From Coriobacteriales bacterium (GTDB lineage: Bacteria; Actinomycetota; Coriobacteriia; Coriobacteriales; UBA8131): 48,042 nt of DNA. Shown here piece after piece: positions 1 to 48,042 of the stretch; the stretch's first letter is position 1; the number at the start of each line of letters is the position of its first letter. The notes below the pieces were generated by a model. The model made no database searches. It saw only the letters and a list, made by a program, of their open reading frames with translations, and was not told the origin of the DNA. The DNA is taken from assembly GCA_031263025.1 (NCBI GenBank), contig JAISGO010000036.1, forward strand, positions 1 to 48,042, given 5' to 3'. The position numbers and the translations under genes were made by a program.

Positions 1-699
<699 letters not shown>

Positions 700-813
700 C
701 GCTCTTATTGTGTATAATTTGTTTTCGCGTGCCTGCACGTATAGTTGCCCGTGCGCCATTTGCAACTTGAAAACCTATAGAATGTCCGAATTGCAGTATT
801 CGTATGAATGTTA

Positions 814-931
814 TGCGCAGGATATCCTGCCTTAGGCAGAGGGATGTCTTTTTGAGCGAGGGGAGTTACCTTGCGGTATCGACCGAGCGAGGAAAGCATC
901 GCGATCCAGCATAAGGCAGAATAGACAAGCA
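814..931 (+). repeat. Long-hairpin element, subtype A, diverged copy 1 (upstream of tRNA-Thr)
   Basis: TGCGCAGGATAT-cctgcctta...GGAGTTACCTTGCGGTATCGAC...taaggcaga-ATAGACAAGCA; arms ctgcctta/taaggcag are complementary. Confidence 0.85.
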
Positions 932-937
932 GAACGT

Positions 938-1013
938 GCCTGTGTAGCTCAGTAGGTAGAGCACATCGTTGGTAACGATGAGGTCACCGGTTCAAATCCG
1001 GTCGCAGGCTCCA
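938..1013 (+). tRNA. tRNA-Thr(GGT)
   Basis: Cloverleaf GCCTGTG...CGCAGGC-T-CCA; anticodon arm CATCG-TTGGTAA-CGATG; T arm GGTTCAAATCC. Confidence 0.97.
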
Positions 1014-1041
1014 TTTTTTTCAAGTTAGACAAGCAAAATAT

Positions 1042-1126
1042 GGGGGTGTGCCCGAGTGGTTAAAGGGGACGGGCTGTAAACCCGTTAGCTATGCTTACTA
1101 AGGTTCGAATCCTTACGCCCCCACCA
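1042..1126 (+). tRNA. tRNA-Tyr(GTA)
   Basis: GGGGGTG...CGCCCCC-A-CCA; anticodon arm ACGGG-CTGTAAA-CCCGT; long variable arm. Confidence 0.97.
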
Positions 1127-1195
1127 TTGAAGTTTGCCATGCAGTCTGAAAAACATCAGAGACTCAAGCAGTATTCCCAACCAGGTTAGTCCGGG

Positions 1196-1670
1196 TTGCG
1201 CCGGATATTTTGTTCCAGACAAGGAGACAAGATTTTTTGTGAAAGGAGTTACCTAGGCGGTAATGACTGAACAAAAAATCGCAGTCGACGCAGCATGGGA
1301 TGAAATAGACAAGCAAGGTTGCGTAGGATATTTTCGTTTAGACAAGAAGACAAGGAAAATCGCGCCGGGAGTTACCTTGCGGTATCGACCAAGCAATTTC
1401 CGCAGTGGCCTTGTATCGTGCAAGATAAGAAGTTATTGCGCAGGATATTTTCGTTTAGACAAGGAGACAAGGAAAATCGTGCCGGGAGTTACCTTGCGGT
1501 ATCGACCAAGCGATTTCCGCAGGGCCTTGTATCGTGCAAGATAAGAAGTTATTGCGCAGGATATTTTCGTTTAGACAAGGAGACAAGGAAAATCGCGCCG
1601 GGAGTTACCTTGTGGTATCGACCAAGCGATTTTCCGCAGTCGACGCAGTATAAACGAAAATAGACAAGCA
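1196..1670 (+). repeat. Tandem array of four subtype-A long-hairpin elements between tRNA-Tyr and tRNA-Met
   Basis: Units start TTGCG(C/T)(A/C)GGATATTTT at 1196, 1319, 1436 and 1552 (periods 123/117/116); each has GGAGTTACC-N4/5-GGTA(A/T)(T/C)GAC; units 2 and 3 are 3'-truncated and followed by a ~30-nt linker. Confidence 0.95.
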
Positions 1671-1675
1671 AGAAT

Positions 1676-1752
1676 GGCGGTGTAGCTCAGTTGGTCAGAG
1701 CACACGGTTCATACCCGTGGCGTCATTGGTTCGAATCCAATCACCGCTACCA
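1676..1752 (+). tRNA. tRNA-Met(CAT), elongator type
   Basis: GGCGGTG...CACCGCT-A-CCA; anticodon arm CACGG-TTCATAC-CCGTG; paired 1-72 and no GGG/CCC initiator stem. Confidence 0.93.
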
Positions 1753-1838
1753 AGTTCTACCACGGCCGCTACCTATTCGTTAGAATAGAGCTACAGCCTT
1801 TCATCTTTAGACCTTAATTATCTCATAGGAGGAAAACT

Positions 1839-3044
1839 ATGGCAGAAAAAGAACATTTCGACCGCAGTAAGCCGCATGTCAACATCGGCACCATCGGCCA
1901 CGTCGACCACGGTAAAACCACGTTGACGGCGGCCATCTCCAAGACCCTTTCGGAGAATGACGGCAGCCACGGCACCGCCACCGCCGACTACACTGCTTTC
2001 GAGGACATCGACAAGGCTCCCGAGGAGCGCGAGCGCGGTATCACCATCAGCATCGCCCACATCGAGTACCAGACCGACAAGCGTCATTACGCCCACGTTG
2101 ACTGCCCCGGCCATGCCGATTACGTCAAGAACATGATCACCGGTGCGGCCCAGATGGACGGCGCCATCTTGGTTATCGCCGCCACCGACGGCCCGATGGC
2201 CCAGACTCGCGAGCATATCCTGCTGGCCCGCCAGGTCGGCGTGCCCTACATCGTGGTCTTCCTCAACAAGTGCGATATGGTCGACGACGAGGAGCTACTC
2301 GAGTTGGTCGAGATGGAAGTGCGTGAGCTCTTGAGCTCCTATGACTTCCCGGGCGACGAGACCCCGATCATCCGTGGTTCGGCGCTTAAGGCCCTCGAGG
2401 GCGACAAGGATGCCCAGGACAAGATCTGGGACTTGATGGACACCATCGACGAGTACATCCCCACCCCCAAGCGCGACAACGAGAAGCCTTTCCTGATGGC
2501 GATTGAGGATATCTTCACCATCACCGGTCGCGGCACCGTGGCCACCGGACGTATCGAGCGCGGCGTGATCAAGGTCAATGACGAAGTTGAGATCGTCGGC
2601 ATCAAGGAGACCGAGAAAACGGTCTGCACCGGTGTCGAGATGTTCCGCAAGATCCTTGACGAGGGCGAGGCTGGCGATAACGTCGGCATCCTGCTGCGCG
2701 GTACCAAGCGCGAGGACATCATCCGCGGACAGGTGCTCTGTAAGCCCGGCAGCGTGACCCCGCATACCAAGTTCAAGGGCCAGGTCTACATCCTGACCAA
2801 GGACGAGGGCGGGCGCCACACCCCATTCTTCACCGGTTATCGTCCGCAGTTCTACTTCCGTACCACCGACGTCACTGGTGTGGTCGATCTGCCTGAGGGC
2901 ACCGAGATGGTGATGCCGGGCGAGAACGTCGAGATCACCGGCACCCTGATTCACCCGATTGCCATGGAAGAGGGCCTACGCTTCGCTATCCGTGAAGGCG
3001 GCCGCACCGTCGGCTCGGGCAAGGTTTCCGAGATCATCGAGTAA
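1839..3044 (+). CDS. tuf: Elongation factor Tu
   Basis: [43 protein letters not shown]; SD AGGAGG upstream. Confidence 0.99.
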
Positions 3045-3063
3045 AGGACATTCCATAGTCGAA

Positions 3064-3166
3064 GGGTTGTGTCGCAGGTTTGCTGCGGCACAACCCGGGC
3101 ACAGGATGAAAGTTTAGATGTGGCGAGCGTAATGCCACCCACGCGCTCGTCACATCTAAACTTTCA
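3064..3166. other. Two strong stem-loops between tuf and rpmG
   Basis: GGGTTGTGTCGCAG/CTGCGGCACAACCC (3064-3096) and TGAAAGTTTAGATGTGGCGAGCG/CGCTCGTCACATCTAAACTTTCA (3107-3166). Confidence 0.7.
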
Positions 3167-3198
3167 GAAACTGTGGAGAGAGTAAGAGAGAAGAGAAG

Positions 3199-3348
3199 AT
3201 GCGCAACCAGGTTACTATGGCTTGCACCGAGTGCAAACGCCGTAACTATACCACCACCAAGAACAAACAGCTCCATCCGGATCGTTTGGAGTTCAAGAAG
3301 TATTGTCCTTGGTGCAATACCCATACCCTGCATAAGGAGACGAGATAG
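3199..3348 (+). CDS. rpmG: 50S ribosomal protein L33 (Zn-ribbon form); too short for the ORF track
   Basis: Manual translation [49 protein letters not shown]; canonical position before tRNA-Trp-secE. Confidence 0.97.
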
Positions 3349-3358
3349 GGGAGAACAC

Positions 3359-3435
3359 AGGCCAGTAGCTCCAATTGGTAGAGCGGCGGTCTCCAAAACC
3401 GTTTGTTGGGGGTTCGAGTCCCTCCTGGCCTGCCA
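3359..3435 (+). tRNA. tRNA-Trp(CCA)
   Basis: AGGCCAG...CTGGCCT-G-CCA; anticodon arm GCGGT-CTCCAAA-ACCGT; lies between rpmG and secE. Confidence 0.97.
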
Positions 3436-3459
3436 ATTCTACTTAGCCCAAGATAAACT

Positions 3460-3882
3460 ATGGCACAGAAGAAACGTAGAAACAAACACAACAAGGCGAA
3501 TCCGAGCGACCAGGCCCAGGCCCAGCCGCAAGTCGGCGTTGCGCCCAAGTCCGCTGCGGCGGACAAGGAAGCGGTTAAGCCTAAACCAGCAGCTAAGCCT
3601 AAGGCGGACAAGAAAGCAAAACACCAGCCCTCTAAAGCTGAGCTGAAGGCAAAAGCTAAGCAAAAAGCCGAGAAGAAGCCCGGCATCTTCAGCCGGATCA
3701 TCAATTATTTCAAGGGCGTCAAGGGTGAGGTGATCCGTACTACTTGGCCGACCCGCCATGAGGTCTGGAATATGACCGTGATCGTGGTGGTAGCCCTGCT
3801 CTTCTTCGGTATCCTGATTTTCCTGCTCGACCAGCTGATGGTGGTCATCCTCAATTGGGCTAGTAGCCTGATGGGCTCTTAG
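3460..3882 (+). CDS. secE: Preprotein translocase subunit SecE with long Lys/Ala-rich N-terminus
   Basis: YFKGVKGEVIRTTWPTRHE motif followed by a single TM helix; upstream of nusG. Confidence 0.93.
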   Translation: MAQKKRRNKHNKANPSDQAQAQPQVGVAPKSAAADKEAVKPKPAAKPKADKKAKHQPSKAELKAKAKQKAEKKPGIFSRIINYFKGVKGEVIRTTWPTRHEVWNMTVIVVVALLFFGILIFLLDQLMVVILNWASSLMGS

Positions 3883-3895
3883 GCAGTAGGGCAGC

Positions 3896-4426
3896 ATGGC
3901 AAAACACTGGTATATCGCACACACGTATTCAGGCTACGAGAACAAGGTCAAGAGCGCGATTGAGCATCTGGCCGATAATCTCGGTCTGGCCGATCAGATC
4001 CGTAAGGTTGAGATTCCCACTGAGTCGGTGGTGGAGATCAAAGACGGCGGTGAGCGTATCCAGAAGGAGGCCAAGGTCTTCCCTGGTTATGTGCTGATCA
4101 GGGCCGAGATGACCAATGAGGTTTGGCAGGCCATCCGTAATATCGATGGCGTCTCCGGCTTCGTCGGCGCTGGCGGTAAGCCTGCGCCCCTTACCCACGA
4201 ACAATACAACAAGATCGCCAAGAAGACCGACCGCAAGGCCCCGACCAAGACCTCGGTATCTTTCAAGGTGGGTCAAGTGGTTAAGGTCACCGACGGCCCC
4301 TTTGCGGAGTTCGATGCGACTATCTCCGAAGTCAACGCCGAGACTGGTAAGATCAAGGTTCTGGTCTCCATCTTCGGCCGCGAGACCCCGGTGGAGCTTA
4401 ACTTCTCCCAGATCGTGAAGGTTTGA
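3896..4426 (+). CDS. nusG: Transcription termination/antitermination factor NusG
   Basis: [27 protein letters not shown] motif GPFAEF...[14 protein letters not shown]. Confidence 0.98.
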
Positions 4427-4528
4427 AAACCCGCTATTTGGCCGCTTTCGACCTTGTCAAGCCCTCTATTATCCTAGAGTAGCTGCAAATCTTGTCAAGA
4501 CTGAGCCCGACTCGAATATCGAGTTTTC
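4426..4528 (-). repeat. Long-hairpin element, subtype B, diverged minus-strand copy abutting the nusG stop
   Basis: Reverse complement gaaaactc-GATAT-tcgag...GCAGCTACTCTAGGATAATAGAG...gcggccaa-ATAG-cgggttttc aligns with the copies at 20297 and 21845. Confidence 0.7.
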
Positions 4529-4632
4529 GTTAAAATACAATGAGTCATTTACGCCGCCCGGGCCAGCCTGCTCAGCTTGTCTGGGGCTTCTCGGCGTGAG
4601 AGATATAGACAAACAGAGTTAAGGAAAAGACA

Positions 4633-5169
4633 ATGGCAAAGAAGATCGATAGCACTGCCAAGTTGCAGATCGAAGCCGGTAAGGCCACTCCGGCACCGCC
4701 CGTTGGCTCCATTTTGGGTGCCAAGGGCGTTAATATCCAACAGTTCGTTCAACAGTTCAATGCGCAGACCGCTGACATGGGCAACGACATTATCCCGGTG
4801 GCCATCACCATCTATGAGGATAAGACCTTTGATTTCGTGCTCAAGACCCCGCCAGCCGCCTATCTGATCAAACAGGCGCTAGGCCTTGAGCATGGCTCTG
4901 GTGAGCCGCATATCGAGAAGGTCGGCCAGCTCAGCAAAGACCAGTTGCGTGAGATCGCCGAGAAGAAGATGCCCGACCTCAACGCCAACGACATCGAAGC
5001 TGCGATGAAGGTCGTACAGGGCACCGCTCGTTCGATGGGTGTCCGGGTCGAAGGTGTTGCGGACACCGGCACTTATCTGCAGAAGCGCAAGAACATCGTC
5101 GAGGAAACGCTGCCAGAGGCCGCTGCGGACGAGGCAGCCGAGGGCGAGGCCGAAGCCGCCGCTGCATAG
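4633..5169 (+). CDS. rplK: 50S ribosomal protein L11 with C-terminal extension
   Basis: [43 protein letters not shown]. Confidence 0.98.
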
Positions 5170-5175
5170 ATTTAA

Positions 5176-5216
5176 TGTATCAAAGGAGTGTATCAAATGA
5201 AACGTCCCTTTGATAC
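5176..5216. repeat. TGTATCAAA...TTTGATAC palindromic unit (REP-like), also at 14521-14670
   Basis: TGTATCAAATGAAACGTCCCTTTGATAC (5189-5216) versus TGTATCAAATGAAACGGGCCATTGATAC (14640-14667). Confidence 0.6.
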
Positions 5217-5233
5217 GTCCAATAAGGAAAATC

Positions 5234-5265
5234 GTAGCAGGGCCCTTGACAGCCCGTTTAACTAC
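5234..5265 (+). promoter_or_regulatory. Putative L1 autoregulatory mRNA structure upstream of rplA
   Basis: GTAG-CA-GGGC-ccttgaca-GCCC-GTTTAA-CTAC: two stems with an asymmetric internal loop just before the rplA SD; resembles actinobacterial L1-binding sites. Confidence 0.55.
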
Positions 5266-5285
5266 AAGTTCGAAAGGAACCTACC

Positions 5286-5966
5286 ATGTCAAGATTGACC
5301 AAGAAGCAAAAAGCTTACGCTGAGAAGTGGGACAAGCATGCTTTCTATCCGGCGGAGCAGGCAGTCGCCTTGACCAAGGAGCTAGCCAGCGCCAAGTTCG
5401 ATGAGACCATTGAGGCCCATTTTCGTCTAGGTATCGACACCCGCCAAGCCGACCAGCAGATCCGCGGCTCGATTTCCCTGCCCAACGGCACCGGCAAGAC
5501 CGTGCGAGTGGCCGTCTTCGCAGAGGGCGCCGAGGCCGACGCCGCTATTGAGGCAGGCGCCGATCTGGTGGGCTCGGATGATCTGATCAGCCAGATCCAA
5601 GGTGGCATGCTCGACTTTGACGCTACTGTAGCCACGCCGGCGATGATGCCGAAGGTCGGTAAACTCGGTCGTATCCTCGGCACCCGTGGCCTGATGCCCA
5701 ATCCCAAATTGGGCACGGTGACCAATGAAGTCGCCAAGATCGTGGGTGAGCTCAAGGCTGGCCGGGTCGAGTATCGTGCAGACAAGTTCGGTATCTGCCA
5801 TGTGCCGATCGGCAAGGCCTCCTTCGAAACCGAACAGCTGCTTGGCAACTACACCGCCCTCTATGATGAGATCGTTCGGGTCAAGCCGGCTTCGGCTAAG
5901 GGGCGCTATATCAAGTCGATTGTGCTGGCTTCGACGATGGGCCCTGGCGTAGCGGTGGAAATTTAG
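5286..5966 (+). CDS. rplA: 50S ribosomal protein L1
   Basis: [45 protein letters not shown]. Confidence 0.99.
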
Positions 5967-6000
5967 AGCAGGTCGCTCTTACGCAAGAAAAGCTCCAAGG

Positions 6001-6022
6001 GGGACAGCTTGCAAGCTGTCCC
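6001..6022. terminator. Perfect palindrome between convergent rplA and mtaB
   Basis: GGGACAGCTTG/CAAGCTGTCCC; no adjacent U-tract. Confidence 0.45.
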
Positions 6023-6066
6023 TGTGGGGGATTTAGGCTATCTAGCGGAAGCGAATGACAAAAAAG

Positions 6067-7248
6067 CTATAAAACCATCTCAATTAAATCGCCCGGGCGC
6101 GCCTGCCTGGGCGTTTTTATTTTATGGTAACTTTCGCTGGTGCCGAGGCCTGTCCTCTCAACGACAACGCGCTCGCGGTTGCCAGCGCGGCTGGCCAAAT
6201 CGGTAGCCCTAAGGTGCTGGCCTAAATTGCGCAGGGCCTGGGAGCGTGCGATTTTGACCGCTTCATCAACTTGATCGGGCATGTTGGCAGCAGGGGTGCC
6301 ACGCCTTGCTGAGTAGCGGAAGACATGGATCTTACTGAAAGCACAGGCTTGGCAAAGCTCAATGGTGTCAGCGAAATCGCTTTCGCTTTCGCCCGGCAGC
6401 CCGACGATGACATCGCTGGAAAGCGCGACCTTGGGAATACGGCTGCGGATACGCTTGACCAAAGTAAGGTAGAAATCCCGGTCATAGGGCCGAGACATGT
6501 TGTGCAAGATACGATCAGAGCCGCTCTGCAGGGGGATGTGCAGGTGGCGGCAGATCCGCCCGTCTGATTCTGCGATCAGATCAACCAAGTCTTGCTTAAG
6601 ATTAGTCGGCTCAATCGAGGAGAGGCGGATGCGTCCCCGTCCGAGCCTAGGTAAGCAGAGCCGAAGCAGTGCAGCGAGGTCGAGGTCGCCGTCTCGGTAG
6701 GCCCCCAAATCGATCCCGGTGAAGACGGTCTCGCCATCTGGCCAGTGGGAAAGCCCGTCTAAGACTTTTGCTACAGGTAGTGAACGGGCCCCGCCCCGGG
6801 CTTTGCGCACGATGCAATAGGCGCAGTCGTGCCCACAGCCATCTTGGATCTTGAGGTCGTGACGGACGCGGGCAGCAGGAGGGGGGAGCACTTCACTAAG
6901 TGTGCCTGGCTCCTGCTGTCCGCTTGCTTCGAAGGTAATTTGCCTCAGCTTCGCGCCGAGCGCTGCCTTGTCGCCGATGGACTCAAAGTCCGCGAAGTCT
7001 GCCGGATCGATGTTGACGGCGCAGCCGGTGACCATGATACGCGCCTTGGGGTTGTGGCGGCGAGCGTGGTGGGCGGCCTTGCGTGATTTGCGGGCTGCTT
7101 CAGAAGTGACCGTACAGGTATTGACCACGATCAAATCGGCGTCCGCGAGCCCGCCGCGCTCGAGCCCCTGCGCCTCTAAGAGCGCCTCGAGGTGGTCGCT
7201 TTCGGAGCGGTTGACCCGACAGCCCAAGTTGTAAACGTAGAACTTCAC
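6067..7248 (-). CDS. mtaB: tRNA t6A37 methylthiotransferase MtaB-like (radical SAM)
   Basis: NLGCRVNRSES, VNTCTVT, LKIQDGCGHDCAYCIV (CxxxCxxC), RIRLSSIEP, HLHIPLQSGSD. Confidence 0.88.
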   Translation of the reverse strand: MKFYVYNLGCRVNRSESDHLEALLEAQGLERGGLADADLIVVNTCTVTSEAARKSRKAAHHARRHNPKARIMVTGCAVNIDPADFADFESIGDKAALGAKLRQITFEASGQQEPGTLSEVLPPPAARVRHDLKIQDGCGHDCAYCIVRKARGGARSLPVAKVLDGLSHWPDGETVFTGIDLGAYRDGDLDLAALLRLCLPRLGRGRIRLSSIEPTNLKQDLVDLIAESDGRICRHLHIPLQSGSDRILHNMSRPYDRDFYLTLVKRIRSRIPKVALSSDVIVGLPGESESDFADTIELCQACAFSKIHVFRYSARRGTPAANMPDQVDEAVKIARSQALRNLGQHLRATDLASRAGNRERVVVERTGLGTSESYHKIKTPRQARPGDLIEMVL

Positions 7249-7339
7249 TATCGCAGGATTATACCAGCATGCGTAGACGACGTTTTCACTGCTCCCTTTA
7301 GATGGCCCCGGATTTCCCCAAAAGCCTTATACTGCAAGG

Positions 7340-7768
7340 GTGAATATATTGCTAGACAACCGCTCGAGTTGGCCCGACTTGACCTGCGACCTCTACCAAG
7401 AATGGGCGCGTCGGGTTCTTGTGGCCGAAAAGCAGGCGGACACGGTCGAACTTTCCATTTCCTTAGTGGACGAAGCGGAGATCCAAGCCCTGAACCAGCG
7501 CTGGCGTCAGATTGATGCGCCTACCGACGTGTTGTCTTTTGAATGCGATGCCCAGATGTTGGGGGACGTGGTTATCTGTCCGGCGGTGGCGGCACAGCAT
7601 GCGCGTGATTTCGATTCAAGTTTTCCCGCCGAGATGGGTTTGATGCTTACACACGGTATCCTACATTTGCTTGGTTATGACCATATCGAGGATGACCAGG
7701 CCGCCGTGATGGAGGCCCGTGAAAATGAGCTGCTAGGTCAATGCGGTATAATAAGCAGTTCCCGATGA
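7340..7768 (+). CDS. ybeY: rRNA maturation endoribonuclease YbeY
   Basis: PTDVLSF, LGDVVIC, HGILHLLGYDH. Confidence 0.96.
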   Translation: MNILLDNRSSWPDLTCDLYQEWARRVLVAEKQADTVELSISLVDEAEIQALNQRWRQIDAPTDVLSFECDAQMLGDVVICPAVAAQHARDFDSSFPAEMGLMLTHGILHLLGYDHIEDDQAAVMEARENELLGQCGIISSSR

Positions 7769-7777
7769 GGAAGATCT

Positions 7778-10729
7778 ATGGCTAAACTTACCGATTTTGT
7801 GGAGACCCTGATCAGTGAAGTGGGAGTGGCTCCGGGCGGCTCCTTGGCCGAGCAGAAAGTCGCAGAGCTGTGTGAGGACGCCCTACAGAGTAGCGGCCTG
7901 CCCACCCAAGCCCAAGAATTCACGGCTTGCCTGCGCGATGATTTCAGCCCCTTGCTCCTGTTCTTGCTCTCCACCTTGGCCTGTGTGCTGGCTTTTTTCG
8001 GTATCCTGCCGAGTCCTATCCTTTTCATCCTGGCCTTGCTCGCGGTCTTGCTCCTGGTCTTGGGCTATTTCAACATCGATCCTTTGACCCATGTCTCGGC
8101 CAATGCGGCCAGTCAGAACGTGATTGCCCGTTATGTGCCCGAAGGAGTCTCTCCGAGCAGCCGAGTGGTTTTGGTAGCGCAGATGGATTCGACCCGCGCC
8201 AAGGCTTTCGCAAAAGTCGGCAGCTCCAAGGCTTTCCGCCAGCTGCGTCTAGCCGCCTGTGTGGCGGTAGTGCTCGCTTTCGTGCTTACTTTTCTCAATA
8301 TCCTGCCCCTCGGCGGGCCTTTCGCGATGGCGGTGAGCTTGCTATGCCTGCTTGACGGTCTTTTCCTGCTCTTTAATCTTATTGTCACCCTGAAAGATGC
8401 TTTTACTGGCTATGCGCCCGGGGCTGCCTATAATTATTCCTCCCTCGCCGCCTTGACTGGAGTGGCCGAGCGTTTGGCCGCAGGCGGCGGTTATGCCCGT
8501 ACACCGGCCGACCTTTCGGTCCCACTTGCGCCAGCGCCAGAAGAAAGTCCGGTGAGCGGGGCGCAGGCGGCGCCTGTCTCCGGCCATGACAAAATCCGCC
8601 CAGGACTTCCGCTCCAGCCAGAGATAGGTAGTACCCCCACCAGTACCCCCTACCGCAAAGATCGCTCCACCGATACGGCCGGGACTTCTCTTAGTGCTGT
8701 GCTGCCGAAGCCTCGTGAGCGCGCGGTTCGCAGTGCCCAAATCCCTCTAGCCAACTCCGCCGCGACTGCGCTCCCCGCCAGCGCAGGCGCCGTGGCCACT
8801 GTTTCGGACCAGTCCGCTGAGGTGACTGGTCAGCTGCCTCTCGGCCAGATCAGCGCGCGCGAACGGATTGCCTTTCTGCGTGAACGGGGTAAGGCCAAAC
8901 AAACCGACTCAGCCTCGATCTCAGAGCAAACCGCCGCCGAAGCCGAAGACGACCTGCCGATGGCTAAGCCCGCTCAGGAGCAGTTGCCGGACGGAGCCCA
9001 CATCAAAGTACGCCCGCCCATCTCCGAGCAGCTTCGCTTTACCGAGATGACCTTGGAAAAGGCCCGCCAAGAAGGCCTGGTGCAAGACCAGCCCACCAAG
9101 GTCACCCCCTCCTGGTTTGCCACTGGCCTTGCCAAAGCGAAACATAACGAAGAGCTCCATCCCGGGAGACCTGCCCCAGACCTCGATCAGATCCGTTCCC
9201 GTCTGGCCACTGCAGAGGCTTTTGTCGAGCCCACGCCGCCGGCTGCTGAGTCGGATACCGCGTCTGAGCCTGAGCCAGACTCGCGTCCCCTCAATCCGCT
9301 CCGTCCAGCATCTGAGCAGGGCCTTTTTGAGGCCCTGCCGCGCAGTGCCTCTGCGCTTTCCGACGCTGCCATGACACCGTCCTCCAACCCTGCCTTGAAG
9401 ATCGGCGCGCCGGCGTCGATTGCGGCGCCCTTGGGTGCTACCCAAGCAATCCCGGCGATTGATTTGAGCGGTCTTGCGGACACTGAGCTCGAAGCTTTGG
9501 GTGCGCCTGGGGCCCCCAAAGCTTCGGCGGGTTTAGACCAAGCCTCCGGAGCCAGCCTTACAGCCGCTACACGTGCCGACAATCCCATCTTGGACAATAG
9601 CCAGGCTATCGCGGCCGTGATGATGCAGGATGAAGCCTTGCCGCTTGACCAGGAGAACCCCCTCAACAACACCCAGAGCATCCCCACTATTCCTGATTTC
9701 GACAACCTCGCCCGGGCCGAGCGCGAAAGCGAGGGGCCTGCCACCTCCGAGACGCCAGCCGGTCAGGACACAGCAGCGACAGCGGGAGCTCCGGTGCCTG
9801 CTCTCGCTGCGAACACATCTTCCCTTAAGGCCGCCCCCCGCCCTGGCATGACCTCTGATGACCAGGATGAGGCATCCAATCAGACCGGGTCCTTTGCACC
9901 CCTGGCCGCTACGGGTATCATCAAGGCGGTCAGCCCCGATGATCTTGCCGCAGACCGCGGATCTGACCAAATTATGCCCGATATGATCATCGCCGACGCC
10001 GCTCCCGTCGAGGCGCGGGGCCATGATAGCGCGGGCGCCGCCGCCCATAGCGGGATGCTCAATATGCCTGAACAGCGTCATGGGCTGTTCGCCCGTTTCG
10101 GCCATAAGAAGCGGGAACAGGCCGCAGATCAGGCTGATCCCTGGGCGGATCTGGCTGACGTGCGTGAAGAGGGCAAACAGATCGGGTCCTGGGACAACTT
10201 CAATGACGAAGACGATAGTTGGCAGGGCGGCGCTTTCGGAGGTTCTGAACAGCAGAACCAGCAAGCCCTGCGCAGCGCCAGCCGCGCCCTCCTTGATAAG
10301 GAGGTATGGCTTGTGGCCCTTGGTTCAAGTAATAACCACCAAAGCGGTATGCGCAAGCTGATCGAGCAATTCCCCGAGGAGATGAAGCGCTCCAAGGTGG
10401 TTAACCTGGCTTCGTTGGGTGCTGGCGACTTAAGCGTAACCACGGTCGAGGGTTTCCCCCATGCCTATAGCACCGACAAGCGCCTCCAGCGCACCCTAAG
10501 CGCAGCGGGGGAAGCGAGCGACCAACGCATCGCCGCCTGTGCGCTTCAGACTGTCGAGACGCCGGCGACCGAGGCCCTGCGTCATAGTATTCGGGCCCTT
10601 AGCCTGATTGGCCTTGAAGACGGTTTCCCGGCGGGTTATGGTCGCAGCGATGACCTCCCGGTTCGCCTGGATGACGAACAGCTGGAGCGGGCCTGCGATC
10701 TTCTGGTCGAAGCTCTAAAGAGCCTGTAG
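7778..10729 (+). CDS. Membrane-anchored M28-peptidase-fold protein with ~600-aa low-complexity insert; metal ligands appear lost
   Basis: SQNVIARY...VVLVAQMDS, PGAAYNYSS, EVWLVALGS, VVNLASLGAG; 4 TM helices; Ala/Pro/Ser/Asp-rich middle. Confidence 0.7.
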   Translation: MAKLTDFVETLISEVGVAPGGSLAEQKVAELCEDALQSSGLPTQAQEFTACLRDDFSPLLLFLLSTLACVLAFFGILPSPILFILALLAVLLLVLGYFNIDPLTHVSANAASQNVIARYVPEGVSPSSRVVLVAQMDSTRAKAFAKVGSSKAFRQLRLAACVAVVLAFVLTFLNILPLGGPFAMAVSLLCLLDGLFLLFNLIVTLKDAFTGYAPGAAYNYSSLAALTGVAERLAAGGGYARTPADLSVPLAPAPEESPVSGAQAAPVSGHDKIRPGLPLQPEIGSTPTSTPYRKDRSTDTAGTSLSAVLPKPRERAVRSAQIPLANSAATALPASAGAVATVSDQSAEVTGQLPLGQISARERIAFLRERGKAKQTDSASISEQTAAEAEDDLPMAKPAQEQLPDGAHIKVRPPISEQLRFTEMTLEKARQEGLVQDQPTKVTPSWFATGLAKAKHNEELHPGRPAPDLDQIRSRLATAEAFVEPTPPAAESDTASEPEPDSRPLNPLRPASEQGLFEALPRSASALSDAAMTPSSNPALKIGAPASIAAPLGATQAIPAIDLSGLADTELEALGAPGAPKASAGLDQASGASLTAATRADNPILDNSQAIAAVMMQDEALPLDQENPLNNTQSIPTIPDFDNLARAERESEGPATSETPAGQDTAATAGAPVPALAANTSSLKAAPRPGMTSDDQDEASNQTGSFAPLAATGIIKAVSPDDLAADRGSDQIMPDMIIADAAPVEARGHDSAGAAAHSGMLNMPEQRHGLFARFGHKKREQAADQADPWADLADVREEGKQIGSWDNFNDEDDSWQGGAFGGSEQQNQQALRSASRALLDKEVWLVALGSSNNHQSGMRKLIEQFPEEMKRSKVVNLASLGAGDLSVTTVEGFPHAYSTDKRLQRTLSAAGEASDQRIAACALQTVETPATEALRHSIRALSLIGLEDGFPAGYGRSDDLPVRLDDEQLERACDLLVEALKSL

Positions 10730-10740
10730 GAGGGGGCGTC

Positions 10741-11409
10741 ATGAATATCATCATCTGCGGCTGCGGACGAGTCGGTTCGCAGCTAGCCTTACGTTTTAAT
10801 GGCAGTGCGGACAGCGTGGTGGTGGTTGACCGCAGTCCAGCTTCTTTTCGTAACTTAGGCCAGGATTTCTCCGGCCGTACCGTGACCGGGGTGGCTTTCG
10901 ATGAGGATGTCTTGGCCGAGGCCGGTATTGATGAGGCCGATGTGGTGGCGGCGGTGACCGACTCGGATAATTCCAACCTGATGATTGCCGAGGTGGCCTC
11001 CAAGCTGCATACGGTTCCACATGTCCTGGTGCGCCTCTACAACCCTTCCCGGGCTGACGCCTATCTCCAGCTCGGCCTTGATTATGTTTGTGGCACTGAG
11101 CTTGTGGCCGACGCCATCTATGATAAGATCACCTCTGAGTATGGTGGCTTTGTGACTCGTTTCTATGATTACGAGGTGATGCGCTTTGCCCTTGACCTCA
11201 GCAGCATCGGGGCCGAAAGTGTCACTATCGATGCCCTTGAGCAGCCCCATCGGTTCAAGATCATCGCCTTTAGCCGCAAGGATTCAAGCGCCAATTCTAT
11301 CCCCGATGCCGATAGCATCCTCAAATCAGGGGACATCGTGTTGGCTTGCGTGCATCATAGTTTACTGCCTAAGATCAATAGGTTCATGTCATTCGGACAG
11401 GAGGGCTGA
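10741..11409 (+). CDS. TrkA/KtrA family potassium-uptake regulatory protein (RCK_N + RCK_C)
   Basis: IIICGCGRVG Rossmann motif; AGIDEADVVAAVTDSDNSN. Confidence 0.9.
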   Translation: MNIIICGCGRVGSQLALRFNGSADSVVVVDRSPASFRNLGQDFSGRTVTGVAFDEDVLAEAGIDEADVVAAVTDSDNSNLMIAEVASKLHTVPHVLVRLYNPSRADAYLQLGLDYVCGTELVADAIYDKITSEYGGFVTRFYDYEVMRFALDLSSIGAESVTIDALEQPHRFKIIAFSRKDSSANSIPDADSILKSGDIVLACVHHSLLPKINRFMSFGQEG

Positions 11410-11414
11410 GGCCG

Positions 11415-11828
11415 ATGTACATCGTGATCAACGGAGGCGGTAAGATCGGTGAGTTCCTCGCTGCGGAGTTGCTCGAACAAGGCAATGCGGTAGCAGTGAT
11501 TGAGAAGAATCCGAAGAAAGCCGAGCGCCTTTCGCTCCTACTCGAGAAAGCGGTGTTGGTCATTAACGGCGATGGCTGCGACTCGACGGTGCAGGCCGAG
11601 GCCGGTGTTGATAACGCTGATGTCTTCGTGGCGACCACCGGTGCTGATGATGTTAACTTAGTCTCCGCCGAGATCGCCACGATCATCCATTCAGCCAAAC
11701 GCTGCATTGCCCGGGTCAATAACCCCAAAAATGAGCGCATCTTCAACAAGATAGGGGTGAAGGCGGTTTCCTCGACCACGGTGATCGCCCGTATCATCGA
11801 AAACGACTTCGCCCATCAATCTGAGTAA
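11415..11828 (+). CDS. TrkA-family protein, RCK_N domain only
   Basis: IVINGGGKIG, GDGCD, AGVDNADVFVATTGADDVN, IARVNNPKNE; ends after 137 aa. Confidence 0.88.
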   Translation: MYIVINGGGKIGEFLAAELLEQGNAVAVIEKNPKKAERLSLLLEKAVLVINGDGCDSTVQAEAGVDNADVFVATTGADDVNLVSAEIATIIHSAKRCIARVNNPKNERIFNKIGVKAVSSTTVIARIIENDFAHQSE

Positions 11829-11987
11829 GCCCCAAGCTTATTTCAGTGGGCTACCCCAACTTTCCCAGACGCAGGAAACCCCCTGCGTGTTCTTGTGGCG
11901 TTTTGGAAGAGGGCGAAAACGCAACAGCCTTTTTTAGGTGAGGGCCTGATTTTGGCCTTTTTTCGCGAGCAGACTCTTACTGATTGA

Positions 11988-12033
11988 CTACAATATCTAC
12001 ACAGAAAAAAGACGATACCACAAGATATTGTGG
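11988..12033 (+). promoter_or_regulatory. Tandem NrdR boxes upstream of nrdD
   Basis: CCACAAGATATTGTGG (12018-12033) fits the acaCwAtATaTwGtg consensus; weaker CTACAATATCTACACA (11988-12003) lies 30 bp upstream. Confidence 0.75.
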
Positions 12034-12048
12034 TTGAAAGGAAGCGAA

Positions 12049-14448
12049 ATGAAAGAAGTACAGGAAAACGCCAAGGTTCTTGTGGAGGCTCCGCTAGTCA
12101 TCAAGAAGCGTGACGGCGAGCTCCAAGAGTTCAACACCGCGAAGATCGCTGCGGCCATCGAGAAGGCTTTCGTGGCCGAGAACGCTGATCGCGCCAACAA
12201 CGATTATGCTGACCTTGCGGACCAGGTCGTGGCCAAGATTGCCGATGGTGCCATCGAGGGCACCCCGACCGTCGAAGCCGTCCAAGACTTGGTCGAGACT
12301 GTTTTGGTTGAAAACGGTTTCGTCCAGATCGCCCGGGCCTACATCAAGTATCGTGCTGCACGCAGCCGCGCCCGCGAGATGAACACCGCCCTTATGCATA
12401 AGATCGACGAAATCACCAACTCGGATGCCAAAGACTCCGATGTGATGCGCGAGAATGCCAATATCGACGCCAATACCGCCATGGGTACCATGCTCAAGTA
12501 TGGCTCCGAGACCGCCAAGCAGTACTATAAGACTGCTGTGATTCCGGCCAATATCGCCAAGGCCCACGATGACGGCGACATCCATATCCATGATATGGAC
12601 TTTTACACCTTAACCACCACCTGCACCCAAATCGACCTGCTCAAACTCTTCAAGGGCGGTTTTTCCACCGGTCACGGCGTGCTGCGCGAGCCCACTACCA
12701 TCACTTCCTATGCCGCTCTGGCCTGCATTGCCATCCAGTCTAACCAAAACGACCAACACGGCGGCCAGTCCATCTGCAACTTTGATTATTCGATGGCCGA
12801 GGGCGTGGCCAAAAGCTACGTGCGTGCCTACCGCAAAAACCTTGCCGCCGGCCTTGAGCTGATTGCAGACCTCAAAGACGCCGCTGACAAGGCTAAAGCC
12901 ATCGTGACCGACGCCACCAAGAAGGCCGGGGTGAGGCCCTCCCTGGAGATGGCTGACAAATACGTCAAGGCTGAGCACAAACTACTCACCGGCACTTACA
13001 AGCTGACCGCTGAGCAAGCCAAACGGGTTCAGCAGTTTGCAGCCAAGCAGGCCTGGGCTGACACCGACAAGACCACCCACCAGGCCATGGAAGCTTTCAT
13101 CCACAACCTCAACACCATGCATTCCCGCGCCGGCGCCCAGACCCCTTTCTCCTCCATTAACTACGGCATGGACACCACGCCGGAGGGCCGCATGGCCATG
13201 CGCAACGTGATGTTGGCCACCGAAGAGGGTCTTGGCAACGGTGAGACCCCAATCTTCCCGATTCAGATCTTCAAGGTCAAGGAGGGGGTTAACTACAATC
13301 CCTCTGACCCCAACTACGACCTCTTCAAGCAGGCCATGAAGGTCTCGGCTAAACGCCTCTTCCCCAACTTCTCTTTCATCGACTCGCCTTTCAACGCCCA
13401 GTACTACAAGGGCACGCCGGAGACTGAGATTGCCTACATGGGCTGCCGCACCCGCGTCATGGCTAATGTGGCTGACCCCGACAACGAGATCACCAATGGT
13501 CGCGGCAACCTTTCCTTTACATCCATCAACCTGCCGCGTCTTGGCATTCGGGCTAAACACGACATCAACCTCTTCTACGAGCTGCTTGACCAGAAGCTCG
13601 AGTTGGTGGCCGATCAGCTCTTGCAGCGTTTCGAGATCCAGTGCAAGAAGAAGGTCTACAACATGCCATTCTTGATGGGGCAGGGGGTCTGGCTCGGCTC
13701 GGAGAACCTGCGCTGGGATGATGAGGTGCGCAGCGTCCTCAAGGAAGGCACCCTCACGGTCGGCTTCATCGGCTTGGCCGAGACTTTGGTTGCCCTGATC
13801 GGCGAGCATCATGGCCAGAGCGTGCGCGCCCAGAACCTGGGCCTGGACATCATTGGTCATATGCGCAAGTTCTGCGACAAGAAAGCCGAGCAGACCAAGC
13901 TCAATTTCTCCCTGATCGCGACTCCGGCCGAGGGCCTGTCTGGGCGTTTCGTCCTGATCGACCGCAAGAAATACGGCAGTCTCCCCGGTATTACCGATCG
14001 TGACTATTACACCAACAGTTTCCATGTGCCGGTCTACTATGACATCAACGCTTTCAAGAAGATCGAGATCGAGGCCCCCTACCACGCCCTCACTAACGGC
14101 GGACACATCTCTTATATCGAGTTGGACGGCGACCCGACCAAGAACCTCGACGCTTTCGAGGCGGTGGTGCGCCACATGCACGACTGCGGCTTCGGCTACG
14201 GCGCCATCAACCACCCAGTCGACCGTGACCCGGTCTGCGGCTTCAACGGCATTATCGACGACGCCTGCCCGGCTTGCGGCCGTACCGAGGATGACGGGGA
14301 CATGGGCTTCGAGCGTATCCGCCGGATTACCGGTTATCTGGTCGGCACCCTCGGCCATTTCAATAATGGCAAGCGCGCCGAGGAACATGACCGGGTCAAG
14401 CACGGTGTGACCAAGCTTGACATCGCCTCTGAAGAGCCTAAAGCCTAA
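12049..14448 (+). CDS. nrdD: Class III anaerobic ribonucleoside-triphosphate reductase with N-terminal ATP cone
   Basis: VIKKRDG ATP cone; IHIHDMDF; MGCRT; GRGNLSFTSINLPR; ATPAEGL; RRITGYL glycyl-radical loop; ATG 12049 after SD AAAGGAAG. Confidence 0.97.
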   Translation: MKEVQENAKVLVEAPLVIKKRDGELQEFNTAKIAAAIEKAFVAENADRANNDYADLADQVVAKIADGAIEGTPTVEAVQDLVETVLVENGFVQIARAYIKYRAARSRAREMNTALMHKIDEITNSDAKDSDVMRENANIDANTAMGTMLKYGSETAKQYYKTAVIPANIAKAHDDGDIHIHDMDFYTLTTTCTQIDLLKLFKGGFSTGHGVLREPTTITSYAALACIAIQSNQNDQHGGQSICNFDYSMAEGVAKSYVRAYRKNLAAGLELIADLKDAADKAKAIVTDATKKAGVRPSLEMADKYVKAEHKLLTGTYKLTAEQAKRVQQFAAKQAWADTDKTTHQAMEAFIHNLNTMHSRAGAQTPFSSINYGMDTTPEGRMAMRNVMLATEEGLGNGETPIFPIQIFKVKEGVNYNPSDPNYDLFKQAMKVSAKRLFPNFSFIDSPFNAQYYKGTPETEIAYMGCRTRVMANVADPDNEITNGRGNLSFTSINLPRLGIRAKHDINLFYELLDQKLELVADQLLQRFEIQCKKKVYNMPFLMGQGVWLGSENLRWDDEVRSVLKEGTLTVGFIGLAETLVALIGEHHGQSVRAQNLGLDIIGHMRKFCDKKAEQTKLNFSLIATPAEGLSGRFVLIDRKKYGSLPGITDRDYYTNSFHVPVYYDINAFKKIEIEAPYHALTNGGHISYIELDGDPTKNLDAFEAVVRHMHDCGFGYGAINHPVDRDPVCGFNGIIDDACPACGRTEDDGDMGFERIRRITGYLVGTLGHFNNGKRAEEHDRVKHGVTKLDIASEEPKA

Positions 14449-14487
14449 AACGACTGCCCAAACGCCCAAGTTCAGGCTGTGATGTCA

Positions 14488-14517
14488 AAGCCCCCAGGCT
14501 AATTAGCCTGGGGGCTT
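14488..14517 (+). terminator. Stem-loop downstream of nrdD
   Basis: Perfect 30-bp palindrome AAGCCCCCAGGCTAA/TTAGCCTGGGGGCTT. Confidence 0.65.
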
Positions 14518-14520
14518 GCG

Positions 14521-14670
14521 TCTATCAAAGGAATCTTTCATTTGAACATTCAGCCTTTTAAGGCACGGGCGATTGTCAAACGCCTGGCAACTTGAAAATC
14601 GCCTGTGCCTTAAAAGGCTCCTCTGGGCCATATGTTCAATGTATCAAATGAAACGGGCCATTGATACATT
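14521..14670. repeat. REPIN/MITE-like inverted structure
   Basis: Inverted T.TATCAAA..TTGA units at 14521-14550 and 14638-14670 enclose a 23-bp stem (14552-14574/14597-14619). Confidence 0.6.
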
Positions 14671-14704
14671 GCGGCCCGGTGGCTTGTGCTATGCTAGGGA
14701 ACCC

Positions 14705-14989
14705 ATGGATGAAGCAAGTGCAAAGACAACTAAGGCGCATCCGCCAGATTATTATTCGGAGGACTTTGGCCTGCTCCAGCGCATGATCGATGCCCTCTAT
14801 CAAGATCGTCGTCTGGTCAGCCGCTTGGATATCTTGACCTACGGCGAGAGCTTCGATCTACCAGCCGATCTGCAGGAGCTTCTGACCTTGTTGCCGCCCC
14901 AGCGCTATAGCCGACAGAGATTAGCTGACCAGCTTAATTCCGCTATCTCTGGTCACGGCTGGGGCTTGGTCTACGGCACGGTCGAGTAG
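14705..14989 (+). CDS. Small hypothetical protein (94 aa)
   Basis: MDEASAK...SEDFGLLQRMIDALY...LADQLNSAISGHGWG; ATG follows TGCTATGCT extended -10; the longer ORF-track start runs through the palindromic element. Confidence 0.7.
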   Translation: MDEASAKTTKAHPPDYYSEDFGLLQRMIDALYQDRRLVSRLDILTYGESFDLPADLQELLTLLPPQRYSRQRLADQLNSAISGHGWGLVYGTVE

Positions 14990-15115
14990 GCCTTTCCCGG
15001 TCTCCAAAACACAACCAAACTGGGGCGGCTATGCCAGGCCGCAGCTTAGGTCGGCAGCTCTTCTAGGCCCTTTTCTTGTCTACAATATCTTTCAAGGTGA
15101 AAAGGGTGAGAGGGG

Positions 15116-15631
15116 ATGTTGACGATGTCGATCTATGATTTTAAGGCGCAGGATAATGCCGGTGACGAGATCGCTTTGGATGATTTCGATAACCAAGTGC
15201 TTTTGGTGGTGAACTCCGCGCCGGATTCCCGCTACGGCGAAGAACGCGCCGCGCTAGACCGGCTTTACCAAAAATACCAAGCCCAAGGCTTTAGTATCCT
15301 CGACTTTCCCTGTCAGCAATGCCTAGGGCAAAGGGATGGTTCTGCAGACCAGCCCACTTCGATGACAGACGAGTTAAGTCGGCTCGACCAGGCCCTGTCC
15401 TATCCCCGTTTTGCTCCAGTGCAGGTAAACGGCCCGGACGCTGCGCCGCTTTTCAGGTGGTTGAAAGCGCACGACGGAACCCGTTCGGGCAATCTGCTCG
15501 GCCCTTACTGCAAATTCTTGGTTGACCAGAGAGGCGAAGTGGTCGCCCGCTACGATAGCCACCATGATCCAAGTGAGGTCGAGCAGGGGATTGCTGCTCT
15601 GCTTGATGGACCGGTGGGGTTGGGACGTTAA
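15116..15631 (+). CDS. Glutathione peroxidase-family homolog lacking the canonical catalytic residues
   Basis: SIYDF, VLLVVN, GFSILDFPCQQ, VNGPDAAPLFRWLK, KFLVDQRGEVVARY; NSAPDSRY in place of NxAxxCG. Confidence 0.85.
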   Translation: MLTMSIYDFKAQDNAGDEIALDDFDNQVLLVVNSAPDSRYGEERAALDRLYQKYQAQGFSILDFPCQQCLGQRDGSADQPTSMTDELSRLDQALSYPRFAPVQVNGPDAAPLFRWLKAHDGTRSGNLLGPYCKFLVDQRGEVVARYDSHHDPSEVEQGIAALLDGPVGLGR

Positions 15632-15832
15632 TCTGCAGACAAGCTGCTAGAACGAAGCCTGGTGAAAGCAGGGCATCCGGGGCCGTTTTGCCAGATGGGC
15701 ACTAGAATCGTTGTGCCCTGCTTTGCTCTGTTCCGTTTCGGCCGGTTGTTTAGCTAATCCATTTTTTCCTCCTTATCTTCCTCCTTATATCCTCATTTGC
15801 ATTATGGTCTTATATAGATGTATAATGCTTGC

Positions 15833-16240
15833 ATGGAAACCAAGCTCGACAACGACAGACCGATTTACCTCCAGGTGAAAGAGGCGATCGCAGACGCGAT
15901 CTTGGCAGGTGAGTTTGTTCCGGGAAGCGCCATCCCCTCCAATAGCCGCCTGGTTGAACTCTTCAAGATCACCCCGGTCACCGTGCAGAAGGCAAGTGAC
16001 CTACTCGTGGCTGAGGGCTTGGTGCGCAAACAGCGTGGAGTGGGGATGTTCGTGACCGAGGTGGCCCCGAACCTGGTGCGCGAGCGCTACCGCGAGGGTT
16101 TTCGCAGCGACTACCTCGAACCCCTGCTGCACCGTGCCCGCCAGCTGCAGATTGGCTTAAAGGAGCTATGGGCGATGCTCGCCGACCCAGGTGTCGACGA
16201 TATCGATCACGAGAACACGAGGACAAAGGAGCAAGCATGA
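15833..16240 (+). CDS. GntR-family transcriptional regulator (YtrA subfamily)
   Basis: RPIYLQV...ILAGEF.PG..IPS...TVQKA..LL.AEGLV.KQRGVGMFV; short C-terminal domain; first gene of an ABC operon; ATG 6 nt after TATAAT. Confidence 0.9.
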   Translation: METKLDNDRPIYLQVKEAIADAILAGEFVPGSAIPSNSRLVELFKITPVTVQKASDLLVAEGLVRKQRGVGMFVTEVAPNLVRERYREGFRSDYLEPLLHRARQLQIGLKELWAMLADPGVDDIDHENTRTKEQA

Positions 16241-16980
16241 AGATACGTTTTGATGACGTCTCTCTGCGCTATGGCATGTTCGGACGGGGAGTCTCGGCCC
16301 TGCATCGGATTAACCTGGAGATTCCCGATGGCAGGGTCTGTGGCTTACTCGGGCGCAACGGCGCTGGTAAGAGTTCACTTTTAAGCCTGATTGCCGGCTT
16401 ACGTAGACCGAGCGGTGGTAGGGTCAGGGTAGATGGTGAGATTCCCTTTGAGAATAGGCGAATCATGTCCGAGGTCTCTTATATAGGAAGCCACTTCTCC
16501 GACCGCTGGAGCTATCTGAGCGCTCGTGACCTGCTGCGGCTCGCCGGCGCAGTACGACCGGATTGGGATCAGGTCTACGCTGACGAGTTAATCGATCTTT
16601 TCCAGGTGCCCCGCCGGCGTCGTTTGTCCAGCTATTCGACTGGACAGCGGGCCGCCTTTTATTTCGTGCTTGGTTTTGCCGGGCGCAGCCCAATTACCAT
16701 CTTGGATGAGGTTGGGTTAGGTATGGATGCCGTTTTGCGCGAGCGCCTGATCCAGGAGATCCTGCGCGATCTGGCTGCCCACCCCCGCACCCTGATCATC
16801 TCCACCCATTACATCAGCGAAGCCGAACGTCTCTTTGACCAAGTGGTCATCCTCGACCGGGGCCAAATCGCGCTTTGCGAGGAAGCCGATGACCTACGCG
16901 CCGAGCATGGTTCGATTAATGACGCTTTCATCAAACTGACTAAGGGCTCTAGGGTTCTAAAGGAGGCATCCGATGAGTGA
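16237..16980 (+). CDS. ABC transporter ATP-binding protein
   Basis: GLLGRNGAGKSS Walker A, YSTGQR signature, ILDEVGLGMD, STH; ATGA overlap with the gntR stop. Confidence 0.93.
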   Translation: MKIRFDDVSLRYGMFGRGVSALHRINLEIPDGRVCGLLGRNGAGKSSLLSLIAGLRRPSGGRVRVDGEIPFENRRIMSEVSYIGSHFSDRWSYLSARDLLRLAGAVRPDWDQVYADELIDLFQVPRRRRLSSYSTGQRAAFYFVLGFAGRSPITILDEVGLGMDAVLRERLIQEILRDLAAHPRTLIISTHYISEAERLFDQVVILDRGQIALCEEADDLRAEHGSINDAFIKLTKGSRVLKEASDE

Positions 16981-17788
16981 GGCCATTGTTAAAAATGTCA
17001 AGGCATTCGAGCCAGCCCAGACCGCTCCGCTGGCCGCCGGGCGGACAGGTCGGGCTTTGCTGCGCTTGTCCGGGATTGCCCTGCGCCGTGTACTCTGGAT
17101 TGACCTTTGGTTTTTCGCTACCTGTGTGGTTATGGCTCTCGGCATCTTCGCCGTCTTCACTTGGAACGGCAACTCGCTTCTGCGTGATTACGCCTTGCCT
17201 GACCATGTTTTCGCTATGGGTTTGCTCTTCCTCTCCCTTGGCTGGGTGGTGCAGTATTGTCTGACGGCCGAGCTTTCACGGCGGCTCTTCTTAGAGTGCC
17301 TGCCGCTTGGTTACAGTAGGCGTCAGCTGGCTGTAGCGACAATCTTGGCGACCTTGATAGGCTGCCTCTTGGTGGCCTTAGTCGCGCTTTTTTATATGTG
17401 GGCGAGCCAAGCTGCCGCAAATGCCCTGCTCGCCCAGGTCAAACACCATGATGGCGTTATTACTTGGCATCCCTCTCTGCTTTTCACCAGTCTTTACGTG
17501 CTGCTCTTCACGGTTATCGCAGTCTTGATCTCAGCTGTTGGTCTACTTAGCTCGCTGCCTTTGATTAAACGTAGCAGGCTCAGTTTTGCTTTTGCGGTAA
17601 TGGCGGCGTTCCTGACGGTCTACTTCTTGGTCAAAGTCGCCGGTATCCCCGATCAGTTCGCTAGCGCGCAAGCCCTGGTGCCCAGCCTGATGTGGCCGGG
17701 CCCTTGGACAGCGCTCCTTTTGGGGGTTGCCGTACTGGCAGGACTTGTCTATCTGTTTGCTGCTTGTCGGATTGACTATAAGTTTTAG
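16973..17788 (+). CDS. Putative ABC-2 type permease / membrane protein
   Basis: About 6 hydrophobic segments; LPLGYSRRQ motif; overlaps the ATPase stop. Confidence 0.75.
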   Translation: MSEAIVKNVKAFEPAQTAPLAAGRTGRALLRLSGIALRRVLWIDLWFFATCVVMALGIFAVFTWNGNSLLRDYALPDHVFAMGLLFLSLGWVVQYCLTAELSRRLFLECLPLGYSRRQLAVATILATLIGCLLVALVALFYMWASQAAANALLAQVKHHDGVITWHPSLLFTSLYVLLFTVIAVLISAVGLLSSLPLIKRSRLSFAFAVMAAFLTVYFLVKVAGIPDQFASAQALVPSLMWPGPWTALLLGVAVLAGLVYLFAACRIDYKF

Positions 17789-17877
17789 GCTGCGCCACAA
17801 CCCTTTCGCCTAGTTTTCTCGGCCCCTGTCGGGTTTGCGGTATAATCTAGGGACTGTGCGAAAACGAATGGAAAGGC

Positions 17878-19101
17878 GTGCCATTGCCACGCAGTCATAA
17901 AACGGAAGAACGCAACCAGCGGAGTCAGCTCCACATCCGTAGCGGATCCAAGCAACAGGGTTCGCAGTCGCGCCGCAGCTTAGGCGTTCAGAAGTTCAGC
18001 CGTGCCAACGCCAGCCTGAAGGCGATGAAGAAAGAGCAGGGCACCTCGCTTGCCAAGAAGAGCATCATCGGCATCTTGGTCGCAGTGGTGCTGCTACTCG
18101 GCTTAGGCGGGGTCGCGGTAGCTTTATACCTCCACCACATCAGTACCGACTTGGGTTTTGACCCCTCCACTGAAGCCTCCTTACAAGGGGTCTTGACCAG
18201 CACTGACATGAACTCTCCTTTCTATACCCTGATCATCGGCTCAGATGCGCGTAAGAACGACCCGGCTCTCGGTCATCGTTCCGACACGATTATCCTGGCC
18301 CGCCTCGACCCCATCAACAAGAAAGTCACCGAGCTTTCCATTCCGCGCGACTTGGTCGTGACCATTCCCGGACACGGCCAGCAGAAGATCAACGCGGCTT
18401 TTGCCTTTGGCGCTGAAGCCGGTATCACCACCCAAGTCGAGCAGCTCTGCGGCGTGCAAGTCAGTCACTACGTTGAGATTGACTTCACCGGCCTGCAGAA
18501 CCTGATCGACAAGATCGGTGGCATCACCATCAACGTCTCTAAGTACCAAGTGCCTCATAAGAGTATCGAGCACCACTCTCAGGCAGGGGAGACCAGCGAT
18601 CCCCGGGGGGTCTGGATCAAGTCTGGCACCCAGACTATGGACGGTTTTACTGCGATGGCCTTTGCCCGTTGTCGCAATTATCCAGACGGTGACTATCAAC
18701 GGATGAAAAACCAACAAGAGGTGATTTCCGCAATCGCCCGTAAGGTGCTCGACCAGAACGTGATGCAGCTGCCTTCGACGGTGGGGGACTTGGCGACCTG
18801 TGTGAAGACTGATATGACTGCGACCGACTTGGTCGCCCTGGCTCTGAAATTCCAGGGTCTAAGCGTCGACAATGACATCTATACCGCGACCGTGCCTTCG
18901 GACGTGGGATCCCAGGCTGGCCTGGGTTCGATTATCGTCGTCAATCAGACAGCATTCAATACCATGATGCAGCGTATCAAGGCCGGTCTGACTCCGACCG
19001 CCGACGCCGCTACTGATACCACGGCGAGCACCGACGGTGATGTGAGTAATACTAAGAGCTCCAGTACTAGTGGCGGTGGTACTGCGACCAGCAGTCAATA
19101 G
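17878..19101 (+). CDS. LytR-CpsA-Psr (LCP) family glycopolymer transferase
   Basis: Single TM then LIIGSDAR, RSDTIILAR, SIPRD, KINAAF, FARCR, DYQRMKNQQ. Confidence 0.94.
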   Translation: MPLPRSHKTEERNQRSQLHIRSGSKQQGSQSRRSLGVQKFSRANASLKAMKKEQGTSLAKKSIIGILVAVVLLLGLGGVAVALYLHHISTDLGFDPSTEASLQGVLTSTDMNSPFYTLIIGSDARKNDPALGHRSDTIILARLDPINKKVTELSIPRDLVVTIPGHGQQKINAAFAFGAEAGITTQVEQLCGVQVSHYVEIDFTGLQNLIDKIGGITINVSKYQVPHKSIEHHSQAGETSDPRGVWIKSGTQTMDGFTAMAFARCRNYPDGDYQRMKNQQEVISAIARKVLDQNVMQLPSTVGDLATCVKTDMTATDLVALALKFQGLSVDNDIYTATVPSDVGSQAGLGSIIVVNQTAFNTMMQRIKAGLTPTADAATDTTASTDGDVSNTKSSSTSGGGTATSSQ

Positions 19102-19134
19102 GATCTAGGCTGTCTTGACAGCGGGCTCGCGATA

Positions 19135-20253
19135 ATGTTCGGTGCTTACCATGCTTTGGCCTTGTTGGCGGTCACTTTCGTGGTCACTTTCGCCCTCGTA
19201 CCTGCGGTCAAGCATCTAGCCTGGCGCCTTGATGCGGTCGACTATCCGAGTAAGCGCCGGGTCAATAGCGCCGCCGTACCCCGTTTGGGCGGCTTAGCCA
19301 TGTTCGGCGGGATGGCTGCTGCTTTTCTTTTCGAATGCTTGGGTGAGGCTTTACTCGGTTGGAATGGCCTCTTTCTCTCACAAGGGCACCTGCCGATCAA
19401 CTACCTGGTCGTGATGTTTGGGGTGTTAGTGATGTTGGCGGTCGCTACTGTTGACGATATTTGGCAGATCCATTGGTGGCAAAAGCTCCTTGGCCAGGTA
19501 GTGGCGGCTTTGCTCATCTGCATCGGCGGAGTGCAGTTTGCCCAGATCCAGAACCCTTTCGTGAGCGGGCCGGACTTTATTGAATTCGGGCTTTGGACTT
19601 ATCTTCTGACCGTGGTCTACATCGTCGGCTTCGTTAATATGATGAATCTGATTGATGGCTTGGACGGCCTGGCTGCGGGGGTCACGGCCATCGTCGGGAT
19701 CGCCCTTTTCGTGATCGCCTATGGTAAGGCCCGGGCCGAGGCGGCGATGATGGCGGTGGTCTTGGTCGGGGCCTGCCTTGCTTTTTTGCGCTACAACTTC
19801 GCGCCGGCCAAGATCTACATGGGTGACGTTGGCTCACATCTTTTGGGGACGATGCTGGCGATTATCTCCTTAGTCGGGGTGATGCGCTCTCCAACCTTCA
19901 TCGTTTTGATCGTGCCTCTGATCATCGCCGGTATCCCCTTCGTCGACACCCTGCTCTCCATTATCCGGCGTATCCGCCACCACCAACCAGTCACTCGACC
20001 GGACATGCGCCACTTTCATCATCTCCTGATCAAACGCAACTGGACCACTCCTCAGGCGGTGTTGATTGTCTGGGGGCTTACTGCTCTGTTGGCGCTGGCT
20101 GGTATCTTGATGGCCAGCACCACAGGTTTCATCGCCCTCTTCATCTTTATTGCCCTGCTGGTCGTTTTCGGCATCATCCTCTGGCGTCTCGGCCTCTTCG
20201 GTGATGTTTGGACCCATTACTATAATCCGCGCGGGCGCAATAAGAAAAAATAA
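19135..20253 (+). CDS. WecA/TagO-like undecaprenyl-phosphate GlcNAc-1-phosphate transferase (GT4/MraY family)
   Basis: VPRLGGLA, VDD, NMMNLIDGLDGLA, NFAPAKIYMGDVGS, PDMRHFHH. Confidence 0.92.
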   Translation: MFGAYHALALLAVTFVVTFALVPAVKHLAWRLDAVDYPSKRRVNSAAVPRLGGLAMFGGMAAAFLFECLGEALLGWNGLFLSQGHLPINYLVVMFGVLVMLAVATVDDIWQIHWWQKLLGQVVAALLICIGGVQFAQIQNPFVSGPDFIEFGLWTYLLTVVYIVGFVNMMNLIDGLDGLAAGVTAIVGIALFVIAYGKARAEAAMMAVVLVGACLAFLRYNFAPAKIYMGDVGSHLLGTMLAIISLVGVMRSPTFIVLIVPLIIAGIPFVDTLLSIIRRIRHHQPVTRPDMRHFHHLLIKRNWTTPQAVLIVWGLTALLALAGILMASTTGFIALFIFIALLVVFGIILWRLGLFGDVWTHYYNPRGRNKKK

Positions 20254-20258
20254 GGTGC

Positions 20259-20400
20259 TGCTGTAAAGCCAAAATGTGCCAAATAGCTAACCCCCCAAAA
20301 ACAGATATTTGAGTGCAGTCTGGTCTTTGCAGCATAGCGAGGATACCTAGTCGGTACCGAGCAGTGCTGTAAAGCCAGAATGTGCCAAATAGCTGTTTTT
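20259..20400 (+). repeat. Long-hairpin element subtype B: 3'-half copy (20259-20288) plus full copy (20297-20400)
   Basis: aaaaacaGATATttgagtgca...GAGGATACCTAGTCGGTACCGAG...tgtgccaaATAGctgttttt; the half copy matches 20365-20394 at 29/30. Confidence 0.88.
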
Positions 20401-21685
20401 ACACGGCGATGTGGAAGCGGAAGACGATATAGACCCCCGCGATCGCCACCGAGACCAACATCAAAGGGAAACCGACCCGCATGTATTTGAGGAAACTAAT
20501 GGGGTAGCCTTTCTTGTTGGATATACCCGAGAGCACCACGTTGGCCGAGGCGCCGATCAAGGTGCCGTTGCCACCTAGGCAGGCCCCGATAGAAAGCCCC
20601 CACCACAGCGGATGAACGTCGATGCCCATCGCGCCCATACTGGTCAAGACCGGGATCATGGCGGCGACGAAGGGGATGTTGTCGAGGAAGGCGCTCACTA
20701 CTGCGCTGACCACCAGGACCGCCACCAAGGCGAGGATTTCCTGGCCTTGGGCAAGATGCACTAGCTCCTGGGCCAACATGTTGAGCACTCCTGTATGCGA
20801 CATCGCTCCGACGATGATGAAGAGGCCGGCGAAAAAACCGATTGTCGTCCACTCCACTTCATGGATGATCTTCTCGATGTCCTGGCGCCCGATCACCAGC
20901 ATTACCCCGCCGGCGCTGAGAGCTACGACCCCGGACTCGATACCGAGGCTGCCGTGGAGGAGGAAAGCTGCGATTATGAGTATGATCATCACGATGCTCT
21001 TGAAGAAGAGCGGCTTACTCTTGATTGATTCGCCGGGATCGAGCTGGGTGAGCAGGCGGGCGTCGTCAGGTGACACTTTGAGCTTGCGCCCGTAGAGGAA
21101 GTAGAAGCAGATGATGGTGACTGCCAAGATGACGATCACGATGGGGGCGTTGTAGTTGAGGAAGTCGAGGAAATCATAGTGTGACTGGCTGCCGATCATG
21201 ATGTTGGGAGGGTCGCCGATCATGGTGGCCGTACCGCCGATGTTGGAGGCCATGATCTGCGAGATGAAGAATGGTATCGGTGAGGTCTTCATCTCACGAC
21301 AGAGCATAAAGGTCATCGGCCCGACCAAGAGTACGGTAGTGACGTTGTCAAGGAAAGCCGAGAGTACAGCGGTCACGATAATCAAGAACATCATGATCCG
21401 CCAAGGGTGACCATGGGCCAATTTGGCCGCCCAAATCGCAGCGTATTCGAAGAGGCCCGACTCCTTGGCCACTGCCACGAAGATCATCATTCCAATCAAG
21501 ACAGCCAAGGTATTGAGATCCATCGGGGAGGGATTGGCCACGGCTTCGTCAAAGGGTAAAAGCCCGCTCAGCATCACCACACAGGCGCCGATCATGGCCA
21601 CTGTGGTGCGGTGCATCTTCTCTGAGATGATTACCCCCATCACGGCAACGAAAATGAGGATGGAGGCTATTTGAGGGGCAGTCAT
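20399..21685 (-). CDS. ArsB/NhaD-family (IT superfamily) ion permease
   Basis: SAFLDNVTTV, SNIGGTATMIGDPPN, SAFLDNIP, GACLGGNGTLIGASANVV; about 11-12 TM. Confidence 0.9.
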   Translation of the reverse strand: MTAPQIASILIFVAVMGVIISEKMHRTTVAMIGACVVMLSGLLPFDEAVANPSPMDLNTLAVLIGMMIFVAVAKESGLFEYAAIWAAKLAHGHPWRIMMFLIIVTAVLSAFLDNVTTVLLVGPMTFMLCREMKTSPIPFFISQIMASNIGGTATMIGDPPNIMIGSQSHYDFLDFLNYNAPIVIVILAVTIICFYFLYGRKLKVSPDDARLLTQLDPGESIKSKPLFFKSIVMIILIIAAFLLHGSLGIESGVVALSAGGVMLVIGRQDIEKIIHEVEWTTIGFFAGLFIIVGAMSHTGVLNMLAQELVHLAQGQEILALVAVLVVSAVVSAFLDNIPFVAAMIPVLTSMGAMGIDVHPLWWGLSIGACLGGNGTLIGASANVVLSGISNKKGYPISFLKYMRVGFPLMLVSVAIAGVYIVFRFHIAV

Positions 21686-21754
21686 AGCCCTTTTATCTTA
21701 CCCCTTTGGCGCAGCTTAGGCTGAACAGCAATGGTTGTGGAAAGCCCTGAAAAC

Positions 21755-21784
21755 GCAGGGGACACTCTATAGAGTGTCCCCTGC
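21755..21784. repeat. Perfect 30-bp palindrome
   Basis: GCAGGGGACACTCTA/TAGAGTGTCCCCTGC. Confidence 0.8.
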
Positions 21785-21794
21785 ATGGGTTGCT

Positions 21795-21948
21795 GAGGCG
21801 TACAGCAAAGGCCGAATGCGCCAAATAGCCTCTCAAAAGCCTGTAAAAGCAGATATTTGAGCGCAGTTGGAGCTTTGCTGTACGCCGAAGTTACCTGGTC
21901 GGTATCGAGGGGTACGGCAAAGGCCGAATGCGCCAAATAGCTGTTTTT
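21795..21948 (+). repeat. Long-hairpin element subtype B: 3'-half copy (21795-21829) plus full copy (21845-21948)
   Basis: aaaagcaGATATttgagcgca...GAAGTTACCTGGTCGGTATCGAG...tgcgccaaATAGctgttttt; the half copy matches 21907-21941 at 33/35. Confidence 0.9.
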
Positions 21949-23947
21949 ACTTGCTGCCTGCCTCGCGCTTGGCCTGATAGTCTGCGGCCATCTTCTGCTG
22001 CACCTCGGCCGGCACTTCTTCGTAGCCGGTCAAAGAGAGGCTATAAGAACCCAAACCGCGGGTCAGTTGGCGCAGGTCGCGGGCGTAGGTGATGACTTCT
22101 TTGTAAGGGACGCTGGCGGTGACTACAGAGTTGCCCTGGGAGTCGCTGGACATGTTCGAGATCTTGCCGCGCTTGGTGGTGAGGTCGCCCATCACCGCGC
22201 CGCTGGCGGACTCCGGGCAGGTCACCTCGAGGGTGGCGACTGGCTCCAACACGTAGGGGGCGGCGTCTTTACAGGCATTGCGGAAGGCCAGACGGCCAGC
22301 TGACTTGAAGGCCATCTCGTTGGAGTCGACTGGGTGGTAGGAACCGTCGTAGACAGCGGCCTTGACGTCGATCATCTGGTTGCCGGTGAGGAAGCCCTCG
22401 GCCATCGCCTCCTGGATGCCTTTGTCCACTGCCGGGATCAGACCGCGTGGGATATGGCCGCCGGTCACCTCGTTGACGAACTCATAGCCCAGGCCCGGGT
22501 TGGGCTCGAGGCGGACGTAGCAGTCACCGTACTGGCCGGCGCCGCCGGTCTGCTTCTTATGTTTGCCCTCGGCCTGGGCGGTCTTGCGGATGCTCTCGCG
22601 GTAGGCGATCTTGAACTCGAGGATGTTGATATCGACCTTGAGGCCGCTTCTGACCTGGTCGAGGATGGCCTTAGTGGCGCCTTCGCCCAGGGTGTAGAGG
22701 ACGGTCTGGTGGGTCTGGGGGTCGCGCACCAGCTTGACGCAGGGATCGAGCTCGGCCTGCTTCTCGAGGAACTCAAAGAGCTTATCGTCATTTTTCTTGT
22801 CGGCGGCTTCAAGCGCGGTGGGGTAGAGCGGCTCCGGCGTCTTGGGCGGCACCACCGCGACCTTGCCGGACGCCGAGAGGCTGTCGCCAGTGTGCACGTC
22901 AGCCAGCTTGGGGAAGATCACGATGTCGCCGGCGGCGGCCTCCGGTATGTCCGTGGTCTTGGCCCCATCCAAGGTCTGTACCCGGCTGATATGCTCCTTC
23001 TTGCCGCTGGCGGCGTTGCCGAGCTCCGCGCCGGCTTTGACCGTGCCTCCCAGCATCTTGGCGAAGCTGATATGGCCGAGGAAGGGGTCGGAGGCGGTCT
23101 TGAAGATATAGGCAGAGGTCTCGGCGTTGGCGTCGACGCTCATGCTCTCGCCGCCAGCCAAAAAGAAGGGCCCATGTGCGTCGGGTGTGGGAAAGTAGGT
23201 GATGACCTGCTCGAGAAAGCCGATCAGGCCCTGCTCAATCACGGTCGAACCGACGAAAGAGGGGATGAAGATCCCCTGGGTGATGGCCTTGCCAAGCAGG
23301 CTCTCCAGTTCGGTTTGGCTGAGCTGTTCGTTGCCGTCGAGGTATTTCATCATTAGCTCGTCGTCGGCCTCGGCCACCAGATCCAACAGTTTGTCGCGGG
23401 CGGCCTGGGCCCGTTCAAGGTATTCGGCCGGGATCTCCTCGGTGGTCTCCTTGCCGCCTGTGTGGTAGCGGGCCACCATGTTGATGATGTCGATGATGCC
23501 CTTGAAGTCCGTGCCCTGGCCAATCGGCATAGTCACCTGGCCGACCCGGCTACCGAATTTCTCAGCCAAGACGTCGATGGCGTGCTGGTAGTCAGCGCCC
23601 TCTTTGTCGATGTGGTTAATGAAGAAAGAGCGGGCGAGCTGCTCCTTGTCTGCCATGTTGTAGAGCTTGAGGGTGTTGACCTTGGGGCCATCCACGGCGT
23701 CGACTACGAAAGTAGCCATCTCGCAAGCTTCGGTGGCGAAGATGGTGTCGCCGATGAAATCATCGGCCCCGGAGGTATCGACCAGGTTGATCTTATGGTC
23801 TTTATATTCGATCGGCGCGAAGTCGAAACCAAACTTGTCCGACTTACCGCACACCCGCAAAAGCCCCTCGACCAGCGAAGTCTTGCCGGCCCCGTCGCTT
23901 CCCACGAGGGCGATGTTGCGGATCTTGTCTGTCGTATATGCGGGCAT
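21947..23947 (-). CDS. Elongation factor G paralog (EF-G2/FusA2-like) with atypical G domain
   Basis: IRNIALVGSDGAGKTS, IAYRESI, KHKKQTGGAGQYGD, YDGSYHPVDSNEMAFK, VMGDLTTKRGKI. Confidence 0.92.
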   Translation of the reverse strand: MPAYTTDKIRNIALVGSDGAGKTSLVEGLLRVCGKSDKFGFDFAPIEYKDHKINLVDTSGADDFIGDTIFATEACEMATFVVDAVDGPKVNTLKLYNMADKEQLARSFFINHIDKEGADYQHAIDVLAEKFGSRVGQVTMPIGQGTDFKGIIDIINMVARYHTGGKETTEEIPAEYLERAQAARDKLLDLVAEADDELMMKYLDGNEQLSQTELESLLGKAITQGIFIPSFVGSTVIEQGLIGFLEQVITYFPTPDAHGPFFLAGGESMSVDANAETSAYIFKTASDPFLGHISFAKMLGGTVKAGAELGNAASGKKEHISRVQTLDGAKTTDIPEAAAGDIVIFPKLADVHTGDSLSASGKVAVVPPKTPEPLYPTALEAADKKNDDKLFEFLEKQAELDPCVKLVRDPQTHQTVLYTLGEGATKAILDQVRSGLKVDINILEFKIAYRESIRKTAQAEGKHKKQTGGAGQYGDCYVRLEPNPGLGYEFVNEVTGGHIPRGLIPAVDKGIQEAMAEGFLTGNQMIDVKAAVYDGSYHPVDSNEMAFKSAGRLAFRNACKDAAPYVLEPVATLEVTCPESASGAVMGDLTTKRGKISNMSSDSQGNSVVTASVPYKEVITYARDLRQLTRGLGSYSLSLTGYEEVPAEVQQKMAADYQAKREAGSK

Positions 23948-24040
23948 TGCAGTCCTCCTTCTTTGGGTTGTAGTTATGATAGCCTATCCAAAATGGGTAC
24001 AGAGACGATGGCGATGGGGGAGTTGGGGGGGCGATGAAAA

Positions 24041-24155
24041 GCCTTGCCTGGGTCGAGGTCGCCTGCTCAAACAAGCTTCGCCGCAGTTGCGTTAACGCTA
24101 TCGCCCGCGAGTGCGCGGCTGCAGAACTCGCATTCGACCTCGACCCAGGCACGGC
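24041..24155. repeat. Large stem-loop between the VIT1 gene and the EF-G paralog
   Basis: TGCCTGGGTCGAGGTCG (24045-24061) / CGACCTCGACCCAGGCA (24135-24151), a perfect 17-bp inverted repeat. Confidence 0.7.
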
Positions 24156-24191
24156 CTCAGGCGGAAAATAGTCCCACGAAGTGCTTAAAGC

Positions 24192-25082
24192 TTAGGCGTT
24201 GACTCCGAGCAGCATCTTGGCCAGGATACCGATGAAGAAGGAAATCACTGCCACGCCAAGCGAGATCGCCGCCATGCGGCCGAAGTGGAACCAGAACTTG
24301 CCGCCCCGGGCTACGGAAAGATAGAGGTTGAAGATGGCGATGATCACTACCGCAATCGCGAGCATGGTGATGAGGGCGCCGATGTAGAGGTCATTCGGGA
24401 AAAGTAGATAGGGCAGCACCAACAAGACCACCGTGACCAAATAGGCAACCCCGGTGTAGAGGCTTGATTTGATGCTGTTTGCTGCCTGGGCAGTCTCAGA
24501 GGCCAGGTAGTTGGAGGCGGCCATCGAGAGGGTAGCGGCGATACCGGTGATGATGCCAGCCATCGCGATCAGACGGGTATTCTGCATCGAGAGGGTGAAG
24601 CCGGCGATTGATCCGGTGAGCTCGACCAAGGCGTCGTTCAGGCCGAGCATCACGTCCCCGGCGTATCGCAGGCGCTCCTCGTCGAGAGTGGCGATCAGGG
24701 ACTGTTCGTGTCCGGCCTCGTCTATGATCAATTGCTCGATGCCTGGCACGATACCGCGGAACTGACCGTATTTATGCACCGCCTCATGCTCGCCACGCTC
24801 AAGCAGGCGCAGGACGAAAGTATAGCCGAAGACCCGGGCGGCTAAGGCGACGAAGAAGAGCTTAAAAGGTCTGGGTTTGACGACCTGACCGGTGTAGCGC
24901 CGCCAGAAAGAGGCATGATGGTCTTCGTCCTCGGACATCGCCAAGAGGACGTCGCGGTTGTCGCTATGCTTTTCCAGCTGGGCGAGCTTGTGATAGAGCC
25001 GGTGGTCAGTCACTTCGTCGCGCTGGAAAGCCAAGAACTTATCGCGGTACTGCTCGAACTGGGTTGTCTTCTGTCCCTCCAT
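24192..25082 (-). CDS. Rubrerythrin-like domain + VIT1/CCC1 transporter (erythrin-VIT1 type)
   Basis: E..D..LY, MSEDEDHHASFW, LLERGE, IDEAGHE di-iron motifs; GDVMLGLNDALVELTG, ATLSMAASNYL; start probably ATG 25082 (6 nt after TACAAT), alternative 25088. Confidence 0.9.
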   Translation of the reverse strand: MEGQKTTQFEQYRDKFLAFQRDEVTDHRLYHKLAQLEKHSDNRDVLLAMSEDEDHHASFWRRYTGQVVKPRPFKLFFVALAARVFGYTFVLRLLERGEHEAVHKYGQFRGIVPGIEQLIIDEAGHEQSLIATLDEERLRYAGDVMLGLNDALVELTGSIAGFTLSMQNTRLIAMAGIITGIAATLSMAASNYLASETAQAANSIKSSLYTGVAYLVTVVLLVLPYLLFPNDLYIGALITMLAIAVVIIAIFNLYLSVARGGKFWFHFGRMAAISLGVAVISFFIGILAKMLLGVNA

Positions 25083-25161
25083 ATCCATATTGTAGGCTAA
25101 CCGAGCGCATTGCCACGATTGAGGAACCCCTTCTGCCTGCGCGAGCCTACCACCGGGATCG

Positions 25162-26331
25162 TCATTTCGTGACCAGATAGGTGTGGCTGATCCTTTCGTT
25201 CAACATCACCAAGGCGCTCTGCCGGCGCCAGGCCAGTAGGGCGCGGACAGCCAGCGAAACGAGCCAGACGGCCATCAAAAGCAGCCACAAGGCATCGACT
25301 AGTCCCTGGGCACCCTGCAAGAAGCTGAAGACCCTCAGGTTACTCGCGGCCAGGTGGTTGAAGTCGAGCTGGTTTAACCACCGCACTGCCCAATAGGGCA
25401 CGAACAGGAAAAGGTAGAGGCTGCCGTAGCGCTCGAGGTACTGTCGCGCCCGTGGGCGAATGAGTGCTTCGCTCGGTGTCCCCGTCGATACAGGGGCTAT
25501 AGCAGGGGAATCCGCAGAGCGTGACTGGGGAGGGCGCTGCGCATCGGAGACGATGCGCAGTTTGAGGATCAGATGTCCGAGGGTGCGGCCGTGGCTGAGC
25601 CAGGGGACAAGCCAGAAGAAGACCAGCAAGGCCAAAGGGCTGCTCAGCCAGAACCCTAAAATACCACCGATGGTCAGGTCAATCAAGAAAGCGAAAGCAC
25701 GTCGCATCAGGGAGACCCGGGTGCCATGGAGCCTCGCTTTGGCATTGACTTGGCGCATGTCGGGCAGCAGATGGCGCAGGGGTAGGGCGATTAGCCCGCC
25801 CAGCCAGGCGCCGCAGGTGTTCTGAATCAAGTCGTCCACATCGAAGAGACGGTAGGGGTGGGCATATAGCCCGTATAAGCCCGATAGTTGGGTGAGTTCG
25901 AAGAAAAGGGAGAGGGCCAGACCGGCTAAGGTGATCTGCCACCAATTGGCCCTGAAGTAATAGCGCAAGAACATGCCGAAAGGTAGGGTGAGCAAGATAT
26001 TGAAGAAGACCCCGTAAATGATTGGCGAGCTGATTAGGTTGTGCAGGGTAAGGTGGTTATTAGCCAAGAAGACCTGGACGAAGTGGAAGGGAACAAGCTG
26101 TGGCGTGGTAGCATAAGGAACGACCGCTTGACGATCCTCGGGCAGGGGTAGGATCACCAGATAATAGCAACAGAGCAGGTAGAAGATAAAAGCGAAGACC
26201 AGCAGGCTGCGCCAGAGCGGGATCGAGCCGTATTTGCGGTATTGGTAGATGACGTAAGGCAGCGTGCAGAAAGCGGCGATCAGGGGAAAGGTCAAGACCG
26301 CGACCCAGATATTGTTCAAGTAAACCCGCAT
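25162..26331 (-). CDS. VanZ-family membrane protein with C-terminal RDD domain
   Basis: FNILLTLPFGMFLRYY, SLFFELTQLSGL, RLFDVDDLIQNTCG; RRAFAFLID...GRTLGHLILKLRIV. Confidence 0.88.
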   Translation of the reverse strand: MRVYLNNIWVAVLTFPLIAAFCTLPYVIYQYRKYGSIPLWRSLLVFAFIFYLLCCYYLVILPLPEDRQAVVPYATTPQLVPFHFVQVFLANNHLTLHNLISSPIIYGVFFNILLTLPFGMFLRYYFRANWWQITLAGLALSLFFELTQLSGLYGLYAHPYRLFDVDDLIQNTCGAWLGGLIALPLRHLLPDMRQVNAKARLHGTRVSLMRRAFAFLIDLTIGGILGFWLSSPLALLVFFWLVPWLSHGRTLGHLILKLRIVSDAQRPPQSRSADSPAIAPVSTGTPSEALIRPRARQYLERYGSLYLFLFVPYWAVRWLNQLDFNHLAASNLRVFSFLQGAQGLVDALWLLLMAVWLVSLAVRALLAWRRQSALVMLNERISHTYLVTK

Positions 26332-26442
26332 CTACTCCGCTCTCCTACCTGATTCCTCCTGCACTCATTGTAACAGGTATCTATTAAGGCTCAGTACTCC
26401 ATTTAGGGTGTCCCCGTTTAAAACTACTGAAATGATACGCAT

Positions 26443-26481
26443 AAAAAAACGACCGGGAAAGGTATGCCGCCTTTCCCGGTC
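26443..26481 (-). terminator. Rho-independent terminator of the aldolase gene
   Basis: GACCGGGAAAGG/CCTTTCCCGGTC stem with an A7 run on + (U-tract on -). Confidence 0.8.
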
Positions 26482-26508
26482 ATCGATATAGGCTTGTCTA
26501 AGCGCTGT

Positions 26509-27447
26509 CTAAAGACTGAAGTCCCGCTCTCCGGAAAAGACCGCGAGGGCGTCTTCGACTGGATAGTCGGCTAGGGTGATCGCGCTGATCGCTTTGGTCA
26601 GGCGGGTAGCTTCATCGAGCGAACGCATGTGGATATTGCGCCCGGTGGCGTTGCCGTCGGCGCCGCCGATGTGGATCTGGTCGTAGAGGTTACTCAAGAA
26701 CTCCTTGGGGTCAGCCTTAGAACCCCCAGCGCAGACTAGGCCGGTATGCCCGGCTGCCTCGCTGGCGATCGCGAGGAGCTCGGCTGAGGTCTTACCGCCG
26801 GCCGCGCTGGGGGGGTTGACCTTGACGAAATCAGCGCCCAGGCAAAGCGCCACACCGGCCGCGCCGGCGATCAACTGGGCGTCTTTCTCGTCTTCGACCG
26901 CCTTGCCGCGGGGATACATCCAGAGCACGACAATCAGGCCGTTGGCGTGGGCCTCAGCGATGAGTTCGCCGGCCTCGCTTAACATAGTCGATTCATACTC
27001 GGATCCGAGATAGACGGTGTAGCCGATGCCGACCACGTTGACCCCGTTCTCACGCATAGCCAAAACGCTGTCAAGCGAGTAGAGCTGGGGTGAATATGGA
27101 TCATCTTGTTTGGTCTTGACCAGGTTGGTTTTCGAATTCATCTTGACCAGGTAGTTGATCTCGGGGTAGTCGGCAGCGTAGCGTGCGATCAGGCCTTTTT
27201 GTCCAGCCAGTACACCGCAGATACCTTGGTCGGCGATCTTGAAGAGGTGTTCGGGGTCGTTGTCGGAGGGATCGATGCCCTCACCATAGAAGTCCTTGTT
27301 CAGGTGCTCCATCTTCTGGTCGCAGGCGTAAAGCATCAAGCGTCCGCTTGCACGCGTGGCCTTAAGGTAGTTCTCCACATAGAGGTCGCGCGCGTCATCC
27401 AGCACGTCGACGGGGATTTTCACATCTTGGGCAGTGATCTTTGGCAT
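26509..27447 (-). CDS. Class I fructose-bisphosphate aldolase (DhnA/FbaB-type)
   Basis: YACDQKMEH, VKMNSKTNL, GYTVYLGSEYE, VLWMYPRG, LGADFVKVN Schiff-base Lys, GNATGRNIH. Confidence 0.88.
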   Translation of the reverse strand: MPKITAQDVKIPVDVLDDARDLYVENYLKATRASGRLMLYACDQKMEHLNKDFYGEGIDPSDNDPEHLFKIADQGICGVLAGQKGLIARYAADYPEINYLVKMNSKTNLVKTKQDDPYSPQLYSLDSVLAMRENGVNVVGIGYTVYLGSEYESTMLSEAGELIAEAHANGLIVVLWMYPRGKAVEDEKDAQLIAGAAGVALCLGADFVKVNPPSAAGGKTSAELLAIASEAAGHTGLVCAGGSKADPKEFLSNLYDQIHIGGADGNATGRNIHMRSLDEATRLTKAISAITLADYPVEDALAVFSGERDFSL

Positions 27448-27528
27448 ACTTGGCCTCCTAATTGTTCCAGCCTATGATAGCAGATTCCAAACTCTCCACT
27501 GGGGCCTTCTGATACGGTTTTAAACACG

Positions 27529-27554
27529 AAAAAAGGGCAGACCAAGTCTGCCCT
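27529..27554 (-). terminator. Terminator after rpmA
   Basis: AGGGCAGAC/GTCTGCCCT stem with an A-run on +. Confidence 0.75.
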
Positions 27555-27579
27555 CAGCACCTATGGCTGTTTTCCCTGT

Positions 27580-27828
27580 TTAGTCGCTAACGACTTGTAC
27601 CTTATGCTGGCGCCCGTGGGTGAATTTAAGGGTACCCTCGGCAGTCGCGAACAAGGTGTCATCCTTGGCCCGTGCCACGCCCAAGCCGGGGTGGATCTTA
27701 GTGCCGCGCTGGCGTACGATGATATTACCGGGGATCACGTGTTGGCCGGCGAACATCTTGTAACCCAAGCGCTGAGCCTGGGAATCGCGGCCGTTGCGGG
27801 ATGAGCCTAAACCTTTCTTGTGTGCCAT
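27580..27828 (-). CDS. rpmA: 50S ribosomal protein L27
   Basis: [16 protein letters not shown]...[18 protein letters not shown]. Confidence 0.99.
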
Positions 27829-28379
27829 TATTTGTCACCGTCCTTCTTCTCAGCGGCCTTCTTGGCCGGACTTGTCGCCGCTTTGTCGGCGGTTTTTTTA
27901 GTTGTAGCAGCCTTACTGGTGCTCTTGCTTGTCGTGCTCGCTGAGGTCTTAGTAGCTGGCTTCTTTTCGGCTGTTTTCTTGTCAGGGCTTGTCTGTGTTT
28001 TGGCGGCCGGCTTCTTGGCAGCGGCAGTCGGCTTGGGGGTCGCTTTCTTAGTAGCTGAACGTTTGCCGTCGGCGGTAATCTCGACCACTTCGAGCTTGGT
28101 CAGCTGTTGGCGATGGCCCTTAGTGCGACGGTAGTTCTTGCGCTTCTTGAACTTGAAGACGATTTGTTTCTCGCCCTTGTACTGATCCTCTACCTCGGCG
28201 TAGACCTTGGCGTTCTTCAGTTTGGCCGGATCGGCTTCAACCTTGCCCTTGTCGTCGACTAATAAGGCGACCGGCAGAGCCACCTCATCGCCGATGGCCG
28301 CGTCCAGTTTCTCCGTGGAGAAGCTGTCGCCCTCGGACACCTTGTACTGTTTGCCGCCCGTCAAAACGATTGCGTACAT
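27828..28379 (-). CDS. rplU: 50S ribosomal protein L21 with Lys/Ala/Thr-rich tail
   Basis: [14 protein letters not shown]...[20 protein letters not shown]. Confidence 0.98.
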
Positions 28380-28582
28380 CTGCTACCTTCTCATAAACTA
28401 GTGGAATAAACGCGAACAGTCATTATACACAATATCCCGACGCGGCCCTGACGGCAGCAGGGGCCCCAAGGGGGCCGCTTCGGCCGGAAAGCTGAAAAGT
28501 TCTCCAAAATCCTGCTTTTACACTATAATAAGTTTTCATAACATAAAAGAACGGTCACAAAGGAACTTCAAAAGGGTAGCGC

Positions 28583-28990
28583 ATGGCTAAAGGACAGAAC
28601 ATCGAATTTCTCAAGATCTCCAAGCGCACCTCGGCGGCTTCTATCGCTGGGGCAGTGGCCGGCATGGTCAAGGACGGCAAGCCCACCAAACTCCAATGCA
28701 TCGGTGCCGGTGCCGTCAACCAGGCGATCAAAGGTGCCACCATCGCCCGTTCCTTTCTGATCGCCGATGGCGTGGACATCGCCTTGGTTCCCAGTTTTGT
28801 CACCCTTTCGGGTGAAGGTGACGAAGAATGTACGGCGATTCGCCTCCAGGTGGTCAAGGTCGACCACGACTACGTTAAGTCCAAAGTCAGCTCAACCGGG
28901 GACTATCTGCCGCCCGACCATCAAGACACCGCTCAATCCAGTTCCGAACAGCCCAGCTCACATCCCCGCCATCACGCCATCCATGCTTGA
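28583..28990 (+). CDS. spoVS: SpoVS-family nucleic-acid-binding protein
   Basis: LKISKRT...SIAGAVAGMV...LQCIGAGAVNQAIK..TIARSFL...IALVPSF...TAIRL. Confidence 0.9.
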   Translation: MAKGQNIEFLKISKRTSAASIAGAVAGMVKDGKPTKLQCIGAGAVNQAIKGATIARSFLIADGVDIALVPSFVTLSGEGDEECTAIRLQVVKVDHDYVKSKVSSTGDYLPPDHQDTAQSSSEQPSSHPRHHAIHA

Positions 28991-30284
28991 TCCGCTCCCG
29001 CTCGAGCTGCGCCTGCCCCTCTCGCAGCGCTCTGCCCGCAGCTATTGGCTGGTGACTTTCGGTTGTCAGATGAACAAAGCCGATAGTGAGCAGATCGCCA
29101 CCCTCCTGGAAGCACGTGGGCTAGTCATGGCAGCCAGCCTTGACCTTGCCGACTTGGTCGTTTTCATGACTTGTTGTGTGCGCGAGCGAGCCGACGAGCG
29201 CCTCTTCGGCCAGGTTGCCTCACTAGGCCGGAGCGACCAGATCATCTGCGTCGGTGGCTGCATCGGCGAGCGCGACGGCGAGGCTCTGAAAGCCGAATTG
29301 CCCAACCTTTCCTATGTCTTCGGTACCGCGGCCTTGGGCCAAGGCTATGACAGCAGCGCGGTACGCCGTGAACATCCTTGGGCGGCCTGGCTGCCGATCA
29401 TCACCGGCTGCGACAATTTTTGCAGCTACTGCATCGTGCCCTATGTGCGTGGCCGCGAACGTTCTAAACCTTTCGCGGAAGTGCTGGAAGAGGTTGAGCG
29501 CTTGCGGGCAGACGGCGTCCAGGAGCTCACCTTGCTCGGTCAGAATGTCAATTCCTATGGCCGCGACCTCTATGGCCAGCCTCGCTTCGCCGAGCTTTTG
29601 CGGGCGGTGGCGGCCAGTGGCGTGCCTCGGATCCGTTTTACCACCTCACATCCCAAGGACCTGAGCGAAGCTACCATCGCGGCTTTCGCTGAGCTGGATA
29701 ATGTGATGCCAGCCTTGCACCTAGCGGTGCAAAGCGGTTCTGACCGGGTGCTCGCGGCGATGGGGCGCCACTACACTCGTCAGCACTACCTTGATTTGGT
29801 CAGACGGTTGCAGGCGGCTTGCCAGGATAGTGGCAAGGGCCGGATCGCCCTCTCGACCGACATCATCGTGGGTTTTCCCGGTGAGAGCGAGGAGGATTTC
29901 GAGGCCACCATGGAGCTGGTCGAGGCGGTTGGCTACAGCCAGGTCTTCACTTTCATCTATTCACGCCGTCCCGGCACGAAGGCGGCCGAACTCAGCGACG
30001 ACACGCCGCACCAGCAGATCCAAGCGCGCTTCAACCGCTTGCTTGCCTTGGTGCAGGAGCAGGCCTATGCCGCCAATCAGGCCGAATTCGACCAAATCCT
30101 GCCGGTGCTCTTCGAAGGCGCCTCAAAGCGTGATCCTCAGATGCTTTCCGGCAGATCCCCGAGAAACCAGACCGTGCATGCGCCCCTGCCGACTGGCGCC
30201 GCTCCAGCTGACTTCGCTGGCAAGATAGCCCTGGTGCAGATTAGCGAAGCCAAGACCTGGTATCTGAAAGGCCGCCTGGTCTAA
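28983..30284 (+). CDS. miaB: tRNA i6A37 methylthiotransferase MiaB
   Basis: [58 protein letters not shown]-terminal TRAM; ATG 28983 overlaps the spoVS end. Confidence 0.95.
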
Positions 30285-31057
30285 AAGTCCAGCCGGGTCG
30301 CGATCCCGCAGGCAGCCAGGTGTTCTTTGACTTGGCGAATCGAGAGCTCTCCGAAGTGGAAGAGCGAGGCGGCCAGGACCGCGTCGGCGTGCCCCTCTTT
30401 GATTGCTTCCGAGAAGTCCGTCAAGCGTCCTGCGCCGCCGGAGGCGATTACAGGGATGTCGATCGCGTCGGCGACCGCCCGGGTCAAGACGAGGTCGAAG
30501 CCGGCTTTCGTGCCGTCGGCATCCATCGAAGTCAGTAGGATCTCCCCAGCTCCAGCAGATGCTGCCTGGCGGGCCCAGGCTACGGCGTCAAGTCCGGTGT
30601 CCTCACGGCCGCCGTGGACGAAAACCGTCCAACGAGGCTCACTGTCCTGCCCGGTCACCCTTTTAGCATCGATCGCGCAGATCACCGCCTGGCTGCCGAA
30701 AGCCCTTGCTGCCGCGCTGATCAGGTCGGGGTCGGCGACGGCGGCGGAGTTGAGCGACAATTTATCGGCGCCGGTTGTGATCATCTCTTGCATGTCCTTG
30801 AGATCATGGAAGCCGCCGCCCACTGTGAAGGGGATATCCAGTTCACGGGCTGCCCGCCCGGCGAGTTCGATGGTGGTGCGCCGGCGCTCGGCCGAGGCAG
30901 TGATATCGAGGAAAACGACCTCGTCTGCGCCAGCCGCCGAATAGGCGGCGGCGAGTTCGATCGGGTCGCCGGCGTCACGCAGGGAGACGAAGTTGACCCC
31001 TTTGACCACGCGGCCGTCTTTTACGTCGAGGCAAGGTATGACTCTTTTGGTGAGCAT
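30281..31057 (-). CDS. hisF: Imidazole glycerol phosphate synthase cyclase subunit
   Basis: [61 protein letters not shown]. Confidence 0.98.
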
Positions 31058-31147
31058 CGCTTTCTATGATAGCGGGTGTCTGGCCGGGTTTTGGCGAAGG
31101 AGCAAAAGAGACTCAGGTCTGTGTGCCCTGGGCTTGATCAGGCACAG

Positions 31148-31188
31148 GATAAGGAAAGGGCAGCCTGAGCGGCTGCCCTTTCCTTATC
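31148..31188 (-). terminator. Stem-loop downstream of the AAA+-like gene
   Basis: GATAAGGAAAGGGCAGCC/GGCTGCCCTTTCCTTATC 18-bp stem. Confidence 0.7.
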
Positions 31189-31206
31189 GAATCCGAGTTT
31201 TGATCT

Positions 31207-32727
31207 TTAGATTAAGTGGTCAAGCGAGTCGGCCAAGCGCCGTTCTAAATAACGCTCGTTTTGGCGGTAGGTGGCACTATCCGACCTGATGTACTCTAAG
31301 CAGTGTACGAGGATATCCTCAAGGTTCAACATCTGATAATGTTTGCTGCTCAAGCTGTTCTGATAAGCCTCATCAGAGGCGCTCTGGCAAGCCTTGAGCA
31401 GATCCCGCCGACCGATGCCACGGGTCATGAAAGCGAGCTTGGCGATGTCAACCTGCTTGAAAGCCGGATGATGCTCAGCGAAGCTGTGCAGCAGGAAGCG
31501 CCGGCAGGCCAGGTCGGGATCGGCCACCTCGATCAGTTGATAGTCGCCGATTGCGTCGGTCAACAATTCGCCTACCGCTGAGGCGTCGGTGGCGGTCGCA
31601 ATGATGAAAAGGTCAGATTGGGATTTCAACATCTTGATACGGAGCAGGATGTCGTCGCGCATCGCATCGAGGTCTTCCGGGTCAACTGTCTTCTTGGAGC
31701 CGAAAGGGGAAAGCCCCTCTTGTGGGTCGTCATCGGGCATGCTTAGGTCGCCGTCGAAGAGGCGCTGCATCAAGTCGACGTTCTGCAATACCAGCAAGGC
31801 TGGGGAGGGTATCTGGTTGGAGGGAAAGACGCCGAAAGGAGTCTTCACGGTCGGCCCCCACTCTTTGATGGTGCCTAATCCTTGTTCGTCTAACTCTGCC
31901 CCGATTTGGAACGTCGGCCAGTCGATCTCGCCACAGGTCGCCCAGGCGAAGCTGTTCAGGTCATCGCGGCAATTGCCTCTGAAGAAGAAAGGCTTGGTCA
32001 GCACCGGCCCGTTGGCTCCGTGGTAGCTTTCGGTCTGCTTGAGGAAATCCGCGAAGCGTTGGCTACCGGCATGGGCGAAGCCGAAACGCTGCATCTCGGC
32101 CAAGGGCTGGTCGAAGCCCTGGAGGTCAAGGTAGTTGAAACGATGGTGACGGGATTCTTGGTGGCGCTTGTGTTTGGGCTTGGTTTTGCTCGGTAGCGGC
32201 AGTTTGACCTCATAGGCCTGGATACGCGTGCCGTCTTGGCGGGTGATCTGGCCGCGCAGGATCGGGCCCTCCGCGTCCGTCTCTTCTGTGTGCGCGTTAT
32301 CGTCGTGGTCGGTATCGTTCAGACCGAGGTCGCACAGACGTTCCCAGACCTCGTCCGGCAGTTCTTCTTTCAAGGCCTCGGTTAACTCATCGAGTTGGTC
32401 AGTGTCTACACCCTGCTCTTTGAGCTGGTCAATCGCCATTTTGCGCAGGTCGGAGACCTGCTTCTCGATCTCTTCCGGGGAAGAGAAAGGCTCAAGGTCG
32501 TCGAAGATGGTCTCGGCGGTCGAGCGGTCGCTGTGCTTGCAGGCCAAAAGCCAGGCTGTGTGCAGGCCGTCGATCACCCGTTTGGAGGGCACCGGCTGGG
32601 CCTGTTCAGCCAAATCGAAAGCCGCCAAGTAAAGGTGTACCGCAAGGCTGTCCTGTCCGGCCTTGACGGCTTCGTCGGCGTGATCCAGGTAGTTGGCAAG
32701 TTTTATCAGATTATTGTCAAAAGCCAT
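31207..32727 (-). CDS. Hypothetical protein: helical N-domain, acidic linker, degenerate AAA+ ATPase-like C-domain
   Basis: FNYLDLQGF; PFFFRGNCRDD (Walker A position); PALLVLQNVD (Walker B position); LFIIATAT; IEVADPDLACRR; VDIAKLAFMTRGIGRRDL lid. Confidence 0.6.
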   Translation of the reverse strand: MAFDNNLIKLANYLDHADEAVKAGQDSLAVHLYLAAFDLAEQAQPVPSKRVIDGLHTAWLLACKHSDRSTAETIFDDLEPFSSPEEIEKQVSDLRKMAIDQLKEQGVDTDQLDELTEALKEELPDEVWERLCDLGLNDTDHDDNAHTEETDAEGPILRGQITRQDGTRIQAYEVKLPLPSKTKPKHKRHQESRHHRFNYLDLQGFDQPLAEMQRFGFAHAGSQRFADFLKQTESYHGANGPVLTKPFFFRGNCRDDLNSFAWATCGEIDWPTFQIGAELDEQGLGTIKEWGPTVKTPFGVFPSNQIPSPALLVLQNVDLMQRLFDGDLSMPDDDPQEGLSPFGSKKTVDPEDLDAMRDDILLRIKMLKSQSDLFIIATATDASAVGELLTDAIGDYQLIEVADPDLACRRFLLHSFAEHHPAFKQVDIAKLAFMTRGIGRRDLLKACQSASDEAYQNSLSSKHYQMLNLEDILVHCLEYIRSDSATYRQNERYLERRLADSLDHLI

Positions 32728-32835
32728 GGCAGAGCCCCCAATAATTATAAAATAATGCTTCCATTATAGACCAATCGAGCAGCGTGGGCACAAGCGTTAC
32801 CAAGCGGACAACAAGGCCCTGCCAAAGGCCTAAAA

Positions 32836-34104
32836 TCAGCCGATGCGCCGGACTTTCGCGCCGAGGCCGGTGAGCTTCGCGCAGAGGTCTTGATAGCCCC
32901 GGTCGATATGGTGGACGTTGCTGACTATGGTGTCACCCTCGGCGACCAAGCCGGCTAGCACCAAAGCCGCGCCGCCGCGTAAATCAGGTGCCTGCACTGG
33001 GGCGCCGGAAAGCGCCGTTACGCCCTTGATGGAAGCGATATTGCCATAGGTCGAGACCCGTGCGCCCATCCGGTTGAGCTCATCGGCAAGCATGAAACGG
33101 TTTTCGAAGATGGTCTCCTCGATCCGGCTTTCTCCGTCAGCAAGGCTGCAGAGCACCATGAAAAAGGACTGTGCGTCTGTGGGAAAGCCGGGATAGGGGA
33201 GGGTCTGTAGGGTGGTCGCAGCAAGCCTACCGCGTCTGGCCACGGTGATGCTGCGCTCGCCACAGACGATCTGCACCCCCATCCGACTGAGCTTTTGCAG
33301 GGGGTTGCGCAGATGGTCTGGATCCACTCCGGTGACCGTGACCGGACCACCGCAGAGGGCGCCAGCTGCTATGTAAGTGCAGGCTTCGATGCGGTCGCCG
33401 ACCACTTCGTAGTCCTTAACCGGATGCAAACGGGCGCCGCCGGTGATCTTTAGGGTGCCAGGCAGGCTGGCATCGATCGGGGCGCCCATCCTTTGCAGGA
33501 AGTGCACAAGGTCGCCGATCTCCGGTTCGCGCGCGCAGTTCTCCAGGGTGGTCACGCCGTCCGCACAAGTCGCCGCCATCAGGAGGTTCTCGGTCGCGCC
33601 TACGCTCGGGCCGGGTAGGCGGATGTGGGCCGCGCCCAGGCCGTTTGCCGGGGCGCTGGCGTCCATGTAACCGTGTTCGAGCTCGAAGCGCGCCCCCATC
33701 GCCTCCAGGCCGCGGATATGCATGTCAAGTTTGCGGCTGCCGATTTGACAGCCGCCCGGCATTGCCACCTTGGCTCGCCCGGTACGTGCCAAAAGCGGGC
33801 CGAGCACGGCGGTCGAGGCGCGCATCTGCGAAACCAGCTCATAGGGTGCCTCAAAGCCGGTGAGGGCGCTACTGTCGATCTCGAGGCGTCCGCGGTCGTG
33901 CTTGACCTGTGCGCCCAAGCCGCGTAGCAGGTCGGCCATCACCTTGGTGTCGGCGATCTGGGGGACGTTGTGGAGGCTATGTTGGCCCGGGCAGAGCAGG
34001 CAAGCGGCCATCAATTTCAAAGCGGAGTTCTTGGCGCCTTCGACCTTGACTGCGCCGCTTAGGCTGCGACCGCCGTGGATGATAATCGTGGGTTCAGTTC
34101 GCAT
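32836..34104 (-). CDS. murA: UDP-N-acetylglucosamine 1-carboxyvinyltransferase
   Basis: [21 protein letters not shown] (Cys present), [29 protein letters not shown]. Confidence 0.98.
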
Positions 34105-34151
34105 AACTTAGATTATAGCGGGTGGCGCCCGGCTGTCGCCTAAAACTGAAA

Positions 34152-34301
34152 ACGATGCTGCATAGGACAAATAGACAAACAAAAGCTTGGAGTCGATTCT
34201 TCAGATATCCCGAGTAGAAATCGCTTTGACTGACAGCGCAGTTACCTTAAGGGTAATAAGCTGACAGGCAGAGCGATTTATGCCGGGATAGTTGAAGAAT
34301 C
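34152..34301 (+). repeat. Long-hairpin element: subtype-A 3' remnant (34152-34184) plus full diverged copy (34195-34301) abutting the tRNA-Thr CCA end
   Basis: gattcttcaGATATcccg...aaatcgctttg...GCAGTTACCTTAAGGGTAATAAG...cagagcgattt...cgggATAGttgaagaatc; remnant gatgctgcataggacaaATAGACAAACA. Confidence 0.82.
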
Positions 34302-34377
34302 TGGAGCCAGCGAAGGGACTCGAACCCATGACCGCCTGATTACAAATCAGATGCTCTACCAACTGAGCTACGCTGGC
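34302..34377 (-). tRNA. tRNA-Thr(TGT)
   Basis: Reverse complement GCCAGCGTAGCTCAGTTGGTAGAGCATCTGATTTGTAATCAGGCGGTCATGGGTTCGAGTCCCTTCGCTGGCTCCA. Confidence 0.97.
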
Positions 34378-34387
34378 CCATTGATAC

Positions 34388-34395
34388 ATTATAAT
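34388..34395. promoter_or_regulatory. Overlapping divergent -10 hexamers (ATTATAAT) serving tRNA-Thr and pheT
   Basis: TATAAT on + at 34390-34395 (7 nt before the pheT ATG) and on - at 34393-34388 (10 nt before the tRNA 5' end). Confidence 0.65.
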
Positions 34396-34402
34396 TTATC
34401 TC

Positions 34403-36913
34403 ATGAAAGTATCCTTGAAATGGTTGAAGACCCTGGTCGCGTTGCCGGAACTGAAAAACGCGGCTGACCTCCGGAAATTCACAGACCGACTCGATTTGAC
34501 CGGAACCGCGGTGGATGGCGTGATCGACGTCGGCGGCGGTTTCAGTGGTGTGGTGGTCGGACAGATCGCCGAGCGCGAGCCGCATCCGAATTCGGATCAC
34601 ATGTGGCTCTGCCGGGTAGACGTAGGTTCGGTCAACCTCGGCGCAGACGGGCAGCCAGAGCCGCTGCAGATCGTTTGCGGCGCCCAGAACTTCGCAGCCG
34701 GCGACAAGACGGCGGTTGCCATGATCGGTGCTGAGCTGCCGGGCGGAGTCAAGATCAAGAAGTCCAAGCTACGTGGCATCGCCTCCTGTGGCATGAATTG
34801 CTCCGAGCGCGAGCTCGGCCTTTCCGACGAAGCCTCCGGTATCATGATCCTGCCGCCGGACGCGCCGCTGGGCCAACCCCTGGCCGATTACCTCGGCCAG
34901 CACGACACCGTGCTTGACCTGGAGATCACCCCCAACCGCCCAGACTGCATGAGCGTGCTGGGCGTGGCCCGGGAGGTCGCAGCGGTCTATGACGAGCCCT
35001 ACCGCCTACCCGAGCTTGCGGAGCTGCTGGAAAGTGATGAACAACCCGCCTGTTATCCTGAACTTGATTCAGGATCTCCTGCAGAAAATACCGCCGGCAA
35101 CGCCGCCGACCTTATCGACGTGACCATCGATGATGTGGCCCTTTGCAGCCGCTACACCGCCCGTCTCATCAAAAACGTCAAAGTCGGGCCTTCTCCTGCT
35201 TGGCTGGCCGAACGGGTCGAGGCCTGCGGCACCCGTTCAATCAATAATATCGTCGACGTCACCAACTACATCATGTATGAACTGGGCCAGCCTCTGCATG
35301 CCTTTGACTATGACACTTTGACCAAGGGCGCCGACGGCAAGGTTCACATTGTGGTGCGGGCCTCGGGCGAAGGGGAGAAATTCACCACCTTGGACGGCAT
35401 CGAGCGTGAGCTCAACCCGGACATCGCCGCCATCGTTGACGGCAATGCCGCCGCTGGAGCGGGGCAGACCGTCTGCCTCGCAGGCGTGATGGGCGGCCTC
35501 AACAGCGAAGTTACCGAGCACACCACCAATATCCTGCTTGAGGCGGCGGCTTTTGACCCCGGTCATTCCAGCCGCACTTCGCGCTCGCTGAAGCTCTTCA
35601 GCGAGGCATCACAGCGCTACGAACGCGGCGTTGATGCCGCGACTTGTGCTGACTTCAGCCTACGCGCCGCTCAGCTGATGGCGGCGGTGGGCGGTGGCAG
35701 CCTCTGTGCGGGCTTAGTTGATGTCTACCCGACGCCGCAGCCGACCTATGACCTCGATCTCGACCTGGCCTGGTTTGATGCTTTCATCGGCGCGGAGATT
35801 CCCGCCGCCGACGTCCAAAGCATCCTCGAGCGCCTCGGCTGTGTGGTCAAAGACGCCGGCGAGCGCCATCTTCAGGTGCAGACGCCGACCTTCCGGCCGG
35901 ATCTGCCCCGGGCGGTCGATTTGGCCGAGGAGGTGCTGCGCATCTGGGGAATGTCCCGGGTCGAAGCCACCCTGCCGGGCGGGCGCGGACGGGTCGGACA
36001 GATCTCCCGGGAAAGCCGGATCGAGCAGCGGATCGGTGAACTTCTGCGCGCTTCCGGGCTCTCTGAGACCATGACCTACGCTTTCGTCGAACCGGGCGAC
36101 ATGGCCAAGCTGCGCATGCCCCTGGCCGAGCAGAGCAAACAGGTCGAGCTGCTCAACCCGATTGTCGCCGACGAATCGGTGTTACGCCAGAGCTTGATCC
36201 CAAACCTATTGAAGAGCGTCACCTACAACCAAAACCACGGCACAGACCAGGTTTTACTCTACGAGCTTGACCGGGTCTTCGTTGCCAAGGCCGGACGCAA
36301 GCTGCCCAAGGAGCGCAAGCTGGTGGCAGGCGTGATCTGCGGCGACGGTCTCGACTTCTTCGATGCCAAAGGTGTGGTTGAGGGAATTCTCGCCCATCTC
36401 GGCATCGTCCAGGTCGCTTTCAGCCCGACCGAGCTGGCCTGGCTTCAGCCCGGGCAGGCAGCCGAGGTCAAAGGCCAAGGGGGGCCGGTCTTTGGCTGGG
36501 TCGGCCAGATTCATCCTTTGGCCGCGCAGGCTTTTGGCTGCTCCGGCTCCGTATTCGCTTTCGAACTAGAATTGAACGCGCTGATCAAAGCCGCTCACGA
36601 GGTCAAGGAGGTGCGCTCGCTCTCGGATTATCCCGAAGTCGCGCTCGATTTGGCGGTGGTGGTACCAGATGAGGTCAGTTTCGCCGACCTACATCAGGCC
36701 ATCTTCAAATTTGGTGGCAGCCTGCTCAAGTCAGCCGAGCTCTTCGACGTCTTCAGCGACCCGGCTAAGCTGGGCGCAGACAAGAAATCGCTCGCCTTCA
36801 ACCTCAGCTTCGGCGCCGACGACCACACCCTTACCCAAGATGCCGCTGAAGAGCAGCTCGCTCGCATCGTCAAGAAGCTGAACAAACAGTTCGGCGCCGA
36901 ACTGCGCCACTGA
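34403..36913 (+). CDS. pheT: Phenylalanine-tRNA ligase beta subunit
   Basis: MKVSLKWL, HPNSDHM, QIVCGAQN, LEITPNRPD, INNIVDVTNY..ELGQPLHAFD, RYERGVD, C-terminal FDX-ACB. Confidence 0.98.
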   Translation: MKVSLKWLKTLVALPELKNAADLRKFTDRLDLTGTAVDGVIDVGGGFSGVVVGQIAEREPHPNSDHMWLCRVDVGSVNLGADGQPEPLQIVCGAQNFAAGDKTAVAMIGAELPGGVKIKKSKLRGIASCGMNCSERELGLSDEASGIMILPPDAPLGQPLADYLGQHDTVLDLEITPNRPDCMSVLGVAREVAAVYDEPYRLPELAELLESDEQPACYPELDSGSPAENTAGNAADLIDVTIDDVALCSRYTARLIKNVKVGPSPAWLAERVEACGTRSINNIVDVTNYIMYELGQPLHAFDYDTLTKGADGKVHIVVRASGEGEKFTTLDGIERELNPDIAAIVDGNAAAGAGQTVCLAGVMGGLNSEVTEHTTNILLEAAAFDPGHSSRTSRSLKLFSEASQRYERGVDAATCADFSLRAAQLMAAVGGGSLCAGLVDVYPTPQPTYDLDLDLAWFDAFIGAEIPAADVQSILERLGCVVKDAGERHLQVQTPTFRPDLPRAVDLAEEVLRIWGMSRVEATLPGGRGRVGQISRESRIEQRIGELLRASGLSETMTYAFVEPGDMAKLRMPLAEQSKQVELLNPIVADESVLRQSLIPNLLKSVTYNQNHGTDQVLLYELDRVFVAKAGRKLPKERKLVAGVICGDGLDFFDAKGVVEGILAHLGIVQVAFSPTELAWLQPGQAAEVKGQGGPVFGWVGQIHPLAAQAFGCSGSVFAFELELNALIKAAHEVKEVRSLSDYPEVALDLAVVVPDEVSFADLHQAIFKFGGSLLKSAELFDVFSDPAKLGADKKSLAFNLSFGADDHTLTQDAAEEQLARIVKKLNKQFGAELRH

Positions 36914-36935
36914 GCTGTCTTGTGGGCTTCTTCTC

Positions 36936-37141
36936 TATTTGAGTGCGCTTGGGTCTTTGCAGCACGCCGAAGTTGCCTAGCCGGTAATGAGGGGTGCAAC
37001 AATCCTGGCAACAGCTATCGAGATAATGCGATGTCTTTCTTTTATTATTCGGATGCAGTTGAGGTAAGCGACAGGGCGAAGTTTACTAGGGTAAATGAGC
37101 GCTGGCGCGAACCCCAAATGCGCCGAATAATAAAAGAAAGA
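36936..37141 (+). repeat. Long-hairpin element subtype B: truncated copy (36936-37002) plus full diverged copy (37034-37141)
   Basis: Apices GAAGTTGCCTAGCCGGTAATGAG (36969) and GAAGTTTACTAGGGTAAATGAG (37078); perfect 19-bp basal stem TCTTTCTTTTATTATTCGG/CCGAATAATAAAAGAAAGA. Confidence 0.82.
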
Positions 37142-37238
37142 ACCCCCGCTGTGTTCAGTCAGCGGGGGTTCCCTTGCCCAAGATGCGATGCTGTAATGTT
37201 TATTAGAAAGGAGGTAGGATTTTCTCTACATCGCACGC
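37131..37238 (-). ncRNA. Candidate ~105-nt small RNA with an anti-Shine-Dalgarno loop
   Basis: Minus strand: TGcCATAAT -10; TGCGATG/CATCGCA stem enclosing ACCTCCTTTCT; then terminator GAACCCCCGCTG/CAGCGGGGGTTC + TTTCTTTT. Confidence 0.55.
37140..37171 (-). terminator. Rho-independent terminator oriented on the minus strand
   Basis: 12-bp GC stem; the T-tract follows only on the minus strand, although both flanking CDSs are on +. Confidence 0.75.
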
Positions 37239-37289
37239 CTATTATTATGGCAGCTTTTTTTAACGAGAGGGTAACGAAAGTACAATAGA

Positions 37290-38156
37290 GTGTCAACATT
37301 CGCCCTAAAAATCGCCTATCTTGGCAGCAATTTTTCAGGTTTTGCCCGTCAGCCCAGACAACGCTCTGTGCAGGGAGAACTTGAACAGAGCCTGACCAGG
37401 TTGTTGGACCAGCCGATTGTCCTGGCTTGCGCTGGGCGCACCGATGCCGGTGTACACGCCCTCGGCCAAATAATCTCCTTTGTTGTGAAACCTGAAATGC
37501 TCACTCATTCGGCACGGCTCCTGCAGCCCTCGCTTCTGCAGCGTGCGCTCAATGCCGATCTGCCCAAGGACATCTTCTGTCGTGGCGCGAAGCTTGCCCC
37601 AGAGGCTTTTTCGGCCCGTTTTGATGCCCGGGCCCGCACTTATCGCTACTTGATCTGCCAGGAGCGCCCCCTCTTCATCCATGCTTGGTGGTTGCGCCGC
37701 CACCCGCTCGACCTTGCGGCTATGCGTGAAGCGGCTGCCCTGCTCATCGGCGAGCATGATTTCAAGAGCTTCTGCGTTGCCAAGTCGGCTGCTGCGCTGG
37801 AAGCCCGCGGCCTCAGCACTTGCCGCGAGCTCATCCAGCTCAAGCTCTTCCGCAGATCCGTCCTGGGACAGCCTTGCCTGGTCGTGGAGGTGACCGGCAA
37901 CGCCTTCCTCCATTCGATGGTGCGCACCATGGTCGGCACTTTGGTCAAAGTCGGCCTGGGTCAGCGTGATCCAAGCTGGGTCGCTGAGGTCTTGGCCGCC
38001 CGTTCGCGCGCAGCTGCCGGTGATAGCGCTCCCGCCGATGGGCTTTACCTCTGGTCGGTTGACTATGACTACTGCCATGGGGCGCTGTGCTGCCGGATCC
38101 GACCGGAGGCAGCGTTTTCTCAGGGGCCTCGGGTGGCCCCGGCGCGAGGGCTGTGA
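37290..38156 (+). CDS. truA: tRNA pseudouridine(38-40) synthase
   Basis: AYLGSNFSGFARQ, AGRTDAGVHALGQ, FSARFDA..RTYRY, GEHDFKSF, GNAFLHSMVR, APADGLYL. Confidence 0.96.
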   Translation: MSTFALKIAYLGSNFSGFARQPRQRSVQGELEQSLTRLLDQPIVLACAGRTDAGVHALGQIISFVVKPEMLTHSARLLQPSLLQRALNADLPKDIFCRGAKLAPEAFSARFDARARTYRYLICQERPLFIHAWWLRRHPLDLAAMREAAALLIGEHDFKSFCVAKSAAALEARGLSTCRELIQLKLFRRSVLGQPCLVVEVTGNAFLHSMVRTMVGTLVKVGLGQRDPSWVAEVLAARSRAAAGDSAPADGLYLWSVDYDYCHGALCCRIRPEAAFSQGPRVAPARGL

Positions 38157-38470
38157 TGCTCTGCATTACCCTCCAGTTTCGGGGTAACTGCCGCCTCAGC
38201 CCCGAACTTGCCGCCGCTTTCCTCGAGGCTTACCCGCGCCTCGGGCGACATGCCTGCAAAGGCTTGCATGGCGGGCACTTCGCTGACAATATCGTCGGTA
38301 CGAGCTATGCCCATCTCTTCGAGCACCTCCTGATCGAGCTTGCTGTCTGCGCCCACCCCGGCCAGGTCTTCGCCGGCAACACCAAATGCCTCGACCCTGT
38401 CCGTCAGCTCTACCAAGTGCGCCTGCGCTGCGTCGTCCCGGGCGAATCAGGCTGCGAGCCAGCTGTCTAG
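38156..38470 (+). CDS. Stand-alone cyanophycin-synthetase N-terminal-domain-like protein (104 aa)
   Basis: YPRLGRHAC-x18-HLFEHLLIEL...FAGNT...YQVRL resembles the CphA1 N-domain (P.L.EH.C...GT...HxxEH...EL); TGATG coupling to truA. Confidence 0.65.
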   Translation: MLCITLQFRGNCRLSPELAAAFLEAYPRLGRHACKGLHGGHFADNIVGTSYAHLFEHLLIELAVCAHPGQVFAGNTKCLDPVRQLYQVRLRCVVPGESGCEPAV

Positions 38471-38688
38471 TACTAGGTATAGGGTTGCTACAATTTGTCA
38501 GAGTGGTGGCGACCTCTCGCGGTTGGCTTCGTCAAAAGGTGCCGGCTTAGCCTATGTTCACCGGCACGGTCGCCCTTTTTTTGTTATACTGGTTTACGTT
38601 GCTCAACTGAGAACGAACCGTCAATGAAGCGTGTCCTGTAGCAACACCCCGTATATCGACATATTTCAAGGAGTTTGAGTAGAGTTTC

Positions 38689-39474
38689 ATGAACCCACTT
38701 GGCGCACTATCTGACGAAGTCAGTAAGTTGGTTTCCAACATAGCCACCCAGCCCATGATTGGCTGGGCGACTACTTTCACCCCTTTCATCATCCTGATCT
38801 TCCTTTTCGCTCTGATCCTGATCCTAGTGAGCGCCCGTCATCTTAAGTTGGTTCCCCAAAACCGCTTCATGGGCATCATGGAGTTCTTCGTCAGTTTCAC
38901 CTCTGATAATATCGGCTATGGCGTGATCGGGGAGTCAGCCAAGCGGCATCTGCCTTTCCTGCTTACCCTCTTTGTTTTCTTGTTGCTTTCCAACTTGTTC
39001 GGTATCATCCCCGGTCTGCGTCCGGCCTCCGGCACCATGGGTGTGACCGTCTGTTTGGCTCTCATCTCCTATATCTACTACACCGTCCAGGGCGTCAAGG
39101 CCCGGGGCGGCTGGCACTACATCAAGAGCATCGGACCGGCCGGGATCAAGCCCTGGCCGCTGGGCGCTTTCATCTGGATCCTAGAGCTGATTTCCAATCT
39201 CCTGCGTATGCTTACCCTCTCGGTTCGGCTTTTCGCCAACATGTTCGCCGGCCACATCATGCTCGGCGTCCTGGCCACCCTTTGCAGCCTTTTCATCGAG
39301 GCCGCCATTGCCAGCCTGGGCGGCATGACCGTCGCTTTCGGCGGTATCGGCCTGCTCTGGTTGCTGCTTTTGGTGGTGATGTACGCCCTCGAGGTTTTCG
39401 TGGCCGTCATCCAGGCTTATGTGTTCACGATGCTCAGTAGTGTCTATGTTTTCTTGGCGACCTCTGAACATTAG
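38689..39474 (+). CDS. atpB: F0F1 ATP synthase subunit a
   Basis: LLSNLFGIIPG, ELISNLLRMLTLSVRLFANMFAGH, LEVFVAVIQAYVFTMLSSVY. Confidence 0.97.
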   Translation: MNPLGALSDEVSKLVSNIATQPMIGWATTFTPFIILIFLFALILILVSARHLKLVPQNRFMGIMEFFVSFTSDNIGYGVIGESAKRHLPFLLTLFVFLLLSNLFGIIPGLRPASGTMGVTVCLALISYIYYTVQGVKARGGWHYIKSIGPAGIKPWPLGAFIWILELISNLLRMLTLSVRLFANMFAGHIMLGVLATLCSLFIEAAIASLGGMTVAFGGIGLLWLLLLVVMYALEVFVAVIQAYVFTMLSSVYVFLATSEH

Positions 39475-39524
39475 GGATAGTTGGTTATTTAGTTAGTTGA
39501 AGTCATAGAAAGGAAAAGTTCAAT

Positions 39525-39728
39525 ATGACTGCATTAGCTGTGTTAGGTTATGGTTTGGCCGCGATCGGCGGTGGTATCGGCGTAGGTCTGGCCGGTCTTG
39601 GTGCGACTCAGGCCGTGGCCCGTCAGCCTGAGATGTATTCCCGCATCTTCACCGTATTCATCCTCTCCGCCGCTATGTCCGAGGCCCTCGGTCTGCTCGG
39701 TTTCGTGCTCTTCTTCATCGCCCATTAG
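39525..39728 (+). CDS. atpE: F0F1 ATP synthase subunit c (no Na+-binding Q...ES/T signature, so probably H+)
   Basis: GGGIGVG, ARQPE loop, SEAL carboxylate. Confidence 0.97.
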   Translation: MTALAVLGYGLAAIGGGIGVGLAGLGATQAVARQPEMYSRIFTVFILSAAMSEALGLLGFVLFFIAH

Positions 39729-39755
39729 AGTCCGGGTCGATTGGAAGACAGACAG

Positions 39756-40379
39756 ATGACTAATAAAATCAAGAAAATCACAACGCGCGTAGGCTTTGCC
39801 GCCTGCACTGCGGTCTGCTCTTTCAGCTTTCTGCCGACCTTAGCCTTTGCGGACGAGGGCGGGGCTTCGAGCCAGCTCGGTCTTGGCATGCTGATCCCGA
39901 CTTTGGGCGAGTTCTTGCCCATGCTGATCGCTTTCATCGTGCTCCTGATCGTGCTTGGCAAGTTCGGCTGGCCGGCTTTCATCGGCATGATCGACAAGCG
40001 CCGCGACACCATCAAGTCGCAGCTTGAAGAAGCCGAGAAGGCAAAGCTTGAGGCCGAAGGTCTGCTCAAGCAGGCCCAGGATAACCTCGCTGACACCCAG
40101 AAGCAGGCTGCCGAGATCATCGCCCAGGCAAAGCAGACCGCCGAGAAGGCCAAGGCCGAGATCGCCCAACAAGCGACCGCAGAGGCCGAGCGCATCAAGC
40201 AGACCGCCGAGCAAGCTATGGCCACCGAGCGGGCAGCCGCCGTGGCTGAGCTCCAAGCTAATGCCGCCGCTTTCGCGGTGCTAGTGGCCGGTAAGCTGAT
40301 CAACAAAGACTTAAGCGATGCCGATCATCTCAAGATCGTGCAGCAGTACGTGAAAGAGGCGGGTGACCTCCGTGGCTAA
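39756..40379 (+). CDS. atpF: F0F1 ATP synthase subunit b with signal-peptide-like N-terminus
   Basis: FIVLLIVLGKFGWP...IDKRRDTI coiled coil; operon position. Confidence 0.93.
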   Translation: MTNKIKKITTRVGFAACTAVCSFSFLPTLAFADEGGASSQLGLGMLIPTLGEFLPMLIAFIVLLIVLGKFGWPAFIGMIDKRRDTIKSQLEEAEKAKLEAEGLLKQAQDNLADTQKQAAEIIAQAKQTAEKAKAEIAQQATAEAERIKQTAEQAMATERAAAVAELQANAAAFAVLVAGKLINKDLSDADHLKIVQQYVKEAGDLRG

Positions 40380-40944
40380 CAACCGCCTCATCACCAAGCG
40401 GGTCGTCGAAGTCTACGCAGGGGTCTTGTTAGAAGCGGCACAGGCCGATGGTCGCGAGACCGTTTTCGCCCTGGCCGGTCAGCTGCAACAGCTGATTGAG
40501 ACCGTACGTGGTAGCGTCGAGCTCGAAGAGGCCCTGCAAGACCAGGGGATTGCGGCTGAGGCCAAGGTTGATTTGGCACGTCGGCTTTTCCCCGCCGACG
40601 CTGACTGCCTCTTCGCTTTGCTCAAGGTGATGTTCGAACGTGACGACCTCAAGTTGCTCGCCCAAGTGCGCGACGCCTACACGGCTGGTGCCGAAGCGGC
40701 CCTGGGGGCCCAGTTCATGGACGTCACCACGGCGGTGCCACTGGATGCGGCTACCCGCCAAGGCCTATTGGATAAGTATCAACAAGAGTTTGGCTGTGAT
40801 GTCCTTCTGCGCGAGCACGTCGACGCCAAATTAATCGGAGGAATCATAATCAGTACCCACGGCCGAGTACTTGACGCCTCTGTCTCAGCTCAGCTGAAAC
40901 GGGCCCGTCGAGTGCTTAGCCAAGTGCGTGGAGGTGAAAGATAG
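40372..40944 (+). CDS. atpH: F0F1 ATP synthase subunit delta
   Basis: YAGVLLEAA; VTTAVPLD; [11 protein letters not shown]...VLDASV..QL. Confidence 0.92.
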
Positions 40945-42518
40945 TGGCAGAGATTACAGCCAAACAAATTGACGAAGCCCTCCGCTCCCAGCTCGAGAAG
41001 GTCAATGTCAGCGTCGAGTCCCGTGAAGAGGGCTCGGTCATCCAGATCGGCGATGGTATCGCCCGTATTGATGGCCTCAAAGGCGCGATGGCCGGTGAGT
41101 TGTTGGAGTTCGTGGGCGAGAGCGGTCAGACCGTCTACGGCCTGGCCCAAAACCTAGAAGAGACCGAAGTCGGCGCCGTGTTACTCGGTGACGTGACAGC
41201 CATCAAGGAGAACGACAAGGTGCGTACCACTGGGCGCATCGTTGAGGTGCCCTGCGGCAAAGACTTCGTCGGCCGTGTGGTCAACCCCCTCGGTATGCCG
41301 CTTGACGGCAAGGGGCCGATCAAGGCCGATGGTAGCCGCCCGGTCGAGTTCAAGGCCCCCGGCGTGATTGAGCGCGAGGGCGTGAGCGAGCCGATGCAGA
41401 CAGGGCTCCTCGCCATTGACTCGATGATCCCGATTGGCCGTGGCCAGCGTGAGCTGATTATCGGCGATCGTCAGACCGGTAAGACCGCCATCGCGGTGGA
41501 CACCATTATTAACTCCAAGGGCAAGGATCTAATCTGCATTTATGTCGCGATCGGCCAGAAGGCCTCGACGGTGGCGACCGTACTCGAGACACTCGAGCGT
41601 TATGGCGCGATGGACTATACCATCGTGGTCAGCGCTACCGCCGCCGACAGCGCGCCCTTGCAATACATCGCTCCGATGGCCGGTTGCGCGATGGGTGAGT
41701 ACTTCATTTACAACGGTGCCGATGGCAAGCCGGCCAGCGCCGACAATCCCGGACGCCATGTCCTCTGCATCTATGACGACCTCTCCAAGCAGGCCGTCGC
41801 CTATAGGCAGATGTCCTTGACTCTGCGCCGGCCACCCGGACGTGAGGCCTATCCCGGTGACGTCTTCTATCTACACTCCCGCCTGCTTGAGCGCGCGGTC
41901 AAGCTCTCCGAGAAGAACGGCCATGGTTCGCTGACGGCCCTGCCCATCATCGAGACCCAGGCTGGTGACGTCTCCGCCTACATCCCCACCAACGTCATCT
42001 CCATCACCGATGGCCAGATCTTCCTCCAGACCGACCTTTTCTATCAAGGCCAGCGCCCTGCGGTCAACGTCGGTATCTCGGTCAGCCGGGTTGGTGGCGA
42101 CGCCCAGCTCAAGGCCATGAAGCAGGTGGCAGGTTCTTTGCGCCTCGACCTTGCTGCCTATCGTGAACTGCAGGCTTTCGCCCAGTTTGGCTCCGACCTG
42201 GATAAGGCCACCCAAGACCAGCTCAACCGCGGCTCCAAGATGACCGAGCTGCTCAAGCAAGGCCGCTATGTGCCGATGCCGGTAGAAGACCAGATCGTCT
42301 CCATCTATGCCGGTGACGAGGGTTTCCTTGATGATTTGGTGGTTTCGGACGTTTTACGCTTCCGCAGTGAGTTGATTGAGTTCATGCATGCCTCACACGA
42401 CAAGACCATGCAGCAAATTGTCGCCGATGGCAAGCTCTCCGACGACCTCAAAGCCGATTTGACTGAGTGTATCGGTGCTTTCAAGAAGACCTTTGCGCCG
42501 ACTAAGGCGGCTGCCTGA
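40944..42518 (+). CDS. atpA: F0F1 ATP synthase subunit alpha
   Basis: [41 protein letters not shown]. Confidence 0.99.
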
Positions 42519-42520
42519 GT

Positions 42521-43570
42521 ATGCCAGATCTAAAAGCCATACGCAAGCGCATCGCCTCGGTCGAGTCGATGCAGCAGATTACCAAGACCATGGAGATGGT
42601 GGCGACGGCCAAGATTCGCCATGCCACCGAGCGCATCGTCAAGGCTACCCCCTACAGTGAGGCGATGCTCGAGGTACTGGATTCGATCTCGAGCGGCGCT
42701 TCCAGCGCCGACCATCCACTCCTCCAGGAGCATGAGGAGATCAAGAACATCCTGGTTATCGTGATCACCTCTGATCGCGGTCTGGCCGGCGGTTTCAATT
42801 CCAACGTCTTGCGCGCAGCCGAACAGTACGTGATGGCCCGACAGGCTGAGGGCGTCCACTGCGAGGTGATCACCACCGGTAAGAAAGGCCTGGCCTACTT
42901 CCGCTACCGCAAGCTCGAGCCGGTCTTGGAGTTCCATGACATGTCAGCCGATCCCCAGATCTCCCATGCCCGCCAGATTGGTAGTTACTGTGTAGCCGCC
43001 TATACCAAGCCCCTGAACGACGATTTGACCGAGGTCTCGGCCGAGGTTGAGGGGCGAGACCTGATTCATCGCGCCGATCAAGTGGTCTTGTTCTACAACC
43101 ATTGCAAAAACGTCGCTGACCAAGTTCTCCTCCAAGAGCAGATCCTCCCGGTCAACCAATACCTTTTTGGCAAATACGCAGATGGTGAGGGTTCAGAGAA
43201 GATCGATGGCGACCAGTCGGCGATTGCCGCCGTACATGACACCAAGGAGAAGGTCGAGCAGGCCCAGGCCGCAGCGGCTGATATTTCCTCGGCTGCCGAG
43301 CTATCCGGTGCCTTCGAATACGAGCCAGGTGTCGCCGAGGTTCTGGATGAGCTGCTGCCTTCCTATGTGCAGACCCGCCTCTACCATGCGCTACTTGACA
43401 GCGCGGCAGGCGAGCAGGGTGCCAGGCGCAAGGCCATGAAGGCGGCTTCGGACAATGCCTCTGATATGATCACTACGCTTGAGAGAGTCTACAACAGCGT
43501 GCGCCAAGGTGCGATCACCACTGAGATCACTGAGATCGTAGGCGGCGCCGCTGCCTTAGAGGATAATTAA
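42521..43570 (+). CDS. atpG: F0F1 ATP synthase subunit gamma with two insertions
   Basis: QITKTMEMVATAK, TSDRGLAGGFNSN, RQGAITTEITEIVGGA. Confidence 0.97.
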   Translation: MPDLKAIRKRIASVESMQQITKTMEMVATAKIRHATERIVKATPYSEAMLEVLDSISSGASSADHPLLQEHEEIKNILVIVITSDRGLAGGFNSNVLRAAEQYVMARQAEGVHCEVITTGKKGLAYFRYRKLEPVLEFHDMSADPQISHARQIGSYCVAAYTKPLNDDLTEVSAEVEGRDLIHRADQVVLFYNHCKNVADQVLLQEQILPVNQYLFGKYADGEGSEKIDGDQSAIAAVHDTKEKVEQAQAAAADISSAAELSGAFEYEPGVAEVLDELLPSYVQTRLYHALLDSAAGEQGARRKAMKAASDNASDMITTLERVYNSVRQGAITTEITEIVGGAAALEDN

Positions 43571-45003
<1,433 letters not shown>

Positions 45004-45004
<1 letters not shown>

Positions 45005-45411
45005 TGGCGAGCAAGTTTGACTGTAAGATAGTCACGCCGGAGGAGATGATTTACGACTCCCAGGTCGAGCTGGTCTCTGCTCCCGGCCTCGAAGGCGACT
45101 ATGGCTTCATGAACTCCGCTGCGCCCTATGTCAGTGTCTTACGTATGGGTACCATGACCGTGCATGAGGACGAACATGATCAGGGTCGGCAGTTCGCCAT
45201 CGCCGGTGGTTACGTCGAAGCTGACGGAGACAAGGTCGTGGTGCTTGCCGCCCAGGCCCTTGATACTTCCACCATCGACCGGGATGCTTGCAACCAAGAG
45301 CTCACTGACTGCAAGGACAAGTTGGCCGCACTTGCCGCTGACGATCCCAAAGCCGCCTATTACCAGCGTCAGAGCAAATGGCAGGAGTACCTGCTCAGTC
45401 GCCTCGGCTAA
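45004..45411 (+). CDS. atpC: F0F1 ATP synthase subunit epsilon
   Basis: IVTPE, PGLEGDYG, AIAGGYVEA...VVVLA. Confidence 0.93.
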
Positions 45412-45437
45412 GCGCTGCTGACATATCTGATATTTCT

Positions 45438-45468
45438 AAACGGCAGCCGATGGCTGCCGTTTTCTTTT
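45438..45468 (+). terminator. Rho-independent terminator of the atp operon
   Basis: AAACGGCAGCC-GAT-GGCTGCCGTTT followed by TCTTTT. Confidence 0.88.
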
Positions 45469-45711
45469 GCCTGCGTTAGCTGTAGTTAGTGGCAGCAGCT
45501 TTTAAGCAGTGTGTTTTTCCGCATATACCGAACATAAAATTTTCTGTTTTACTCCGCTCACTTCTTCTCTACCAGCCTTGATAAAAATATGTCCTGCAAT
45601 GACCGAGCAGGTGTAAATACTTTTCCCAACTAAAATATCTTTCGGAGAGTTTACGGCCATTTTTAATTGTAGGCTTCAGGATTTTAATCAGGGCTAGGAA
45701 AGGAAGGAGCG

Positions 45712-48042
45712 ATGAGACCGAGCAAGAAAACTTGCCTGCGCGTCTGTTATAAGGCGCCGCGCGTTTGCGTGCTTAGACGCCCGTTCAGACGCCGGGTTTT
45801 TTCTTTCCTTGCCTCTCGCCCCTGCGCCAGAACCCTCAACCCAGCTACCATCCTAGTCTCGGGCTTGCTCGTCTTGCTGCTTGCTTTTCTGCCCCTACGT
45901 TTCTCGCTTCCTCGTGGTTTCAGGTGGCTTCCCGAGGCCCAGGCGGCTGGTCTGCCTTTTACTATCAGTTCGCTCAGCCCCACCGTGGGTGCTGTCGCCG
46001 GCGGCGATAAGGTCATCCTCAATGGTGCGAATCTGCCTTATGCCTCGACCAGTGATTACGTGCAAGACGCCCTGCTGGCCCACTATGACGCTCTCGATAA
46101 CACAGGAAAGGGTGACACCAAACACTCGATTTCTACGAGTACTTGGAAAAACCTTGAGAGTTCGCGTTTTGGCAATGCCACGCTGAGCAATCCACAGTGG
46201 AATGCGAACAGCTTCTATGCGACGGCGGCCGATGAAAGAGCGGGCACTAACCGCTATGCAGACCTTAGCGTCACACCCCAGGCGACCAAGCCCTTTACTT
46301 TCGAATGGGTCGGCTACGTGTCTGGCAGCTCCCACGCTTGCGGGCACCAATTCATGCTGGCACAGGGTTTGTCTTCGAGTGGCACGAACTGGTGGCTGGG
46401 GGTTGATGACTTCGGCGCAAACAACACCGTAAGTCTCGATTATCTTGACACTACGAGCCCGAACCCGGCTTGGCAAATCACTGACATCCCCGGCATCGCT
46501 GGAATCGTCACTGGGGACCTCATACAGGTGGCGGTGACTTGGGATGGTTCGCGCCTGCATGTGCGCCTGGACGTTAATGGGACAGTCAAGAATGCTAGTT
46601 CGACCTTGTCCCTGACCGCCAACCAGCTCTCAGAGATTCGGTTTATGAATACAGTTACGGGCCAGCAGACGGTGGGTGGGATGAATGCCTTCCGCTTTTA
46701 TGACGCCGTCCTTTCCTCAAGTGACTTGGACAAAAACTATTCTGTCGACCAAAAGCGCTTCCTCTCTCCTCCGAAGGTCAAGGTCGGCGGAGACGCGACC
46801 GATGGTAGCGGTGCCATCGCCACAGATGCAGTGGTCCAGTCGGCCAAGACCTTGGCCTTTACGGCGCCCTCGCTTGCAGCAGTCAACGCCGCTGGTGGCA
46901 GCTACCGGCCTGGTGACGTCCTGCCTGTGTATGCGAGCTACAACGGTTCTGGCTGGGTACAGGTGGGCGAGTACACTTATATGGATGCTACCGTGGGGAG
47001 CCTTGGTTTCCAGTACTCGGCGGTCGGTGGAGTGAGTATCTCCAACATCTCCGGTACAGGCGATGTCTGGGAGAACCTGTCCGACAATATCGCCGTGATC
47101 CAGACCAGTAAAGCCATCAATATCAGCACTGACGCGAGCGCTGGCACAGACCAGGCGACCACCAACATCGTGACCTCCGGGACGGACGGGAAGTTCGGCA
47201 CCGCAGACGACGGCGGGAGTGTGGGCGTACATCATGCCCTGAGTGTCGCGAACGGTGTGAGTGCGACCCTCAACGTGATAGGGGACCTGGATTGCAGTCC
47301 GGCAGTCAGCGCGCCTGGTATTAACTTAGACACAGGCGCGAGCCTTGGCTTGGACATAGCCGGTGGCACGACGACCATTGCCAACGGTGTGGGGAAGAAT
47401 AGCGGCGTGCATGTGATGGCTGGAACGACTTTTAAAGTTACTGGCGCTGGGGCCCTTAGCGCGAAAAGCGGTACTAGCACTCCAGCTGCGGCTATCGGCG
47501 GCATGGGTAGACAAGTTTCCGGGACCATCAGCATCGGTGGTTCGGTGACCGTGAGCGCCACGAACCAATCCAGTAGCCAGGCGGGCGCTGCTGCGATTGG
47601 GGGAGGCCAAGAGGCGAGCGGTGGCACTACCCAGATCATCGACGATGCCAGCGTGGTCGCTATCGCGACTACCACTGGTCAGACCTATACCGGGGCCGGT
47701 ATCGGCTCGGGAGCGCAAGCGGGCACCTTGAGCTGTGGTGACATACTTATTGACACGACCGGCACGGTTATTGCCCTCTCCAGCTCTGTAACCCAGACCT
47801 ACGATACCGGCGCTGGCATCGGCACGGGTATGTTGAACGGCAATTCGAATTCTCAGGGTAACATAACTATAAAGAACGGCACCGTACTCGCCCAAGGTGG
47901 CAAAATGGGCACATCGCCGAATTCGGGTAGCTACGTGAGAGGCCCCGGCGCGGGTATAGGTGCAGGGGGAAACTATAACTCCTCGGCTATGACCTATGCT
48001 ATGAACATATCCATCGAGGGCGGTACGGTGGTCGCTGTGGCA
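45712..48042 (+). CDS. Large secreted/surface protein (>=777 aa, 3'-truncated): long signal region, IPT/TIG-like domain with inserted LamG/ConA-like domain, then GAGIG beta-helix-like repeats
   Basis: SD AAGGAG before ATG 45712; frame open to the window end, so absent from the ORF track; ...LLVLLLAFL...AQA/AG; FTISSLSPTVGAVAGGDKVILNGANL; DYVQDALLAHYD...VAVTWDG...FRFYDAVLS; repeats AAIGG, AAIGGG, GAGIGSG, GAGIGTG, GAGIGAGG. Confidence 0.85.
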   Translation, partial: MRPSKKTCLRVCYKAPRVCVLRRPFRRRVFSFLASRPCARTLNPATILVSGLLVLLLAFLPLRFSLPRGFRWLPEAQAAGLPFTISSLSPTVGAVAGGDKVILNGANLPYASTSDYVQDALLAHYDALDNTGKGDTKHSISTSTWKNLESSRFGNATLSNPQWNANSFYATAADERAGTNRYADLSVTPQATKPFTFEWVGYVSGSSHACGHQFMLAQGLSSSGTNWWLGVDDFGANNTVSLDYLDTTSPNPAWQITDIPGIAGIVTGDLIQVAVTWDGSRLHVRLDVNGTVKNASSTLSLTANQLSEIRFMNTVTGQQTVGGMNAFRFYDAVLSSSDLDKNYSVDQKRFLSPPKVKVGGDATDGSGAIATDAVVQSAKTLAFTAPSLAAVNAAGGSYRPGDVLPVYASYNGSGWVQVGEYTYMDATVGSLGFQYSAVGGVSISNISGTGDVWENLSDNIAVIQTSKAINISTDASAGTDQATTNIVTSGTDGKFGTADDGGSVGVHHALSVANGVSATLNVIGDLDCSPAVSAPGINLDTGASLGLDIAGGTTTIANGVGKNSGVHVMAGTTFKVTGAGALSAKSGTSTPAAAIGGMGRQVSGTISIGGSVTVSATNQSSSQAGAAAIGGGQEASGGTTQIIDDASVVAIATTTGQTYTGAGIGSGAQAGTLSCGDILIDTTGTVIALSSSVTQTYDTGAGIGTGMLNGNSNSQGNITIKNGTVLAQGGKMGTSPNSGSYVRGPGAGIGAGGNYNSSAMTYAMNISIEGGTVVAVA

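Follow-up and report, generated by a model that had tools for sequence, protein, structure and literature searches.

REPINs are REP doublets that form hairpins and occur with RAYT transposases, for example in Pseudomonas fluorescens SBW25 (PMC3116915). As characterized in the relevant sections of that study, they are hairpins of about 100 nt with two conserved inverted ends and a less conserved spacer that carries compensatory changes; they are present in tens to hundreds of extragenic copies, in tandem clusters and as decayed single halves, they are lineage-restricted, and RAYT-like genes are present in the genome (PMC3116915). The GTAG and CGTC REPs are units of 20–40 bp with a GTAG or CGTC head. 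According to the parts of the source concerned with their distribution, most of them follow a coding region and occupy the space between genes that are convergent or unidirectional; their termini often supply the stop codon, several types can share one genome, and dimers fold into larger structures (PMC3733652). BOX, RUP and SPRITE of Streptococcus pneumoniae and the Correia elements of Neisseria are hairpin-forming interspersed repeats of about 100–150 nt, regarded as MITEs of the DDE type that carry terminal inverted repeats. SPRITE resembles a terminator and is over-represented between the 3′ ends of convergent genes, and co-transcription can affect RNA stability (PMC3049150).

The window analysed here, a stretch of 48,042 nt from a Coriobacteriales bacterium, contains members of a single family of short, non-coding interspersed repeats that is specific to its lineage and looks like the small mobile palindromic repeats (REP/REPIN/MITE type) of other bacteria. 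Another point of comparison is provided by attC sites (Vibrio cholerae repeats), which are imperfect hairpins of about 60–140 nt recognised as folded single strands, more conserved in structure than in sequence, whose structured strand is antisense to the ORF whose stop adjoins the site. Correia elements, for their part, duplicate a TA.

The hairpin family shares the listed features of REPINs, but its apex is best conserved rather than its ends alone, its core is clasped by a locus-specific outer stem, it flanks no RAYT gene, and it abuts the 3′ ends of genes in a single orientation, unlike the doublets, which the source describes as distributed at random in extragenic space (PMC3116915). It shares the traits given above for the GTAG/CGTC REPs, but its units measure about 108 nt, and the place equivalent to the REP head reads mostly GCAG, with GTAG in some copies only. 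It resembles BOX, RUP, SPRITE and Correia as hairpin-forming interspersed repeats of similar length, but unlike them it lacks a target duplication, is strand-asymmetric and keeps a fixed orientation to the abutted gene. The three attC traits listed above recur here, but the family has no cassette array and no R/L boxes were seen; its neighbours are core genes and tRNAs, and the three tyrosine recombinases of the genome look, by score or position, like Xer types or a prophage integrase.

We found about 74 distinct loci of the family in the genome of this uncultured termite-gut bacterium (1.39 Mb, 89% complete), counted from 88 covariance model (CM) matches at E<=0.01 of which 14 were the reverse strand of the same loci. 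The unit of about 108 nt comprises a core of about 90 nt and an outer stem of about 9 bp. Tandem copies, and copies that lack the 5′ part, are frequent. A sequence-only reading of the window had proposed a dispersed family with covarying stems and named 11 copies by their apices; the family is real, and all 11 were recovered by the covariance model R1 or nhmmer (Table 1). Among the three half copies that it listed, those at 20259 and 21795 are real 5′-truncated copies by nhmmer, while the one at 34152 is weak. Its mention of gut Firmicutes is doubtful: the source stretch is present in a single sequencing run only, a termite gut metagenome, and the nearest atlas clusters by EF-Tu belong for the most part to Actinomycetota, although this is no more than a lead.

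Table 1. Family members in the window, with model matches, fold z-scores and immediate context.
Feature	Position	Strand	Match	Fold z	Context
Full type A (tRNA-operon subtype) copy	822..925	+	CM R1 36.9 bits; nhmmer 819-930, E 2.4e-09	-3.0 (segment 814-930)	12 nt separate its end from tRNA-Thr(ggt)
Full type A copy	1202..1315	+	nhmmer E 2.8e-11	-6.0	First in tandem run of four type A copies between tRNA-Tyr and tRNA-Met
3′-truncated type A copy that keeps just the 5′ arm and apex	1325..1392	+	nhmmer model 14-75, E 8.6e-06	-0.1	
3′-truncated type A copy	1442..1510	+	nhmmer model 14-76, E 4.2e-06	-1.9	
Full type A copy	1558..1670	+	nhmmer E 3.1e-09	-6.5	tRNA-Met(cat) starts about 6-10 nt past its end
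Divergent copy, nusG-rplK spacer	4423..4529	-	CM R1 51.7 bits, E 4.7e-8	-1.3	3′ end overlaps nusG stop codon by 4 nt
5′-truncated remnant, 3′ arm only	20255..20289	+	nhmmer model 73-106, E 0.005		Closest relative is the full copy 8 nt downstream
Full type B copy, between convergent genes	20295..20403	+	CM R1 101.5 bits	-9.2	3′ end overlaps CitMHS transporter stop codon (20399-21685, -) by 5 nt
5′-truncated remnant	21794..21831	+	nhmmer model 69-106, E 0.001		Closest relative is the full copy 7 nt downstream
Full type B copy	21843..21951	+	CM R1 106.8 bits	-7.8	3′ end overlaps EF-G paralog stop codon (21947-23947, -) by 5 nt
Possible 3′-end remnant of type A copy (weak)	34152..34185	+	Modest local alignment (score 19 to 1270-1316) as sole support; no nhmmer or CM match		
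Full copy	34195..34302	+	CM R1 81.2 bits	-7.2	3′ end overlaps tRNA-Thr(tgt) CCA end (34302-34377, -) by 1 nt
Decayed copy, 3′ arm lost	36925..37031	+	CM R1 31 bits, E 0.003; nhmmer 36936-37004, E 5.4e-09	-0.07 (segment 36926-37020)	11 nt past pheT stop codon, sense to pheT
Full copy, TTTAC/GTAAA apex variant	37035..37141	+	CM R1 93.8 bits	-8.2	Tandem with preceding copy

The ends of the core are conserved (5′ GATATTTGAG.., 3′ ..CCAAATAGC) and pair with one A–G mismatch; this basal GATAT/ATAGC pairing, like the conserved apex, had been described before and is visible in alignment A2. The apex hairpin, TTACC/GGTAW with G–A mismatches on its flanks, is near-invariant, the middle stem covaries and splits into sub-families, and a locus-specific inverted repeat of about 9 bp clasps the core and lengthens the stem. 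Six window copies fold with z-scores of −6 to −9.2, while the two 3′-truncated tandem copies, segment 36926–37020 and the 4486(−) copy, each taken alone, fold no better than shuffles. That the stems differ between copies yet stay complementary was borne out by covariation: across 33 type B copies, 93.3% of cells are paired compared to 69.1% after shuffling (none of 500 shuffles reached the observed value) and 33–40% with slid partners, and double-sided changes occur at 34 of the 38 pairs. The six copies of the tRNA-operon type have compensatory pairs at 19 of 37.

One particular strand gives the better fold, as the earlier reading had it. The motif strand is the better folder in 44 of 50 copies (mean MFE −54.3 versus −45.6 kcal/mol), and its CM scores are about twice those of the reverse strand. 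At the 38 pairs there are 95 G–T cells versus 30 A–C cells, which are not independent of one another; leaving out three wobble-rich pairs, the counts are 54 and 29, and in the locus-specific outer stem they are 18 and 8.

We found that placement follows a rule. Of the 64 copies that are not array-internal, 45 have their motif-strand 3′ end flush against the 3′ terminus of a gene carried on the other strand, the partners being 35 CDSs and 10 of the genome's 40 tRNAs; by comparison, hairpins after 871 element-free genes begin evenly from 0 to 24 nt past the stop. Orientation is tightly tied to the neighbour, and selection "independent of host transcription", as previously suggested, does not describe the family. 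The NusG end coincides with that of its orthologues in 11 of 12 relatives, indicating that nusG was not truncated. Type A copies instead lie in the sense direction. They precede tRNA-Thr, tRNA-Met, the 16S start and an S4-like gene by 10–23 nt, with 10–12 nt given for tRNA and 16S starts. Across the genome, most genes in the vicinity run antisense to the structured strand in 51 of 74 copies, and no signal of the replication strand emerged from GC skew (38 of 74 copies positive). If genes here are mostly co-directional with replication, a structured strand antisense to the majority would be the opposite of the active strand of IS200/IS605, which counts against the mobile reading below.

Outside the host, the family was not found in any of the 40 relatives searched (24 from its own family and 16 from its own order, 51–100% complete) or in the phage and plasmid records searched, and Rfam held no match with E values allowed up to 5. 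Two contig collections, one of genomes and one of metagenomes, yielded 8 + 8 single matches to the apex pattern, and by CM none of these extends past the apex. Restriction to the host among the genomes searched is a direct observation.

The reading that we favour, at about an even chance of being correct, is a non-autonomous element resembling REPINs that is processed in folded, single-stranded form and that, as a secondary effect, supplies the genes beside it with a long hairpin at their 3′ end; the earlier suggestion of an ssDNA hairpin or a REP-like element had been a reasonable one. Such elements would be non-autonomous mobile DNA of the REP/REPIN kind, the motif strand being folded while it is copied or moved and a protein recognising the conserved non-Watson–Crick features of that strand. 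Insertion would occur without direct target duplication and would place the element's 3′ end directly against the stop codon or tRNA CCA end of a gene on the other strand. In favour of this reading are the REPIN-like anatomy with its covariation, the restriction to one genome, the asymmetry between strands, the flush placement, outer stems that do not accompany the core, the lack of flanking direct repeats and the presence of two RAYT-like proteins. Signs of turnover fit it too, namely the excess of 5′-truncated over 3′-truncated copies, the 10 remnants directly 5′ of a full copy, and the identical pair at two tRNAs. We know of no HUH mechanism that explains flush placement together with locus-specific complementary outer stems. 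The neighbour's transcript would end in the element's complement, a long hairpin, and because most copies are bracketed by an A-run and a T-run, this hairpin is probably a terminator or 3′ stabiliser. Repeat termini that supply stop codons have precedents in the GTAG REPs (PMC3733652) and in BOX, which the source credits with the stop codons of 36 CDSs (PMC3049150). Neither an empty/filled site pair nor a second genome with the family was found among the 40 relatives and the contig collections, so movement, like the single-stranded intermediate, the enzyme and any RNA-level effect, is an inference.

Against the mobile reading stands the lack of an enzyme linked to the family: no cognate was found in the genome, nor, in agreement with the sequence-only reading, in the window. 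Co-occurring HUH genes, which that reading proposed to look for, do exist: the genome encodes two RAYT-like Y1 HUH proteins, but the short repeats around each gene form a different family from the hairpins. A third homologue has, by eye, lost its HUH and Tyr motifs and has no family copy nearby, and RAYT homologues occur in 13 of the 40 relatives, all of which lack the family.

Much of the placement evidence would also fit a cis-acting RNA module, in which the hairpin is selected as a terminator, 3′-end stabiliser or RNase processing site of the abutting gene or tRNA, type A serves stable-RNA operons as a leader hairpin or a processing hairpin, and copies spread by duplication or conversion; we consider this rather unlikely. 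The start of 45 of 64 copies only a few nt from a stop codon or tRNA CCA end, and the sense position of type A, agree with it. So does the outer stem, which in about half of the 33 copies aligned pairs an A-run with a T-run in the manner of a bidirectional terminator (A–U is the commonest pair at columns 3–7, in 13–20 of 33). G–U pairs and G–A mismatches are common in structured RNA and fit as well. However, the transcript of a type B neighbour would carry the complement, which is the worse folder in those 44 of 50 copies and would have A–C where the motif strand has conserved G–T; pairs 21–94 and 22–93 hold 19 and 13 G–T cells and zero A–C. In 6–11 of the 33 copies, many of them beside tRNAs, the outer stem is T-first, so that on both strands the hairpin is followed by an A-run instead of a U-run. 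A simple terminator scan, which permits short loops only, flagged no elements, Rfam gave no match, and absence from 40 relatives argues against a conserved function.

The flanks bear on a classical MITE moved by a DDE transposase in the manner of Correia, BOX or RUP, with the hairpin as terminal inverted repeats inserted at TA, which we regard as improbable. The two arms form a long, imperfect inverted repeat, the core starts ..TAT and ends ATA.., many outer stems start and end with TA, and the BOX stop codons offer a parallel. Yet with hairpin boundaries taken from RNAfold, which are noisy, flanking direct repeats of at least 3 nt were found in 0 of 65 cases, and 2-nt repeats in 4 of 65 compared to 3.3 expected. 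The 89%-complete assembly contains neither a DDE_3 nor a DDE_Tnp_1 transposase, only two weak rve matches and IS110-type matches. Double-stranded transposition accounts for neither the strand asymmetry nor the fixed orientation to the abutted gene.

Outer stems are not carried along with the core: identity in the variable middle is uncorrelated with outer-stem identity (rho −0.002, 528 pairs), contrary to the MITE. The same independence could arise if old, immobile gene-end hairpins had their cores homogenised by gene conversion while locus-specific outer stems stayed untouched, an alternative source of alike cores that counts against mobility and to which we attach little probability. In its favour, the copies C13:46842 and C43:37173, which adjoin different tRNAs, match each other exactly and share sequence into the tRNA 3′ end, and of 10 remnants directly 5′ of a full copy, six are most similar to that neighbour. 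Concerted evolution leaves unexplained how some 74 hairpins arose in one lineage and in 0 of 40 relatives, why about 19 copies are 5′-truncated and 5 are 3′-truncated (sorted by hand from search matches), and why array neighbours come from different sub-families (C1:77929 and C1:78038). Hairpins with AATAG loops, potential excision footprints of the favoured mobile element, were not enriched (17 versus a mean of 18.9 for permuted loops), a point against mobility.

Highly improbable, finally, are attC-like folded sites for a tyrosine recombinase, the structured strand being the 'bottom' strand: the antisense position to the flush-ending ORF, the length of about 108 nt, the conserved structure with variable sequence and fixed unpaired bases, and three tyrosine recombinase genes in the genome favour them, but copies are scattered over many contigs beside core genes (nusG, the EF-G paralog, tRNAs), the GTTRRRY/RYYYAAC boxes that define attC were not seen in the alignment, and two recombinases look like ordinary Xer types by score while the third adjoins a tRNA like a prophage integrase.

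Other palindromic features adjoin copies in the window. A palindrome, GGGGACAC..GTGTCCCC, lies at about 21756–21791, ahead of the remnant at 21794..21831, and a separate GC-rich hairpin occupies 37137–37174, directly after the copy at 37035..37141.

We found that every apex listed in the sequence-only reading of this window lies in a repeat with a long, imperfect hairpin fold; six window copies have fold z-scores of -6 to -9.2. A profile search of the genome assembly (1.39 Mb in 58 contigs, G+C 58%, completeness 89.5%; the window is contig C44) returned 66 matches at E < 0.001 as well as weaker partial ones. The covariance model R1, built from 33 aligned copies with 108 positions and 38 pairs, returned 88 matches at E <= 0.01; 14 of these hit the opposite strand of a locus already matched, leaving 74 loci spread over about 35 contigs. 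The family was found in none of 40 relatives (24 same-family genomes of other genera and 16 same-order genomes, completeness 51-100%), and blastn gave no match to it in phage and plasmid records. Single occurrences of the apex pattern were found in 8 genome contigs and 8 metagenome contigs, all from unrelated organisms, and none of these matches extends beyond the apex. At Rfam 15 gathering scores, the window contains only five tRNAs, and none of the matches listed up to an E of 5 coincides with a full copy; an NsiR9 match at 21691-21808, below threshold (21.5 bits, the gathering score being 90; E 2.4), takes in a palindrome and the first part of the 21794-21831 remnant. The family is a real, well-structured, lineage-restricted repeat. 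The sole sequencing run containing the stretch is a termite gut metagenome, probably the source sample, and no RNA run is listed as holding it; the closest atlas clusters of EF-Tu are mainly Actinomycetota, which serves only as a lead.

The commonest form, type B, begins with an outer stem, followed by GATATTTGAGTGCAG.., a variable middle stem and the apex (..GAAG-TTACC-loop-GGTAT-CGAG..), and its 3' half comprises the middle-stem complement, ..ATGYGCCAAATAGC and the outer stem. Type A, which is present in the window's tRNA operon, ahead of a 16S start and ahead of an S4-like gene, has the same foot and apex but a different lower stem, while additional sub-types adjoin tRNAs and CDSs. Several departures from Watson-Crick pairing are themselves conserved: the foot has an A-G mismatch, alignment columns 21-94 and 22-93 pair as T-G and G-T, and the apex stem has G-A mismatches beneath it and one T-T or T-A position within it. 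The conserved apex looks like a putative protein-binding site.

The data supports the covarying stems proposed from the sequence, as both sides have changed in 34 of the 38 pairs and the covariation score is 0.649 versus 0.195. Standard pairs make up 93.3% of cells across the 33 copies, compared to 69.1% in shuffles (0 of 500 reached the observed value), a control that overstates the signal because the copies are paralogues of a single genome, and to 33-40% with slid partners, a control free of that overstatement. Among the six type A copies, 19 of 37 pairs are compensatory. The proposed strand-specific wobble was likewise recovered: G-T cells outnumber A-C cells by 95 to 30 overall, by 54 to 29 when three wobble-rich pairs are removed and by 18 to 8 in the locus-specific outer stem, although cells are not independent in any of these counts. 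Of 50 near-full copies, 44 have the lower minimum free energy on the motif strand, the one with the favoured fold (mean -54.3 versus -45.6 kcal/mol, Wilcoxon P-value 1.6e-7), and the R1 score of that strand is about twice that of the complement (113.8 versus 51.1 bits for the copy at C11:11868, for example).

The sequence-only reading had further taken the fold to be independent of host transcription, but its orientation is tied to the neighbouring gene. We used a greedy longest-ORF rule for gene calling and ARAGORN for tRNAs (40 tRNA genes found), and excluded the 10 of 74 loci whose 3' neighbour is another copy. At 45 of the remaining 64, the motif strand's 3' end lies -15 to +10 nt from the 3' end of an opposite-strand feature, which is a CDS in 35 cases and a tRNA in 10. 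In the sense of the abutted gene, 19 of the 25 cases that could be scored have the core beginning 3-8 nt past the stop codon, which itself falls inside the outer stem; at tRNAs, the hairpin starts at the CCA end. According to the gene-call table, only about 6 copies have any gene at most 20 nt away from the 5' end. Abutted CDSs end in TAA more often than others (22 of 35 compared to 339 of 911 genome-wide, Fisher P-value 0.002). The NusG protein, whose gene the 4423-4529(-) copy abuts, ends as its orthologues do in 11 of 12 relatives, showing that nusG is not truncated; the names of pheT, the EF-G paralog, the CitMHS transporter, nusG and rplK in the window were all confirmed. A relation to leading- or lagging-strand replication, also raised earlier, found no counterpart in local GC skew, which is positive within 8 kb of 38 of the 74 copies and so carries no signal, in an assembly too fragmented to place ori and ter.

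Pre-existing terminators were considered as targets and rejected. After 871 element-free genes, hairpins of at least 7 bp start evenly between 0 and 24 nt past the stop codon, which makes the flush position a feature of the element itself.

The outer stem follows its locus rather than its copy. Across 528 copy pairs, middle-stem identity rises with that of the conserved parts (rho 0.39) and has no correlation with identity of the 9-10-bp outer stem (rho -0.002), such that copies with middle stems 95% alike can have unrelated outer stems, while inside its own locus the outer stem remains complementary (helix 1 paired in 93%). One exception is a pair of identical 108-nt copies, C13:46842-46949 (-) and C43:37173-37280 (+), located by tRNA-Arg(acg) and tRNA-Lys(ttt), which have an outer stem in common and whose identity continues into the shared tRNA 3' end. 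Locus-specific outer stems would arise either from entry of the core into a short inverted repeat, from inverted copying of the gene-side flank, or from cores homogenised by conversion.

Sorted by hand, partial copies retain the 3' half in about 19 cases versus the 5' half in 5. In ten cases a remnant precedes a full copy on its 5' side by 2-24 nt, and six of these remnants are closest in sequence to that neighbour; in arrays, the best outer stem belongs to the copy adjoining the gene. Several copies have a GGGGACAC..GTGTCCCC palindrome in place of the 5' arm. A perfect palindrome family, (C)GGGGACAC-YYTATARR-GTGTCCCC(G), is found at about 21756-21791 in the window and at about 41 loci genome-wide, often with an A-run before it and a T-run after it, like a bidirectional terminator.

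Several candidates for unoccupied sites were considered. No empty site was found in the contigs of the termite gut run or in two runs of the same study; apparent element-lacking joints were explained as cross-mapping of other copies, and the regions downstream of nusG in three relatives were too diverged to serve. Hairpins with GATAGC, GATATAGC or GATAG loops, taken as unoccupied targets, gave 0-4 matches, all apparently within genes, and AATAG-loop hairpins, taken as excision footprints, were not enriched (17 versus a permutation mean of 18.9). At C53:3112-3141, a small hairpin is flush with a stop codon; its loop is AATAG, the core's last bases, and its 10-bp stem is like the outer stem of the C11:11868 copy. 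This sole apparent solo site (C53:3122) may be a vacant site or the footprint of an excision, in a genome where AATAG loops are not enriched.

We searched the assembly for enzymes that could act on the hairpin. It encodes two RAYT-like Y1 HUH proteins (252 and 261 aa), which are paralogues with 52% identity, both ending in an HTH-like C-terminal tail. Against PF01797 (cut-off 23) their scores are 51 and 46 bits, and against NF047646 they are 71.5 and 73.2 bits, below the cut-off of 80. The repeats flanking their genes have about 78 and 61 pattern matches genome-wide and are distinct from the long hairpin, whose closest copies are 2 and 4.3 kb away from these genes. An 8-mer, TGCCAAAT, common to the element's 3' arm and a RAYT-flanking repeat, was judged too short to be informative; its 130 genomic occurrences, compared to about 43 expected, are mostly within the repeats themselves. 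The second gene's flanking repeat also occurs in the window, at 5189-5216, 14521-14548 and 14640-14667. A third RAYT-like ORF was rejected as the enzyme, having apparently lost the HUH histidines and Tyr motif, with no copy nearby. As the assembly is 89% complete, an additional, third RAYT could be missing from it. RAYT homologues are present in 13 of the 40 relatives, all of which lack the family.

RAYT-like genes and ORF in the assembly, with contig and locus coordinates
Feature	Contig coordinates	Locus coordinates	Strand	Remarks
RAYT-like Y1 HUH gene 1	C21:5477-6235	L001:1105-1863	-	own flanking short hairpin repeat GCCAAAAGGGGACAGG.., both sides
RAYT-like Y1 HUH gene 2	C26:2873-3658	L002:1462-2247	+	own flanking short hairpin repeat TATCAAAGGGACGTTTCA.., both sides
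Third RAYT-like ORF	C9:13177-13821	L075:1178-1822		214 aa, 31% identity over residues 12-142

Three tyrosine recombinase genes are also present. One of them, encoding 447 aa (C33:30388-30975 (-)), ends flush with a hairpin copy and is close to tRNA-Val(tac), which is about 170 nt from the hairpin copy at C33:30205-30310; an integrated element may have its edge here. Neither a reverse transcriptase nor a TnpB-type domain was found in the assembly (89.5% complete).

REPINs are described in PMC3116915 as inverted REP doublets that with their spacer form a long hairpin, commonly with compensatory changes, in tandem clusters and with decayed singlets. Based on the alignment and pair counts, the hairpin family agrees with the definition in that paper. 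It departs from REPINs in that the RAYT genes are flanked by other repeats and not by the family itself. GTAG REPs are located mainly downstream of genes, and their termini often provide the stop codon (PMC3733652); BOX elements are the stop-codon source in 36 CDSs and SPRITE elements are terminator-like (PMC3049150). The family has these traits in common with REPINs, GTAG REPs and BOX/SPRITE elements, and differs from them in its conserved apex, its fixed orientation to the abutted gene and its locus-specific outer stems. The most likely reading, to which we give about even odds, is a REPIN-like mobile hairpin that acts via one folded strand, where we infer both mobility and an enzyme.

The position at gene 3' ends would fit intrinsic terminators. 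In outer-stem columns 3-7, the pair seen most often is A-U, found in 13-20 of the 33 copies, with U-A in 6-11; a simple terminator scan did not flag the elements. The element probably serves also as a terminator or stabiliser for the abutted genes.

A bolder proposal, which we consider rather improbable, is that a folded ssDNA element is delivered precisely to gene 3' boundaries, in one orientation, by a new insertion chemistry that makes an inverted copy of the flank. Its targets would be stop codons and tRNA CCA ends, where an inverted copy of about 9 nt beside the gene would become the outer stem without direct target duplication. The enzyme would be one not yet linked to such repeats, and the element would amount to a portable gene-end hairpin, spreading by itself and now present at one quarter of the tRNA genes.

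A DDE-type MITE, akin to Correia, BOX or RUP elements, would be expected to show flanking target duplication and a parent IS with matching ends. Direct repeats of at least 3 nt flank 0 of 65 copies and 2-nt repeats flank 4 of 65, compared to 3.3 expected, with noisy boundaries in both counts. A genome search for the element's 5' end found no match outside known copies except two short remnants, and no parent IS was found in the incomplete (89.5%) assembly, which has no DDE_3 or DDE_Tnp_1 match and just two weak rve matches along with IS110-type matches; IS elements are frequently missing from assemblies. Integron attC sites carry R''/L''..L'/R' boxes, none of which is seen in the alignment, and are arrayed in cassettes by an integrase, unlike the hairpin copies, which are dispersed beside core genes and tRNAs.

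If the family is a mobile, REPIN-like hairpin, it extends such elements to an uncultured termite-gut lineage. It would then combine a conserved apex, a strict rule placing the structured strand's 3' end flush against a stop codon or tRNA CCA end, and locus-specific stem extensions, features not reported together in a literature search that was not aimed at proving absence, and it would raise a testable question as to which factor reads gene 3' boundaries in the DNA. If the copies are ordinary decayed repeats, they are a well-characterised new repeat family and little more. The approximately 45 genes and tRNAs with transcripts predicted to end in the same long hairpin form a natural set, useful for studies of termination and 3' processing in a lineage without genetics.

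The window also contains a motif, TAGACAAGCA, at 922-931, 1026-1035 and 1661-1670, and again at 4606 and 34172. It is positioned 15-16 nt ahead of the tRNA-Thr, tRNA-Tyr and tRNA-Met starts, and tRNA-Tyr is without a hairpin copy. A promoter scan identified TAGACA-17 nt-TATTTT at 1306-1334 and TAGACA-17 nt-GACAAT at 4606-4634, ahead of rplK.
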